Positions 1 to 53,927 of a stretch of DNA of 53,927 nucleotides are shown one piece after another. The stretch is from NCBI RefSeq assembly GCF_001194135.2, contig NC_069001.1, positions 37,227,090 to 37,281,016 of the forward strand. The letters run 5' to 3'. The notes under the pieces were generated by a model. The model was not told where the DNA came from. It did no database searches and saw nothing but the letters and a program-made list of their open reading frames with translations. Each line of letters begins with the position of its first letter. The stretch's first letter is position 1. Origin of the DNA: Octopus bimaculoides. Its lineage: Eukaryota. The position numbers and the translations under genes are program-made.

Positions 1-1054
1 CCAATGTTCGAAGGTCATGCTTCACCTCCTCATTCCATGTCTTCCTGGGTCTACCGCTTACACAGCTAGGGAGTGGCACTTCCTCACGCAACTGTCCTCA
101 TTCATACATAAAACATGATCATACCAGCGCAGTTGTCTCTGTAGCATACCACATTTCATGCTTCTTATGCCCAACTTTTCTCTAAGGGTACTTATACTCT
201 GTCGTGTATGCACACTGACATTACTCATCCAGCTGATCATACTAGCTTCATTCCTTGCAAGCCTATGCATGTTGTCAACAGTCATGGCCCATGTTTCATT
301 GGCGTTTAGTATGGCAATTCACACGCATGCATCTTACAATCTACCTTTCATCCTGAGTGAGAGGCCCTTAGTTGCTAGCAGAGGTAGGAGCTCACTGGAC
401 TTTGCCCAGTCTATTCTTACTCTAGCCGCTACACTCTCAGAGCAACCCCACCCCCACTACAGTCTTGGTCGCCTAAGTAGCGCAAGCTGTTAACTACTTC
501 TAGTTTTCCCCCTGGCATGTGATGGAATGTTTTCTGTACATCTTCAGTGTTTATTGCTCCTGCGCATCTGACACACATAAAAACTAGTTTCCTGGTTAAC
601 CTTCCTTTCATATTACTGCACCTTTTATGTGTCCATAGCTTACACTGGGTACATCATATGGAGTTTTTACCCACATCTTCTCTACAGACTGAGCAGGGCC
701 ATCTACCTGAAGAAGATTGTGTTTTGACAGCCTTCCTACTTACTATGACTTTGGTTTTTGCTAGGTTGATCCTAAGGCCCTTCAATTCTATACCTTGCTT
801 CCACACCCTAAACTTTGTCTCTAGTTCTGGTAGTGACCTGGCTATTAGGGCAAAGTCATCAGCATTCCAAGGAGCTCCCGAGGGCAGCCTGTCTTGAATT
901 CCTCTGTTACTGCCTGGAGGACTATAATGAATAAGATGGGGCTGAGCACCAATCCTTGGTGAACCCCTACATGTACTCTGAATTCTTCACTATATTTGTT
1001 GCCAACCCTCACCTTACTGACAGCATCCCTGTACAGGGCTTGTACAGCTCTTAC
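1..1054 (-). mobile_element. RTE-type non-LTR retrotransposon, degenerate ORF2 (RT, PHD-like finger, C-terminus)
   Basis: Minus-strand translation gives AVQALYRDAVSKVRVG..GVHQG.VLSPILFIIVL, then frameshifted YADD-region, CSVC..CTQC..H..C..CVRC, YLGD and RQLRWYDHVLCMNED..VRKC. Stops and frameshifts are present. Confidence 0.9.
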
Positions 1055-1236
1055 GCACGTAAAAGCACCCACTACACTCTCGGAGTGGTTGACATTAGAA
1101 AGGGCATCCAGCTGTAGAAACACTGCCAAATCAGATTGGATCCTTGTGTAGCCATCTGGTTCGCCAGTCCTCAGTCAAATCGTCCTACCCATGCTAGCAT
1201 GGAAGGCGGATGTTAAACGATGATGATGATGATGAT
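1055..1236 (+). mobile_element. 3' end of the same RTE-type family with (GAT)n tail
   Basis: aaaagcacccactacactctcggagtggttg...catgctagcatggaaggcggatgttaaacgatgatgatgat; the same 3' module recurs at 1620-1786, 47860-48005 and 51436-51487. Confidence 0.8.
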
Positions 1237-1250
1237 ATATATATATAGAC

Positions 1251-1283
<33 letters not shown>

Positions 1284-1305
1284 TATATATATATATACAC
1301 ATGTA
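1237..1305. repeat. (TA)n/(CA)n compound microsatellite
   Basis: Direct reading of the sequence. Confidence 0.95.
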
Positions 1306-1353
1306 TATATTTGTCTCAAATTGAATGAGACGTTTCCATATTTATATGGAAAT

Positions 1354-1470
1354 ATCATCATCATCATCGTCTGTTTTCCATGCTGGCATGGGTTGGGCAG
1401 TTTGACTGAAGTCTGGAGAGCCAGTGGCTGCACAAAGCTCCAATCTGATCTGGCAATATTTCTACAGCTG
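1354..1470 (-). mobile_element. RTE-family 3' end fragment with (GAT)n tail, antisense
   Basis: The reverse complement matches the 1055-1236 module and ends in catcatcatc at 1354. Confidence 0.75.
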
Positions 1471-1786
1471 GTAAAAAGCACCTTTGAAACATTTGGTCTC
1501 ATGAAAGAAATGTGGATGAGCTCCTTTCAAGTGTTGGGCCTCGCAAACATTATGTCATGTTTGAGAAGACCCCTCAAGCTGAGCAAAATCACAGCTGTGG
1601 CAGATACTGGTGTCATGTAAAAGCATCCATTACACTCTCAGAGTGGTTGGCATTAGGAAGGGCATCCAGCTGTTGAAATCATGCCTAATTAGACTAGAGT
1701 CTGGTGCAGCCTTCCAGCTTGCCAGCCCTGCTTAAACCGTCCAATCCATGCTAGCATGGACAACGGCCGTTATATGATGATGATGA
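1471..1786 (+). mobile_element. RTE-family 3' end / non-autonomous derivative
   Basis: Contains gtgttgggcctc, gagaagaccc, gtgtcatgtaaaagcatccattacactc and ends catgctagcatggacaacggccgttatatgatgatgatg. Confidence 0.75.
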
Positions 1787-1789
1787 ACA

Positions 1790-1990
1790 GTTTTTCTCCC
1801 AGTTCATCTCTAAGCATCTCTCCAACTCACCTTGTATCTTGAGCATCTACTGTAACATCTGTTCATTACTATTTTATTTCTATTTCCAGCTCTGCCCTGG
1901 TTACTCCACTCTTTTATAATATGAGTTGCTATATAACTTCTCTAATGCAAGAAACAGTCTCTGCTGAGACCTTTCATTATATAACATCTA
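1790..1990 (-). mobile_element. Old LINE relic in the Z1 3' flank, shared with the Z2 3' flank (10377-10560)
   Basis: 1790-1915 aligns by eye with 10380-10505 (ctcccagttcatct...caactcacct...actattttattt...actccac). The LINE endonuclease origin is inferred. Confidence 0.5.
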
Positions 1991-2403
1991 GCATAAAGCC
2001 ACATTCTTTCTACTGTTGCCCTCTCAATCAAAAGGAACCTTACTTTTGTAGGATGCATGACAACCTCATTTGATGTTGGTACCATGAAAAAGGCACACAC
2101 TACACTCTAAAGTGGTTGGTATAAATAAGAAAATCCAGCCTTAGAAACCATGTCAAAGGAGACACTGAAGCATGACGCAGACTTTAGTCCATTCAAATCC
2201 TGTCAAGGTGTTCAAACTATGCTGGCATAGAATTTGCATGCTAAAAGATAAGGATAGCAATTTCTTCCTCATGTGAATACATGTATGATTAGGTAATTTT
2301 TCATAGGATAACTTTTATTACATAAATATTTGATGGTTTGTATGAATGCATACATGTGTAACAGATACTTTTTAGTCAATGAATGATCACAGATATTACA
2401 GAA

Positions 2404-3852
2404 TTATGGTTTGTCTCGTGTATGAATATGTTTGTGTTTAGTTAAGATACTTTTTCGACAAAATGATTTACCACAAATATCACAAGGATATGGTTTTTCT
2501 CCAGTATGAATACGTTTGTGTGTATTTAAGTCACCACTCTGAGAGAATGATTTACCACAGATATCACAGTGATATGGCTTTTCTCCTGTGTGAGTACGCA
2601 TATGTATAGTTAACTCTTTACTTAGGGTGAATGCTTTACCACACATATCACAGAGATGTGGTTTTCCCCCAGTATGAATATACTTGTGAGTAATTAAGTG
2701 AGCTCTCCTAGAGAATGATTTGCCACAGATATCACAATGATACGGCATGTTACCTGTATGAATATACTTGTGAATAGTTAAGTCACTACTTTGGGAGAAT
2801 GATTTACCACAGATATCACAGTGATATGGTTTCTCTCCTGTATGAATGCGTTTGTGTACTGTTACTTTACTCTTTGAAGTGGATGATTTACCACAAATAT
2901 CACAAGAATATGGTTTCTCTCCTGTATGCATGCGTTTGTGTATAGTTAAGGCATTACTATGAGAATATGCTTTACCACAGATATCACATTGATATGGTTT
3001 CTCTCCTGTATGAACACGTATGTGAGTAGTTAAATCACCACTTCGAGAGAATAATTTACCACAAATATCACAATGATATGGTGTTTCCCCTGTATGAATG
3101 CTTTTATGCATAGTTAAGAGATCATCACGAGCAAATGACTTTCCACAAATATCACACTGAAATGGCTTCTCTCCTGTATGAGTGCTTTTGTGTATAGTTA
3201 AGGCATTTCTTTCAGTGAATGACTTGCTACAAATATCACAGGGATACTGCTTCTTTCCTGTATGAATATGTTTATGTTTTGTTAAATTACTTCTTCCAGA
3301 AAACGATCTCCCACAAACATCACATTGATATGGTTTCTCTCCTGTATGAATGCGGTTGTGTATATTTAAGCCACTCTTTGTAGAGGACAGTTTACCACAA
3401 ATATCACAGTGATATGGTTTCTCTCCAGTATGTGTGCGTATGTGTTTAGTTAGGGCATATTCTTTAGAGAATGATTTACTACAGACATCACAATGATATG
3501 GTTTCTCTCCTGTATGGATAGTAGTGTGAGCTGTTCTGGAACTTGCTTGAGAGATCAACATGCTATAGTTTTCACTGTGAGTAGACTTTTCTCCTGTCTC
3601 TTGCAGCATTTCAGTTGATGTCTCTTTTTTAATTGAAATGTTAATGATATCACTGTGCTTATATGTTTCTTCTGTCTCTTGCTTCATTTCGTTATGAAAA
3701 TTAATCTTTTCAGACTCTGTTTTAATTTCAACCGGTGTTTCATATAATTCATTCTTAATTATAATTGGTGTCTTGCATAATTCGTTTCCAATTAGTGTCT
3801 TAGATAATTCATCTTCAATTTTAATTGGTGTTTCATAGAATTCTTTTTCCAT
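2404..3852 (-). CDS. C2H2 zinc-finger protein Z1: 13 fingers, acidic leader with tandem ETPIxI repeats
   Basis: 482-aa intact ORF with ATG start and 13 CxxC-x12-HxxxH units joined by TGEKPY-type linkers. Confidence 0.95.
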
Positions 3853-5199
3853 AATTCTTTTTCTCTCACCAATTCTTATATTTTATTCTTAACTGTTTCT
3901 TCGATATTTCCACCAACTTTTATCTTTGTTTATACCTGAAGACGTTTCACACTTTGTTCACTTCTCCAAGATCAATGAAAATGCAAATCTCTGTATATAT
4001 TCTAAGCTACTAATCTCACTTCGGAAAATATATTTCTTACATATTCCACCATAGATTTATCCAAACAGAACCATATTCGTTTGGTATCACAACTTCCTTT
4101 AAAGGATAAATGATAATCTGAAATAATATAGAAATAGTATAAGATACACAAGATACTTAAACATAGAGATTCACCAGCAGAAAATATCAATATATCATAA
4201 ATACAATCTTTTACATGATCAATTAACATTTACTTTATAATTTTCTATTAAAATTACTTCATACAACCTTGTGTGAAGTCTACATATTTAAAGATTACAG
4301 CTACAATTTGAGACTATGTAATATTATATATGTTAAACTTCAGTAATAAACTGTGGGGAAAGAGAAGAATTTAAAGGTGTGGTTAGACAGTTTGACTAAA
4401 ACTAGTAAACCTGAAAGCTACACCAAGTCCCAGTCTGGTTTGGCTTGGTTTCTATGGTTGGATTCCATTCCTATCGCCAACTGCTTCAAGAGTGTAACAG
4501 ATGCCTTTTATGTGTCACCAGCACAAGTATTGTGAAAATTGAAAATGATCAAATTAGACATTAGTGCTGGAAAAATTGACTTGAAATAAAACAGAAAAAA
4601 AGAATATTCATTGTTAAACATTAAAAATTATCCTCAATTACAATCAGGACAAAGTTGAGGGAAAATTTGAAAAAAAAAACTACCTGTCACCTGACTGTTT
4701 CAAACCCTCTTAGCTTTAACAATAACTATACTAACCAATTTTAAATCCCAATGATGCAACAATATATAAAATGATGATATAATACTTGCAATGTAACGGT
4801 TTCAAACAGACAGAGAGAAAATAACAAGAAATTAGAAATTACACATTTTCCCCCACACACCCCTATAGTTATATCTCAGACACATCCCAACTATTTTTCA
4901 TTAGGGCATATCACTTTCCATCGCGACCTTCATTTTCAGATGGAAAGGTGATGACTTAAGGGCGACTTAGCTGTTGTTTCTAGCCATCCACGACCATGTA
5001 GTACCTTCCTCGTTTCTTTGTCACTCTGATATGTATTGGTGTTTTTCAATATTTTGCCCGCATAAACACATTTTACCGAATGATGATGCGGATGTACCAC
5101 AAAGGTTTTGTTTGGCTGAAGGACGATGCATTGCTTGGATTTAAGTAACAGCAAAAAAATTGAAATTGTAAATTTTAAAACCTCGCACCAAGTGAGTCC

Positions 5200-5261
5200 A
5201 TGTGTGTATTCTTTTACTTGTTTCAATCATTTGACTGCGGCCATGCAGGAGCACCGCCTAT
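5200..5261 (-). mobile_element. SINE 3' fragment
   Basis: cttgtttcaatcatttgactgcggccatgcaggagcaccgcct matches the SINE copies at 14505 and 51158. Confidence 0.7.
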
Positions 5262-5404
5262 GTAAAAAAAATGTCTATTAACAGAAAAGTATACGATTAA
5301 AATAGATTATTTTGTTTACACATTTGTTTTAAATCACTGTAGATAAATTCCAGTAATGATCTCAGACTCTCCAATACTAGTGTAATCGATAAGGGTCAAT
5401 CCGT

Positions 5405-5855
5405 AAGGATTTATTGGGAGAAGAGGTGGAAAATTTAAATCGAAAATGTTTTTGCATAATTGTTTGAGATAGAGTTTGTAGAACACATATTCGCCAAAAT
5501 TTTATGAAAATAGCAAAAACTACAAAAGTTATGACCGGTTTACATGGTGTGCTTCGATCTGGAATCGATAATAGACAGCGAGAATTTTTTTTTTAATTTT
5601 TGAATTTGAAAATTTTTTTTAAATTATAAAAATAAACAACTGGCAGATTCGAACTGTCCGTATTTTCAAACTATGATTAACAAAAAATAAATTCGGTAAA
5701 AGTTGGAATTTTAGGATTTATTGGGGAGGGATAAAAAGACTGTTTGTGCATAATCGTAGGAAATAATGTGTAGAACACAAATTCGCAAAATTTTTCTGAA
5801 GAAACCAAAAAATAAAATTATGAGGGGTGAAATGGTGTGCTTCGACCTGAACTCC
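5405..5855. repeat. Diverged ~150-bp direct repeat (5405-5565 vs 5712-5855), probably within a DNA-transposon relic
   Basis: aggatttattggg...gcataat...tgtagaacaca.attcgc.aaaatttt...atggtgtgcttcga occurs twice, about 307 bp apart. Confidence 0.6.
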
Positions 5856-6145
5856 GCCCACCAAACATTAAAATGATGGAAGAAGAAAAAACGATTGAAG
5901 AAATCAACATGCGCAAAATATACCTTGTATAAATCAGTCATTAGTAGGAAGGCAGTGGCGTTGATCAATGGAAAGTCTTATTGTTATATACATTTATCGT
6001 TATGTGTGAGTATGTATATGCATCGTAGGTTAATATGTCTACTTTTGTTTTGATAATTGTGTTTCAAGCCAAATATACTATTCTTTAGAAAGCCTTTATT
6101 CGATCAAAATATTAACTTCGTTTTCTTTTCATGGCAGACTGAAGT

Positions 6146-6162
6146 CGGAGCATGCGCATAGA
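6146..6162 (-). promoter_or_regulatory. Core-promoter-like ATGCGCATGCTCC motif of Z1 (NRF1-like)
   Basis: A homologous motif sits upstream of every gene in the cluster. Confidence 0.55.
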
Positions 6163-6734
6163 GATGTTTACAGTCTTGTATTGGTGTGTGTATGAGCACG
6201 TGTACATATAATAATAATAAACTTAGACGCCCAGTACACTACAACCCATCAGAAAAGGTAACCAAAAATGCATGTACAGTACATGGGCATAGAACTTCCA
6301 CTAGTAATGTATAAAAAGTCAGACAAGTGAATGAGTTATTAAATTTAAAAAAAAAAAAAGGAATATCAAGTGCAGTGTTGGCGAAGTTTGGGGAGCGTGG
6401 AAATTTGGAAGGATGTAGTGACCTGGCAGCTAACGACTGATGCCGTTGGTTTATTCTCTGCTTCAGTATTTCTAGGCGTGAAAAAGCGTTTCCTAAAGTC
6501 ATGAGTACTGTTATTTTTTGATTTTATAACCATGTCCATGGGCTTATACATGTGTGGGACTGTGTGTGTATTCTTACCTGCATCTGTATCTAACGTCAAA
6601 GAGAAAACGCAGAAGAAAATGTGCAAACTGGGGAAAAACATGAATACATCAGGAAAAGCAATATTACATATGCAAGAAAAGGCAAATATATAAAAATGAG
6701 AAAATGACAGACACTTAGGGTAAGTTCATATATA

Positions 6735-7555
6735 TACAGTCTGATTGGCCAGGGTCCAACAAGACAATGTGGATGTGGCGGAAATGTGCATCTAGTGTGC
6801 TGAAGGTGCCATGGGTGCACGAATGTGTTTATGCACCTTTGACTTTTGGCAGTGGAAGCAAATTCAAGAGTAGTCAGTGATGTCACATCTCATTTTCAGC
6901 CAGAAAAATCTAGCTGTAGTGTGCTTCACTGAGGCTCCAGGATGTGATAGATTATGCAGGGCTTCAAAAAAAAGCTCGTCTATGGGTCTCTATGATGAAG
7001 GGACAAGGCAAATCTGTTGATATATCACACAGGATCTGCCTGTCAGAGGTTTGCACAAGCAAGTATTTGAATTTGCACATCGCAAATTCAGAAGTTATCT
7101 TATTTTGAGTCTAGAGGGGGTTGCTCAACAGACAAAATATTCAGGACAATATCCACAGCGGATACTAAAGAATTGGCAAATAGGACAATGCATCTGCAGC
7201 AGTGTTTTGTGCATCAGAGATGTGTTGAATATCATTGGTGAAATGTAATATAAAGTGAAGGTATCTAGTCTTACTTGGTGAGTACTTTTCTGGCTTGGAC
7301 TGCAAAGCAAAAGTAAGAGGTTTGCAAATGTTGCTGATGAAATTGCTGTAAAACAGAACTAGTTGCAGTGTCTGAAGCATCAACCACAAGCGAAAGCTTT
7401 GCATCGGGTGTGCAATGAGACATGCTTTAGAAAGCTCATGTTTTAGAGTGTCAAAAGTTTTGGTTTGAGTAGGAGTTACCAGAGGTGGAAGCAGTTTGTT
7501 AAGTTTTACCTTCCCCTCAAAGCAACATAGAGATTTCAGTTCAGCAGCCCATCTG
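6735..7555 (-). mobile_element. Ty3/Gypsy LTR retrotransposon pol relic (RT-RNaseH link, integrase HHCC and core start)
   Basis: FDTLKHELSKACLIAHP, NTAADALS, ALHNLSHPG..CFHCQKSKVHKHIRAP and LVGPWP motifs across frameshifts. Confidence 0.85.
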
Positions 7556-7739
7556 TAAGTGTGTGTGTGTGAGGGAGAGAACATTGCAAAGAATGAATGA
7601 AATAAACATGAAATGAAAAAATTGTATAAATAAAAGGACATTACTACAGATGTATACGTCCCCGACTTTGTTACTTCATAACATCCAGAAATATGAATAC
7701 TTTTTAACAAAATTTTCTACAAATACTGTGTAGGTATAT

Positions 7740-8420
7740 CGATTGTTGAAAGATAACTCTTCAGCTGTACTTGAGCCATGGTTGTCCAACATTTGTGTAT
7801 ATTATCAAACTGGCTATACATGAAAACTTTAGGTATTCTTTTGTTAGTCATTCTGATGACATGACCAGCCCAGCATAGTTGTAATTGCATAAGAAAAATT
7901 TCAGTTTCTAGTTTTACACTATATGAAGAGGTTGGGATTTGATATTTTGCCCCCTAGAGTGTAACCACAAATCGTCTGAAGAGAACGTTCATCAAAGATG
8001 TCTAGTTGGTTGATGTGCAATCTATATGTAGTCTAAGATTCTAATTCTTAAGTTTGGTCAGTACAACAGCTTTGTAGACCTGTATCTTTGTGTCTACTTT
8101 TATATCCCTCTCATTCTATAGGCAATAATGAAGTTTGCCAAATGCACTGGTAGCTTTCCCTATATGATTGATTATCTCATCAGCAGAGGCATTTGAACTC
8201 ACCATATAATCAAGATTTGTGAATGATTTCACATACATGAGATCCTTTTTGTCAACCTTTATATGGGTGTCTGGGAAATGGTGGATTTTGTTTTGCACCT
8301 CATATTTCTTTGGGCATAGAGCACAACTGGTGGATCACCGCATTTTTTCCCCCTGCTGATGGTAAGCCTGAGAGATTTGCTTGCTACAGAGAAAGTGATT
8401 TACATTTTCTGGCCTTCCTC
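7740..8420 (-). mobile_element. RTE/BovB-like LINE relic (RT C-terminal half)
   Basis: HIGKATSAFGKL, KVDTKIQVYKAVVLT and LCWAGHVIRM..RIPK motifs with stops. Confidence 0.8.
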
Positions 8421-9518
8421 AAGAAAGAGATGTTTCTACAGGAGCAGTATCATCAGTGAAAAAAATCTTGAATGATTATGTGATCAGCTTTGAACTGTTG
8501 ATGGTTGAAGAATCCACCACTAGTCCAAATTTGGAATTTAACACCTGTGTTGTTTTCACTAAAGGTATACTTGAGCACCACTGAGAAAAATAGTGCAACA
8601 ACTGGAGCCGAGACATAACCTTGTTTTGTGTCATTTGTCTGTATAACTTTATTTGAAGCTGTTGAGCTCGTCTCACTTGATATCGGCTAGAGTCATTATG
8701 TTTATTTTTTTGTATTCAGAAATTCATTCTGTTCTTCTTTGTTTCACAATAGTCAACTAATATTTTTATGTTCATAAATTCTGATCATATTTTCTCCTTT
8801 TTCTCACTAGTAAATCTAATCAATATATGAAATATGCTATGTGTCAACAATATATATTTAATATGCTATACGTATTTGTATTTATAGTCATTTTATTGTC
8901 AAACATTTTATTTCATATCTTCCACTACTACCTTTTATAGTCAACGTACTGAAAGTTATCATGTATTCAACTCTAGCCTATTTACACTTTATTTAAGTGG
9001 AACAAAAAACAGAAATATTTTAATAACAGGTTGAAAATTTAGAAGGCGAAGCTGTTTTGATACTTCCTCATATCTATATAAGAAATATTAATGTTCAGGA
9101 ACTTTAGCAGTGAATGTGAATAACAGTGATTATAATATACCTTTGTAGCTCTTGCACAGAATGTGGCATAGATATTGTAAATGTGCTGATTTTGCTTAAG
9201 CTAAACCTTCTGTCCTTTGAAAACCTCTAGAAATTGTATGTAACCTGTTTGTAAGATCATGTACTCATGGGTAAATATGCAAATATTATAGTAGCTTTGA
9301 ATACATATAGAACATTTGTGAAATTAGGTATAGCATTTATTATAGAAAATGACAATGTAGAATAACGAGTGAATCATTGACTATGACATATACATATTAA
9401 AAGTAATCAAAACCTGTATATCTGGAGAATAATTTTCTTCGTTACTAGTTATTTTGGCATTTTTATTGATGTTCTCATACTCAAACTAGCAACATTCATC
9501 ATGCACAATTTTCAATAC

Positions 9519-9587
<69 letters not shown>
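9519..9587. repeat. (TA)n microsatellite
   Basis: Direct reading of the sequence. Confidence 0.95.
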
Positions 9588-9589
<2 letters not shown>

Positions 9590-10238
9590 AATAAGAAAAA
9601 TTTTATATTCACTCATACAAGTCAAAATGTGATAATTATTACAAAGTTTAGTACAACACCCACTATCATTATTGATGGCTTGGGTAATCTAGTATATATA
9701 TATAATACAACTGGTTTCCTTAGAGATGGTAGCTTTTAGAACCTGAGGCAGATACATAGAATTCACTTCCAATTTCCTCTACAGGCCATCCCCACCACCC
9801 ATCATCTCTTGATCACTAACCCTCCTATCAACTACCTAACAACCAGCAGCAGCATTCAGTTGCTGTAATTAAACATGAGCAGAACTACATACCTCAGCAG
9901 CTTTACCCTCATACCATTTACCTTTTGTATTAATCAGAACCAATTCATTTGATATCCATTGTTTGTGCTTAACACTGTCCTTCGCTACCCACATTTTATA
10001 TGGACCACCCTTCTGTGCAAATAAATTATCTCATTTTATACACCACCATACACTCCTCGATCCCCCAATAAACTACACTTGCTTCCCTTGTTGACTACCC
10101 AAGCACATGTAATCTCTCTTTCATTCATCCTTACCCTGTCTATTATATCATTATTATTATTGTTTTGCTCTTCACTATTTTCTGTACTATTTGTCATCTC
10201 TCTCTCTACACCTACTTCGCCTGAACATATATGTATCA

Positions 10239-10376
10239 TTGAGGGATGATAAATGTATGTTAGATAAAAGGTAGGCAATGACTATAGAAATTTCACTACA
10301 TCCACCCACCTCAATATTACTCAATTTCTATAGTCATTGCCTACCTTTTATCTAACATACATTTATCATCCCTCAA
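10239..10376. repeat. Perfect 54-bp inverted repeat with 30-bp spacer
   Basis: 10239-10292 is the exact reverse complement of 10323-10376. Confidence 0.95.
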
Positions 10377-10630
10377 CAGTTGTTCTCCCAGTTCATCTGT
10401 CCGCATCCCTTCAACTCACCTCATACCTTAAAGTTCCACCCTAACACTTAATCATCACTATTTTATTTCCCTTTCCATTTCCATCCCAGTCACTCCACCC
10501 ATTTATAATGTGACTAGCTACATAGCTTCTCTACTGCAAGAAACCATCTCTGTTGTGAGCTCTTTTCATTATTCAACATTTCCTATGTAACATACTTTCT
10601 AATGAATGATTCACCATAGATATCACAGAA

Positions 10631-11947
10631 TTATGGTTTATCTCGTGTATGAATATGTTCGTGTTTAGTTAAGCCACTTTTTCGACAGAATGATTTACCA
10701 CAGATATCACAGGGATATGGCCTCTCCCCAGTATGAATGCGTTTGTGTGTATTTAAGTCACTACTTTGAGAGAATGATTTACCACAAATGTCACAGTGAT
10801 ATGGCTTTTCTCCTGTGTGAGTGCGTATGTGTATAGTTAAATCACTACGTAAGGCAAAAGCTTTACCACACACATCACACAGATAAGGTTTTCCCCCAGT
10901 ATGAATATACTTGTGAGTAGTTAAGTGTCCTCTTCTAGAGAATGATTTACCACAGATATCACAGTGATATGGTGTGTCACCAGTATGAATATATTTGTGA
11001 GTAGTTAAGTCACTACTTTGGGAGAATGATTTACCACAGATATCACAGTGATATGGTTTCTCTCCTGTATGAATGCGTTTGTGTACTGTTACTTTACTCT
11101 TTGAAGTGAATGATTTACCACAAATATCACAAGAATATGGTTTCTCTCCTGTATGCATGCGTTTGTGTATAGTTAAGGCATTACTATGAGAGAATGTTTT
11201 ACCACAGATATCACAGTGATGTGGTTTCTCTCCTGTATGAACACGTATGTGAGTAGTTAAATCACCACTTCGAGAGAATAATTTACCACAAATATCACAA
11301 TGATATGGTGTTTCCCCTGTATGAATGCTTTTATGCATAGTTAAGAGATCAACATGAGAGAATGATTTACCACAAATATCACACTGAAATGGCTTTTCTC
11401 CTGTATGAGTGCTTTTGTGTACAGTTAAGGCATTTCTTTCAGTGAATGATTTGCTACAAATATCACAGGGATATGGCTTCTTTCCTGTATGAATATGTTT
11501 GTGTTTTGTTAAATTACTTCTTCCAGAAAACGATCTCCCACAAACATCACATTGATATGGTTTTTCACCAGTGTGAATGCGGTTGTGTACATCTAAGCCA
11601 CTCTTTGTAGAGGACAATTTACCACAGACATCACAACGATATGGTTTCTCGCCTGTGTGTACACGTATGTGTTTAGTTAGGGCATACACTTTAGAAAATG
11701 ATTTACCACAGACATCACAATGATATGGCTTCTCTCCTGTAGTGTGAGCAGTTCTGGGACTTGCTTGAGAGATTGACATACTAAAGTTATCACTGTGAGT
11801 AGATGTTTCTCCTTTTTCTTGCAGTGTCTTACTAGGAAAATCAATCCTTTCAGACTCAGTGTTAATTTCAATAGATGTTTCAGTTTTTTTAATCGAAATG
11901 TTAACAATATCACTGTGTCTATACGTTTCTTCTGTCTCTTGCTCCAT
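10631..11947 (-). CDS. C2H2 zinc-finger protein Z2: 13 fingers, paralogue of Z1, N-terminally truncated
   Basis: 438-aa ORF collinear finger-for-finger with Z1; it starts at the Met equivalent to the internal EMKQ Met of Z1. Confidence 0.9.
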
Positions 11948-12032
11948 ATTGTTATGAAAATCAATCCTTTCAGACTGTTTTGATTTTAATTTGTGTTACA
12001 TATAATTGATTTTCAATTATAATTGGTGTTAA

Positions 12033-12151
12033 GGCAGTGAGCTGGCAGAATCATTAGCATGCCAAGCAAAATGCTTAGTGGCATTTCGTCTGTCTTTACA
12101 TTATGAGTTTAAATTCCACTGAGATCAACTTAGCTGTCCATCCTTTCAGGG
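12033..12151 (+). mobile_element. tRNA-derived SINE 5' part, inserted antisense in the Z2 coding exon region
   Basis: ggcagtgagctggcagaatcattagc...gagtttaaattccactgagatcaac...catcctttcaggg has an A/B-box-like head; absent from Z1. Confidence 0.75.
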
Positions 12152-12549
12152 ATTCATCTAAAGATTGTCTGAAATAGTAAAAAAATAGCATAAGATATAA
12201 GAGATCCAGCAGAAAATGTTCATATATTTGCAAATACAATCTTTTATTTGATCAGTTAACATTTACTTTTTAATTTTCTATTAAAATTACATCATACAAC
12301 CTTGTGTGAAGTCTACATATTTACAGATTACAGCAATTTGAGACTGTGTAACACTATATTTGTTAAACTGCAGTAATTCATTACATGTGGGAAGAGGCTT
12401 ATCAAAGACCTTAAACTCACGACAACACACAAAACCAACGGAATGATAAACAATAGTAATAACAAGTCTACTCAAGATATATCACAGACTACAGCTACAC
12501 TTTCAGATTGTCTAACAAATATGTTATCTAGCTCAATTATTCCCGATTG

Positions 12550-13030
12550 AGCAGGGCCATCTACCTGAGGGGATTTATGACTTTGGTTTTTGCTAGGTTA
12601 ACTCTAAGGCCCTTTAATTCTATACTTTGTTTCCATACCTCGAACTTCTTCTCAGGTAGTCATTCAGTTATAAGAACAAGGTCATCAGCACAGAGGTGTT
12701 CCCAGGGGCAGCCTGTCTTGATTTCTTCCATTATTGCCTGGAGGACTATGATGAACAAGAAGGGGGATGAGCACCAATCCTTGGTGAACCCCTACTTGTA
12801 CTCTGAACTCTTCACTGTACTCGTTGCCCACCCTCACCTTACTGGTAGCATCCTTGTACAAGGCTTGTCTAGCTCTCACCAACCACTTGTCTATTCCTAG
12901 TTTCCACATCGACCACCACATAATGGATAGGGGGACTCTGTCAAAAGCTTTCTCTAAGTCAACAAAAGACAAGTACAGAGGTTTATCTTTGCTAGGTATT
13001 TCTCCTGCAGTTGCCTTACCAGAAATATAG
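12550..13030 (-). mobile_element. RTE-type LINE RT fragment
   Basis: FVDLEKAFDRVP..WWSMWKLGIDKWLVRA..GVHQG. Confidence 0.9.
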
Positions 13031-13104
13031 CGTCAGTGGTCTTTCTCCCTGGCACAAAGCTAAACTGCATCTCATCTAGACTAACTCTCTCCCTGATTAG
13101 TTGG

Positions 13105-13177
13105 GCTATGACTCTCTCTGCAACCGAGAGTCATAGCAGACTATGACTCTCTCGATAGAGAGTCATAGTCTGCTATG
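13105..13177. repeat. Overlapping double hairpin (12-bp and perfect 21-bp stems)
   Basis: gctatgactctc/gagagtcatagc at 13105-13137; catagcagactatgactctct-CGAT-agagagtcatagtctgctatg at 13132-13177. Confidence 0.9.
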
Positions 13178-13910
13178 TGGATGTGTTAAAAGAAAATTAC
13201 AAGGTCAATTTGGAACATCAGGTAATTTTTCATGTCATATTTACACTAATTTATGCTGAGGAATTCTATACCAAAGAGAAAGACATCTGTTCATTTTTTG
13301 GCTGCTATAGTGTTCCGTGAAAATTTGTTTCAATTCTTATAATGTAATGTGGACATTACGAATCTCACTCTTACTTTTTGCAGTTTTCAAAATCAATATC
13401 GATAAATCTGATCGTTATCTTCGTGCAAAAACACAAAATATTCTACACAGAATTTTTAAAGCTTTAAACTAGAAGATAATTAACAGCAATAACCCTAAAA
13501 CTAAATGTTAAGCGTATTAAAAACTACCCCCTAATTATAAACAAGGTGGACACTGCACAGGATCAAAAGGAAAATATGGAAGTGAAATGTTAAATACAAG
13601 GATCACCAAACATAATATTGATGGAAGAAGAAAAGCACTGAAAGAAAGAAGAAGACTATATGCACAAAAAATACCTCGTATAAATCACAGCTATTGTTAG
13701 GAAGTCAGTGGTGGTGGTCATTGGTAGGAAGGCAATAGCGTTGATGAATGGTGTGTCATATCGTTAAATGTGCGTGTGTATACATGTATAGTTAATATGT
13801 CTACTTTTTCTTGATAATTATATATTTCAAGCTAAATATACTATTATTTAGAAAGCCTTTATTCGATCAAAATATGAACTATATTCCTTTGTCAATTGCA
13901 GTCTGTAAGT

Positions 13911-13925
13911 TGGAGCATGCGCATA
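13911..13925 (-). promoter_or_regulatory. Core-promoter-like ATGCGCATGCTCC motif of Z2
   Basis: Homologous to the Z1 motif, with the same flanks. Confidence 0.55.
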
Positions 13926-14504
13926 CAGAGATAGTTATTAGCGAAGGTTATATCCTGGATCGGGGTGTGTATAGACACATGTATGTCTGGGAATACATTA
14001 ACACTTTAAAATGATGGGGATAGAGTTTTATCAAAATTTTCGAAAATCTATGATTTCTTATCACCTCGCTCCCCGGGGCCCTCAAGATGGACTTATTCAA
14101 AAAATTTTTGCCTGACGCATTTAAAAATAAAACAATTGTCGAAATCCATGGAAACCCAGCAATTCATAAGTTCCTCGTTTTCCACTTAGTAAAAATCACG
14201 ACAGGTATAGATTAACATTACTGTGCGCTCATTACGTTAAGCATATTAATTTCAATGTGTGTGTGTGCATACATACATACATATATATATATAAATAGAC
14301 TGACAGACAGATAGATAGATAGACTGATTGATTGTAGGGACACCGTATTTTGTTATGCAACAAAGTATATTGAAGTCTTTATAAGTCAGTACTGCGTCCT
14401 ACCGTGTTAGTGCGATTCAATCATGTTTTGGCAATACCTACACAGGTGTGTTTTAAGAAATTGCCTGCTAACTTTCAAAGTGAGTGAATTACGATTACTC
14501 TGTT

Positions 14505-14740
14505 ACTTGTTTCAGTCATTTGACTGCGGCCATGCTGGAGTACTGCCTTTAGGTGAATAAATCGACTCCAGGACTTATACTTTGTAAGCCTAGTACTTAT
14601 TCTATCGCCTCTTTAGCCGAACCGCTAAGTTACAAGGACGTAAACACACGAGCATCGGTTGTCAAGCGATGTAGGGGGAACAAACACAGACACACACGAC
14701 GGGCTTCTTTCAGTGTCCGTCTACCAAATCCACTCAAGGT
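14505..14740 (-). mobile_element. SINE (3' and central part), resembling abundant octopus tRNA-derived SINEs
   Basis: tgactgcggccatgctggag...gccgaaccgctaagttac...cgacgggcttctttcagtgtccgtctaccaaatccactca; a second copy lies at 51158. Confidence 0.8.
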
Positions 14741-14949
14741 GGATACTGCACAGTATCAAAACAAAAAAAAAACTGTGGAAGTGACATGTTAAATATGACT
14801 ACTTTTTAATAATTCTTTATTTTGTGATAAATATATTATTCTTCGCACGAAATTATCAGCCTTTGCAGAACTCTGATGCTTCTGATATATTACTTACTAT
14901 ATGAGTTCTATTTTTCTTGTTTGCATGATTGCTCTACTGCAAAGAATAA

Positions 14950-16080
14950 ATTAGAAAAAGTGGGGGAGAACCGAATTTGAGAGGGGGATGGCTCAAAGAA
15001 GGTATTCCCCTGAAGATGTAAAAAGATGATAGTTGTTGAGTTAAAGAAGACCAGTTTTAGATTCTGGGGGCAGATGTATGTGAAAAATGAGAGGGGATTT
15101 CTACGATAATTGATGTAAATTGAGTTTGTTGACACCTTCATATGCTCGTGAAATTGTGGAAATATCAGCTAGTGAAGTACAGAGGTAAAAAGGAAAGCTG
15201 GACTAGACTCTTCCTTAAAGATCATGACAACAACCCGCGGGGAAAGGTGGACATAGTGAAGGGGGGGGCCCACTAATTCCTGCATAGATGATATCTTGGT
15301 GGACGAGTCACTGGTAACAGCAAAAGAAGTTGAAAGCCATCTGAAGAATTTGGGATATAGTGGGACCAGTGTCAGGACTGAGGATGAGGAAAGGTAGGTC
15401 AAAGGGGAATGAAATTTCAGATCTAAAGGACACTCTGACCCATCGGGAGATGTTTTCAATGTGGGTATGAGTATTAAGCTACAATTTTATCGCTGGGTGA
15501 CGTCGGACTATATGCAGCTATGTGAAAACAAGTAATGGAGTGAGCTGGGGAGAGAAAGTTGAAGAGACAACGATTGTGATGATGAAGAATATTGTGGACA
15601 GAGTGAGAAAGGTGGATCCAATGAGAGGGAATTGGCTTGCGGCTAAGTCAGAGAGGGCGTTGTATGGTGTGATGCTAGTAGCATAACGATGGGTGTTGTC
15701 CTTAAAATAGGTAATGCTGTAGTAGAGGATGCGAGCTGGCTACAACCATATAAATTTAGTTAAACTGGAAGATGTATTGTCGGGCATAAATGTGGCTCTA
15801 AGGTGGGGATTGTTATATCCAAAACCAGACTTATTCAGTTAATGTGCTTGGGTGGGTTGGGTCAGTAACTACTTGTGAGAAGATTGGTGTTCTAAACATA
15901 AGGAACTGCGAAGATGATTAAGTGACATCTGGAACTCCTAGCAGAAGCTTCGTGTTGTCTTGGTGCCCTCAGAGAAGAACAAAGCAGATGTCTTTGAGTG
16001 AGAACAAACTGGGTGTGGATGCTATGGAGAGTTTAGAGAGGGAGGTGACCGCAGTGTGTTGCTGGAACTGAAAAAGACAA
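14950..16080 (-). mobile_element. Highly decayed CR1/L2-group LINE (APE endonuclease region)
   Basis: LIPTLKTSPDGSECPLDL..YLSSSSVL resembles the PT...LDL.LT..SDH end of APE domains; the strand is C/T rich. Weak. Confidence 0.45.
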
Positions 16081-16677
16081 TACATGACATGCACCATATG
16101 GGGGTGCACAGAAAGTTGCTTTTGGTCTGCCACCAAGGAGAATTTTCAGAGAGGGGTTAGGAGGTGTGATGGGTGTCAAACAATTAACATCACGTTGGGT
16201 GTGCATGAGAAATTTTTGCGAATTTGTACTCTACACATGGAAATTCATACGGTTATATATAAAAAGAAAAAACTTTTCGTGCATGATTTAACCCACAAAG
16301 CGCTGGGATTTGCACTTACATAGCAAGGACTGCTGAGCACATTTTATAAAATTGAGACTACTCTGCACACATAAAAAACAAAAAAATAGTTAAAATATCT
16401 TCTTAGTATACAATGGTGGCAAGTTTTACATCATCTGAAAAGTCATAAGTTGAACTATTAGTCCTCTTGCATTCTGGGGGGTATCGGAGCGTTTGAGTGA
16501 CATTAGACCCCCAACTAACGCCCATAAATTAGATACATCTATCTGGGCCACGATCGTGGGCTGTTGCGCTTTATGTATCAAGGTCTATTTAGCTGTTATC
16601 TTTAGCACATCTCATACTGCATGTATTTTAAGAATTTAATAAGCGACAAAAAGAACACATGGTAAGCAGCTTGGTTT

Positions 16678-16722
16678 GTTACTATGGAAACAGGCACCTG
16701 TATGTCTGTGACTTTCGATTGG
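16678..16722 (+). promoter_or_regulatory. RFX X-box-like palindrome plus CCAAT (ATTGG) upstream of Z3
   Basis: GTTACTATGGAAAC at 16678-16691 and ATTGG at 16718-16722; related motifs at 32825 and 45349. Confidence 0.35.
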
Positions 16723-17002
16723 CTAACATTACTCCAAATTTGTAAACATTAAACGCTATTAACTCTTTATTTATTGATTTATGGCGAAAATGAATTTCAT
16801 GTTAATGATAATTTTACAAAACTTCATCAACATGCCATATACGAAATCAATTGGAAAAGAAATTGAAAAGCGGCAGATTCCACATCCGAACAAATTAGTT
16901 TTCGTAGCACTGGATGACTTCCGATTCTCTTCTGTATGAAAGCCATATTCGTGTATGTTGAAGCTATGTCAAGGTGACACAATTCGTTACTGACACTTTG
17001 CC

Positions 17003-17024
17003 ATGCGCATGTTCAGCCGGATAT
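17003..17024 (+). promoter_or_regulatory. ATGCGCATG-TTCAG-CCGGAT core-promoter-like motif of Z3
   Basis: Same spacing as the six other plus-strand copies. Confidence 0.55.
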
Positions 17025-17983
17025 CGACTTCATGCTGCTATTGAAAATGAAAACGTAGAGATCGTTAAACGGATAAAACTTAGAAGAATAATTTATTTGG
17101 CTTCAAACCTAAAGTGTAATTACATTTCCCTATTATGTGTGTGTGTGTGCAGCATTAAAACTTCTCCATTCACCAATACATATGACCACCACCATTGACT
17201 TCCTAACAACAGTCGTGATTTATACGAGGCATTTTTTGTTCCAAGTTATGTTTTCATTCAGTTGTTTTTCTTCTATGAATGATGATCTTTGTATTTACAT
17301 GTCACTTCCTCATTGTTGTTTTGACACTGCAGTGTCCACCTTGTTTATAATTAGAAGATATTTTTAATACAATTATCATTTATTATTACTGTTACATATC
17401 ATCCTCTTTTAAGGTTTAAAGATAATATATTAACTGAATATCTTGGATTACCTTCCTTCATCAATAGAGTTTCTATGTCACGAGTTAGCAACTTTTCTGC
17501 ATCTACAGATAAGTTTAGCGTATTGATGAGTGGACAGTGGGCTAAAAAATAGGTGAAATATGAGAATTATCTATTCAGATTCATTTAGTTACATTTTTTT
17601 TAATGTCAGATCAATGAATGATGCCCACTGGAAAAATATTTTGCTTTAACGGAGGTTTGTTAATGTCTCTATGAGTGAAAAATACGACGACATATTGGCT
17701 GGCGATGTAATTACATTTTGTGACAATGAAGTTATGTACAAAGTATTTAACAGCTATGAATTTAAAGTCAATTTTAACATAGTGTCTTTGAATATATATA
17801 TATATATATATATATGGCTATGGTCAATATACATTCATTGTCTGGAATATGTTCAAGACTGATTTTAATAAATTTACAAAGGAGTTTCTACCATTTTTAG
17901 ATATCAACAGAGATTGAAGTTGAGGGAAATTTCTTGGTAGAAAGTAAAAATAAAATATAAGAATTGGTGAAAAAAGAACAATT

Positions 17984-18940
17984 ATGGAAAGCAAATTATG
18001 TGAGACACCAATTATGATTAAGACAGAGCCTGAAAGCATTGATTTTCCTGATGAGATGGTGAAAGAGATGGGAAAAACGTCAAATCATTGTGATACCTGT
18101 GGTAAATCATTCACTCGAAGAGGTCCTTTCATTAGGCATAAGTGCATTCAAGTAGAGGAAAAGTCTCATCATTGTGATATCTGTGGTGAATCATTCTCTC
18201 AAAGGAAAGTTTTAACTACTCACAAACGTATTCATACTGGAGAAAAGCCATATCAATGTAATATTTGTGGTAATTCATTTTCTCGAAGTAGAAACTTAAC
18301 TACTCATATACGTATTCATACAGGAGAAAAGCCATATCACTGTGATATATGTGGCAAATCATTTGCTCGGAGTGATCAGTTAAATGTACATAAATACATT
18401 CATACAGGAGGGCAGCCATATCACTGTGATATCTGTGGTAAATCAATGTCTTCAAATAGTAAATTAACAATACATAAACGCTTTCACACTGGGGAGAAGC
18501 CATTTCAGTGTGATATCTGTGGTAAATCATTCTCTATTAGTAGTCATTTAACTACTCACAAATATATTCATACAGGAAAGAAGCCATATTGCTGTGATAT
18601 CTGTGGTAAATCATTCTCAGTAGGAAGTAATTTAACTACTCACAGGCGAATTCATACTGGAGAAAAGCCATATCACTGTGACATCTGTGGCAAAACCTTA
18701 TCTGATTCAGGTAACTTAACCAGTCACAAACGTATTCATACAGGAGAGAAACGATACCTCTGTGATATCTGTGGTAAATCATTTTCTCACAGTGGACATT
18801 TAACTGCACACAAATGCATTCACACCGGAGAGAAGTCATATTGCTGTGATATCTGTGGTAAATCATTTTCTCGTAGAGAAGTATTAACTGTACACAAACA
18901 TATTCATATAGGTGATAAGCCATTAAACTGCAATGTTTGA
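17984..18940 (+). CDS. C2H2 zinc-finger protein Z3: 10 fingers (first lacks the final His), truncated by a TGA at a Cys codon
   Basis: 318-aa ORF with leader [21 protein letters not shown]. Confidence 0.85.
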
Positions 18941-19422
18941 AGTAAATCATTTGCTCTAAGTAGTCAGTTAACTGTGCACAAATACATTTATACAGGTGGG
19001 CAGCCATACCTTCATAATATTTGTGATAAATCAATGTCTTTAAATAGTAAATTAACAATATACAAACACTTTCATACTGGAGAGAATCCATTTCACTGTG
19101 ATATCTGTGGTAAATCATTCTTGATTGGTAGTCAGTTAACTACTCACAAACACATTGATACAGGAAAAAAAGCCACCTTGCTGTGATATCAGGCAAATCA
19201 TTTTCTGACCCAGGTAACTTAACAAGTCGCAGGTGTATTCATACAGGAGAAAAGCCACATTCCTGTGATATGTATACTATATTGTTTTCTCATAGAGATA
19301 TATTAACTAGACACAAGTGCATCAATTTGGGAGAGAACCCATATCATTGTGATATCTGTGGTAAATCATTGTCTCAGAAATAGCACTTCATTGTCCATGT
19401 ATCTATTCATACAGAAGAATAA
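18941..19422 (+). pseudogene. Decayed C-terminal zinc-finger block of Z3 (about 6 relic fingers)
   Basis: Relic helices ALSSQL, SLNSKL, LIGSQL, SDPGNL, SHRDIL and SQK*HF, with a frameshift and lost Cys/His residues. Confidence 0.85.
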
Positions 19423-20579
19423 CTGAGTCAATGTATTTAAGTTGTGGTGGTAAAAAAATATCTAACCATAGATATATATTTACAGAAGGTAGACAAACCT
19501 ATCTTTCGAAATTATATTTTATGTAACTCCAACTAACATTTATATTCATGTCTTATTGCATTGATATTTTTAAGAAAAGTACTGTTTTGGACCTAACATA
19601 TTTCCTGAAAGAAAGGCAAGATACAATTAATTTATTGGACATTGTGGGTAAATAACTAAGGAATGTTTTCTCATAAATCAGAGATAACATCACCGTTCAG
19701 TTATTATGTTAGAAATAAAAATTGCAAATGATGAAATATATTTCATCATAGCATTTTGGAATAAAAATGTAATGTCTTATGTACATTCTTTGTCTTTTAT
19801 ACATTTGCTCATGATGATGGCAACATGGCTACTTGTCATTTCCATATAAATATCTTGATTCGTTTGTGTGCCACTGTATCATTGCTCTTTGCTTGCCCCT
19901 GACCTGTGTATTCTACCCACATGCCTTGTCTCACTGTGTTATTGCCATCTGCTAGCTCCCAGCCTGGGTATTCCACTCGTACGTAACAAGAAAACTTTCT
20001 CCCACAAACCAATTTACATCTCTTTCTCGCATTTCTTCCTTCATTCACTATGCCTAGCTCTCACTTCCCAATTGTGTCCTCACACTCCTGTTCATTGCTA
20101 TCCAGTAGCCCCTCCAACTCTATATATACCCAGGTCTTTCACCACCTACTTTCACTCTTTAATCGCACTCCCTTTGCAATATCCTGTCACTTATATTATG
20201 GCATTTGAACCTCAAGGGTATGCTCTGGCTCTTGCCACTATCTATACGTCTCTCTTCCTTTACTCAACCATCTCATTTATATTCTGATACCCAATCCTTG
20301 TGAGTATGCATGACATTTTGCCACCATCTCCATCCTGCAGTCTCCCACTCTCTCTTGCACTTCCCTCAGGTTGGGCAACCGTGTATTTCCTTTGTGGTAG
20401 CACACCTGTTTCCGTCTTTAATCCTGATCTTTCTCTCTCCGGCCAGGTAACTTTGTACTTCCTCTACAGCAAGACACCTGTATCTGTTTCACTATAATCT
20501 TTTTATCATCACCTCTTCCAATGCCACCTCCCCTCTTAAATTTTTTTTTTTTGCAAGTACTTGGTGACCCTGTCAGTAC

Positions 20580-20850
20580 AGATGCCACTTAAAAGCTCCC
20601 AGTCCACACTGTGAAGTGATGTCATAGGAGAGAAATGTGTCCGCATGGATGATGGTGCACTTGCTTTTAATGAGTCTGCAAAGAAAGAGGCTTGGAGATG
20701 CCATTATGAAAGACTGCTGAATGTGGAGAATGAATGGGATGTGGAGAGTCTGCTGCAAATGTTGACCCAATCGAAGGACCAGCTATCCAAATTGACAGTA
20801 CCCTAGTAGATAAAGCAATTAATCCGGCCCATCAGGAATCACCGCTGAGA
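20580..20850 (+). mobile_element. RTE LINE fragment (EN-RT linker)
   Basis: HYERLLNVENEWD..GPSGITAEML-like translation. Confidence 0.7.
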
Positions 20851-20924
20851 TGCTTAATCTGCTGTTGTTATTAACTTCTATTGGAAAAAAATTTAGGAAA
20901 ATGTTACATAGGTTTAAAGTTTAT

Positions 20925-21480
20925 TGTACCTGTGCATCTTCCACGTACAAAAGTTGGTTTCCCTGTTAACCTTCCTCTGATATTTCTGCACCTTTTATGT
21001 GTCCAAAGCCTACACCAGGTGCATCTTATGGAGTTTCTACCTATACCTTTTCTATAGATTGAACAGGGCCATCTACTTGAAGGGATTTGTGATTTGTCTG
21101 CATTCCTACTTTCTAAAACTGGTTTTTGTTAGGTTAACTCTAAGGCCCTTTGATTCTAGACCTTGCTTTCATACCTGAAACTTCTCTATTTCAGGTATAA
21201 GAGCAAGGTCATCAGCATAGAGAAGCTCCCAGGGGCAGCCTGTCTCGAATTCCTCTGTTATTGCCCGGAGGACTATGATGAACAAGAGGGGGGGGGGGGT
21301 TGAGGACCAATCCTTGGCGAACCCTTACTTGTACCCTGAATTTTTTGCTGTACTCATTGTCACCCCTCACCTTACTGGTAGCGTCCCTGTAGATGGCTCT
21401 CACCAACCACTCATCTATCCCTGGTTTCCACATTGACTACCAGATAAGGGATGAGGGGACCCTGTCAAAGGCTTCCTCCA
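20925..21480 (-). mobile_element. RTE LINE RT fragment with PHD-like region
   Basis: KPGIDEWLVRAIYRDATSKVR..GVRQG and RNSIRCTWCRLWTHKRC. Confidence 0.85.
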
Positions 21481-21974
21481 TGTATAGAGTTGAATTTTGT
21501 GTAGCCACCTGTCAGCGACTTTTCTCCCCCACCCATTTTTAGGGGGTATTACCCATTTTTCCGGGCTCTTTTCACAGCTATATCCCATTCGAAATTTGCG
21601 TTAGTTTTTGTATGAGAAAATGGAAGGGAGTGGAGCTTGTTTGTAGTTTGTAGAGGAAACATTAAACGTGCCCGAGAGAAAAACATGGTATTTCCCGACA
21701 ACTAAAAGTCATGAAGAACTATGAAAGAAGGCGAATAAGTAATGGGGGTGGGGGGAAAGAAGAGAACTAGCAGTCGATTGTTCTAGAACTCCCAAAATGA
21801 AAACACCTGAAAAACGTTCCCTCTATTCATTACTAAAGGTCTTTCTCTCTTCATTGCTAAAAATAAAGAAGCTAGAAAAAATCGATCGTATTTCATTCTA
21901 ATTGTCATTGTAAATGACTGATGCTTTCCTTTCTCTGTCTCGATTGCTTCACTCCTCTTCTCTACGGTTAAGAG

Positions 21975-22190
21975 AGTGAAGGTGCATGGCTCAGTGGTTA
22001 GGGGTATTTGGCCCACGATTGTAAAGTCATGAGTACGCTGTGTTCTTAAGCAAAATACTGTACTTCATCTTGCTGCAGTTCACTCAGCTGGCAAAAATGA
22101 GTTGTAGCTGTAACTGAAAGGGGCCAGCCTTGTCACATTGTGTTACACTGAATCACCCTGAGAACTACATTAGGGGTACACATGTCTGTG
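21975..22190 (+). mobile_element. tRNA-derived SINE (second family)
   Basis: ggtgcatggctcagtggttaggg A-box-like head with a deleted B-box, then cactcagctggcaaaaatgagttg...gagaactac. Confidence 0.65.
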
Positions 22191-22254
22191 TCCTTGCAGA
22201 TTTCCATAACAGTCAGTTGCAACTTCAGGCTGCTGGCAATGGATGCCTTCAACT

Positions 22255-22590
22255 GCCTAAAATACCATAACTTTTAAATGCTTGTAACTTCTTTATTATT
22301 AATTTTTAGACAAAAAAAAAAAGAAAATTAAAATAATGTAATTTTGTCATCAGTATGCAAACTTATTACACAACTACATTTGCTGTAAGTATTCTGGTGA
22401 AAATTTGAAGTGGTTGGGAGGAATTTAACAAGATCCAGAACCACCTGAAGTATTTCCAGTGTTTACATGGTTTAAAAAATATTGTCGTTGTGATGTAATT
22501 TTGCATACTGATGATGAAAATTGCATCCTTTTTATCCTACATTAATAATTAAGAAGATACAAGCATTTAAAGTTATGTAATTTTAGCCAA
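22255..22590. mobile_element. MITE/foldback-like element with long imperfect inverted arms
   Basis: ataacttttaaatgcttgtaacttctttattattaat and catcagtatgcaaa pair with their reverse complements at 22490-22576. Confidence 0.65.
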
Positions 22591-23631
22591 TATTACCAAT
22601 GTATCAGATTTTGTAAATATTATTTCATTCTCACGCCCATTCGTCGGCGATGTATGTAACTCAAAAAACAAAATTCAGCTAAATATAATATTCTATCAAG
22701 TTTCTTTGAAAGAAAGAAAATGGTTCACAGTATAAAACATTATATATTTTTTATTTACTTTTATTAATTCTTCGATATAATTCATATGATTTTCATCATA
22801 AACAAGCAAAAATACATTGTTCAGAAAATCATCTGCTGAAATTTTCACAAAATATCAGGTCATTAAGAATGATGTAACGGAGCGGTTACCAGTATGTAGC
22901 AGTTGTTGTCAATGTTTTTCTGTTTTCATATTCGTTTGCCACATACTTGTTAACACCCACCAGGCTGGTTAATTAATTTTTTTGTTCCCGGATGAGGATC
23001 TGTATATTGATCGATGATGTTAACTCCAAGAAAGAAAGACAGTAGCCGAAGTTGTAGATAACATTTATTTCTCAATTACATATAATCAAAGCTAAACCAC
23101 GACGGGCAGGCATGTATAAAAACAGTTAGAAAGCATATGAAGTAACACGAGTTATAGTTTCTTGTAAGTGTAGCGTTGAACTTACATATTCCCATGTTCC
23201 TTGTCATTGTAGCAGCAGTAACTAAAGTGATGCTGTTGAAACGAAAGTGAGTGATTGAGAAAGTAAGAGAGGGGTGCTCAGGACAACTGTATTGGTGAAT
23301 TTCATAGCTGTCCCTCTATGACATTCTGTCAAGACGGTATTTCAAACCGGTCGGCCTGCTCTCCGTCGTTTGCCCTCACTAACTGATTTTTTTTGCCTTG
23401 GAGAATACTGGTGTTTATGACTATGCAGACTAGCTAGAAGTTCACTAATCATTTCATCCATTTGGTGGATGTATACATCCGGCAACAAACTACTACAAGA
23501 TGTCAACGACGTTGGTGGAAGTTGGCTTCTTTCTCAGTTTCACAATGTGCGAAGACTAATATCGATATCTTAAGTAATATATTACATATATGAGATCCTC
23601 AACATCTTTCAATCGATGCTAACATTCCACG

Positions 23632-23652
23632 ATGCGCATGTTCAGCCGGAAC
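23632..23652 (+). promoter_or_regulatory. ATGCGCATG-TTCAG-CCGGAA motif of Z4
   Basis: Conserved cluster motif; the predicted donor is at 23831 and the acceptor at 24743-24744. Confidence 0.6.
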
Positions 23653-24753
23653 CTGAATTCGGCCTTCAAACATAAAAACAATTTGATGCATAAATTGACC
23701 AAGCGACTGTTTATTTCCATGTTATATACTTATCAACGATATATATATATATATATAGTGGAAGAAATTTTCTCTTGAGCAACACGACCACCGTCGCATA
23801 CTTCCTAATAGAAGCTATGATTCATAAAAGGTATTTTTTTAATTGATTTTTCACAGTCAAACGTCATTTCTACTCTCATAATCTGAGTGTTTTCTTTTGT
23901 TTGATTCGTATAAAATTGTGACATTCCTGAAAAGAAACTAATTTTTATCACAAGTCACCACAGTCAGAACTGACCTAGGGATATAAACAACGACGAATGA
24001 CCGGTTTGAATACAACCGAATGTTATCGCCCACCATTGTGTAGTTTAACGCACATAATGTTAGACAATGTGATGGTGAGGCTGTGATGTATTTCTATTAA
24101 TATTGTTTTGGTTTTGTGTAGTCATTACCAGTTATGGGCCTTGTTAAGGCCTGGAAGTTATTCTTACGAAAGCGACTGTCTTTAGTTTAACATATAAAGA
24201 CAGAAGAGCATTGTTGTTAGCTTGAAGCATTGTGATATAAAAGTAGGCAACAAATAACGAAGGCAAGCTTCTAACAATGCAGAAAGGGAAAGTTGAGTAA
24301 CCATTTCATAATTCATGCAAAAAAGCTCATCATCAGAGTTTGTGTAGATGATGCGACATTGATTACTCTCATTGCCCTTTCGGCAATAAAAATGCCAAAA
24401 TCTACCTATACTCATTCTTGTAAACAGCATAGTTCTTTATGATGAACCTTACGCCTCCAATATATAAAGGTTGTTCAACTTCCACTTTTCATTGTTAGTC
24501 TTTCTACGCTACTTCGTATTTTTCTTATATATGTATATGTTACTCTAACACAATATTTGTACTTATGTAGACTTTACACAAGGTTGTATGTTGTAATTTT
24601 AGAAATTAATTGAACTTTCTGTTCAGTGATTGAGATAAATGGTTAGATCTACAGCTTAATCGATAGAGGAAGGTAGATAATTTTCTGTTGTTCAAAATAT
24701 TCAGCTTCACTTATATATCTTGAACCGTTTCTCTATTATTTCAGATATAACAG

Positions 24754-24768
24754 ATGGTATCTGCATAA
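24754..24768 (+). promoter_or_regulatory. 4-codon uORF (MVSA*) in the Z4 5'UTR
   Basis: ATG GTA TCT GCA TAA, 9 nt after the acceptor; same-length uORFs occur in Z5, Z7 and Z9. Confidence 0.45.
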
Positions 24769-24980
24769 AAGAATTTTTTCTTTCCTTTAGATTCATCATA
24801 ATTTATCATCTAAAGACTGAGATTATTATATTATTGGATTCTAATTTTTTCTACTTGCATTCTAACTAAACTTAGACATCTTTCCGAAAGAGTTTCTACA
24901 ATCTTCAGAAATCAACAGAGGTCCAAGTTCTTTCATGAAAATAAGAATGAAATATAAAAATTAGTAAAAAACGAAAAATT

Positions 24981-26168
24981 ATGGAAAACACATTATGTGA
25001 CAAATCATTTACGCTTCAGACAGAGTCTGAAAACATCAATTTTGCAGATAAAATGTTGAAAGGGACAGGAAAAGCATCGAACCATTGTGATATCTGTGGT
25101 AAATCATTCGCACACAGGAACTCTTTAACTGCTCACAAACGTATTCATACAGGGGAGAAGCCACATCGGTGTAATATTTGTGGTAAATCATTTATTTCAA
25201 GTTGTCACTTAACTACTCATATACGTACTCATACAGGAGAGAAGCCTTATCACTGTGATATCTGTGGTAAATCATTTGCTCATAGTACTCACTTAACTGT
25301 ACATAAATATATTCATACAGGAGGGCAACCATACCATTGTGATATCTGTGGTAAATCTATGTCTTCAAACAGTAAATTAAAAGTGCACAAACGCTTCCAT
25401 ACAGGAGAGAAGCCATTTCAGTGTGATATTTGTGGTAAATCATTCTCTATTAGTAGTCACTTAACTACTCACAAATATATTCATACAGGAGTGAAGCCAT
25501 ATCACTGTGATATCTGTGGTAAATCATTCTCTGTAGGAAGTAACCTAAATACTCACAAACGACTTCATACAGGAGAAAAGCCATACCACTGTGACATCTG
25601 TGGCAAAACCTTATCTGATTCAGGTAACTTAACTAGTCACAAACGTATTCATACAGGAGAGAAACGATACCTTTGTGATATTTGTGGTAAATCATTTTCT
25701 CACAGTGGTCGTTTAACTACTCACAAACGCATTCACACAGGAGAAAAGCCATATCACTGTGAAATTTGTGGTAAAGCATTCACTACCACAGGTGAAGTAA
25801 CTGTTCACCAACATATTCATACAGGAGACAAGCCATATTCATGTGATATCTGCGGTAAGTCATTTCCTCGTAGAGAATCATTACCTATTCACAAACGCAT
25901 ACATACAGGTGAGAAGCCATATCGCTGTGATATCTGTGGTAAATCATTCACTGTGTCAACTACTTTGACTATACACAAACGCAGTCATACAGGAGAGAAA
26001 CCATATCACTGTGATACCTGTGGTAAATCATTCACTACAACAAGTTACTTAACTAAACACAAACACATTCACACGCGAGATACGCCATATCACTGTGATA
26101 TCTGTGGCAAATCATTTTCTCAGAAACGTCATTTCACTGCCCATGCATTGGTTCATACAGAAAAGTAA
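24981..26168 (+). CDS. C2H2 zinc-finger protein Z4: 13 fingers
   Basis: 395-aa intact ORF with ATG start. Confidence 0.95.
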
Positions 26169-27149
26169 CTGTCAAGTCACTGTATAATGTGCTGTAAACA
26201 AAATATCTAACCATAAATGTATTCATAGAGAGAGGTAGATCTCTCTTTTTGAGATTATAATTTGTGTGACGACAACTAGTATCTAGAGTCTTGAAAATAT
26301 CTTACCACTTTGATTATTTTAATAAAAGTATTGTTGCAGAAAATAGTCATATATATTGCAACTAACATATTTCCTGAGGGAAGACAAAATACAATGAATT
26401 TATCGGATGTTGTGTGAAAATAACAGAAATAAAAGTGCAGAACAAATCAGGATAATAGTATGATGTCTTGTATGTAGTGTTTGTCTTTTATACATTCAAT
26501 CTTGTCTATTCCTCAACAAGTTACCAAAAGTAATCTCTTCAACCAACAGTGTGTGTATATAATCTATCTTTTTGAAATTTGTTCCTATATTCTACATTCT
26601 GTGTCAAGTGTTATGTATTTTTCTCAACAATGGAATGAGTCATGATTTAAATAATGGAATAAAGCTAAATGTTTTTGGCTTTAACATTGGAGAAAGTTAT
26701 TGGTGCTCTTGTACAATACTCCTATTACTTTCTTGACCCACTCCTACTTTTTGCACCTTCCCCTAATTGGGTAGGTTGCTGGAGTATTTTGGAGGGAGAC
26801 ATAGTACATAATGAGAGATTGTTTGGTTCTGTGGTGAGTGATGAATCAGTTTAATATAAGTGGAGAGAACAATGGCAATGGGTGGAAAATGGTTAACAAA
26901 AGATATGGTACCAGGTAGTGGAGAAAAAAGATGAAGTGGTATCAAGGGAGAACTGCAGTGAAGGACATGTACAGAGGAGGGAAAGGATATGAGGAGACAG
27001 GTCATGGTGGTCATTTGTGCACATGTATATATATATATATATATGTTTGCATACACACACACTGCTTTCAAAACTCAATTTCATTAAGCAGGGCTGGTTT
27101 TCTGAAGAACTGCATATTGTTAGTCTTCCTGTTCCTTTGACATATTTTC

Positions 27150-27910
27150 CATGGGGCTCAAGGTGTTGAAGTTAGCATTACACCACTTCCTCCCATGTCT
27201 TACTGTTTCTCCCTCTTCCACAAGCTCCAATCACTTGATTGGTACTTCTTCATACAACTGTCCATATATGTATCATATTCATACAAGTGCTATCTTGTTT
27301 TTTTTTTGCACACTACGTGAGATTCATCTTGTGACCAGTTTTCTCTTTATAGTTTATCATTGATGCACAGCCAGTAAAGAATGCACAATTTTTTTCTTGT
27401 CTTCCCAAGTCCTCTACCATCAAAGCTTGTCTCTCACTACCATGCACTATTGTAGTTCTGATGTTAAGATTCATACAATCAGCTCTTCACTCTGCTTGTA
27501 CACCTCTCACAACTCAACACTTAGCTTCTTTCGTGACCGTGAAATTACTATATGTGATACCCTGACAAACACCATATCAACATAAGCCAAGTATAATTGT
27601 CTACTCTTAGGCAAGCATTTCTCTTGCGGTTGCCTCTCTTGGAAGGTTGCATCTGCTGTACCTCTTCCAATTTGAACGCCCCACTGCTTCTTATCTAGTT
27701 ACAGCCTGTCACAAATCAATTGTGCTATAATTCTGTGATTTTCATAACCTTATTCAACAATTTGATTCTTCTGTAGCTGCTTCTTAAGGCATCACCTTTG
27801 CCTTTGTAACAGTTTATGGTGATACTCCTATGCCTGACACTCTCCTTTATAACTTGATTTCCTATCTGGTTGGAAATCATGTATCCCCTTTCAGCACATA
27901 TCTTGAGCAT
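27150..27910 (-). mobile_element. RTE LINE relic (RT and C-terminus, internally deleted)
   Basis: INCYKGKGDAL..YRRIKLLNKVMKITE and KTWEEVV motifs. Confidence 0.75.
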
Positions 27911-29033
27911 CTCTGCTACGATCCATAATGGGCCTGCAGCTTTCCCCCCTCAATGTTCTTCATTACCTTACCTGCAATGCTACTTTCAAATTGCATTGCT
28001 GGTCTCATGTCTTCCTAAGTATACCCCATTCAGTTCATGTAACCAATGTATATATTTTGCTGCAACCACTGTCATTTATTACTTCGTTTTACAGAGGTGG
28101 TGAATTGTCTTTTTTTTTCCTTATTAATTTTTTCAATTGTGTTCTCTGTCTTGTCCAGTTTCTAATTTGATTTTGTAAAACGGTAAACGCTGTGAAGGCA
28201 ATAAAATATCTCATTTTCATCTCTGTTCATATATTAAAAGAAAAAAACAACTATACACCAAATTTAAAATCAGAACATGATTAAAGGAATTGAAAATTGT
28301 GAGCCAAACAGAAACGATTCCGGTGCTGTGGGGCAATCTTTGGTCATTTTTATGGTGTAGTTTAAGGAATATTTGCCTCCTAGTTCTAGGATATCGAAAG
28401 ACCATGCAAAGCTTTCGTCTGGTACCATGGAGACAAACAGTCGCGACATACAGTATGGGCGGTAATGAAGGCTTCCGAATAAGTAAAATAGCGAAAATTT
28501 AATTGCTTGTAACATTATTATTATTAGCTACTATCAAAAATAATAATAATAATAATAATCTGCTGAAAATTTGAGAAATGAGACATTCATTGAAGAGATC
28601 AAAAGCTATATGAGTGGTTGAACAGGAGCAACAAACTATTATAGAATATCAACGAAGATGATGGAAGTTGGCTTCTTTATTTCATTAAATTGGTCATGGA
28701 GACCTTACACAGAATAAGAAGCTTGTGGGCTGGACGTAGACAAAATGAGATGAAATGAAAACGTAAAGATAAAGATGAGAGGGATGTCGGCGCCCACCGA
28801 TCAACAAGCCCTCAGATACAATTTTTCCTTTACAATCAATACAAAATCAATAAGGTAAAGATCAATCCTCATCATCAAAGCCCCCAAACATAAGAAATAT
28901 AGACAGAAAAAAAGAATAGTTGGAAGTTGACTTCTTTCTCAGTCTCATGACGTGCAAGTAGTGATATCCATGTCTAGATATACATTGCATATGTGCTATC
29001 TTTGCATCTCCCAAACGATGCTAACATTCTATG

Positions 29034-29055
29034 ATGCGCATGTTCAGCCGGAAGA
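29034..29055 (+). promoter_or_regulatory. ATGCGCATG-TTCAG-CCGGAAG motif of Z5
   Basis: Conserved motif; donor at 29195, acceptor at 29985-29986, uORF at 29994-30008. Confidence 0.6.
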
Positions 29056-30066
29056 TGAAATCGGTCTTCGAACACAAACTGTACTGTATTAATTTTAGCA
29101 AAATTTGTTGAACAAACGGCAGTATTTCGCACGTTATTATATATATGCATACACTTACACGCAGAGCGGACGAAATTTTCTCTTCAACAACGAGGTATTT
29201 TTATTGACTTTTCAGTGTTTCTTTCAGCAAAGCAATGTGGTCTTCTGCTTGACTCGTCATTTATGACGAATTTACACCGCAGAAACTCTCACAACAGTAG
29301 AACTGACCTCGGGCTATAAACAACGATGAGTGACCTGCTTGGATAGAACCGAATGTTATCGACATCTATTGTGTTGTTGAATATATATGTTAGACAATGT
29401 GATAGTGCTATATCTTAACTGGACGTTTCTATTAATATTGTTTTGGTTGTTTCGTCATGGCCAGTTACGGGCCTTGTGAAGCCTGTAATTTACTTACTCT
29501 TTCGAAAGCAAGTTTCTGTAGGTTAATACAATAGAAAAGCGTTGTACTTTGCTTAAAGTATTGTGATACAGAAAGTAAAGTAACAATGCAGAAAGCCAAT
29601 CATCAGAAGCGCACGGTTTAGAAATGCGAGTTTGTGTAGATCCCGCGACTTTGATGACTCTGACCACCCTTTAAATGACAGAATCTGCATAGATTCACAT
29701 TTGTCAACAGCTTCGTTCTTAAGATGGACCTTCGTGCCTGCGTTATATGAAGGTTACTCAACTTCCACTGTTCACATTTTTAGAAGTCCTTCGTTTTTTA
29801 TTTTATATTAGGTATGTTACACAATAGCCACGTGAAGCTATAATTTGTATACATGTAGACTTTATCGTTCAGTGATTGATGCAAATGTTTATATCTACAG
29901 TTTAACCAATATACAAGGGTGGAAATTTTTCTGCTGTTGAATATTCAGCTTCTCCTATATCTTACACCGTTTCTCTATTATTTCAGATATAACATGGTAT
30001 CTGCATAAAAGATTTTTTTTTCTTTAAGATTCATCGTTAATTACTTAAAAACTGCGATTATCATAT

Positions 30067-30380
30067 NNNNNNNNNNNNNNNNNNNNNNNNNNNNNNNNNN
30101 NNNNNNNNNNNNNNNNNNNNNNNNNNNNNNNNNNNNNNNNNNNNNNNNNNNNNNNNNNNNNNNNNNNNNNNNNNNNNNNNNNNNNNNNNNNNNNNNNNNN
30201 NNNNNNNNNNNNNNNNNNNNNNNNNNNNNNNNNNNNNNNNNNNNNNNNNNNNNNNNNNNNNNNNNNNNNNNNNNNNNNNNNNNNNNNNNNNNNNNNNNNN
30301 NNNNNNNNNNNNNNNNNNNNNNNNNNNNNNNNNNNNNNNNNNNNNNNNNNNNNNNNNNNNNNNNNNNNNNNNNNNNNNNN
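30067..30380. other. Assembly gap (N run) covering the Z5 start codon
   Basis: N characters. Confidence 1.
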
Positions 30381-31493
30381 CCAAAAGAAACAGGAAAAAA
30401 GTCAAATGAGTGTGATATCTGTGGTAAATCATTTGCACACAGAAACTATTTATCTGCTCACAAACGTATTCATACAGGGGAGAAGCCACATCAGTGTAAT
30501 ATTTGTGGTAAATCATTTATTTCAACTGGTCACTTAACTACTCATATACGTACTCATACAGGGGAGAAGCCATATCACTGTGATATCTGTGGTAAATCAT
30601 TTGCTCGGAGTCATCAGTTGACTGTACATAAATACATTCATACAGGAGGGCAGCCATTTCATTGTGATATCTGTGGTAAATCTATATCTTCAAAGAGTAA
30701 ATTAACAGTACACAAACGCTTTCATACTGGAGAGAAACCATTTCACTGTGATATTTGTGGTAAATCATTCTCTATTAGTAGTCACTTAACTACACACAAA
30801 TATATTCATACAGGAGTGAAGCCATATCACTGTGATATCTGTGGTAAATCATTCTCTGTAGGAAGTAGCCTAAATACTCACAAACGACTTCATACAGGAG
30901 AAAAGCCGTATCACTGTGATATCTGTGGGAAAACATTATCTGATCAAGGTAACTTAGCTAGTCACAAACGTACTCATACAGGAGAGAAACGATACCTTTG
31001 TGATATTTGTGGTAAATCATTCTCTTACAGTAGATGTTTAATTGTTCACAAACGCAATCACACTGGAGAAAAGCCATATCACTGTGAAATCTGTGGTAAA
31101 TCATTTGCTACCACACGTACAGTAACTGTTCACCAACACATTCATACAGGAGATAAGTCATATTCATGTGATATCTGCGGTAAGTCATTTCTTCGTAGAG
31201 AATCATTACCTATTCACAAACGTGTGCATACAGGTGAGAAGCCATATCGCTGTGATATCTGTGGTAAATCATTCTCAGGATTAACTAACTTAACTCTTCA
31301 CAAACGCAGTCATACAGGGGAGAAACCATATATCTGCGATACCTGTGGTAAATCATTCACTACAACAAGTTACTTAACTAAACACAAATACATTCACACA
31401 CGAGATGTGCCATATCACTGTGACATCTGTGGTGAATCATTTTCTCAAAAGCGCTATTTCACTGCCCATGCATCAATTCATACAGAAAAATAA
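30381..31493 (+). CDS. C2H2 zinc-finger protein Z5: 13 fingers, 5' end hidden in the gap
   Basis: Open frame from the gap edge ([16 protein letters not shown]...), in frame with the listed 30618 ORF, whose start is only a TTG. Confidence 0.85.
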
Positions 31494-32129
31494 CTGTGTC
31501 AATGTATGATGTGCTATGAAAAATATCTAACCATAAATGTATTCATATAGACGGAGGTAGACAAATTTCTCAAGATGTAACAACTAATATCTAGAGTTTT
31601 GAATGGCATCTGCCAACATTAAGTAGGATTCTGAGCCCTGCCCCCGCTCCCGAAACAGCTGTTGGACTTTAAATTTTGGTACATTAATGTAGTTTTCCAA
31701 GCTGAATTGCTGGAGATATTTCTCTTTTTCCAGGAAAGTTTTGAAAAAAAGTTATAGAGGTTTAAAGTTGGATCGTTTTCACTAAGTCAGGAAACAGGAT
31801 TTAGAAGCTGACATTTTGTGTATGATGGCACATCCTGACAACATCCTGAAAATGGCACTCATGCTTTTATATGACACCATAAACAAATCAATTACACACA
31901 ACATATAACTGCTCATAACCTTGTTTAGAATTTTCAGACAATTTTTGCCAATGTGTATTCTACACGAGAATTTGTACGATTATATGCAAAAAAAACCCAT
32001 TTTGGTGGTGCTTCCTTTAAGGCCTTTTTAGCACACCTGACAACCAACGCAATGACAAAGAAACGACTAAACAACACATATTTTGTAGTTTTAAGCATTC
32101 AATATGCATTTAATGTAATAGACAGCACA

Positions 32130-32700
32130 TTACAAATTAAATATTTTTTAAAATATGAAATTTTAACACGAACTTCTTTACGCGTTCTTCCAGTGTGTCA
32201 TGATTCCAACATGGCACCACATAAAGAAAAACTTGTCTGGTCTCGCAACACACTCCTCCAAAAAACCCACTGCTTATGTAGGATCCTTGCTCAGTTGTAC
32301 TTACTTCTTGAAAAGACTGTTTCATCAATCTCAACAATCGTTGCAGGACCACCAATCTCAACTAGATGACAGAGCAGGTCCTCTGCATGTACTTCCCTAA
32401 CATAGCTGTTATAGCCAAAAGCTGTGCAATGGGCTCATCCCCAGTTATTCAACACAAAACCGGATTGAAGTCAATTCCTTACCCCATGAGTAAAGGAAAA
32501 GCACAAGAGTCTTAAGAGGAAGGGTGCTACTTTCAATCCATGTGTCTTTCCTCACTGACACAGACTCCATGCATCCTTGATGTGAGTATCGGCAATACAT
32601 ATTCCCACCAAGTTTTCTTGTACTCGTAAAATGCTTCTCCATTTTCCATAATTTTCTGTGGGGTATAACACCCTTTTCTGGCAAATACAAAACCACATCT
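32130..32700 (-). mobile_element. Merlin-type (IS1595/ISXO2-like) DNA transposase relic
   Basis: SVRKDTWIESSTLPLKTLVLFLYSW, then VEIGGPATIVEIDETVFSRSKYN*ARILHKQWVF/GGVCCETRQVFLYVVP; one stop and frameshifts; the C-terminus appears deleted. Confidence 0.85.
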
Positions 32701-33289
32701 CCCTTTTGTGATTTAAGGCCTATTTGGTTGCTATTTTTAGCTCACATGACAACCACCTCAATGACTGAAATATATTTGTCAACACATGCTTTCTCACAGA
32801 CAAAAGAGTAGTCATGTTTGGCTTGTTACTATGGTAACACTAATGTGTGGCTAAATTAGATGAAATTACCGAAAATTTTCAAGCCTTATAACAACTTATA
32901 TGTTGATTTGTGGCGAAAATGATTTTCATGGCATTAATTAGTATAGAAAAGTATATCATTATACTGAATATGAAATCAATTCGAACAGAAATTGAGACTG
33001 AAAATTGGCAGCCAAACCGAAAAGATCCGAATTGCAATCTACACCATCTGAAAGGTGTTTGCAGAAAATTTCATTTAAAAAACATTCGTTTTCTGGAAGT
33101 TATGAGGAAAGTTTGGCGGCGGAAGGAAACATTTGGGTAGATATGCCAGGTTTTCTCTATATGTGTTAGAAGTACAATTTTAGAAAAGAGAAACCGACAT
33201 TCCCAGTCGATCTGAAAAGCTACAGCAGCAGTTCACAAGCAACGAACTACAAGACGTCGACGACTGGTGTGAGCCGGTAACCTTCCACA

Positions 33290-33311
33290 ATACGCATATT
33301 CAACCGGAAGT
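33290..33311 (+). promoter_or_regulatory. ATACGCATA-TTCAA-CCGGAAGT motif of Z6
   Basis: Variant of the cluster motif; donor at 33532, acceptor at 34620-34621. Confidence 0.55.
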
Positions 33312-34057
33312 TGAATTCGGTCTTCAACCAGAAAGCCTAATATCAAGCTAATAATATTTTGATGTATCAATTGTGGAAGAAGCTTCCATATTTATGGCCC
33401 GTGTTATATTTATCAACAATATCTATTTATATATGTGTATGGTATATACACATGCACGCGCAGTGGAAGAAAATTTTTCTTCAACAACACGACTAGCCTG
33501 ACTTTCTAATAATACCTGTGATTCATACTAGGTACTTTTTTTTTATATCTATTTTTCATATTCAAACGTTTCTACTTTTCAACAACGCAATGCTTTTGTC
33601 TTTTGATTAGTCATAAAAGTCGTTACACTCAAGAAACTTTCATCACGTTCTAAACGGTCAGAACTGACCTAGGGATATAAACAATAACGATTGACCTGTT
33701 TGGATGGAATCAAATGCTATCGACTTTCTTTGTGTAGTTTAACATATATAATGTCAGTTAATGTGATGGTGAAGCTGTGGTGTGTACTGTCTTAGCTGGA
33801 TGTTTCCATTAATATTGTTGTGGTTTTCGTTATGTAGTCAAAGCCAGTTGCGGGCCTTGTTCAGCTTCCAAGTTACTCTTTCGAAAGTGACTTTCTATAT
33901 AGTATAACATTTATAATAGACAAGCGATGTGCTGTGCTTGAAGCATCGTGATACAGAAGTAACGTATTATGAAGGAAAGCTTCTAACAATGGAGAAAGGG
34001 AAATCCGAATAATCTGTATATGATTCATGCAAAAAAAGTCCCATTCTTATAGCCGCA

Positions 34058-34375
34058 GGGTACTACTAAAGAAGAGTGGTCCCCAACGCGCGTCCGCGCT
34101 AGCTAGTCGTGAGTAGTCGATCCCTACAACAAGTGCGAGTATGCAAATGAATACATGTGCACGCCTATGCAAATTAGTACATGCGCGCTCTTTTACGGCT
34201 GAATATATATATTTAAAAAATGTATGAAGTTAACAAAAACAGGTAGTGTGTTATTTTTATTTGATTTGTTTTTTTATTTATTTACGTTGTTTAGAAGTTA
34301 CGTGCACTTGCAGGATCGACTACTCACGACTAGCTAGCGCGGGTGCGCGTTGGGGACCACTCTTTAGTAGTACCC
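34058..34375. mobile_element. 318-bp MITE with ~63-bp near-perfect TIRs (GGGTACTAC...GTAGTACCC) and apparent 3-bp GCA TSD
   Basis: 34058-34123 pairs with 34313-34375; GCA lies at 34055-34057 and 34376-34378; absent from paralogous introns. Confidence 0.9.
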
Positions 34376-34915
34376 GCAGGGTACCACTACCCTTCTTTAG
34401 TAGTACCTGATGTGTGTGTTACACAATAGCCATGTGAAGCTGTAATTTGTATGTATGTAGACTTTACACAACGTTGTATCATGTAATTTTAAAAATCAGT
34501 TAAACTTCACTGTTCAATGATTGATGTAAATGTTTATATATACAGTTTATTCAATATAGAAAGATAATTTTCTGCTGTTGAATATTGAGCTTCACCTCTA
34601 TCTTATGTTTCTCTATTTCAGATATAACAGTATCTGCATAAAAGAATTTCTTTTTACTTTAAATTCACCATAATTTATCATCTAAAGACTGGGATTATTG
34701 AATTCTAATTTTTTTCTACTTCACTGTCTCTAATATTTTCAGGAATAATTTGAATACTTTATTATACTTGGACACTTTTTCCAAAGGAGTTTCTACCATC
34801 TTCAGAAATCAACAGAGATTGAAGGAAATCTCTTTCAGGAATTAGTGAGAAACTAAAAGTTATGGATAATACATTATGTGAAAATCCATTTACACTTCAG
34901 GCATAGTCTGAAAAC

Positions 34916-35965
34916 ATGAATTTTGCAAATGAAATGCCAAAAGAGACAGGAAAAAAGTCAAATGAGTGTGATATCTGTGGTAAATCATTTGCACGCAGAA
35001 ACTATTTAACTGCTCACAAACGTATTCATACAGGGGAGAAGCCACATCAGTGTAATATTTGTGGTAAATCATTTATTTCAACTGGTCACTTAACTACTCA
35101 TGTACGTACACATACAGGAGAGAGGCCTTATCACTGTGATATCTGTGGTAAATCATATGCTCGTAGTAATCAATTAACTGTACATAAATACATTCATACA
35201 GGAGGGCAGCCATTTCATTGTGATATCTGTGGTAAATCTATGTCTTCAAAGAGTAAATTAACAGTACACAAACGCTTTCATACTGGAGAGAAACCATTTC
35301 ATTGTGATATTTGTGGTAAATCATTCTCTATTAGTAGTCACTTAACTACTCACAAATATATGCATACAGGAGAGAAGCCATATCACTGTGATATCTGTGG
35401 TAAATCATTCTCTGTAGGAAGTAACCTAAATACTCACAAACGACTTCATACAGGAGAAAAACCATACCACTGTGATATCTGTGGGAAAACATTATCTGAT
35501 CAAGGCAACTTAAATAGTCACAAACGTACTCATACAGGAGAGAAACGATACCTCTGTGATATTTGTGGTAAATCATTCTCTGATAGTAGGTCTTTAACTG
35601 CACACAAACGCAGTCACACTGGAGAAAAGCCATATCACTGTGAAATCTGTGGTAAATCATTTGCAACCACACGTACAGTAACTGTTCACCAACGTATTCA
35701 TACAGGACACAAGTCGTATTCATGCGATATCTGTGGTAAGTCATTTCTTCGCAGAGAATCATTATTTATTCACAAACGCATACATACAGGTGAGAAACCA
35801 TATCACTGTGATACCTGTGGTAAATCATTCACAGTATCAACTACTTTGACTACACACAAATGCAGACATACAAGGGAGAAACCATATCACTGTGATATCT
35901 GTGGTAAAGCATTTTCTCAAAAACGTCACTTCACTGCCCATGCATCTACTCATACAGGTAAATAA
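34916..35965 (+). CDS. C2H2 zinc-finger protein Z6: 12 fingers; the ancestral ATG at 34862 is interrupted by TAG at 34904
   Basis: 349-aa ORF from an internal Met; the upstream 14 codons align with the Z4 leader. Confidence 0.75.
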   Translation: MNFANEMPKETGKKSNECDICGKSFARRNYLTAHKRIHTGEKPHQCNICGKSFISTGHLTTHVRTHTGERPYHCDICGKSYARSNQLTVHKYIHTGGQPFHCDICGKSMSSKSKLTVHKRFHTGEKPFHCDICGKSFSISSHLTTHKYMHTGEKPYHCDICGKSFSVGSNLNTHKRLHTGEKPYHCDICGKTLSDQGNLNSHKRTHTGEKRYLCDICGKSFSDSRSLTAHKRSHTGEKPYHCEICGKSFATTRTVTVHQRIHTGHKSYSCDICGKSFLRRESLFIHKRIHTGEKPYHCDTCGKSFTVSTTLTTHKCRHTREKPYHCDICGKAFSQKRHFTAHASTHTGK

Positions 35966-37956
35966 CTGTGTCAATGTATATTGTGCTGTAAAAAATACCT
36001 AACCATAAATGTATTCACAGAGGGAGTTAGAGCTATCTTTCTAGACTATATAGTTCATGTAACTACATTTAATATCTACATTCATGAAATGACTTCCCTG
36101 TTTGATTATGATAAAGGTATTGTTTCAGAAAATAGTCATATGTATATTGTAGCTAACATACATGTCCCGAGAGATGACAATATACAATATATTTACTGGA
36201 TATTGTGTAAGTAACTGAGAAATGAATTCTTATAAATCATGAATAACATCACTGTACAGTTAAATTAGAAATAAAATTATGAACAATAAAAGAAAATTAT
36301 ACCACATTGGGATGTAAGTATGATGTCTTATATAGAATCTTTGTCTTTTATGCAATTAATCATGTCAACATGTAAATGAGATTTTGGATGATGATGATGA
36401 TTATTTCAGCAAAATAATAATTATGAATATTCAACAAAGAACTGAAACACATGAATCTAGGATAAAAGTGTTGGGATAAAATATTAGTGTCCTGTGTTGA
36501 TGTAGGGAGATTTGGTTACTATTTCTTGCATATTGTTGTTTCACTTTGAGGTCCATCATTTATTGTGTGAGCTAAGAATTGTCTGTCAGCTGTTTGCCAT
36601 GTATCAACACATACACACAGAAGAAGGAAATGTATTTAAAAAGTTTCATATGTCTGAATGGAGTGAAGGAAGAGGCTTTGGGAAAAAAAGTATTTGAAAC
36701 AAAATTTTTTGTTTTTTTGTCTGGAATTGAAATCGTCTGCACATGGAATTACAAAATAATGAAATAAAGACTTGTGAGGTGACAGTGGGAATTGAAATTT
36801 CAAAATGTTTTTTTTTTTATTTATTGACATAATCATAAATTTTAATATTGAAAATAAGAATCCTAATTGCATGGGCAAATGTCTTCTATAATTGCAGGCC
36901 AAGTGGATTTGATAAATGAAACTGAAAGTGGCTTTAGTATATACATATACACACACACACACACATATCATCATTGACTTATTATGTGACAGACTGAATT
37001 TATTGAGGCTGATTTTCTATGGCCACTTACACTTCCTGTAGCTAACTTGCCTATTTCCAAACAAAGTAATATTTCTCCATGGCCAGACATGTTTTCGTAG
37101 AATATTGGAAATAAATGACACTCATTTACCACATGATGTCTAGAGAAGAAAAGGCAAACATTGACATCATCGTTTAACATCTGTTATCCATGCTAACATG
37201 GGTTGGAGAGTTTGCAGGGGAGGCACTAGGCTACATTGGATGATTTAGCATGGTTTCTGTGACTGGATGCCCTTCCTAACACCATAATATATGTACTTGT
37301 TTATGTATAAGCAGTTTTATTTGCACTAAAGTATATGGACTGGATAGTTTGTACAGCTGGATGTACTTCCGATCACTAATCACCTTACAGCATGTACTGG
37401 TTGCTGTTTTTGTGCCACCAGCACTATTGAGATTGTCATGAAGTTTGGAATGTTACAAACCCTTAAAAAGGGGTGTTGGCTTTATACTAGAGGATGAGGG
37501 GTTAAAGTATGAGAAAGCATGGTGGGCAGAGTAGACTCTGAAAATGGAGCCGCATGGTTACTCACACTTAAAAGATTAGGTGAGAATGATCAGTAGAAGC
37601 TTGAAGGAGATAGCGTTGATGTGGTGTCAAGGCAGGTCATTCATTGTACAAGGTAAGTAGAAGTAGATGGATTGAGTGGTGATTTGCAATGTTATATAGG
37701 GGCCATGAGACCAAAGGAGAGGCAGGCAACAACAGTAAAGACTGCTTATATCTGAAAAGTTGGAGTGGAAGGTAGAATATTTATGATTATAGAAGTTCCT
37801 AAACTTCTTTTACACATGGTGCACCTTACAAGTCAAAACATTTTGGCCCAAACCTCACAGAGGCAATGACTAGTGATCAAGACCTTTGGCTATGTGCTCT
37901 ACTTAAGGGGTCCCTTAAGTGCGCCCACACTGGTAGCACATAAAGAAAAAATCAAC

Positions 37957-38290
37957 CTTTGAACATTGGGCCTCACGGAGGCAAAGTGGCTGAGTACCAT
38001 TTGAGCGTTGGGCATGAAGGAGGCAAAGTGATTGAGTTCCTTTCGAGTATTAGGCCTCATGGAGGTAAAATGGCTGAGTTCCGTTTGAGTGTTGGGCCTC
38101 AGAGGTGAGGTGACTGAGTTCCTTTCGAGTATTGAGCCTCATGGAAGCAAAGTGGCAGAGTTCCTTTTGAGTATTGGCCCTGACAGAGGTGAGGTGGCTG
38201 AGTTCTTTTTGAGCATTGGGCCTTGTGGAGGCAAAGTGACCAAGTTCCTGTCAAGTGTTGGGCCTTATGGAGGCAATGGCCAAGACCTTT
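37957..38290 (+). repeat. 42-bp minisatellite, about 8 units, derived from the RTE 3' region
   Basis: Period read from gcaaag/gtgagg at 37982, 38024, 38066, 38106, 38148, 38190, 38232 and 38274. Confidence 0.9.
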
Positions 38291-39029
38291 GGCATTATGA
38301 AGAAGACCCACCAAGCCATGGATTCACTGAATGTGCCATAAAATGTCAATTTCAAGGATAGATTGATGTTAATTTAGTTTTTATCCTTATGAGATTTCAG
38401 GTTCATAAATTGAATAATACTGTCATACCATAATTAGGCTAAGTGAATTGAACGACACAACCACCTCTCGTTCTTAGTTTAGAACTTAGTATTTAGTTTT
38501 TTGCCACTTATATACATTTATATATGAACTTCTAGTGAATTTCGGTTTGTAATTTTCGTATTTTGAAATATTATATTGCTTTTTCGAGGCACACAATTTG
38601 GGAACCACTGGGTTAGGCTGTAGGATGGAGGTTGTGAAAGAGGAAGGTGTTATGCAGTGGTGGGAGCAGTAAATTATGGTACTGTAGTTGTGAACAATAT
38701 TAATGGGTGATGAAAAGCTAAGAAGTAATATGGATTTCGGTAGGAAGGTTAAAAAAAAAGCAGTATGGTGATACAAAATGAAGGGTGGAGGTAGAGCAAT
38801 TTGTGTATCTATATGTACACACATACACAAAGTGGTCTCAGTGTACAGTTTTCCTAAGGTGGGTGGGTTTTAAGAATTGTATATCACCAGCCATCCTGTT
38901 CCTTAGTTATGTCTATGAGGCTCAGTCTTGAAATTGGTTTTGCACCATTTCTCATGCCCTGTTTCTCTCTTTTCCACAGGCTCAAAACATTAAATGATTG
39001 GCATTTCTTTTTAAATCCGTTTTCATTTA

Positions 39030-39460
39030 AATGCATAACTTGTCCATTCCAGGCAATCTTCTTTCTTGCACAGCACACCTGATTCTCTCTACATTTATAC
39101 TATATCGTTTACACACTTACATTATGCATCCAGTTAAGCATACTTCGATTCTTTCCAGTCTTCTCAAGGCCTATGTCATACTACCATGCAGCATTGTATT
39201 TCTAACACAAGCATCATACAATCTCCGTTTCAGCCTGTGGGAAAAAGCATTTGTTGCTGAAAGAGGTTGTATCTTCCTGAACTTTCTGCAGTCTGTTCTT
39301 ACTCTGTCAATGATACTTTCATAGCAACCACGTCTGTTTTCAGGGTGCTCATACTACATACTGCTTCAGTGCATCTATCACATACGAAGCTTCTTTTCTC
39401 TGCTAGTCTGCCTATGATTCCACTTCATCTCTTGTGTGTCTACAGCTTCCATTGGCAACA
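39030..39460 (-). mobile_element. RTE LINE C-terminal relic
   Basis: Homologous by eye to 100-400 (gcatcatacaatctc...gttgct...tcttactct). Confidence 0.65.
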
Positions 39461-40599
39461 GTGTAAGTTTACATTTTAGGCTTCTGCATATTGAGTAAGG
39501 CCATTTCCCCGAGGACACCAGGGTCTAATCTTAAGGAAAATTTTATAAGGGTTTAAAGTTTGATTATTTTTACTCAATCAGAAAAGATTTGAAGACTGGC
39601 ATTTTCTGCATGAAAGCAAAACTTTAAGATGATGAATTTTTATCAAACAAAACATTACGTCAATGAATGTCCTAAGATACTTTGAAATTTTAATAAGTTT
39701 TAATGAATGAAGTCACGAAACGGTTGAACAGCCATGTAAATGATTTAAAAAGGAAAAAAATCCTCAACGAAATTTTTTGACATACTGCAAAAGAAACTAC
39801 GTTAATATTGGGGTTTAGGGTCAGTCTGACAAGTGGATGACCTGGGGTTAATCAATTGGTAACATTTTTCTAAAATTCCTCTCTGAAAACTTTTTTTGAC
39901 AAATTATAAAAAAAAAATTAATAAATAAACTTAAAGAAACTCTACGTTAGGCATGTAAACATGAACTGAACTGAAACTACAGCCTAACGTGTTTGAATTT
40001 TCGCTTTAAAAGATGTATAGTTTACTGTAAAGCGAAAATTCAAAAACGAAAGTCAGTATATGAGTGCTCGTTAAAGAAAATACACGTAGTAGTTGTGGTA
40101 GTGTTAAACAGACAATAGCTTCGCTTGTTACTATACAAACAGGCACCAATGTGTTGGATGCTTTCCAGTCGCTGAAATTATTTGCAAAATTTAAAAGCTA
40201 TTGAGTTATTATTAATTTAATTAGCATACAAAATTGAAGCAAATACGAAAACAACTGGAACAAAATTTTAAAAAATAGAAAACTGTAGCAGCAATAGAAA
40301 AGATCTGGACTCCTTTTGATTTGCAATTTAATTTTCTTCATTATTTATTTCTTGGGGAGAAAATGAGTGCAATTTTTATCATCAGCCTGTAAAACTACAT
40401 TTTCTGGAGATTTGAACGACTTATAGTGTTTCGTTGAAATTGAACATCAGAACCACTAGAAGCAGATGCAAGAAACAACTACAACATATCGACAACGATC
40501 GTTGAAATTGGATTCATTATCCGTGTTACAACTTGTGAATACCCAAAAGCGGTGTCTTTCATCTGTTTAGCATCTCATTCCACTGCTAACATTCTGCCA

Positions 40600-40621
40600 A
40601 TGCGCATGATCAACCGGAAGT
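40600..40621 (+). promoter_or_regulatory. ATGCGCATG-ATCAA-CCGGAAGT motif of Z7, with adjacent CCAAT
   Basis: Conserved motif; donor at 40856, acceptor at 42069-42070, uORF at 42080-42094. Confidence 0.6.
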
Positions 40622-41068
40622 TGACTTCGACGTTCACTCATCAGATGCCAGCTTTGTATTACGAATTGAATCGCATATGTATATAAGATAATTTATTAGC
40701 TTGACGCATAAAGCAGTGAAGAATTAATCATATTTATCTCATATCTTCTAATGAATTTATCTATAATGTTATACATTGTATATACGCAATGGGAGTAATT
40801 TCAGCATCCTGACCATCGTCACTGATTTGCTCTTTATAGCTGTGATTCATACGAGGTATTTTTGTTGATTCTTTTCTCATTCAAACGTCGTTTCTACTTT
40901 CACAACGCCTCTATTTGATTGATCTGTCATATATTTCGCGACATTCTTGAAAACAATCAGTCTTTGAAACACAAGTCTGCACAGTTAGCACTGACGTAGG
41001 GATATAAACAACGTCATATCACTTTTCAGGCCAGAGAACTGTCACCGTCCACTATTGTGTGTTCACCA

Positions 41069-41950
41069 TATTGGGCTGGAACAAAAGTTCGTACCGTTTC
41101 TATGCAAAATTCAAAAACAATACATTGATACTTGTGCATTTCTATATTTGACCATGTGTCCCATTTTGTTCCTCTATCTTTCGTCCTTATCGTATCAGCT
41201 TGATGAGCATAGCTTCCCTTTGCATCTGTTAGGGTCAGGAACTGTATTAAGTTGTTTTTACAGCCTTCCAAACAACTGCAGTTCTTCCCGTTAATGTAAT
41301 TTTGTAGATATCGAAATAACGGTTATCCGAAGGTGCTAGATTAGGTGATTATGAAGGATTTGGTAGTTCATCCCCGCCAAACTATATCAATTTCTACCAT
41401 TTGAAGGGAAATATAAAACTGAGAGTTGTCCTGAATGAAAGCGAACCGTTACCATTAGCCAATTAAGGACCTTTGTCACCGATTTCCTCCTTTAATAAGT
41501 CTAATTGACAACAGTAATTGTCAGAATTCAACATCTGATATTAAGGAAGAAGCTCGTCATACATAATTGTACCATCCCACCAGATACACAGCGTCGCTTT
41601 TTTTCCAATACTCACTGGCTTTTCTGATTAAGGGGATTCATTTCCTTTTCTCTAGAAGCTTTTTCATTGGTGAAGAATCACTTTTGATCGTTTTTTTCTA
41701 AAAGCTGGTGGTTTTTGTTGTGCTCGGGCAGAGAATTGCAGATGGAAATACCGTTAAATTTGTTTCCATTAAATTATTAGGTACCAGAAGTTCACGTATC
41801 GAAGTATTCATATGAAAAATGTGAAGTATCTCAGTGATGTCTTGTTTTTGTGTGGTCTTGGTTATTATCAAAGACTGCAGTTCTGCTGGAATGTTCACGG
41901 TGTCCCTGATAAAAATTTTCAGGTCTCAGCCAGGCGAACCACGTACAAAC
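41069..41950 (-). mobile_element. Tc1/mariner (mariner-type) transposon relic in the Z7 5'UTR intron
   Basis: LVPNNLMETNL (WVPHEL-like), LCIWWDG..YDELLP, ELPNPS*SPNLAPSD (YSPDLAPSD-like) and LFRYLQN motifs; one TIR, TA-TTGGGCTGGAACAAAAGTT, at 41069. Confidence 0.85.
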
Positions 41951-42376
41951 AGTCGCTATATATTTTTATATATGCAGGCATCAAACAAGAGTGTACGATG
42001 TAGTTTTAATAATTAAAATTTAACTTCAATCGTTGATGTAAATTCTTATACTATTTCTCTACTATTTCAGAAGTAACAGATGGTATTGGTATAGAAGAAT
42101 TTATTTACTTCAGATTCGTCATCAATATTTCTCATCATTTAAATACTAAAGAATGATGTTATTTCAAATAGAAATGATTGGTGGGATGACTGTGAAATAT
42201 TTCTTGTGAACTGTGATTATTATATTATTAACAGTGTAACTTTTTCTTTCACTATCTGGAATATGTTCAAGAGTGAGCTTCTGCCATCAACAGATATCAA
42301 TAAACATGGAATTTGAAGGAAATTTTTAAGTAGAAAATATGAATAAAACATAGCAATTAGTGAGAAAAGAACAGTA

Positions 42377-43558
42377 ATGGAAAATACATTACGTGAGACC
42401 CCAATTAAAACAGAGTCTGAAGGCATTGATTTTCCTGATGAGATGCTGAAGGTGATGGAAAAAACATCATACCACTGTGGTATATGTGGTAAATCATATT
42501 CTGAGAGAGGAACATTGACTAAACACAAACGTATTCATACGGGAGAGAAACTGTATCAGTGTAATATCTGTGGTAAATCATTCATTTCAAGTAATTACTT
42601 AACTATTCATATACGCACTCATACAGGAGAGAAGCCATATCAGTGTGATATCTGTGGTAAATCATTCGCTCACAGTTCTCATTTAAAAGTCCATAAATAC
42701 ATTCATACAGGAGGGCAGCCATGCCATTGTGATATCTGTGGTAAATCTATGTCTTCAAAGAGTAAATTAACAGTACACAAACGCTTTCATACTGGAGAGA
42801 AACCATTTCATTGTGATATTTGTGGTAAATCATTCTCTATTAGTAGTCACTTAACTACTCACAAATATATGCATACAGGAGAGAAGCCATATCACTGTGA
42901 TATCTGTGGTAAATCATTCTCTGTAGGAAGTAACCTAAATACTCACAAACGACTTCATACAGGAGAAAAACCATACCACTGTGACATCTGTGGGAAAACA
43001 TTATCTGATCAAGGTAACTTAACTAGTCATAAACGTATTCATACAGGTGAGAAACGATACCTCTGTGATATTTGTGGTAAATCATTCTCTGATAGTAGGT
43101 CTTTAACTGCACACAAACGCAATCACACTGGAGAAAAGCCATATCACTGTGAAATCTGCGGTAAAGCGTTCAGCACCACACGTCAAGTAACTGTTCACCA
43201 ACATATTCATACAGGAGACAAGTCATATTCATGCGATATCTGTGGTAAGTCATTTCCTCGTAATGAATCATTATTTGTTCACAAACGCATACACACAGGT
43301 GAGAAGCCATACCACTGTGATATCTGTGGTAAATCATTCACAGTATCAACTACTTTGACTACACACAAACGCAGTCATACAGGAGAGAAACCATATCACT
43401 GTGATACCTGTGGTAAATCATTCACTACAACAAGTTACCTAACTAAGCACAAACTCATTCACACGCGAGATACGCCATATCATTGTGATATCTGTGGTAA
43501 ATCATTTTCTCAAAAACGTCACTTCACTGCCCATGCATCTACTCATACAGGTAAATAA
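42377..43558 (+). CDS. C2H2 zinc-finger protein Z7: 13 fingers
   Basis: 393-aa intact ORF with leader [19 protein letters not shown]. Confidence 0.95.
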
Positions 43559-43919
43559 CTGTGTCAATGTATATGGTGCTGTAAAAAATACGTAACCATA
43601 AATGTATTCACAGAGGGAGTTAGAGCTATCTTTCTAGACTATATAGTTCATGTAACTACATTTAATATCTACATTCATGAAATGACTTCCCTGTTTGATT
43701 ATGATAAAGGTATTGTTTCAGAAAATAGTCATATGTATATTGTAGCTAACATACATGTCCCGAGAGATGACAATATACAATAAATTTATTGGATATTGTG
43801 TAAGTAACTGAGAAATGAATTCTTATAAATCATGAATAACATCACTGTACAGTTCAATTAGAAATAGAATTATGAACAATAAAAGAAAATTATACCACAT
43901 TGGGATGTAAGTATGATGT

Positions 43920-44493
43920 NNNNNNNNNNNNNNNNNNNNNNNNNNNNNNNNNNNNNNNNNNNNNNNNNNNNNNNNNNNNNNNNNNNNNNNNNNNNNNNNN
44001 NNNNNNNNNNNNNNNNNNNNNNNNNNNNNNNNNNNNNNNNNNNNNNNNNNNNNNNNNNNNNNNNNNNNNNNNNNNNNNNNNNNNNNNNNNNNNNNNNNNN
44101 NNNNNNNNNNNNNNNNNNNNNNNNNNNNNNNNNNNNNNNNNNNNNNNNNNNNNNNNNNNNNNNNNNNNNNNNNNNNNNNNNNNNNNNNNNNNNNNNNNNN
44201 NNNNNNNNNNNNNNNNNNNNNNNNNNNNNNNNNNNNNNNNNNNNNNNNNNNNNNNNNNNNNNNNNNNNNNNNNNNNNNNNNNNNNNNNNNNNNNNNNNNN
44301 NNNNNNNNNNNNNNNNNNNNNNNNNNNNNNNNNNNNNNNNNNNNNNNNNNNNNNNNNNNNNNNNNNNNNNNNNNNNNNNNNNNNNNNNNNNNNNNNNNNN
44401 NNNNNNNNNNNNNNNNNNNNNNNNNNNNNNNNNNNNNNNNNNNNNNNNNNNNNNNNNNNNNNNNNNNNNNNNNNNNNNNNNNNNNNNNNNNNN
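43920..44493. other. Assembly gap (N run)
   Basis: N characters. Confidence 1.
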
Positions 44494-45861
44494 GGGATCT
44501 AGTTTTTTTTTTCATTTGCAAAATTTGCATTTTTTAAAAGATAGTAAAAAATCTGAAAATCAGCTATAATAAAGTTTTCCAGTGTAATTGCTATGAAGGT
44601 ATGATGTTTTGGAGGGAAAAGTTTCAGAGGTTTAAAAAAAACAGGGTATCTATAGCCAATAGTGAGACAGAAATTTTCTGTTTAGCGAAGCAGTGTCAAC
44701 TTTAAGGTGAAATTTATAGTTTATCGTCTGCGAAATGACCTCTTCATTCCAGGTTTCTAAATAAATAGAAATACCTAATTAAATCAACATGTATAATCTT
44801 ATAGCTTCTTTTTCTCTTCATTGATTGTATGTTTTTATTATTTTTAAAATTTATATTAATATATTTGTCTGCATGTGTTTACTTTATGCATATTTCAGTA
44901 TTATGTATACCCGTCCTGTATTTGTGTACATTATTAATATATAAGTGCGTACGTGTGTGTCCGTGAAAAAGAGGCGTCTGTCTCCAAAACTTGAAAGTTG
45001 AGTAAAGTTTTCATGTTAGGATTTGTAAACTACGGTAAGAATAATACTGGTCAACAAAGAATTTGTCCCCCCAAAATAATACCTGTTTTTGCATACAGAA
45101 TTCAAAAATAATGTCAAATTATCTGTATTAAGTTCATAAATTCCATTCACCTTCATAATGCCAAGAAAATTTATAAACGTCGCAAACTACTTTTGCTATA
45201 TACGTAAAATATCATGACAATTGACAAAAACATCTATAACAAAATTCTAATTGATAAATATAGATTTTTATTAAAACAAAAACTACGTGGGTGAAGTAAT
45301 TCTCGTGGTGTGCAAAATCAACACGTGGGTGAAACAACGCAACTTGCGGTTGTCATGGTAACAAGCTGTTAATGCCTCGCTGTCTGCTGATTGGCTAAAA
45401 TTACCCAAATTTCCCAACTTTGATTACAAATAACATCAGATTTTTTAATTTACGAGATAAAATAATTGGTTGGTCGTAATCAAAATTCAGAATTGCATTG
45501 ATACACCATAATTTGAAGCAAAATAAAAGGTGGCTCATTTTGCGAACGAGAAAGACTAGATCCATGTTTTTGAAGTGAAAGTTCAGTATGTTAGTGCTTG
45601 TTAAAGAAAATATCCGTTGTGGTACTATTAAGCAGACAATAGCTTCACTTGAGAAAAATGAGTGCGATTTTCGTCATCAGTATGCAAAGTTACATTTTCT
45701 GAAGATTTGAATGACTTATAGTGTTTGGTTGAAATTTAACATCAGAACCACTAGAAGCAGATGCAAGAAACAACTACAACATATCGACTACGATCGTTGA
45801 AGTTGGATTCATTATCCGTGTTACAACTTGCGAACACCCAAAAGCGGTGTCTTGGGCATTC

Positions 45862-47202
45862 ATGTGTTATTTCGTCTGTTTAGCATCCCATTCTGCCAAT
45901 GCGCATGATCACCCGGAAGTTGACTTCGACGTTCACCCATCAGATGACATCTTTATATTTAAAACAGAGTCTGAAAGCATTGATTTTCCTGATGAGATGC
46001 CGAAGGTGATGGAAAAAACATCATACCAGTGTGGCATATGTGGTAAATCATATTCTGAAAAAGGAACATTGACTAAACACAAACGTATTCATACGGGAGA
46101 GAAACCATACCACTGTAATATCTGTGGTAAATCATTTGCTAGAAGTAATGACTTAACAATACACAAACGTATTCATACTGGTGAGAAACCATATCACTGT
46201 GATATCTGTGGTAAATCATTTGCTCACAGTTCTCATTTAAGTGTCCATAAATACATTCATACAGGAGGGCAGCCATACCATTGTGATATCTGTGGTAAAT
46301 CATTCACTGCAAAGAGTAAATTAACAGTACACAAACGCTTTCACACTGGGGAGAAGCCATTTCAATGTGATATTTGTGGTAAATCATTTTCTATAAGGAG
46401 TCATTTAACAACTCACAAATATATTCATACAGGAGTGAAACCATATCACTGTGATATCTGTGGTAAATCTTTCTCTGCAAATAGCCAATTAACTATACAC
46501 AAACGCATTCATACAGGAGAAAAGCCGTATCACTGTGATATCTGTGGCAAACCATTGTCTGACCCCCGTAACTTAGCTAGTCACAAACGTATTCATACTG
46601 GAGAGAAACGATATCTCTGTGATACTTGTGGTAAATCATTTTCTCACAGTGGACAATTAACTGCTCACAAATGCATTCATACCGGAGAAAAGCCATATCC
46701 CTGTGAAATCTGTGGTAAATCATACTCTGTCAAAAGTGAATTAATAGTTCACAAACGCATTCATACAGGAGACAAACCTTATTCCTGTGACATCTGTGGC
46801 AAGTCATTTCCTCGTAGAGACACGTTACCTATCCACAAGCGCACTCATACAGGTGAGAAGCCATATCACTGTGATATCTGTGGTAAATCATTCACAATAT
46901 TAAGTAATTTAACTATCCACAAACGCAGTCATACAGGGGAGAAGCCATACTGTTGCGATATCTGTGGTAAATCATATACTACATCAAGTGGTTTAACTAC
47001 ACACAAACACATTCACACAGGAGTGAAACCATATGCTTGTGATATCTGTGGTAAATCATTTACTGTTACAAGTACCTTAACTAAACATAAACGTATTCAC
47101 ACAGGAGAGAAACCATATCATTGTGATGTTTGTGGTAAATCCTTCACTTCTACAAGTAGCTTAACGAAACACAAACGCATTCACACACGAGATATGCCAT
47201 AG
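45862..47202 (+). CDS. C2H2 zinc-finger protein Z8: 14 fingers; start uncertain (ATG 45862 or 45997)
   Basis: Open frame; the listed 45847 start is GTG; the ancestral MENT.. start is deleted; TAG at 47200. Confidence 0.75.
45899..45920 (+). promoter_or_regulatory. ATGCGCATG-ATCAC-CCGGAAGT motif of Z8, fused almost directly to the coding exon
   Basis: 45650-45958 aligns with 40360-40660 upstream of Z7. Confidence 0.6.
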
Positions 47203-47280
47203 CACTGTAATATCTGTCGTTCATCATTTTCTCAGAAACGTCACTTAATGGCACATGTATCTATTCATTCAGAAGAATAA
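47203..47280 (+). pseudogene. Relic terminal finger of Z8 behind a premature stop
   Basis: HCNICRSSFSQKRHLMAHVSIHSEE* is in frame after the TAG. Confidence 0.85.
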
Positions 47281-49419
47281 CTGTGTCAGTGTATGAAGAA
47301 ATACTGAACTTTAAATGTATTCACAGAGGAAGGTAGAACTATCTTTCAAAACTATATTTTATATAACAACTAATATCTACATTCATTAGATAACTTACCA
47401 CTTTTGTTACAAAAAAATACTTGATACATGTTGCTGCTGACATTTTTCCTGCGGAAAGATAAGGTACAGTTTATTGGACATTCTGGGCAAATAACTAAGA
47501 AATGTATTCTCATAAATTGTGATTGTTGATGCCTCCTCCTATGTTTACCATTTGCTGCCTTCACCTCTATCACCATCTGTCGTTCCTTTTTCTCATTCTT
47601 GCATGCTGAACTAAACATTCATTATACCAGTTCTCTTATATTCATCTTCCTATAGTTTGAGTGTTTGACCTGACAGTGCTTCCACCACCTGCTCTCTTTT
47701 CCAACTGGTGTAATGATGTATCAGTCCTACAGCAAGACTCATGTTCCTGTCAATCTATTATACTTTAACCTCTGAACAGCTGCATAAAGCTACCTCCTTC
47801 AATACTGTATCTTAGTCCGTTGAGGGCTTTTGTAAATATGTGATGTCACTAATGCTGGTACCATGTGAAAAGGAACCCAGTACACTCTGTAAAATGATTG
47901 GTGCTAGAAAGGGCATCCAACTGTAGAAACTATGCCAGAGTTTGGCGCAGACCTCTCACTTGTCAATTTATTTCAACATGGAAAATTGCTGTTAATTGAT
48001 GATGAGTACTTCAGCAAAATAACAGATGTAATGAGTATTTAACAAAGGATTGAAATACATGTATCTGGAGAAATTGTTGGAGGGGAAAACATTAGATGTT
48101 GATGTAGGGAGGTTTGGCTGCTATTCCTAACAACTTTATCGATGCCTGTGTCTTGCTGTTTGGTATATCTATTAGGCATGCATCTCAGCATGGTCACAGT
48201 CTAATGACTGAAACAAGTAGAAGTTTAAAGTTTCATGGAAGGGTGGTGAGGAAGGAACAAACTTTGAAAAACAAGGATTTTTAATCTTTTTTTTTTTTTA
48301 TCAGAACCAAGATCTCCATAATTTGAAGCATGTTATTTTAAAATACATAAAAATTGTGAGCAGGAGGTGAAAGTAAAAATTTCAAAATGCTTTGTTTTAT
48401 TTATTGGTGTATTTGGAAGTTTTACTGTTGAAAATAATAATCATAACTGCAATTTCAGAAAATAACAAAAGACGAAGACAGGTGGTGTATATAATTCTTT
48501 ATTGTAGTAAAGTTAACTTACAGCTGGTATGATCATTATAGGTTTACTTAATCAGCCTATTGATTGGTTGGGAACACCTGAACAGCCCAGAGTATTAATG
48601 TTACTTTTGTCAGAGTCATCTCTGATTATAACCAAGCAGAACACAGAAGGAATGGTACAAGCATGGGGATGAGGGGAGCAAAAAGAGGCAATAATTATAA
48701 GGTAAGTGGAAGAGATAAAGAGGAAATGGGAAGAGAGGTGACGATTTGGAAAACAAGAACTAAAGAGAAGAGAAGAAAAGAAAGAAATAGAGGATGGCTG
48801 AAATTAAGAACAAGGACAGTCATGAAAAAGTGTTTGAAATTGAGTCAACACACAAAATTATTTACTTTGTCTTAAGGTTAAATACTGTCCAGATATTGTG
48901 TTGAAATTTGATATAGGCCCCTTACTCTCATGGTCAACTTAAATCTTTAATATAGGGTCACACTAGGTGTGAATTGTATTGGAAAAAAATGAATGAAAAA
49001 TCAGCAGTAAACTATATCACGATCGAAAGGTAGAAAAAGCTCTAGTCAGAGTCCGTATTAAATAGAGATGGAGAGGAAAAATAGGAATAGAATAAAATGA
49101 AATATATTTTAAAAATTAGGTAAAATTGAAGGGCAAATATAATTTCTAATTAAGTTATAAGAACGAGAATTAAAACTTAAAAAATTAAAATACATTATTT
49201 ATATATATGTGTGTGTGCCTGTGTTGCTCAAATGTACAGAAAACAAAAGACAAAGACAGGCGAGTGAACAAAAAGCAGGTGTATTAGCTTGCCGCTTGGG
49301 GAGAGTCGGAAAACCTTTGATGTTTTGATCCTATACTCTTCAACAAAGGGATGAATGGGAAAAGTGTGTTGGGATTAGCATATATGTATATATAATAATA
49401 ATTGTAATCAACCTGGTAA

Positions 49420-49858
49420 TACATGAAGGAGCCATACCCAATGACTGGTATAGTAGCACCATAGTCAACTGCTACAAAGGTAAATGTGATGCATTAGATA
49501 GGAAAAATTATCATGGAGAGGGACATAGCCCAACTAATTAGGGAGAGATTTAGTTCAAATTGAGATACAGTGTGGATTTGTGCCAGGGAGAAGCACCACT
49601 GATGCTATAGTTCTGGTGAGATAGCTGCAGGAGAAATTCCTAGCCAAAGATAGACCTCTGTACTTGGTTTTCGTTGACATGGAGAAAGACTTTGACAGAG
49701 TCCTTCAATCTGGTGGTCACTGCAGACACTAAGGATAGATGAGTGGATGGTGAGAGCTGTACAAGCCATGTACAGGGATGCTGTCAGTAAGGTGAGAGTT
49801 GGCAACAAGTATAGTGAAGAATTCTCTGTAAAAGTAGGGGTTCGCCAAGGATCAGTAC
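49420..49858 (+). mobile_element. RTE LINE RT fragment
   Basis: IPNDWYSSTIVNCYKGK..LQEKFLAKDRPLYLVFVDMEK.FDRV..GVRQGSVL. Confidence 0.9.
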
Positions 49859-50062
49859 TGCATTAGCACACTTCGATCTACACATAATTTTTCTTTTTTT
49901 TTACTCCAGCCGCAGCTTGAAATTTTTTTTTTTTTTTGGCGGTTCAACAAGTTTGTCTGTTGTCGGCATACTTAACATTTCACATTTTTTTTTTCCTCCA
50001 CAGAGGAAGTATTCATTTTAAACAAAAATTAACTAAAATGGGCAACTCACCCCCCCCCCCCC

Positions 50063-50251
50063 NNNNNNNNNNNNNNNNNNNNNNNNNNNNNNNNNNNNNN
50101 NNNNNNNNNNNNNNNNNNNNNNNNNNNNNNNNNNNNNNNNNNNNNNNNNNNNNNNNNNNNNNNNNNNNNNNNNNNNNNNNNNNNNNNNNNNNNNNNNNNN
50201 NNNNNNNNNNNNNNNNNNNNNNNNNNNNNNNNNNNNNNNNNNNNNNNNNNN
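50063..50251. other. Assembly gap (N run)
   Basis: N characters. Confidence 1.
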
Positions 50252-50279
50252 CACCGTCTGCCACACGCAGAACATCACA

Positions 50280-50301
50280 ACGCGCATATTCAACCGGAAG
50301 T
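50280..50301 (+). promoter_or_regulatory. ACGCGCATA-TTCAA-CCGGAAGT motif of Z9
   Basis: Conserved motif; donor at 50668, acceptor at 52800-52801, uORF at 52811-52825. Confidence 0.55.
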
Positions 50302-51157
50302 GGAATCCGGCCTTCGGCTACAAACGTTACCCCTGTTCTGCGGTGAGTTTTTGACCCATTGAAATTTTTCAAATTTATTTGTTTGATGCATAAGCTAACA
50401 AGTCATATTTATCTCATGTGCTATAATATATTTATATTCAATATTGTAACACACACACACACACACGCATATATATATAATTATGACAGAAAAGGGAAAT
50501 AATGAAAGCTTCTAACAATGCAGACAGTTTTACAAAAAATGTTTCTATTTCGGGCGCAAAAGTATATCTTTAAAAGAAAGCAATCCAAGATATGTATACA
50601 CACAGTAATTTTCTCCAATAGCACGACCACCATTCCTAGTTCCTAAAAAAGCTGTGATTCATACGAGGTATACTTATTGGGTTTTTTCTCATTGAAACAT
50701 CGTCTCTACTTTCATCACTGTAATGTGTCTTACATGATAATCTGTTATAAAACGTGTTACTTTAAAACAAACTGACTTCTTTGTCAAACAGGATTGACCT
50801 ATGACTGAACAACCACAGATTGCTTTTTCTGGACATAGGGGCTAATGTTATCGTCCTTTGGTGTGTAGTTAGGACAGTATGAGGGTGGAACTGTAATCTG
50901 TGACTTAATCTAGATCTGTCGTTATCGTGTTGATTTCTTATAGTTACTGTCAGTTATGGGCCTTGATAAGGCTTTCTCGAATTTTACTGCAGTTCCCTTG
51001 ATATGTATACACACACACACACACACACACCCAGTAGTCCCCCGGTATTTGCAGGGGTTACGTTTCTACAACACCCGTGAATAATGAAAAACAGCGAATA
51101 TGGGACGCGGTCCATAAAAATGCCTATAAATGTGAAAATATAACGTAATTTATATAC

Positions 51158-51382
51158 TTTTGTTTGTTTCAGTCGTTTGACTGCGGTCATGCCTGAGCAC
51201 CACCTTTAGTCGAGCGAATCGACCCCAGGACTTATTTTGGAAAGACTTCCGCCCCCCCCCCCTTTATTTAGTGGGGACGGGCAGAAGTCTTGCACTTATT
51301 TTTTGTAAGCCTAGTAGCTATTTTGCCGAACCGCTAAGTTTCGGGGACGTCAACACACCAGTATCGGTTAGCAAGCGATGTA
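51158..51382 (-). mobile_element. SINE carrying a 55-bp hairpin insert
   Basis: Matches 14505-14680 except for an insert at 51239-51293. Confidence 0.8.
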
Positions 51383-51589
51383 GTATATAGTGCTTTCGTT
51401 GACATCATAACAGCAACCTATAACTTTTACCTGACGAACTGTCCAACCCATGCCAGCATGGAAAACGGACGTTAAACGACGATGATGCGAATGGCAAACC
51501 GTGAATAAGTGGGGGTACACACACATACAAACAAGGACCTTGTTTCAGGAACGGGGAACAAACCATCTTTTGTCTTTCCTACAGAGCTA

Positions 51590-52310
51590 ATGGAATTCTT
51601 ACATGTCTCTCTACGGGCCAATGTGCATGTTGTAGTTCCATTACTTCAACCCCTTGAATGATTGAATAAATCTTTTCTAAGTATCACTGTCAGTCTAGGT
51701 GGCATGTTGCGTAGTGCCTCACACTGGTGCACGGGGAGCTAAAAAATCTATGCAGCGAAGAAAAATTTCAGGCAACAAAAGTGAAGAAAAATTTCAGGCA
51801 ACAAAAAGTTCTTAAAAGATACCTGGAAGGAAATGTGTTAAAATATCAACACTGTACTGTTTTTGATCATTACAGAGTGCAGTATTTGCAGGTAGTGCAT
51901 ACTGCAATAGCATGTTTGAAAGATTTTTTTTCTTCAGGTTTTAGAAGATTATGAAAAACTGAGCTACATTTTACTCAATGGAAATTTTTGTACTGAAATG
52001 ATCATGCAGTATTCAGAGTTTGATGAATTTTCTTTAAGGAACAATATATCATTTTATAGAAACCATCATAGTGGACCATCTCTTGAGGATCGTCATAAAT
52101 ATTCTGTGAAATGCAACCAGAAGTCCATCATATGTTTACAAATGTTGAGTGATTGCTCAGGTTACTTTGAGTGTTTCCAACCAGTTTTTTGTGAAGCTGA
52201 AAGATTTTTTAGTACTCTGCAGAGTCTCAAAATTTGGCTGTCATCAACCACGATTCAGCAATGGTTGAATCATATTCTAATATGCCACATTCATAGAGAT
52301 GTTTTGAAAA
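51590..52310 (+). mobile_element. hAT transposase relic (C-terminal dimerisation domain) in the Z9 intron
   Basis: CEAERFFSTLQSLKIWLSSTTIQQWLNHILICHIHRD matches the hAT ERxFS..R..M...RL..L motif; upstream QPLE.LNKSF..SLGGML. Confidence 0.8.
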
Positions 52311-53124
52311 AAAAAAAAAAAAGATTAGTTGTGAAGAAGTTGCTAAATTATTTATTGACAGCAATGATACAAAATATAATAAAAGTTCTAAAAGACCATA
52401 TTTTTTTCATATCTGAACTTCATTTGAATATATAAAATTTAATTAACATAAAATTTTACTCATGTGACTGGGTCTGGGAAAGGCATCATAAGCAATATTA
52501 ACATGCTCCTTTAAAAATAACAAATGTTGGTTTGTACCCCTCACATTTTTAAGGCAAATGAGAGACCTATATATATATTAGATGTGTGTGTGTGAGAGAA
52601 AGTCAAAATATGATGCCATAGTTTGTTTTACACAAGGTTGTACAATGCAATTTCAATAATCAGTTGAAATTTAATATTCACTTGTTGACCTCAATGTTTA
52701 TATTTACAGTTTATTAATGTAGAAACGTAGTAAATTTTCCACTATTCAATCTCTGCCTTTAAGTATCTCCTGTCTCTTATACTGTTTCTGTATTGTTTCA
52801 GAAGTAACAGATGACGTTGGTATAAAAGCATTTCTTACTTCAGAACGCATCCTCAATATCTATCACCTATAAAGAAAGACGCTATTCTAAATGAAATTTG
52901 TGTGATATATTTCTTATAAATTGAGGTTATTATATTATCAGCATTCTAAATTTTTCTACTTCACTGTCTGGAATATGTTTGAGTATGATTCGCATTCTGA
53001 TTAAACACGGATAATTTTCCAGAGGATTTCTATCATCCTCAGATATCAAGTAAGAGCGAAGTTGAAGGAGATTTCTTTAAAGGAATAAGGTTAAAATATA
53101 CGAATTGGTGAGAGAAGAACAATT

Positions 53125-53927
53125 ATGGAAAATACATTGAGTGAGACACCAATTACAATTAAGACAGAGATTGAAAGCATTGACATTTCTGATGGGATGT
53201 TGAATGAGATGAGAAAAACTTCAAACTACTGTGACATCTGTGGTAAATCATTTTCTCTAAAGAAATCTTTAACTACTCACAAACGTATTCATACAGGAGA
53301 GAAACCATATCAGTGTAATATCTGTGGTAAATCATTCATTTCAAGTAGTTACTTAACTACTCATATACGAACACATACAGGAGAGAAGCCTTATCACTGT
53401 GATATTTGTGGTAAATCATTTGCTCGAAGTCATCAGTTGACTGTCCATAAATACATTCACACAGGAGGGCAACCGTACCATTGTAATATCTGTGGTAAAT
53501 CAATGTCTTCGATTAGTAAATTAACAGTACACAAACGCTTTCATACTGGAGAGAAACCATTTCATTGTGGTAAATCATTCTCTATTAGTAGTCACTTAAC
53601 TACTCACAAATATATTCATACAGGAGTGAAACCATATCACTGTGATATCTGTGGTAAATCATTCTCTGTAGGAAGTAACCTAAATACTCACAAACGACTT
53701 CATACAGGAGAAAAGCCATACCACTGTGATATCTGTGGGAAAACATTATCTGATCAAGGCAACTTAACTAGTCACAAACGTATTCATACAGGAGAGAAAC
53801 GATACCTCTGTGATGTCTGTGGTAAATCATTTTCTCACAGTGGACAATTAACTGCTCACAAATGCATTCACACAAGAGACAAGTCACATATATGTGATAT
53901 CTGTGGTAAATCATTCTCTATTAGTAG
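53125..53927 (+). CDS. C2H2 zinc-finger protein Z9, partial (runs off the window end)
   Basis: ATG at 53125, [20 protein letters not shown]..., open to the end; at least 8 fingers, with finger 5 lacking its second Cys; not in the ORF track because it has no stop. Confidence 0.9.

What the first reader, a model, noticed from the sequence alone, without database searches (positions are those of the whole stretch)
6146..50669. One promoter cassette copied in front of all nine genes: TGCGCATG-n5-CCGGAAG plus a conserved donor
Seen: the motif at 17003, 23632, 29034, 33290, 40600, 45899 and 50280 with fixed 5-nt spacing, and ATGCGCATGCTCC on the minus strand at ~6151 and ~13916. About 200-400 bp downstream lies TGATT(C/T)ATACGAG|GTAT (5922, 13673, 23831, 29195, 33532, 40856, 50668; GC variant at 17229). 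These CpG-containing motifs persist while the surrounding DNA has diverged and been invaded by TEs. Established: TGCGCATGCGCA is the NRF1/Ewg site and CCGGAAGT the ETS/GABP site, both typical of TATA-less promoters. Inference: the genes are DNA-level duplicates of a two-exon unit and are co-regulated by an NRF1+ETS composite element.
Basis: partly seen in the sequence, partly recalled or inferred. Interest (0 to 1): 0.7.

Follow-up and report, generated by a model that had tools for sequence, protein, structure and literature searches.

The report
Shared promoter block in octopus zinc-finger array
A tandem array of zinc-finger genes on an Octopus bimaculoides chromosome has kept one short block about 1-3 kb upstream of each gene (an ETS-like and an NRF1-like site) plus a splice-donor block while the DNA between them decayed. 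This is most likely the inherited promoter and first-intron boundary of a duplicated gene unit, which is real but ordinary.

Summary
The window is Octopus bimaculoides chromosome CM046621.1 and carries nine tandem C2H2 zinc-finger genes (g1-g9).

- **Composite motif.** TGCGCATG-n5-CCGGAAG occurs seven times at up to 2 mismatches, against 0 expected. All seven are on the + strand, upstream of a + strand gene. It is exact in only three copies.
- **Minus-strand genes.** g1 and g2, and a tenth copy just left of the window, share only ATGCGCATGCTCC and have no ETS site.
- **Conservation.** In an eight-gene alignment the motif (0.82 identity) and the donor block (0.85) are the sharpest peaks in the first kilobase of the unit. 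Upstream DNA scores 0.31-0.45 and exon-1 interior and intron score 0.42-0.56.
- **Acceptor.** A third conserved block ends in TTTCAG about 240-320 nt before the ATG and is shared with Octopus vulgaris zinc-finger genes. This fits a noncoding exon 1 plus one coding exon.
- **Limits.** The composite motif is absent from five other octopod zinc-finger loci, so it is specific to this array. The NRF1 reading rests on one TGCGCA hexamer. No transcript or chromatin data were reachable, so the transcription start, the splicing and co-regulation remain inferred.

Verdict: a real, probably selected proximal promoter and splice-site set, and a new member of a known kind. Interest is low to moderate.

The parts
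6114..6163 (-). g1 upstream island, A-type: TCTATGCGCATGCTCCGACTTCAG, no ETS site
13879..13928 (-). g2 upstream island, A-type: TGTATGCGCATGCTCCAACTT, no ETS site
16999..17048 (+). g3 upstream island, B-type; ETS half weakened (CCGGATA); CATGCGCATG is a 10-nt palindrome here
23628..23677 (+). g4 upstream island, B-type (CCGGAAC, 1 mismatch)
29030..29079 (+). g5 upstream island, B-type, exact composite motif
33286..33335 (+). g6 upstream island, B-type (TACGCATA, 2 mismatches; ETS half exact)
40596..40645 (+). g7 upstream island, B-type, exact composite motif with ACCGGAAGT
45895..45944 (+). g8 upstream island, B-type, exact. It is joined directly to the coding exon by a ~1.74 kb deletion relative to g7
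50276..50325 (+). g9 upstream island, B-type (CGCGCATA, 2 mismatches); begins 25 nt after assembly gap 50063-50251
5910..5950 (-). g1 donor block TGATTTATACAAG|GTAT; intron starts at 5923
13661..13701 (-). g2 donor block TGATTTATACGAG|GTAT; intron starts at 13674
17199..17240 (+). g3 donor block TGATTTATACGAG|GCAT (GC in place of GT; intron would start at 17229)
23801..23842 (+). g4 donor block TGATTCATAAAAG|GTAT; intron starts at 23831
29185..29206 (+). g5 donor, only ACGAG|GTATTTTT kept because the exon-side block is deleted; intron starts at 29195
33502..33543 (+). g6 donor block TGATTCATACTAG|GTAC; intron starts at 33532
40826..40867 (+). g7 donor block TGATTCATACGAG|GTAT; intron starts at 40856
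50638..50679 (+). g9 donor block TGATTCATACGAG|GTAT; intron starts at 50668
4118..4157 (-). g1 acceptor block (pyrimidine tract + TTTCAG); exon 2 would start at 4117
12169..12208 (-). g2 acceptor block; exon 2 would start at 12168
24705..24744 (+). g4 acceptor block; exon 2 would start at 24745
29947..29986 (+). g5 acceptor block; exon 2 would start at 29987 and runs into gap 30067-30380
34582..34621 (+). g6 acceptor block; exon 2 would start at 34622
42031..42070 (+). g7 acceptor block; exon 2 would start at 42071. This block matches ~70% upstream of four O. vulgaris zinc-finger genes
52762..52801 (+). g9 acceptor block; exon 2 would start at 52802
2404..3852 (-). g1 coding ORF, 482 aa, 13 C2H2 fingers
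10631..11947 (-). g2 coding ORF, 438 aa, 13 fingers
17984..18940 (+). g3 coding ORF, 318 aa, 9 fingers. It is cut short by a stop, and decayed finger repeats continue to ~19420
24981..26168 (+). g4 coding ORF, 395 aa, 13 fingers
30381..31493 (+). g5 coding ORF as far as it is read (370 aa, 13 fingers); the start lies in the gap
34862..35965 (+). g6 coding region. The ancestral ATG at 34862 is followed by TAG at codon 15; the open ORF runs from 34916 (349 aa, 12 fingers)
42377..43558 (+). g7 coding ORF, 393 aa, 13 fingers
45847..47202 (+). g8 open frame, 14 fingers; the ancestral ATG and first ~7 codons are deleted
53125..53927 (+). g9 coding exon, runs off the window into a further assembly gap; one finger lacks the residues DIC

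Best explanation
**What it is.** The window is a tandem array of C2H2 zinc-finger genes in Octopus bimaculoides. The array arose by repeated DNA-level duplication of one gene unit, with one inversion between g2 and g3. The unit consists of:
- a ~45-nt proximal promoter island;
- a noncoding first exon of roughly 130-350 nt;
- an intron of 0.8-2.1 kb;
- a second exon holding ~240-320 nt of 5' leader, the whole coding sequence and the 3' end.

**What has been kept.** Neutral DNA of the unit has decayed almost to background and has taken up interspersed repeats. Three short blocks have been held by purifying selection: the promoter island, the exon 1 / intron 1 donor (AG|GTAT with its exon-side TGATTYATAC), and the acceptor (pyrimidine tract + TTTCAG).

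**The two island types.**
- B-type (g3-g9): ATGCGCATGTTCARCCGGAAGTTGAATTCGGYCTTCA. This is one palindromic TGCGCA hexamer (NRF1/Ewg/P3A2-like half site) and, 5 nt on, a class-I ETS site. An initiator-like YTTCA follows about 30 nt after the start of the island.
- A-type (g0-g2): the hexamer and the YTTCA are present, but the ~11 nt with the ETS site are missing.

**How it most likely works.** It works like the TATA-less promoters of many animal genes. Ubiquitous activators bound a few tens of bases upstream of the start recruit RNA polymerase II. Transcription starts just downstream of the island, and the leader exon is spliced to the coding exon.

**Shown versus inferred.** Shown: the positions, the orientation, the conservation above flanks, and the duplicate nature of the units. 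Inferred: promoter activity, the start site, use of the splice sites, and the identity of the bound factors.
For: - **Source.** The window is O. bimaculoides GCA_001194135.2, CM046621.1. The annotated genes there are single-exon coding sequences identical to the ORFs.
- **Motif placement.** There are 7 composite hits against 0 expected, and none elsewhere in the window. Each is on the strand of the next gene, 0.98-2.8 kb before its ATG.
- **Conservation profile of eight genes.** Motif 0.82, donor 0.85 and acceptor block 0.77-0.80. Upstream DNA is 0.31-0.45, exon-1 interior 0.47-0.56 and intron 0.42-0.52.
- **Island against flanks.** Island identity is 0.68 against flanks at 0.40-0.50 and shuffled controls at 0.40.
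- **Divergence.** Motif and donor cells differ from the column majority 3 times less often than neighbouring aligned DNA (Fisher p about 1e-5 to 1e-7; cells are not independent).
- **CpG.** Density is 6.9 per 100 nt in the island against 1.54 in the window, where CpG o/e is 0.48.
- **Invariant bases in the seven B-type copies.** These are CGCAT, TCA and CCGGA.
- **Donor.** G|GT is kept in 7 of 8 copies, and it survives in g5 although the bases just before it were deleted.
- **Acceptor.** The TTTCAG block is present in 7 of 8 genes. Conservation stays raised from there to the ATG (0.55-0.78). The block is shared with four O. vulgaris zinc-finger genes.
- **Coding lesions track motif changes.** The copies with two motif changes also carry coding lesions: g3 has a stop with decayed fingers and a GC donor, g6 has a stop at codon 15, and g9 has a broken finger. 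The intact g7 has the exact motif and the intact g4 has a single mismatch. This fits joint relaxation of constraint.
- **Published background.** In human promoter assays NRF1 motifs act almost only at promoters and ETS motifs preferentially so (PMC8920891).
Against: - No transcript, cap or chromatin evidence could be obtained. Look-ups of five window proteins (g1, g3, g4, g7, g8) returned only the genome record, with no RNA-derived contigs.
- The NRF1 palindrome is incomplete, so another factor may read ATGCGCAT.
- The ETS half is dispensable in three copies.
- Long-tract gene conversion does occur in this array: the g6 and g7 3' halves are 94-100% identical. Concerted evolution therefore contributes to similarity somewhere in the array.
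- The copies fall into only four or five independent lineages, so the statistics overstate the number of independent observations.
- A second acceptor-like site (CTTCAG|ATATCAAC, ~100 nt before the ATG) is also conserved within the window. Exon structure is therefore not settled.
- Only a small share of octopus CpGs are methylated, and methylation is scant in promoters (PMC9476566). CpG retention is thus weaker evidence than it would be in a vertebrate.
Confidence: 0.7

Rival explanations
1. The islands have no function. They are leftover homology from recent duplication, or are kept alike by gene conversion between copies.
For: The array is young enough for some noncoding DNA to align at about 70%. 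Gene conversion or unequal exchange clearly acts here: the g6 and g7 3' halves and 3' flanks are 94-100% identical while their 5' coding parts are 68-73%.
Against: The islands are 20-45 nt long and are flanked on both sides by homologous DNA that has decayed to 0.42-0.56 identity. The conversion seen here is a tract of more than 1 kb, not a micro-tract. The same short blocks stand out in every lineage, including the A/B split, where coding DNA is only 72-75% identical. The blocks are CpG-rich in CpG-poor DNA.
Confidence: 0.1
2. The blocks are functional but are read wrongly. The first island could be an upstream or downstream regulatory element (enhancer, insulator or 5'-leader element) rather than the core promoter. 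The 'donor' block could be a transcription-factor site rather than a splice site; TGATTYAT fits the PBX-HOX form TGATNNAT (recalled from memory).
For: A TATA-like run (TCATATTTAT) lies ~115-125 nt after the motif in g6, g7 and g9 and could place the start further downstream. Conservation at the donor covers ~15 exon-side bases, more than a splice site needs. A further conserved intron block lies ~130-150 nt after the donor.
Against: The invariant part of the second block is G|GT(A), and it survives in g5 after the TGATTCATA part was deleted. It is paired with a conserved acceptor downstream. TATA-like runs are common in DNA with 36% G+C, and that stretch is barely above background (0.55).
Confidence: 0.15
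3. The island is the promoter of a mobile element (for example a solo LTR or SINE) that was captured once and then duplicated together with the gene.
For: Interspersed repeats are frequent in the window: at least 5 kb of non-exon sequence matches unrelated loci of other Octopus species.
Against: None of the repeat matches covers an island, a donor or an exon 1. The composite motif is absent from about 108 kb of other octopod zinc-finger loci. No transposon protein domain was found in the intergenic ORFs. The sample of other DNA is small, so this is weak evidence.
Confidence: 0.05

Closest known systems
TATA-less animal promoters driven by NRF1 and ETS/GABP-type sites
   Same: A GCGCA-containing element and a CCGGAAGT element lie close together, in fixed orientation, shortly upstream of a putative start. 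There is no consistent TATA box, and CpG is locally enriched. In human assays NRF1 motifs act almost only at promoters and ETS motifs preferentially so (PMC8920891).
   Different: Only one TGCGCA hexamer is present instead of the GCGCATGCGC palindrome. Three bases in the 5-nt spacer (TCA) are invariant as well. Three copies work, or at least persist, without the ETS half. Nothing is known of the octopus factors.
Clustered protocadherin promoters with their conserved sequence element (CSE)
   Same: In a tandem array, each unit is preceded by its own promoter carrying one short conserved element (PMC3333863).
   Different: Protocadherin variable exons are spliced to shared constant exons, and the CSE is a CTCF site used for promoter choice. 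Here every unit is a complete gene with its own 3' end, and the element looks like an activator site. Promoter choice is not indicated by anything seen.
Zebrafish chromosome 4 zinc-finger gene arrays with shared promoter architecture
   Same: Hundreds of tandem zinc-finger genes share one of two promoter types (TATA 'sharp peak' or TATA-less 'broad peak') inherited through duplication. This is summarised in PMC10547256, citing Hadzhiev et al. 2019 and 2023.
   Different: In zebrafish the classes are defined by mapped transcription starts and timing at genome activation. Here there are no start-site or expression data, and the array sampled has ten genes.
Cephalopod C2H2 zinc-finger expansions as described so far
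   Same: The same gene family and the same tandem organisation. The array belongs to the octopus-lineage expansions (PMC12513265).
   Different: The C2H2-expansion study I searched (PMC12513265) deals with phylogeny and expression and contains no mention of 'promoter', 'motif', 'exon' or 'upstream'. My literature searches found no paper describing such elements.

Membership tests
RNA polymerase II proximal promoter of a duplicated gene unit | Lies upstream of, and in the same orientation as, each gene copy | tested here: met
   All 9 islands (plus g0) are on the strand of the next ORF, 0.98-2.8 kb before the ATG, or ~50 nt in the deleted g8.
RNA polymerase II proximal promoter of a duplicated gene unit | More conserved than neighbouring non-coding DNA | tested here: met
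   Identity is 0.82 against 0.31-0.56. 9% of cells are divergent against 27-39%.
RNA polymerase II proximal promoter of a duplicated gene unit | Transcripts start at or just downstream of it; chromatin is open there | not testable with these tools
   No RNA-derived contigs were found for five window proteins. No CAGE or ATAC data are held.
NRF1 / Ewg / P3A2 binding site | Palindrome GCGCATGCGC, i.e. two TGCGCA hexamers in tandem (consensus recalled from memory) | tested here: not met
   The first hexamer TGCGCA is exact in 8 of 10 copies. The second is TGTTCA, TGATCA or TATTCA (B-type) or TGCTCC (A-type). A single half site may still bind, so the functional claim is open.
NRF1 / Ewg / P3A2 binding site | Bound by the octopus NRF1 orthologue | not testable with these tools
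   No binding data exist, and the presence of the orthologue in the octopus genome was not checked.
ETS class I site | Core GGA(A/T) within (A)CCGGAAGT (consensus recalled from memory) | tested here: met
   CCGGAAG is exact in 5 of 7 B-type copies, with CCGGAAC in g4 and CCGGATA in g3. CCGGA is invariant. The site is absent from g0, g1 and g2.
GT-AG intron (exon 1 / intron 1 / exon 2) | G|GT donor at a homologous position in the copies | tested here: met
   7 of 8 copies have GT and g3 has GC. g8 has lost the region.
GT-AG intron (exon 1 / intron 1 / exon 2) | Matching pyrimidine tract + AG acceptor downstream | tested here: met
   TTTCAG is preceded by a pyrimidine-rich run in g1, g2, g4, g5, g6, g7 and g9. 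It is not found in g3. The block is conserved in O. vulgaris relatives.
GT-AG intron (exon 1 / intron 1 / exon 2) | Spliced transcripts joining the two sites | not testable with these tools
   No transcript data could be reached.
Protocadherin-type promoter-choice cluster | Variable first exons spliced to shared constant exons | tested here: not met
   Each unit has its own complete coding exon, stop codon and homologous 3' flank.
Family-wide octopod C2H2 promoter element | Present upstream of zinc-finger genes in other clusters and species | tested here: not met
   The composite motif, the A-type motif and the donor block are absent from L002 (O. sinensis), L003, L007, L008 (O. vulgaris) and L009 (Argonauta hians). 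Together these are about 108 kb with at least eight zinc-finger genes. The sample is small, and promoters more than 10 kb away would be missed.

The most novel reading that the evidence does not exclude
The array is split into two regulatory classes by the presence (g3-g9) or absence (g0-g2) of the ETS half. Within a class the near-identical promoters would be used in a mutually exclusive or stochastic way, in the manner of clustered protocadherins. Individual neurons would then express different zinc-finger paralogues. That would reconcile a shared promoter with the published finding that paralogues fall into different co-expression modules (PMC12513265).
Probability: 0.05. Interest if true: 0.65.

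Novelty: new member of a known kind. Interest (0 to 1): 0.3.

Why it matters
The C2H2 zinc-finger expansion is one of the two hallmark gene-family expansions of the octopus genome. The C2H2-expansion study I searched does not mention promoters, motifs or exon structure, and my searches found no paper that does.

This array gives a concrete, testable candidate: a 45-nt island and a leader-exon structure. It also offers natural variants:
- three copies without the ETS site;
- one copy with the island fused to the coding exon;
- three copies with a weakened motif together with coding lesions.

The practical value is a handle for reporter assays, for start-site annotation, and for asking whether paralogues diverge in expression through distal elements rather than their promoters. 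It does not change how such arrays are thought to evolve. Duplicated genes carrying their promoters with them is expected.

Tried and rejected
1. **Orthologue searches.** I tried to find orthologous arrays in other species for phylogenetic footprinting. All were swamped by generic multi-finger proteins, or were limited to targets shorter than about 1.75 times the query. No orthologue with the N-terminal region was returned. The window's own proteins are not in the collection.
2. **Transcript contigs.** Exact-protein look-ups for g1, g3, g4, g7 and g8 returned only the genome record. Two O. bimaculoides fragments from UniRef were not on record.
3. **Walking beyond the window.** To the left, one more A-type island (g0) was found. 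To the right, 3.3 kb held no further island and began with another assembly gap.
4. **RNA genes.** Rfam and tRNA scans of the window found nothing, so the islands are not known RNA genes.
5. **Transposon domains.** A Pfam scan of ten intergenic ORFs found no transposon domain. Repeat content was shown instead by matches to unrelated octopod loci.
6. **The g5 gene model.** The annotated g5 model starts at 26872, far upstream of the island. This is a 12-codon ATG...|GT patch that supplies a start for a gene whose real start lies in the gap. It is not evidence for an upstream exon.
7. **Micro-exon after the acceptor.** I considered a 12-nt micro-exon (CAG|ATATAACAGATG|GTAT). I dropped it because conservation continues about 100 nt past the acceptor in both species.
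8. **Heat-shock-element or hairpin readings** of GAAGTTGAATTCGGCCTTC were considered by eye only and not pursued.

Full report
**Source and layout.** An exact-protein look-up places the window on Octopus bimaculoides GCA_001194135.2, chromosome CM046621.1, at about 37.227-37.281 Mb.

The window holds nine C2H2 zinc-finger genes with 9-14 fingers each, recognisable as long ORFs:
- g1 2404-3852(-)
- g2 10631-11947(-)
- g3 17984-18940
- g4 24981-26168
- g5 30381-31493 (start hidden in a gap)
- g6 34916-35965
- g7 42377-43558
- g8 45847-47202
- g9 from 53125, running off the window

Coding exons are 72-88% identical at the DNA level. The public gene calls for these loci are single-exon coding sequences equal to the ORFs. 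G+C is 36% and CpG o/e is 0.48.

**Check of the observation.**
Shuffles give none, and 3 mismatches add nothing.
- Three copies are exact (g5, g7, g8). g4 has one change. g3, g6 and g9 have two.
- The - strand genes carry ATGCGCATGCTCC at 6151 and 13916, without CCGGAAG.
- A look-up with 10 kb of flank shows a tenth copy of this second type 7.4 kb left of the window (g0).
- The donor motif gives seven hits against 0.28 expected. g5 keeps only ACGAG|GTATTTTT, g3 has GC for GT, and g8 has none.
- So the 'seen' part is correct, but the title ('all nine') overstates it.

**Assembly gaps, tested first.**
- Gap 30067-30380 sits inside g5, between its acceptor block and its coding exon. The flanks are collinear with g6 and g7. 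The missing length expected from those paralogues is about 235-295 nt against 314 N. The right edge reads in frame [11 protein letters not shown]..., as in g6. g5's ATG is therefore unread, and the listed TTG ORF start is an artefact.
- Gap 43920-44493 is intergenic.
- Gap 50063-50251 ends 30 nt before the g9 motif. The motif is real sequence, but its upstream flank is unknown.
- The window also ends exactly at a fourth gap, inside g9.

**Is the motif more conserved than its surroundings?** I aligned the whole 5' region (400 nt before the motif to just past the ATG) of eight genes. g8 was left out as a recent copy of g7. Mean pairwise identity in 20-nt windows was:

| Region | Identity |
|---|---|
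| Upstream of the motif | 0.31-0.45 |
| Motif | 0.82 |
| Exon-1 interior | 0.47-0.56 |
| Donor | 0.85 |
| Intron | 0.42-0.52 |
| Small intron block, ~130-150 nt after the donor | 0.72 |
| Block at g7 41961-42000 | 0.80 |
| Acceptor block, 42041-42080 | 0.77-0.80 |
| From there to the ATG | 0.55-0.78 |

- A segment test gives 0.68 for -10..+40 against 0.40-0.50 for the flanks and 0.40 for shuffled sequences.
- Cells differing from the column majority are 9% in the motif and in the donor. They are 27-28% in exon-1 interior and intron, and 39% upstream.
- The Fisher p-values (1e-5 to 1e-7) treat cells as independent and the blocks were chosen after the fact. The copies form only four or five lineages (g3; g4/g5; g6/g9; g7/g8; g0-g2), so the p-values are generous. 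The contrast remains clear.
- Four lineage representatives (g3, g4, g6, g7) still share 16.5 of 20 motif bases on average. I counted this by hand from the sequences.
- The island has 6.9 CpG per 100 nt against 1.54 in the window. Less than 10% of octopus CpGs are methylated, and methylation is scant in promoters (PMC9476566). CpG retention is therefore supportive rather than decisive.

**Anatomy of the island.**
- B-type copies read ATGCGCATGTTCARCCGGAAGTTGAATTCGGYCTTCA. The bases invariant in all seven are CGCAT, TCA and CCGGA.
- ATGCGCAT is an 8-nt palindrome around one TGCGCA hexamer. The NRF1 consensus as I recall it is two such hexamers (GCGCATGCGC). Here the second is TGTTCA, TGATCA or TATTCA (B-type) or TGCTCC (A-type). 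The full site is not met, and 'NRF1' is only a lead. A C/EBP-like bZIP (TTGCGCAA, from memory) is a conceivable rival reader.
- The ETS half is a textbook class-I site (ACCGGAAGT in g6-g9).
- About 30 nt after the start of the island, most copies have YTTCA, which is initiator-like (TTCAGTC in g1).
- A-type copies align as ATGCGCATGCTCC-GACTTCAG. They are about 11 nt shorter exactly where the ETS site would be. Whether the site was lost or gained cannot be told without an outgroup.

**Gene structure.**
- The donor block is CTTCCTAA..AGCTGTGATTCATACGAG|GTATTTTT.TTGATT.
- A conserved pyrimidine run ending in TTTCAG lies 0.8-2.1 kb further on and 240-320 nt before the ATG in seven genes.
- The same block, and about 100 nt after it, aligns at ~70% with sequence ~350 nt upstream of four zinc-finger genes on O. 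vulgaris chromosome OX597840.1. This is the strongest sign that it is a real exon boundary.
- A second acceptor-like site (CTTCAG|ATATCAAC, ~100 nt before the ATG) is conserved within the window but not in O. vulgaris.

**Is the cassette family-wide?** No, as far as could be sampled.
- The composite motif, the A-type motif and the donor block are all absent from O. sinensis L002, O. vulgaris L003, L007 and L008, and Argonauta hians L009.
- One O. vulgaris gene has a different CpG-rich upstream region with ACCGGAAGT (L008 9880-9915). ETS sites may therefore be common promoter elements in octopus.
- The cassette is a feature of this array, while the acceptor and leader structure is broader.

**Natural variants.**
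- g8 is a recent copy of g7 (86% identity over 300 nt upstream). In g8 a ~1.74 kb deletion joins the island, 38 nt after the ETS site, to codon ~7 of the coding exon. The rest of exon 1, the intron, the acceptor and the ATG are removed.
- g3 has a premature stop at 18940 followed by decayed fingers, a GC donor, no recognisable acceptor block, and GGAT in the ETS core.
- g6 has TAG at codon 15, two motif changes, and TAG|GTAC at the donor.
- g9 has two motif changes and a finger lacking DIC.
- The intact g7 has the exact motif, and the intact g4 has a single mismatch.
- The sample is small, but joint decay of promoter, splice sites and coding sequence is what a functional cassette predicts.

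**Rivals.**
- **Neutral leftover or gene conversion.** Conversion does occur. g6 and g7 are 94-100% identical from about 35245 to 36326 (g7 ~42754-43919) although their 5' coding parts are 68-73% identical. That tract is over 1 kb long and ends at a gap. It does not explain 20-45-nt islands bounded by decayed homologous DNA in every lineage.
- **Misread function.** The start could lie elsewhere, and TGATTYAT could be a PBX-HOX-like site. This cannot be excluded without RNA data. Against it, G|GT survives in g5 after the TGATTCATA part was deleted.
- **Mobile-element origin.** This is unsupported. Repeat matches (at least 5 kb of the window) avoid the islands.

**Comparison with what is known.**
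- The island works like the NRF1/ETS type of TATA-less promoter (PMC8920891).
- The array resembles zebrafish chromosome 4 zinc-finger genes, which share promoter types (PMC10547256). More loosely, it resembles protocadherin clusters with a conserved promoter element (PMC3333863). Unlike protocadherins, it has no shared constant exons.
- My searches found no description of promoter elements for cephalopod C2H2 arrays. One study reports that paralogues often sit in different co-expression modules (PMC12513265), which argues against simple co-regulation.

**Verdict.** Factor identities and co-regulation are unproven. It is a new member of a known kind, of low to moderate interest.

Noticed in passing
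window 35245-36326 and ~42754-43919: The 3' halves of the g6 and g7 coding exons and their 3' flanks are 94-100% identical, while the 5' coding parts are 68-73% identical. This is either a recent conversion or unequal exchange of more than 1 kb, or an assembly problem, since the g7 copy ends at gap 43920.
   Followed up: partly
window 45944-45975 (g8) compared with 40660-42405 (g7): g8 has a ~1.74 kb deletion that fuses the promoter island to the coding exon. It removes the donor, the intron, the acceptor, the ATG and about 7 codons. The frame stays open upstream through the island, and the public annotation starts g8 at an ATG at 45862, upstream of the motif.
   Followed up: partly
window 18938-19420: g3 is cut short by a stop codon. 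Five or so decayed and frame-shifted finger repeats follow. g3 also has a GC donor and lacks the acceptor block, so it is probably a decaying copy.
   Followed up: partly
window 34862-34918: g6 has TAG where the paralogues have GAG, at codon 15 of the ancestral reading frame. An in-frame ATG four codons later opens the listed ORF.
   Followed up: yes
window ~53540 (g9): One g9 finger reads FHCGKSFS instead of [11 protein letters not shown]. This is an in-frame loss of three codons that removes a zinc-binding cysteine.
   Followed up: no
window 40976-41015 (g7); homologous places in g4, g5, g6, g9: A conserved intron block, CAGAACTGACCTAGGGATATAAACAAC, lies ~130-150 nt after the donor (0.72 identity). 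Its function is unknown.
   Followed up: no
window 41961-42000 (g7); also in g1, g2, g6, g9: A conserved block, ATATGTAGACTTYACACAAGGTTGTATGATGTAATTTTAATA, lies ~100-150 nt before the acceptor. It is kept even between the A and B types (0.80). That is too far upstream for a branch point, and it remains unexplained.
   Followed up: no
L007 5878-5980 and 17582-17739; L008 327-429 and 19156-19256 (O. vulgaris OX597840.1): The acceptor and leader block of the window genes is conserved (~70%) upstream of zinc-finger genes of another subfamily in another species. The leader-exon structure is therefore older than this array.
   Followed up: partly
L004 21220-21300 (7.4 kb left of the window, - strand of the window): A tenth island of the g1/g2 type (TCTATGCGCATGCTCCGACTTCAGCC) shows that the array continues to the left.
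   Followed up: partly
window 5908-5914 (- strand): A second TGCGCATG lies 10 nt inside g1's intron, right after the donor (GTATATTTTGCGCATGTTGA). g2 has TGTGCATA at the same place.
   Followed up: no
L008 9880-9915 (O. vulgaris): A CpG-rich stretch with ACCGGAAGT lies ~90 nt before the ATG and a G|GT donor of an annotated gene with a zinc-finger product. This is a different, ETS-containing promoter-like region.
   Followed up: no
window 37956-38276: A tandem repeat of a 42-nt unit (7.6 copies, 73% matches) lies between g6 and g7.
   Followed up: no
window 14495-14736, 5207-5259, 48186-48229, 51135-51487 and others: Short interspersed repeats match several unrelated loci of O. vulgaris and O. 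sinensis at 85-98% identity. Those at 51135-51487 lie in g9's unusually long first intron.
   Followed up: partly
window 26872-26907: The public gene model for g5 begins with a 12-codon ATG...|GT exon 2.1 kb upstream of the g5 island. It looks like an ab initio patch for the start codon hidden in the gap.
   Followed up: yes

Follow-up and report, generated by a model that had tools for sequence, protein, structure and literature searches.

Seven C2H2 poly-zinc-finger paralogues, Z3 to Z9, lie in tandem on the same strand of a 53,927-nt stretch of the Octopus bimaculoides genome (contig NC_069001.1; the whole stretch analyzed is called the window here), each as a single exon. The finger before a GGQP linker (F3) and the finger after an EKRY linker (F8) each occur in two types in these genes. 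How did the two sets of types come to be combined as they are? The original prediction held that fingers are shuffled between paralogues, with a near-identical core serving as a platform on which flanking recognition modules are swapped. Alternatively, the pattern of combinations, taken alone, could come from homoplasy.

Finger inventory of the cluster

Fingers were inventoried by a regular-expression scan of all six frames and by in-register read-out of 84-nt finger units. Together these reproduced the predicted table of helices exactly: all four combinations of H- or R-type F3 with HSG- or DSR-type F8 occur (Table 1), the second F8 type including YSRCL of Z5. The read-out also returned the predicted helices of the four intervening fingers, which are nearly invariant outside Z8: SS[NKI]SKL in F4, SISSHL in F5, SVGS[NS]L in F6, and SD[SQ]GNL in F7. 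The divergent Z8 has TAKSKL, SIRSHL, SANSQL, and SDPRNL. Paralogues in the array are 85 to 100% identical, with non-coding flanks only ~68 to 80% identical, and positional homology between genes is stable.

The ORFs of Z4, Z7, and Z8 are encoded exactly in the O. bimaculoides chromosome CM046621.1 (GCA_001194135.2). Of the seven copies, three or four have disabling lesions. Besides the degenerate tail of Z3, an in-frame stop at 34904-34906 follows the conserved start of Z6 at 34862, and Z8 lacks the conserved start codon and has a stop (47200-47202) preceding an otherwise intact last finger (47206-47268). F5 of Z9 is broken, its first Cys having been lost through a 9-nt deletion at 53566. Separately, an F5-like finger start is found in Z9 at 53893-53927, directly after F8 at the contig end.

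Table 1. Positions of the paralogues, their key fingers, and the tracts discussed in the text (window coordinates).
Feature	Position	Strand	Remarks
Z3 ORF	17984-18940	+	318 aa; truncated at 18940
Z3 fingers	F3 18341-18403; F4-F7 core 18425-18739; F8 18761-18823	+	ARSDQL (R-type); HSGHL
Z3 degenerate tail	18929-19435	+	Stop codon, frameshifted remains, broken last finger 19348-19410
Z3 tail, old second copy of F3'-F5'		+	ALSSQL with GGQP linker, SLNSKL, LIGSQL
Z4 ORF	24981-26168	+	Intact; 395 aa, 13 fingers
Z4 fingers	F3 25254-25316; core 25338-25652; F8 25674-25736	+	AHSTHL (H-type); HSGRL
Z5	30381-31493	+	13 fingers in one ORF; N terminus hidden in gap 30067-30380
Z5 fingers	F3 30579-30641; core 30663-30977; F8 30999-31061	+	ARSHQL (R-type); YSRCL
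Z6 ORF	34916-35965	+	349 aa, 12 fingers
Z6 fingers	F3 35135-35197; core 35219-35533; F8 35555-35617	+	ARSNQL (R-type); DSRSL
Z7 far-upstream segment	40048-40660	+	80-86% identical to immediate upstream of Z8 (45577-45959)
Z7 ORF	42377-43558	+	Intact, recombinant copy; 393 aa, 13 fingers
Z7 fingers	F3 42644-42706; core 42728-43042; F8 43064-43126	+	AHSSHL (H-type); DSRSL
Z7 Z8-like tract	42405-42551	+	Covers most of F1 plus the N-terminal coding region; 6/146 nt mismatched versus Z8 45959-46105
Z7 F2	42554-42643	+	Z9-like, 6/90 mismatches; versus Z8, 20/92 mismatches over 76-167
Z7 F3	42644-42724	+	Z8-like again, 4 mismatches across F3; H-type helix
Z7 switch point	42724-42748	+	Alignment positions 248-272; GGQP linker/F4 start
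Z7 260-nt stretch, F4-F6	42725-42984	+	Exact match to Z6 35216-35475
Z7 last finger and 3' flank	43475-43919	+	98.2% identical to Z6 35882-36326
Z8 annotated ORF	45862-47202	+	446 aa, 14 fingers before stop
Z8 fingers	F3 46198-46260; divergent core 46282-46596; F8 46618-46680	+	AHSSHL (H-type); HSGQL
Z8 F8 helix patch	46641-46676	+	Equal to Z9 53832-53867 at 14 consecutive polymorphic sites; global p = 0.004
Z9	53125-53927	+	Runs into 1015-N gap at window end
Z9 fingers	F3 53398-53460; F8 53809-53871	+	ARSHQL (R-type); HSGQL

Phylogenetic conflict among the paralogues

Tests on the nucleotide alignment revealed real, spatially clustered phylogenetic conflict. Trees built separately for the finger segments were incongruent, with conflict at 92 to 99% bootstrap. 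Neighbor joining grouped Z7 with Z8 (99%) and Z4, Z5, and Z6 together (98%) in F1-F3, Z6 with Z7 (98%) in F4-F6, Z3 with Z4 (92%) in F7, and Z5, Z6, and Z7 (98%) apart from Z3, Z8, and Z9 (98%) in F8. The PHI test gave p ≤ 0.0005 over F1-F8 of all seven genes, whether it was run on all sites, third positions, or non-recognition codons, and p = 0.0005 (third positions, p = 0.001) over F1-F13 of five genes. Triplet walks, a 3SEQ-like test with 200,000 permutations, were significant for Z7 as a product of Z8 and Z6 (p ≤ 5e-6; third positions, 2e-4), for Z6 from Z4 and Z7 (p ≤ 5e-6, third positions likewise), and for Z9 from Z8 and Z7 (p ≤ 5e-6). GENECONV-like global p values were 0.0002 for Z6-Z7 over F4.0-F7.0, 0.004 for Z8-Z9 in the F8 helix, 0.005 for Z4-Z7, 0.01 for Z7-Z9, and 0.011 for Z7-Z8 in F1. 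The paralogues are mosaics, as predicted, and recombination among them is strongly supported, silent sites included.

These results bear on the possibility that no exchange took place and that recurrent point mutation, with convergent selection on DNA-contacting residues, followed simple tandem duplication. The changes required are small: H versus R at position -1 is one CpG transition (CGY/CAY), and H versus Q at position 3 is one transversion. Positive selection would also fit the contact residues, where divergence approximates the synonymous level. However, third positions and codons outside the recognition set show significant conflict, and a further difficulty is posed by Z7.

A hybrid gene between Z6 and Z8

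Sliding-window identities and mismatch maps revealed that Z7 is a clear hybrid, with a Z8-like 5' part joined to a Z6-like 3' part. It is Z8-like from position -71 to the end of F3, F2 excepted, and then identical to Z6 for 260 nt. Over positions -71 to -1 plus F1, Z7 and Z6 have 49 mismatches, and 19 informative sites in F1 place Z7 with Z8. F4-F6, F8, F13, and the non-coding 3' flank place it with Z6 at 98 to 100% identity, the flank homology being cut off by a gap at 43920. From F1 to F13, the two genes show 24, 13, 12, 0, 0, 0, 6, 1, 12, 8, 5, - (F12), and 1 differences. This H+DSR gene is a recombinant. Diagnostic sites 24 nt apart bracket its switch at the GGQP linker and F4 start, where the conserved block has its 5' limit. 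A single tree cannot make Z7 equal to Z6 over 260 nt yet different at 24 of 84 positions in F1, while F1 of Z6 remains only 2 to 5 nt from those of Z5 and Z4. Third-position conflict and this anatomy refute point mutation without exchange as a general explanation; we consider it highly improbable, and it survives for F3 of Z4 only.

Unequal crossing-over in tandem arrays makes hybrid genes, such as hemoglobin Lepore and anti-Lepore and the opsin hybrids. Like these, Z7 combines the 5' part of a downstream gene (Z8) with the 3' part and flank of an upstream one (Z6). It sits physically between the two, and its position and polarity are as expected for the duplication product of a Z8/Z6 unequal crossover of the anti-Lepore type. 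The ~1.75 kb between its far-upstream segment and Z7 has no counterpart in Z8. Unlike in the classical hybrids, the parental identities are unequal (98 to 100% to Z6 versus 80 to 97% to Z8), and there are extra finger-sized patches in F2, F7, and F9-F12. One crossover leaves these identities and the patchy F7 and F9-F11 unexplained; therefore, several events must be assumed, additional conversions among them.

The assembly is a published short-read (Illumina) shotgun assembly scaffolded with Hi-C, and 260 nt exceeds the typical short-read length, so linkage across the tract identical in Z6 and Z7 rests on read pairs. Some or all of the mosaics might then be chimeric joins or gap-fill errors in a tandem array. 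That exact repeat lies within one contig, four N gaps lie in or adjoin the cluster, and the Z9 contig ends with the odd finger start. We nevertheless judge such artefacts unlikely. The Z8-like part of Z7 is 92 to 97% identical to Z8, not 100%, and is therefore distinct genomic sequence rather than misplaced Z8 reads. The diagnostic sites that bracket the switch fit within one short read. DSRSL is present in the 3' halves of both Z6 and Z7, so H+DSR would persist even if their 5' halves were switched across the tract in which they are identical. The signal comes from many gene pairs and is distributed over four different contigs.

The assembly was checked for gaps, and none falls between F3 and F8 in any of the seven genes. 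The gap at 30067-30380 is upstream of F1 of Z5, all 13 fingers lying to its right. Its flanks are collinear with Z6 (left, 29856-30061 with 34501-34698; right, 30381-31379 with 34937-35935), indicating that ~233 nt are hidden, including the Z5 start codon. Gaps 43920-44493 and 50063-50251 are intergenic, and that of 1015 N, which interrupts Z9 directly behind F8, begins at 53928, where the window ends.

The central block and the origin of the combinations

The central block, F5-F6 in the strict sense and F4-F7 more loosely, is common to Z4, Z5, Z6, Z7, and Z9 and is homogenized even at synonymous sites. The pS values are 0.05 in F5 and 0.08 in F6, versus 0.32 in F1, 0.33 in F3, and 0.23 in F8, so that silent divergence is 4 to 6 times lower than in flanking fingers (0.05-0.08 versus 0.2-0.33). 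Because the silent sites are also uniform, core identity is itself a result of conversion. The core is thus not a passive, invariant platform; it is as much a product of conversion as a candidate platform for it. Breakpoints are visible only at the edges of identical tracts, where sequences differ. At the 3' edge of the core, around the EKRY linker and F8, Z9 switches to Z8/Z3-like sequence.

This visibility would also suit a core kept alike only by purifying selection for a common DNA target, with exchanges falling anywhere and core-edge breakpoints arising as a detection artefact. Patches indeed occur outside the core (Z7 F2 and F9-F12, and the F8 helix). We find this account very unlikely: synonymous divergence in F5-F6 is 4 to 6 fold lower than in non-coding flanks as well as neighboring fingers, for which protein-level selection is insufficient, and the longest and most significant common tracts all span F4-F6.

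The swapping of flank modules as a general source of combinations held up in part: Z7 needs recombination, but the other three combinations do not. In F3 of Z4 the His codons are CAT...CAC, versus CAC...CAT in Z7 and Z8; this finger lies equally far from Z6 and Z8 and has no silent markers in common with F3 of Z7/Z8 that would support a swap. Judged from these codons, convergent point change would explain it as well as a swap does. The Z3-like F7-F8 tract of Z4 draws its support from non-synonymous sites only (third positions, p = 0.27 in the triplet test; fragment test, global p = 0.56). R+HSG (Z3 and Z9) may be ancestral and is probably the older state, although comparison with Z1 and Z2 yielded no polarity for the finger types. 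R+DSR and H+HSG can each have had one mutational origin: DSR would have arisen once, in the F8 lineage of Z5, Z6, and Z7, and the H-type in the F3 lineage of Z8 and Z7. Recombination would then have brought them together in Z7, and the H-type of Z4 could be an old micro-conversion or a parallel substitution.

We therefore favor, as the likely explanation of these sequences, a lineage-specific tandem C2H2 cluster evolving by duplication and in-register homologous exchange between neighboring paralogues. Exchange would comprise unequal crossing-over and short interlocus conversion tracts spanning roughly one to three fingers. Uniformity of the central block would be maintained by conversion, and the differences in F1-F3 and F8-F13 by relaxed or diversifying selection at DNA-contacting residues; exchange resolved inside the block would re-associate 5' and 3' recognition modules. 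In those flanking fingers, non-synonymous divergence at contact residues roughly matches the synonymous level, and framework residues are ~10 times more conserved. A search for an orthologous cluster or independent assembly found none, so the exchanges are undated and known from one assembly.

Lineage-specific poly-zinc-finger paralogues of vertebrates undergo gene conversion and finger gain and loss (Emerson & Thomas 2009, PMC2604467; mouse KZFP clusters, Kauzlaric et al. 2017, PMC5363842). The octopus cluster resembles them in its recent tandem C2H2 duplicates, short conversion tracts by GENECONV-type tests, variable finger number (12, 13, or 15), and changes concentrated at DNA-contacting residues. 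Unlike them, its genes are molluscan, have a 35-aa N terminus within the single coding exon, and contain no KRAB, SCAN, or BTB domain (Pfam matches were to C2H2 families only); and an internal block between the atypical linkers GGQP and EKRY is homogenized while both flanks diverge. Exchange is the ordinary mode of evolution for such clusters, already known from vertebrates, and at least one octopus gene, Z7, has acquired through it a new mix of DNA-reading fingers, with a predicted change in specificity. Recombination-driven finger reassortment that alters predicted specificity is also seen in the PRDM9 zinc-finger minisatellite. There, near-identical fingers of one array are shuffled out of register within a gene, whereas the octopus exchange is in register between loci and fingers within one gene are only ~75 to 83% identical.

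Clustered, octopus-specific C2H2 duplicates in the same genome and gene superfamily are described in two accounts of cephalopod expansions (Albertin et al. 2022, PMC9068888; Holzinger et al. 2025, PMC12513265). A search of the latter found no mention of gene conversion, recombination, shuffling, or "unequal"; the search of the former covered its assembly and C2H2 content. As far as these searches go, the mosaic structure of this cluster adds to these accounts and does not contradict them.

A tandem cluster of C2H2 zinc-finger genes

Nine zinc-finger genes, Z1 to Z9, form a tandem cluster of paralogues within 54 kb of the octopus genome. A regular-expression scan of all six frames of the window found 109 C2H2 fingers in an 84-nt register, and the tandem CX2CX12HX3H fingers identify the genes as C2H2 (Krueppel-type) poly-zinc-finger genes. 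In Z4, Pfam zf-C2H2 matched 13 stretches (E = 1.9e-65). The linkers in the seven same-strand paralogues, Z3 to Z9, are mostly HTGEKPY/F, of the TGEKPY type. Two atypical linkers, HTGGQP after the third finger (F3; fingers are numbered F1 to F13 by position) and HTGEKRY after F7, are kept in 7/7 of these genes. A Pfam scan of Z4 and Z1 returned C2H2-type families only, with no KRAB, SCAN, or BTB domain, and the N terminus ahead of finger 1 in Z3 to Z9 comprises about 35 residues. The cluster genes are not KRAB-ZFPs.

An orthologue search with full-length Z4 was swamped by long vertebrate KZFPs (best identities, 53 to 59%), and a padded profile of the 40-amino-acid N terminus gave no candidate with three shared words. 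With the generic framework of Z7 masked by X, a word-indexed search, which saturates on ZNFs, recovered generic ZNFs only. The best octopus matches to masked Z7, O. vulgaris LOC118768538 and O. bimaculoides A0A0L8GU38, were 59 to 63% identical and aligned in several registers; therefore, these matches include no usable orthologue. None of seven window ORFs looked up in the searched protein collection was present (0/7); the window's own proteins are absent from that collection.

The window has about 35% G+C and three runs of N, and the locus data come from one short-read-based assembly. The ORFs of Z4, Z7, and Z8 match CM046621.1 exactly (GCA_001194135.2, chromosome-scale Octopus bimaculoides). 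This assembly is described as an earlier shotgun assembly to which Hi-C data were added (Albertin et al. 2022, PMC9068888). The two sides of the gap 5' of Z5 are collinear with the neighboring paralogue Z6: 29856-30061 on the left aligns with Z6 34501-34698, and 30381-31379 on the right aligns with Z6 34937-35935. About 233 nt are hidden, the Z5 start among them, and 13/13 Z5 fingers lie in a single ORF on the 3' side of the gap. A check of Z3 to Z9 found no gap between F3 and F8 in any of the seven genes, so all seven combinations of finger types were read from uninterrupted bases.

Features of the cluster (window positions), with the helix motifs of F3 and F8
Feature	Position	Strand	F3	F8	Remark
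Z1	2404-3852	minus			
ORF	7165-7710	minus			181 aa, between Z1 and Z2; no Pfam match; sequence suggests a decayed retroelement fragment
Z2	10631-11947	minus			
Z3	17984-18940	plus	ARSDQL (R-type)	HSGHL (HSG)	
ORF	19868-20287				no Pfam match
Z4	24981-26168	plus	AHSTHL (H-type)	HSGRL (HSG)	
Atypical linkers in Z4 (examples)	25317-25337 and 25653-25673				
Gap	30067-30380				5' of Z5 finger 1
Z5	30381-31493	plus	ARSHQL (R-type)	YSRCL (DSR/YSR)	
ORF	31953-32369				no Pfam match
Z6	34916-35965	plus	ARSNQL (R-type)	DSRSL (DSR/YSR)	
Z7	42377-43558	plus	AHSSHL (H-type)	DSRSL (DSR/YSR)	
Gap	43920-44493				intergenic
Z8	45862-47202	plus	AHSSHL (H-type)	HSGQL (HSG)	
Gap	50063-50251				intergenic
ORF	51998-52435				no Pfam match
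Z9	53125 to window end	plus	ARSHQL (R-type)	HSGQL (HSG)	
1015-N gap	flank L003, 18067-19081				begins exactly at window end, within Z9 just past finger 8

Recombination among Z3 to Z9

Positional homology across F1 to F8 is clear, with counterparts 85 to 100% identical versus about 65 to 83% for other fingers; F2 and F6 of Z8 are without a clear best positional match. We therefore analyzed F1 to F8 of the seven genes as an in-register alignment of 672 nt. The PHI statistic lay far below its permutation distribution: p was <= 0.0005 with all sites, with third codon positions alone (also given as p = 0.0005), and with codons not in the recognition helix; the third positions of these nonhelix codons gave p = 0.04. 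For F1 to F13 of five genes, the values were p = 0.0005 and, at third positions, p = 0.001. Neighbor-joining trees of successive segments were incongruent with strong bootstrap values, as expected of mosaics formed by interlocus conversion or unequal crossover: Z7+Z8 (99%) and Z4+Z5+Z6 (98%) grouped in F1-F3, Z6+Z7 (98%) in F4-F6, Z3+Z4 (92%) in F7, and Z5+Z6+Z7 (98%), Z3+Z8+Z9 (98%), and Z6+Z7 (97%) in F8.

A 3SEQ-type triplet walk with 200,000 permutations returned Z8 and Z6 as parents of Z7 (p <= 5e-6; third positions, 2e-4), Z4 and Z7 as parents of Z6 (p <= 5e-6, at third positions too), and Z8 and Z7 as parents of Z9 (p <= 5e-6). In a GENECONV-type longest-fragment test, six pairs had global p values of 0.0002 to 0.016: Z6-Z7 (0.0002; 54 consecutive polymorphic sites, F4.0-F7.0), Z8-Z9 (0.004; 14 sites spanning the HSGQL helix of F8), Z4-Z7 (0.005), Z7-Z9 (0.01), Z7-Z8 (0.011, in F1), and Z4-Z9 (0.016). 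The conflict extends to silent and noncoding sites, as seen in the third-position PHI result, the third-position triplet result for Z7, and the 98% identity of the Z6 and Z7 3' flanks. Congruent trees with homoplasy due to point mutation, the alternative to exchange, are thus contradicted by PHI, the segment trees, and the triplet and fragment tests. As far as this assembly shows, recombination among the paralogues is real.

Several genes are patchworks. Z9 is close to Z6/Z7 in F2-F7 (0 to 6 differences per finger), its F8 groups with those of Z8 and Z3, and past the gap it has a Z8-type tail, in which an SVGSEL finger is 86% identical to Z8 F9 and the F11-F12 finger pair is doubled in the same layout as in Z8. 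Z5 and Z6 are 94 to 98% identical in F1-F7 and 82 to 93% identical in F8-F13, and the pattern for Z6 and Z7 is the reverse. Z4 is Z5/Z6-like in F1-F2, nearly equal to Z3 in F7 (2 differences), and nearest Z7 in F11 and F12 (3 and 4 differences). A conversion of F7-F8 from Z3 to Z4, a candidate source of the HSG type in Z4, had 92% bootstrap support and an all-site triplet p of 4e-4; this tract did not reach significance once corrected, nor with third positions only (p = 0.27) or by the fragment test, whose global p was 0.56.

F2 of Z8 (46114-46176, ARSNDL) differs by 16 to 22 nt from all other F2 fingers, and its helix resembles the R-type F3 (ARSNQL in Z6). It could be an out-of-register microconversion, but the nucleotide counts, with 10/15 matches either way, do not decide between the two origins.

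Origin of the four finger-type combinations

The original prediction held that all four combinations of two F3 types (H-type, AHS..HL; R-type, ARS..QL) and two F8 types (HSG; DSR/YSR) occur in the cluster, and reading each gene in 84-nt units reproduced them. The F8 types are true haplotypes, with silent TTT at residue 8 in HSG fingers versus TTC in DSR fingers, and the DSR/YSR fingers of Z5, Z6, and Z7 form a single well-supported group. The H-type F3 fingers of Z7 and Z8 are likewise one haplotype.

Z7, which joins an H-type F3 to a DSR F8, lies between the two genes that it resembles: its 5' side is like that of its downstream neighbor, Z8, and its 3' side is like that of its upstream neighbor, Z6. 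From -71 to +75, counted from the first base of finger 1, Z7 has 6 mismatches in 146 nt to Z8, and positions 249-508 match Z6 exactly over 260 nt. The switch falls between diagnostic sites 24 nt apart (42724-42748) in the GGQP linker and the start of F4. In the remaining fingers, Z6 and Z7 differ at 6 (F7), 1 (F8), 12 (F9), 8 (F10), 5 (F11), and 1 (last finger) positions, and the 98% identity of their noncoding 3' flanks continues up to the gap. Upstream, a segment 1.8 to 2.1 kb 5' of Z7 (40048-40660) is an 80 to 86% match to the sequence directly upstream of Z8, which is without the approximately 1.75 kb present in between at Z7, the conserved MENTL start included.

Mismatches of Z7 segments to three paralogues (positions from the first base of finger 1)
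Z7 segment	Z8	Z6	Z9
-71 to -1 plus F1 (155 nt)	10	49	35
76-167 (end of F1, F2)	20/92		6/90
F3 (168-251)	4	12	14
F4 (252-335)	9	0	5

This arrangement is what an unequal crossover between Z8 and Z6 would produce. A single such event was rejected as a full account of Z7: the parental identities are unequal (80 to 97% versus 98 to 100%) and F2, F7, and F9-F12 are patchy, so more finger-sized conversions must be assumed. A different concern is that the hybrid might be an artefact of assembly. The 260-nt identical tract exceeds typical short-read length, and Z6 and Z7 lie on one contig; therefore, their linkage across the tract rests on read pairs. However, where Z7 is Z8-like, its sequence is distinct from Z8 and is no copy of it, and the junction is pinned by the closely spaced diagnostic sites. 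Moreover, DSRSL is present in the 3' halves of both Z6 and Z7, so that swapping their 5' halves across the tract would again yield an H+DSR and an R+DSR gene. Judged by its sequence, Z7 is a genuine module hybrid.

The H-type F3 of Z4 is less easily placed. Its His codons are CAT and CAC versus CAC and CAT in Z7/Z8, it has ACT where they have TCT, and comparison of these fingers found no silent marker common to Z4 and Z7/Z8. The finger differs from its Z6 counterpart by 8 nt and from that of Z8 by 7 nt, and a Z6-like R-type would be turned into it by three single-base changes (CGT to CAT, AAT to ACT, and CAA to CAC). Z4 F3 could be derived from such a finger as easily as from a Z8-like one. 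As for polarity, an internal degenerate finger of Z3, F3', has the codons CTA AGT AGT CAG, one step off the R-type, a weak hint that the R-type may be the older state. We also considered the minus-strand genes Z1 and Z2 as an outgroup; their only clear homology is of F8 and F9 to F4 and F5 of Z3 to Z9, and they are thus uninformative on the polarity of F3 or F8.

The most economical account would be that R+HSG (Z3, Z9) is old, that the DSR type of F8 and the H-type, the latter in the Z7/Z8 F3 lineage, each had a single origin, and that Z7 joined H-type and DSR by recombination, with the H-type F3 of Z4 due to either microconversion or parallel substitution. Module swapping had been proposed to lie behind all four combinations; it is required for only the one in Z7.

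The homogenized centre and disabled copies

Synonymous differences among Z4, Z5, Z6, Z7, and Z9 amount to a proportion of 0.05 for F5 and 0.08 for F6, versus 0.32 for F1, 0.33 for F3, and 0.23 for F8, and the noncoding flanks are only about 68 to 80% identical. Since protein-level constraint is unable to cut silent divergence 4- to 6-fold, the centre has been homogenized by conversion. The near-uniformity of F4-F7 outside Z8, which underlay the proposal of an invariant platform for exchange, was borne out by the 84-nt unit reading, but the core is itself a conversion product. What survives of the overall interpretation is recombination among paralogues and the Z7 hybrid, and not a passive platform or a need for swapping beyond one combination. 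HTGGQP and HTGEKRY flank the homogenized block on both sides in all of Z3 to Z9. Noncanonical linkers can break continuous DNA reading, and the array may work as three subarrays, F1-F3, F4-F7, and F8-F13. In F1-F3 and F8, nonsynonymous divergence at helix positions -1, 1, 2, 3, 5, and 6 is 0.26 to 0.46, equal to or above synonymous divergence, and that of framework residues is 0.02 to 0.08.

Z1 and Z2 belong to a related subfamily and form a pair in inverted orientation; they are 87.5% identical to each other, with 12, 9, 3, 3, 6, 2, 3, 1, 8, 8, 12, 10, and 6 differences in successive fingers; their centre is likewise less diverged than the ends. Their F8 resembles F4 (86 to 87%) and their F9 resembles F5 (82 to 85%) of Z3 to Z9, an offset of four fingers.

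Lineage-specific C2H2 genes number well over a thousand in octopus genomes, the figure for O. bimaculoides being about 1,800. Conversions detected with GENECONV, altered finger numbers, and selection on contact residues are described for vertebrate lineage-specific poly-ZF paralogues (Emerson & Thomas 2009, PMC2604467), which show the same high contact-residue versus low framework divergence as in octopus F1-F3 and F8. In mouse KZFP clusters, finger-coding segments are duplicated, deleted, and rearranged (Kauzlaric et al. 2017, PMC5363842). A paper on the cephalopod C2H2 expansion (Holzinger et al. 2025, PMC12513265) treats duplication and expression and not array diversification, and the terms gene conversion, recombination, shuffling, and unequal do not occur in it. 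PRDM9-like minisatellite shuffling within an array requires near-identical fingers within one gene, differing mainly at contact residues. In contrast, fingers within an octopus gene are only about 65 to 83% identical, the positional homologue is the best match, and exchange is in register between loci; thus, the process is not PRDM9-like. The cluster is a concrete, statistically supported case of interlocus exchange within an invertebrate expansion of ZNF genes; the process is known, the lineage is new, and the case confirms an expected mechanism and adds no new principle. Such exchange can reassociate N-terminal and C-terminal finger modules around a homogenized centre, and analyses of these families by phylogeny or dN/dS will mislead if recombination is ignored.

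By analogy with templated diversification from pseudogene donors, one might imagine a built-in combinatorial system, in which the four-finger block between GGQP and EKRY is an anchor whose uniformity is actively maintained to make exchanges resolve within the block, and the partly disabled Z3, Z8, and Z9 act as reservoirs that donate recognition modules to the intact Z4 and Z7. We regard this as very improbable; if true, octopus ZNFs could follow fast-changing targets, e.g., transposons.

Disabling lesions are present in several copies (Z3, Z8, Z9, and partly Z6), and Z3, Z8, and Z9 could be pseudogenes. Past its premature stop, Z3 (18929-19435) continues with a second, degenerate F3'-F5' (ALSSQL with a GGQP linker, SLNSKL, LIGSQL), followed by frameshifted remains and a last finger interrupted by a stop (19348-19410). 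Because its ninth finger is of the F10 type, Z3 has lost the F9 position, and the gene resembles a pseudogene formed by fusion or internal duplication. In Z6, the conserved start (MDNTL..., ATG at 34862) is retained but is followed by an in-frame stop (34904-34906), and the annotated ORF begins at a downstream ATG (34916). Z6 has 12 fingers, not 13, and the finger at 35807-35890 combines the F11 TVSTTL helix with F12-like ends (CDTC, HTRE).

In Z9, 9 nt are lost at 53566 in F5 (CDI of CDIC), removing the first zinc ligand. Directly after its F8, 53893-53927 reads as the beginning of an F5-like finger, matches Z3 F5 at 35/35 positions, and runs into the 1015-N gap, beyond which Z9 resumes with an F5-type linker (VKPYH). 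This contig end is less trustworthy, and the F5-like start could come from duplication within the gene or from an artefact at the end of the contig. Upstream of Z8 (45577-46029), the approximately 1.75 kb absent relative to Z7 takes the conserved start codon with it. In Z8, F11-F14 read as the F11-F12 finger pair repeated once, and the stop of the Z8 ORF (47200-47202) lies directly before an otherwise intact last finger (to 47268); Z1 and Z2 end where Z8 does (HTRDKP, then stop).

Follow-up and report, generated by a model that had tools for sequence, protein, structure and literature searches.

Z8, a 5'-truncated member of a tandem zinc-finger gene cluster in Octopus bimaculoides, retains an intact array of 14 fingers

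Introduction

The clusters of KRAB zinc-finger (ZNF) genes of vertebrates follow birth-and-death evolution, in which genes arise by tandem duplication, gain or lose fingers by unequal exchange, and undergo gene conversion with their neighbours. Their framework is constrained, the helix positions are relaxed or diversifying, and many copies are truncated or dying. The octopus cluster described here is similar in its tandem duplication, unequal exchange, conversion, framework omega of ~0.1, helix omega of 0.5-1.3, and frequent truncated or dying copies. It differs from the vertebrate clusters by having no KRAB or other effector domain and by a helix omega that in none of its copies significantly exceeds 1. 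In coleoid cephalopods, C2H2 zinc-finger genes have expanded in tandem in a lineage-specific manner (Albertin et al. 2015, as cited in PMC10547256; Holzinger et al. 2025, PMC12513265). In PMC10547256 and PMC12513265 the words exon, intron, promoter, and pseudogene have zero occurrences, and gene structure, promoters, and pseudogenes are not described there.

The window, i.e., the whole stretch of O. bimaculoides DNA that was analysed (53,927 nucleotides, or 54 kb), contains nine poly-C2H2 zinc-finger paralogues (Z1-Z9) arranged in tandem on the same strand. They share with the coleoid expansions the same-strand tandem clusters of poly-ZNF genes, the TGEKP linkers, a short leader (MEN.LCE..IK..SE.IDF..), and the absence of KRAB, SCAN, and BTB; the species-specific character of such expansions also fits the lack of a close orthologue. 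One difference is that no database match exceeded ~70% identity, so that the sub-family is distinct from those published. Another lies in one copy, Z8, which is without the 5' exon, intron, and start codon present in its neighbours. This copy is a 5'-truncated member of the tandem cluster of cephalopod-type poly-C2H2 zinc-finger genes. We regard the structural and historical part of our explanation (the truncation, the older lineage, and the intact array) as very probable, and the full explanation, which extends to a present-day function of Z8, as evenly poised between right and wrong.

Results

Gene plan and family context

The cluster provides a sequence-based plan of these ZNF genes: motif, non-coding exon 1, intron, uORF, and single coding exon. 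A bipartite motif is followed by a non-coding exon 1 ending CGAG/GTATTT, an intron of ~1.2 kb, and an acceptor TTTCAG/A; exon 2 then carries ~300 nt of 5'UTR with a 4-codon uORF, the ATG (MEN..), a leader of ~30 aa, the fingers, and the stop. The donor block (GCTGTGATTCATACGAG/GTATTT) has 5 matches in the window against 0 expected, the acceptor (TTTCTCTATTATTTCAG/A) has 6 against 0.23 expected, and neither has a copy in 44494-47600. In Z7, these sites map to 40856 (donor) and 42070 (acceptor). Lesions are present elsewhere in the cluster: a stop with a decayed tail in Z3, a stop in Z6, and a 9-nt deletion in finger 5 of Z9.

The predicted 401-aa product of Z8 contains 14 stretches matching PF00096 (E 7e-79) and 13 matching PF13465 (E 7e-111) in Pfam. 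Its tandem C-X2-C-X12-H-X3-H units, TGEKP-like linkers, and 28-residue period are those of C2H2 (Krueppel-type) poly-zinc-finger proteins. Pfam gave no match to KRAB (PF01352), SCAN (PF02023), or BTB in Z8, Z7, and Z1, or in the 59 aa that precede finger 1. The tandem cluster, the short MEN..IDF.. leader, and closest relatives among cephalopod ZNFs place the family with the lineage-specific expansions of cephalopods. Among the best matches of a protein search with the 5' part of Z8, those with a name were almost all from Octopus bimaculoides, O. vulgaris, and O. sinensis (49-73% identity) and had similar leaders; the highest identities in this search were 66-73%. The search with full-length Z8 was dominated by long vertebrate ZNFs; among the matches listed, the only one from Octopus was 47% identical. 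The Z1 leader had no match in its search, and Rfam had none in the window. The O. bimaculoides relative L003 shows coding similarity only: motif, donor, and acceptor are absent from it, and its gene range starts at the ATG. The ENA contigs L001 and L002 were dropped as evidence on Z8, being short and from a different paralogue of a related animal.

A deletion removed the 5' gene parts of Z8

The features that define the truncation are the following.

45577-45651, + strand: distal edge of the duplicated unit, common to Z7 (40048-40127), from alignment
45655-45959, + strand: upstream (promoter-region) fragment, homologue of Z7 40360-40660, from BLASTN and alignments
45956-45962, + strand: deletion junction with ATT/ATTA microhomology (3-4 nt) and one extra T in Z8, the equivalent of Z7 40660 being joined to that of 42405

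BLASTN against the window matched Z8 45655-45959 to Z7 40360-40660 (86.4% over 308 columns, E 2e-101), Z8 45959-47064 to the coding exon of Z7 at 42405-43510 (85.1% over 1106 columns, ungapped, E 0), and the distal edge to its Z7 counterpart (80% over 81 columns, E 5e-14). Between the distal block and the next one, Z7 has 228 bp (40128-40355) that are extra relative to Z8. What is missing from Z8 is Z7 40661-42404 (1,744 bp). Judging from the rest of the cluster, the change is a genomic deletion in Z8, because sequences that lie within the missing interval are retained in other paralogues, namely the donor block, the acceptor, the short uORF, and the MEN.. start codon. The letters around the junction read ..GCTTTGTATTACGAA on the 5' side of Z7, ..CCCAATTAAAACAGAG on its 3' side, and ..TCTTTATATTTAAAACAGAG in Z8, and the junction is free of notable inverted repeats. 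The deleted stretch begins 35 nt past the motif and extends to codon 10. With it went the donor of exon 1, the intron and its acceptor, the 5'UTR with the uORF, the ancestral ATG, and the first 9 codons (MENTLRETP), together with a conserved block of ~90 nt that precedes the donor and a GCATAAA-like element. The preliminary description of this locus had proposed a deletion of ~1.75 kb relative to Z7 at an ATT microhomology, with exon 1, intron, uORF, and ancestral ATG gone, and this is borne out by BLASTN, by the alignment of the junction, and by the absence of donor and acceptor.

An intronless coding unit is also the end product of retroposition or cDNA-mediated intron loss, and one could imagine that Z8 was processed or converted through a spliced RNA intermediate, especially as the 3' breakpoint adjoins an AG (TTAAAACAG/AG) and two short ENA contigs of a related gene start resembling each other at the same TTAAAACA. 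Yet one breakpoint falls 196 nt short of the conserved donor and the other 334 nt past the conserved acceptor, so that exon sequence and the ATG were removed too, and Z8 retains nucleotides from both sides of the putative sites. In contrast to retrogenes, Z8 also keeps upstream, non-transcribed homology to Z7 as far as 45577, and its 3' flank stays collinear with those of the paralogues up to ~47517 and carries no poly(A) tract. We rejected a retrocopy or cDNA conversion from the junction positions (Z7 40660/42405 against donor 40856 and acceptor 42070), and consider it extremely improbable.

A second possibility is that the true Z8 has a normal exon 1, intron, and 5'UTR, and that the draft skipped 1.7 kb. 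Tandem paralogues are difficult to assemble, and the draft sequence of the window has three N gaps, including one (43920-44493) that lies 1.1-1.5 kb upstream of Z8. However, on either side of the junction the divergence from Z7 and from all other copies is 5-15%, which shows that Z8 is not a chimera of other paralogues. The 3-4 nt common to both sides would be far too short for the collapse of a k-mer graph, and a scaffolding skip would normally leave Ns, of which there are none at the junction. An assembly artefact is accordingly improbable, and we retain a genomic deletion as the reading of the junction.

Fourteen intact fingers and the loss of the last one

Downstream of the junction, Z8 contains these features.

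45961-46023, + strand: remnant of the N-terminal leader, 21 residues, with MENTLRETP and the ancestral ATG missing, from alignments
46024-47199, + strand: 14 intact C2H2 fingers in 84-nt units with TGEKP-type linkers, from a regular-expression count, Pfam, and TRF
46948-47115, + strand: insertion of two extra fingers, F12 and F13, that separates ancestral fingers 11 and 12, from comparison with neighbouring fingers
47200-47202, + strand: TAG stop where the paralogues have TAT (Tyr), ending the product before the ancestral last finger, from alignment
47203-47280, + strand: cut-off 15th finger HCNICRSSFSQKRHLMAHVSIHSEE and ancestral TAA stop, from alignment

The claim that the 14-finger frame is intact holds on three counts: the 14 PF00096 stretches, the tandem repeat found by TRF (period 84, 14.2 copies), and the 14 C2H2 units counted by regular expression. 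The linkers are HTGEKP, HTGGQP, HTGVKP, HTGDKP, and HTRDMP. All 48 zinc ligand codons tested in 12 of the fingers are intact (48/48), the other two fingers are intact by eye, and the ORF has no internal stop and no frameshift. The extra fingers F12 and F13 are 74-81% identical to the neighbouring fingers and represent an old duplication. An extra finger near the C-terminus, as first described, is indeed present, in the form of two old extra fingers, from which the last finger, cut off by the change of TAT to TAG, has to be subtracted. This TAG is the only lesion within the ORF of Z8. The nonsense codon at 47200 that removes the last finger had been overlooked in the preliminary description. 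The cut-off 15th finger is 77-80% identical to finger 13 of the paralogues, has CRSSF in place of CGKSF, and has drifted at 9 of its 25 residues, in contrast to the 14 clean fingers before it; Z8 was therefore under selection well after the nonsense mutation.

Selection and mosaic history of the array

We recomputed dN/dS with F12 of Z8 taken as the inserted finger and not as ancestral finger 12. Against the consensus of the rest, Z8 has an omega of 0.24 (0.16-0.34), with 0.10 (0.05-0.16) in the framework and 0.78 (0.42-1.40) in the helices, and six other paralogues have overall, framework, and helix values in the same ranges. The 14-finger array has thus been under purifying selection of normal strength, in an estimate whose signal comes mostly from before the deletion. 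A neutral dN/dS across the ORF, named beforehand as an outcome that would speak against the initial interpretation, is not what the comparison of helix with framework returned. Frameshifts, stops, lost residues, and a dN/dS of ~1, as in a neutral pseudogene, are not what Z8 displays, and it is still compatible with a very young pseudogene.

At synonymous sites, too, Z8 is the most divergent member (dS 0.44 vs 0.14-0.32 for the others). The core helices had been described as otherwise invariant and changed in Z8 (TAKSKL, SIRSHL, SANSQL, SDPRNL). In the other paralogues they are nearly invariant rather than invariant, and, at the canonical contact positions -1, 2, 3, and 6, finger 5 of Z8 is unchanged (ISHT); there are changes in finger 4 (one), finger 6 (three), and finger 7 (one). 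Only one helix change can be dated after the split of Z7 and Z8.

46303-46309, + strand: cluster of 4 substitutions that spans 7 nt of finger 4, ATGTCTTCA to TTCACTGCA, replacing MSS by FTA, from the comparison of Z7 and Z8

The dating depends on which segments of Z7 and Z8 are sisters. In the leader, F1, and F3-F4, the dS between Z7 and Z8 is 0-0.19, and both are 0.42-1.6 from Z4. In F2 and F5-F11, it is Z7 and Z4 that are close (0.10-0.27), and Z8 is 0.44-0.98 from both. Z7 is thus a gene-conversion mosaic, whose F2 and F5-F11 are Z4/Z6-like, and in the segments where it is sister to Z8 there is no excess of Z8-derived changes. Since the dS of Z8 is high, its helix omega is the family norm, and Z7 is a mosaic, most helix differences of Z8 predate the deletion, and the proposal that a new specificity came with the deletion is not supported. 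A caution follows for evolutionary readings: comparing Z8 with an apparent sister that is a gene-conversion mosaic overstates the change in the helices.

The retained upstream element and the candidate starts

Between the distal block and the fingers, four features bear on whether and how Z8 could be expressed.

45854-45871, + strand: Z8-specific insertion of ~18 nt, a local imperfect duplication that holds ATG 45862 and is missing in Z7, from alignments
45895-45924, + strand: conserved bipartite upstream motif GCCAATGCGCATGATCACCCGGAAGTTGAC, composed of the palindrome ATGCGCAT and TCAnCCGGAAGTTGA, with a copy upstream of every paralogue in the window
45997-45999, + strand: first in-frame ATG after the motif, with gagATGc as its context, candidate start of a 401-aa product, from the sequence
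46009-46011, + strand: second in-frame ATG, with the best context (gtgATGg), candidate start of a 397-aa product; it overlaps the TGA closing the upstream ORFs of the +1 frame

The motif lies upstream of all nine paralogues, and in Z8 it is now 73 nt from the conserved in-frame Met. The fragment at 45655-45959 is 91-95% identical to Z7 in well-aligned blocks and, motif aside, is restricted to Z7 and Z8. The motif of Z8 has 1 change in 46 nt, which is not significantly better than its 91-95% identical flank. The preliminary description had the deletion weld the promoter onto the coding exon: a motif-bearing upstream region was joined to the exon, and the motif is only a putative core promoter. 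The true core promoter may have gone with the deletion, because the ~90 nt block before the donor and the GCATAAA-like element were deleted.

The Met at 45997 is conserved in position in Z1, Z3, Z4, Z6, Z7, and Z9. It is preceded by out-of-frame ATGs at 45899, 45905, 45944, and 45992, all four of which end at the TGA at 46007. Z8 had been described as uORF-free; with these four ATGs before 45997, it would be so only if transcription started downstream of 45992.

The start had been placed at ATG 45997 or at ATG 45862. The former is plausible, as is 46009, and both appear more plausible than 45862, which is an unlikely start because it lies within the Z8-specific insertion upstream of the motif. 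Translation from 45862 would extend the protein at its N-terminus and turn the former promoter motif into an 11-residue peptide, which had been read correctly from the DNA. The finger frame is indeed open for 76 codons upstream, back to the TGA at 45730 (P ~0.006 in shuffles), and ATG 45862 is in frame with it. However, this ATG has a weak context (attcATGt), and for it to be used transcription would have to begin upstream of the one conserved promoter-like element; the 76-aa stretch matches nothing in Pfam; its differences between Z7 and Z8 are not biased towards third positions (2/5); and a comparable run of 72 open codons exists in another frame of Z7, which makes the low stop density a property of the DNA and not of a coding frame. 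On the grounds of Pfam, third positions, and the Z7 stretch, we do not accept the frame that is open ahead of the junction as real coding sequence, and the extended protein is very improbable. A caution for annotation is that the ORF finder reports for Z8 an ORF of 451 aa that begins with GTG and passes through promoter-derived DNA.

Discussion

Z8 is very probably the sole full-length survivor of an older sub-lineage. It shares the 5' flank, leader, F1, and F3-F4 with Z7, the remainder of Z7 having been overwritten by Z4/Z6-like sequence. The helix differences, the two extra fingers, and the high dS of Z8 therefore reflect age and not a burst after the deletion. The 1,744-bp deletion, with its microhomology of 3-4 nt, stripped Z8 of its 5' gene parts below the motif. 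Z8 might still be in use, by intronless transcription from the retained upstream element and translation from the conserved internal Met at 45997 or from 46009, giving a 14-finger protein of 397-401 aa without most of the conserved N-terminal leader and without the last finger. The truncation itself is ordinary turnover in a fast-evolving gene family.

Timing bears on whether the array is still in use. The deletion is younger than the split of Z7 and Z8, itself at ~3-7% divergence per lineage. In neutral simulations, the probability of finding no stop and all 48 ligands intact was below 5e-5 (0/20,000) at 74 or 148 substitutions, 0.0013 at 37, and 0.094 at 14. A dead array of this size would keep its 48 ligands and stay free of stops only to ~1.5% divergence, which makes lasting constraint several-fold likelier than death at a random time after the split, under a uniform prior on the date of the deletion.

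The main alternative is that Z8 is a young unprocessed pseudogene, silenced by the loss of its transcription start region, splice sites, and start codon, and intact because the event is very recent (~1.5-3% divergence or less). As in unprocessed pseudogenes and 5'-truncated duplicates, the first-exon donor, intron, 5'UTR, and start codon were lost by genomic deletion in one tandem copy, every conserved 5' part except the distal motif is gone, and the last finger has already fallen to a nonsense codon. Young pseudogenes should be common here because the cluster is full of lesions (Z3, Z6, Z9, and the terminal stop of Z8), as expected under birth-and-death turnover. The simulation still allows 14 neutral substitutions (P = 0.09), and a transcript that began upstream of 45992 would carry out-of-frame ATGs overlapping ATG 45997. 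An exact look-up of nine ORFs or start variants, from Z8 and its paralogues, found none in a collection of 15 billion proteins. Against a pseudogene, Z8 has a 1.2-kb ORF without neutral decay, 14 fingers without stop, frameshift, or loss of ligands, and an upstream element with two in-frame ATGs directly before the ORF. The segments sister to Z7 lack an excess of derived changes, and the cut-off finger has drifted beside clean ones. Integrating the simulation over deletion dates spread evenly since the split, an intact dead array is expected only ~8-19% of the time. Overall, we consider a young pseudogene possible and rather doubtful.

If Z8 is instead in use, it may be a minimal ZNF gene: a conserved double-palindrome promoter element ~70-85 bp from the start, no intron, no 4-codon uORF, no conserved leader, and an array kept by selection, with a binding specificity of its own because Z8 alone of the older sub-lineage survived unconverted. 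This we put forward tentatively, as an idea that falls somewhat short of an even chance. If true, Z8 would offer a natural experiment on the roles of 5' intron, uORF, and leader in cephalopod ZNF genes, and it might act as a leaderless competitor of its neighbours. As a copy in which all 5' parts except the motif were deleted, it can be used to test transcription from the motif alone and the need for intron, uORF, and leader. Z8 is not the only copy to have lost its ancestral reading start: that of Z6 is also lost, to a stop at 34904, and its finger array is still intact.

A zinc-finger gene cluster with a common upstream element

The 53.9-kb window, in which G+C content is 30-43% except in one N-gap-bearing block at 24.5%, contains nine poly-C2H2 zinc-finger paralogues, Z1 to Z9. 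Upstream of every one of them lies a motif, ATGCGCATG-n-TCA-n-CCGGAAGTTGA-(A/C)-TTCG.

Zinc-finger paralogues, upstream motifs and N gaps
2404-3852, minus strand: Z1; motif at 5908-5915 and 6151-6158, minus strand
10631-11947, minus strand: Z2; motif at 13916-13923, minus strand
from 17984, plus strand: Z3; motif at 17002-17011
24981-26168, plus strand: Z4; motif at 23633-23660
5' end inside a gap, end at 31493, plus strand: Z5; motif at 29035-29058
34916-35965, plus strand: Z6; motif at 33286-33315
42377-43558, plus strand: Z7; motif at 40596-40625
45847/45997-47202, plus strand: Z8; motif at 45895-45924
from about 53125, past the window edge, plus strand: Z9; motif at about 50285-50304
30067-30380, 43920-44493 and 50063-50251: N gaps

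On both strands, the motif precedes the coding exons by 1-2.9 kb. It is made up of two palindromes, ATGCGCAT together with TCAAC-CGGAA-GTTGA, is much better conserved than its flanks, and looks like a cluster-wide promoter or regulatory element. Its palindromes resemble NRF1-like and ETS-like sites, which are usually found close to transcription starts.

Conservation and splice-site consensus suggest an ancestral gene plan made of the motif, a non-coding exon 1, an intron, and one coding exon that carries a long 5'UTR. A conserved block of ~90 nt, about 170-360 nt downstream of the motif, ends in the donor GCTGTGATTCATACGAG|GTATTT (five matches at <=3 mismatches vs 0 expected; Z3 and Z5 also have the donor in the alignment). 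The acceptor TTTCTCTATTATTTCAG|A lies ~1.2 kb beyond the donor (six matches vs 0.23 expected), directly followed in Z4, Z5, Z7 and Z9 by a 4-codon uORF, ATG GTA TyG sYA TAR, and about 300 nt past the uORF by the conserved start AAT(T/A)ATGGAAAA. The presumed intron holds a second conserved block, CAGTnAGAACTGACCTAGGGATATAAACAAC, with a TATA-like GATATAAA, at 40975-41010 in Z7, about 23955-23990 in Z4, about 33650-33684 in Z6 and about 29330-29370 in Z5; deleted in Z8, it is a candidate for either an internal, alternative promoter or a regulatory element of the intron.

A deletion removed the 5' parts of Z8 downstream of the motif

When compared with the window by BLASTN, Z8 aligns with Z7 in three segments: 45577-45651 with 40048-40127, 45655-45959 with 40360-40660 (86.4%, E 2e-101), and 45959-47064 with 42405-43510 (85.1% across 1106 ungapped columns). 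The 1,744 bp of Z7 at 40661-42404 are absent. The junction reads TCTTTATATTTAAAACAGAG in Z8, against GCTTTGTATTACG and CCCAATTAAAACAGAG on the 5' and 3' sides in Z7, with a microhomology of ATT(A) and one additional T in Z8. The jump from promoter side to coding exon at an ATT microhomology, noted in the preliminary description, is therefore real, and the outline given there is accurate. This is a deletion in Z8 and not an insertion in Z7, because the other paralogues keep conserved blocks in and around the interval; the loss of everything between 35 nt past the motif and codon 10 is well supported. Exon 1, the intron, the uORF and the ancestral ATG, conserved in the paralogues, are indeed gone, and neither donor nor acceptor has a copy within 44494-47600.

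An assembly artefact at the junction is very improbable. Each flank differs by 5-15% from all the other copies, and the junction is hence not a chimera of paralogues; the flanks have only 3-4 nt in common, which is insufficient for k-mer collapse; and Ns are absent there. We also rejected a retrogene: the 5' breakpoint falls 196 nt before the donor and the 3' one 334 nt past the acceptor, flank homology is retained, and there is no poly(A) tract. That the promoter was welded onto the coding exon can reasonably be inferred rather than observed, because the 90-nt block preceding the donor, gone from Z8, might just as well make up all of exon 1 and have a start of its own.

Z8 also lacks 228 bp of Z7 (40128-40355) that separate the two upstream homology blocks; weak partial copies occur at 16668-16781 and, on the minus strand, at 22493-22558, and a small repeat may have inserted here in Z7. 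Two short, low-coverage contigs, L001 (150-175, ENA assembly ERZ23872314) and L002 (150-175, ENA assembly ERZ23872312), carry the same related zinc-finger gene (..QSKSIDFTEEMPKDIEKTSYHCDICKKSF..) behind unrelated upstream sequences. Their match begins at TTAAAACA, the position of the Z8 3' breakpoint, which may be coincidental or mark a splice site or fragile site; L002 has a ~36-nt tandem repeat just upstream of it.

Start codons available to Z8

Three ATGs lie in the finger frame of Z8: 45862, 45997 (gagATGc) and 46009 (gtgATGg). Use of the first, which had been proposed as an alternative start, is disfavoured, since it is placed upstream of the motif within an 18-nt Z8-specific insertion (45854-45871) and would need transcription to start upstream of the sole promoter-like element. 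Met 45997 occupies a leader position conserved in Z1, Z3, Z4, Z6, Z7 and Z9, and both it and 46009 precede finger 1, such that either would give the whole 14-finger array. Z8 can be called uORF-free only if its transcription begins beyond 45992. Four +1-frame ATGs (45899, 45905, 45944 and 45992) all close at TGA 46007-46009. This stop overlaps ATG 46009 (gTGATGg), which in a transcript would be a stop/start overlap of the kind permitting re-initiation.

Upstream of the junction, the finger frame also runs without a stop through 76 codons (45730-45960; P about 0.006 in shuffles). We rejected it as coding: the stretch has no Pfam match, its Z7/Z8 differences show no third-position bias, and Z7 has a comparable 72-codon open stretch in a different frame (40444-40659). 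The scarcity of stops in this promoter-side fragment is probably a compositional effect.

The Z8 finger array

The 14-finger frame is intact, as previously described: 46024-47199 encodes 14 intact 28-residue C2H2 units, matched by 14 PF00096 stretches and a TRF period of 84, and no KRAB, SCAN or BTB domain was found in Z8. The extra finger reported near the C-terminus is a net gain, composed of two added units and one lost, with a terminal nonsense codon that had been missed. Finger by finger, the first eleven units of Z8 match ancestral fingers 1-11, and finger 14 matches ancestral finger 12 (81-85% identical); HTRDMP follows it in place of the HTRDTP of the paralogues. Fingers 12 and 13 (46948-47115) are additional, only 74-81% identical to neighbouring fingers, and derive from an old internal duplication. 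A TAG at 47200, TAT in the paralogues, cuts off the ancestral 13th and last finger, which has since drifted (CGKSF to CRSSF; 9/25 residues differ from Z7).

At contact positions -1, 2, 3 and 6, Z8 is identical to Z7 in fingers 1 and 3, to Z9 in finger 8, and to all others in finger 5 (ISHT, with S>R at +1). It carries one change in finger 4, three in finger 6 and one in finger 7, and differs from all others in fingers 2 and 9-12, several of which vary among the other paralogues too.

A mosaic relationship between Z7 and Z8

Z8 is the most divergent plus-strand copy: its nucleotide identity to any other is 81-84%, compared with 85-94% among the others themselves. Its 5' flank is 91-95% identical to that of Z7 in clean blocks. 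We compared Z7 42554-43700 with 25164-26300 and 35045-36100. In the 5' flank, leader and fingers 1 and 3-4, Z7-Z8 dS is 0-0.19, and both are distant from Z4 (0.42-1.6); in fingers 2 and 5-11, Z7-Z4 dS is 0.10-0.27, and Z8 is 0.44-0.98 from both. The Z7 3' flank nearly matches that of Z6. On the simplest reading of these sequences, Z7 and Z8 would be sisters at their 5' ends, the Z7 body would mostly have been replaced later by Z4/Z6-like sequence via gene conversion or unequal exchange, and Z8 would be the only copy to represent an older sub-lineage in full.

Z7 and Z8 have the flank and leader that border the deletion in common, so their split came before it. For most helix differences (those in fingers 5, 6 and 7) no connection to the deletion can be drawn, since Z7 is uninformative there. 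The only Z8-derived helix change after the split is MSS>FTA in finger 4, made by four substitutions within 7 nt (46303-46309). The reported change of core helices thus stands for fingers 4, 6 and 7, not for the contacts of finger 5, and the change can be placed after the Z7/Z8 split for finger 4 alone. The near-invariance of the core helices in Z3-Z7 and Z9 coincides with very low dS (Z7-Z4 0.10 in fingers 5-7), which suggests that these copies were recently homogenised, not that they are under special constraint.

Selection on the array and the fate of Z8

We estimated dN/dS by the Nei-Gojobori method with corrected finger orthology, comparing Z8 with a consensus built from the six remaining plus-strand paralogues. 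Neutral evolution was simulated by random substitutions, at the observed transition/transversion ratio, on the 12-finger consensus, an intact array having no stop and all 48 zinc ligands.

Substitution rates in Z8 and survival of simulated arrays
All sites: dN 0.104, dS 0.440, omega 0.24 (bootstrap 0.16-0.34)
Framework: dN 0.042, dS 0.440, omega 0.10 (bootstrap 0.05-0.16)
Helix (-2 to +6): dN 0.344, dS 0.439, omega 0.78 (bootstrap 0.42-1.40)
148 substitutions (observed number): intact in 0/20,000
74 substitutions: intact in 0/20,000
37 substitutions: intact fraction 0.0013
14 substitutions: intact fraction 0.094

Given these omega values, the frame did not evolve neutrally, an outcome compatible with the earlier view of Z8. 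The remaining paralogues behave alike, with omega of 0.19-0.37 overall, 0.10-0.25 in the framework and 0.48-1.12 in the helices. Z8 has 1.4-3 times the dS of the others, and its helix dN scales in step: its helices are unusual in nothing except the amount of time. The simulation limits neutral drift of the array to at most about 1.5-3% divergence.

At ~3-7% divergence per lineage since the Z7/Z8 split, 30-70 neutral substitutions are expected in the tested 1,008 nt, and survival of a dead array falls roughly as exp(-n/5.8), n being the number of substitutions. Had the gene died with the deletion, at a moment drawn evenly from the period after the split, the array would be intact about 8-19% of the time, against about 100% for a gene kept under selection. 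With a sceptical prior, in which roughly one such deletion in four spares gene function, the odds for continued constraint are somewhat better than even. Lesions are common in the cluster, which favours a young pseudogene: besides the terminal stop of Z8, the Z3 frame ends at stop 18938 after nine clean fingers, followed by decayed ones, and Z9 finger 5 (53560-53575) has a 9-nt deletion of GATATCTGT (Asp-Ile-Cys), leaving PFHC-GKSF without the second zinc-binding Cys in an intact reading frame. Tolerance of N-terminal loss finds support in Z6, a second copy unable to make a normal N-terminus, where an in-frame stop (34904) lies 14 codons past the ancestral ATG (34862), the uORF ATG is also lost, and the intact 12-finger array is readable only from internal Met 34916 or 34931. 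Given uncertainty in both the prior and the split estimate, we give Z8 an even chance of still being functional, regard a young pseudogene as less likely and the artefact as far less probable, and leave the remainder to minor alternatives. The most interesting possibility is that of a putative working intronless, leaderless gene driven by the relocated motif.

The decayed units behind the Z3 stop (18938-19370), with Cys/His losses, stops and frameshifts, appear to be a duplicated F3-F6 finger segment and provide an example of neutral decay within the cluster.

Relatives and comparable systems

None of nine ORFs and start variants is present in a 15-billion-protein collection, where the Z1 leader also gave no match. 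The best matches to the Z8 5' part are almost all proteins of Octopus bimaculoides, O. vulgaris and O. sinensis (49-73% identity), several with a similar short leader, e.g. MENELCE..IK..SESI.., and they point to a cephalopod, probably an octopod, as the source. Large lineage-specific tandem C2H2 expansions are known in coleoid cephalopods (PMC12513265; PMC10547256, citing Albertin et al. 2015). Z8 belongs to the C2H2 poly-ZNF superfamily and to such cephalopod-type expansions, outside the KRAB, SCAN and BTB classes. It matches vertebrate ZNF clusters in its birth-and-death and gene-conversion dynamics, and shares with them a constrained framework, relaxed helices, finger gain and loss, and truncated copies; the deletion is an ordinary kind of event for such a family. 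Between Z1 and Z2, a 181-aa ORF on the minus strand (7165-7710) with a sub-threshold PF17919 match (RT RNase H-like domain, E 0.057) is probably a decayed retroelement fragment.
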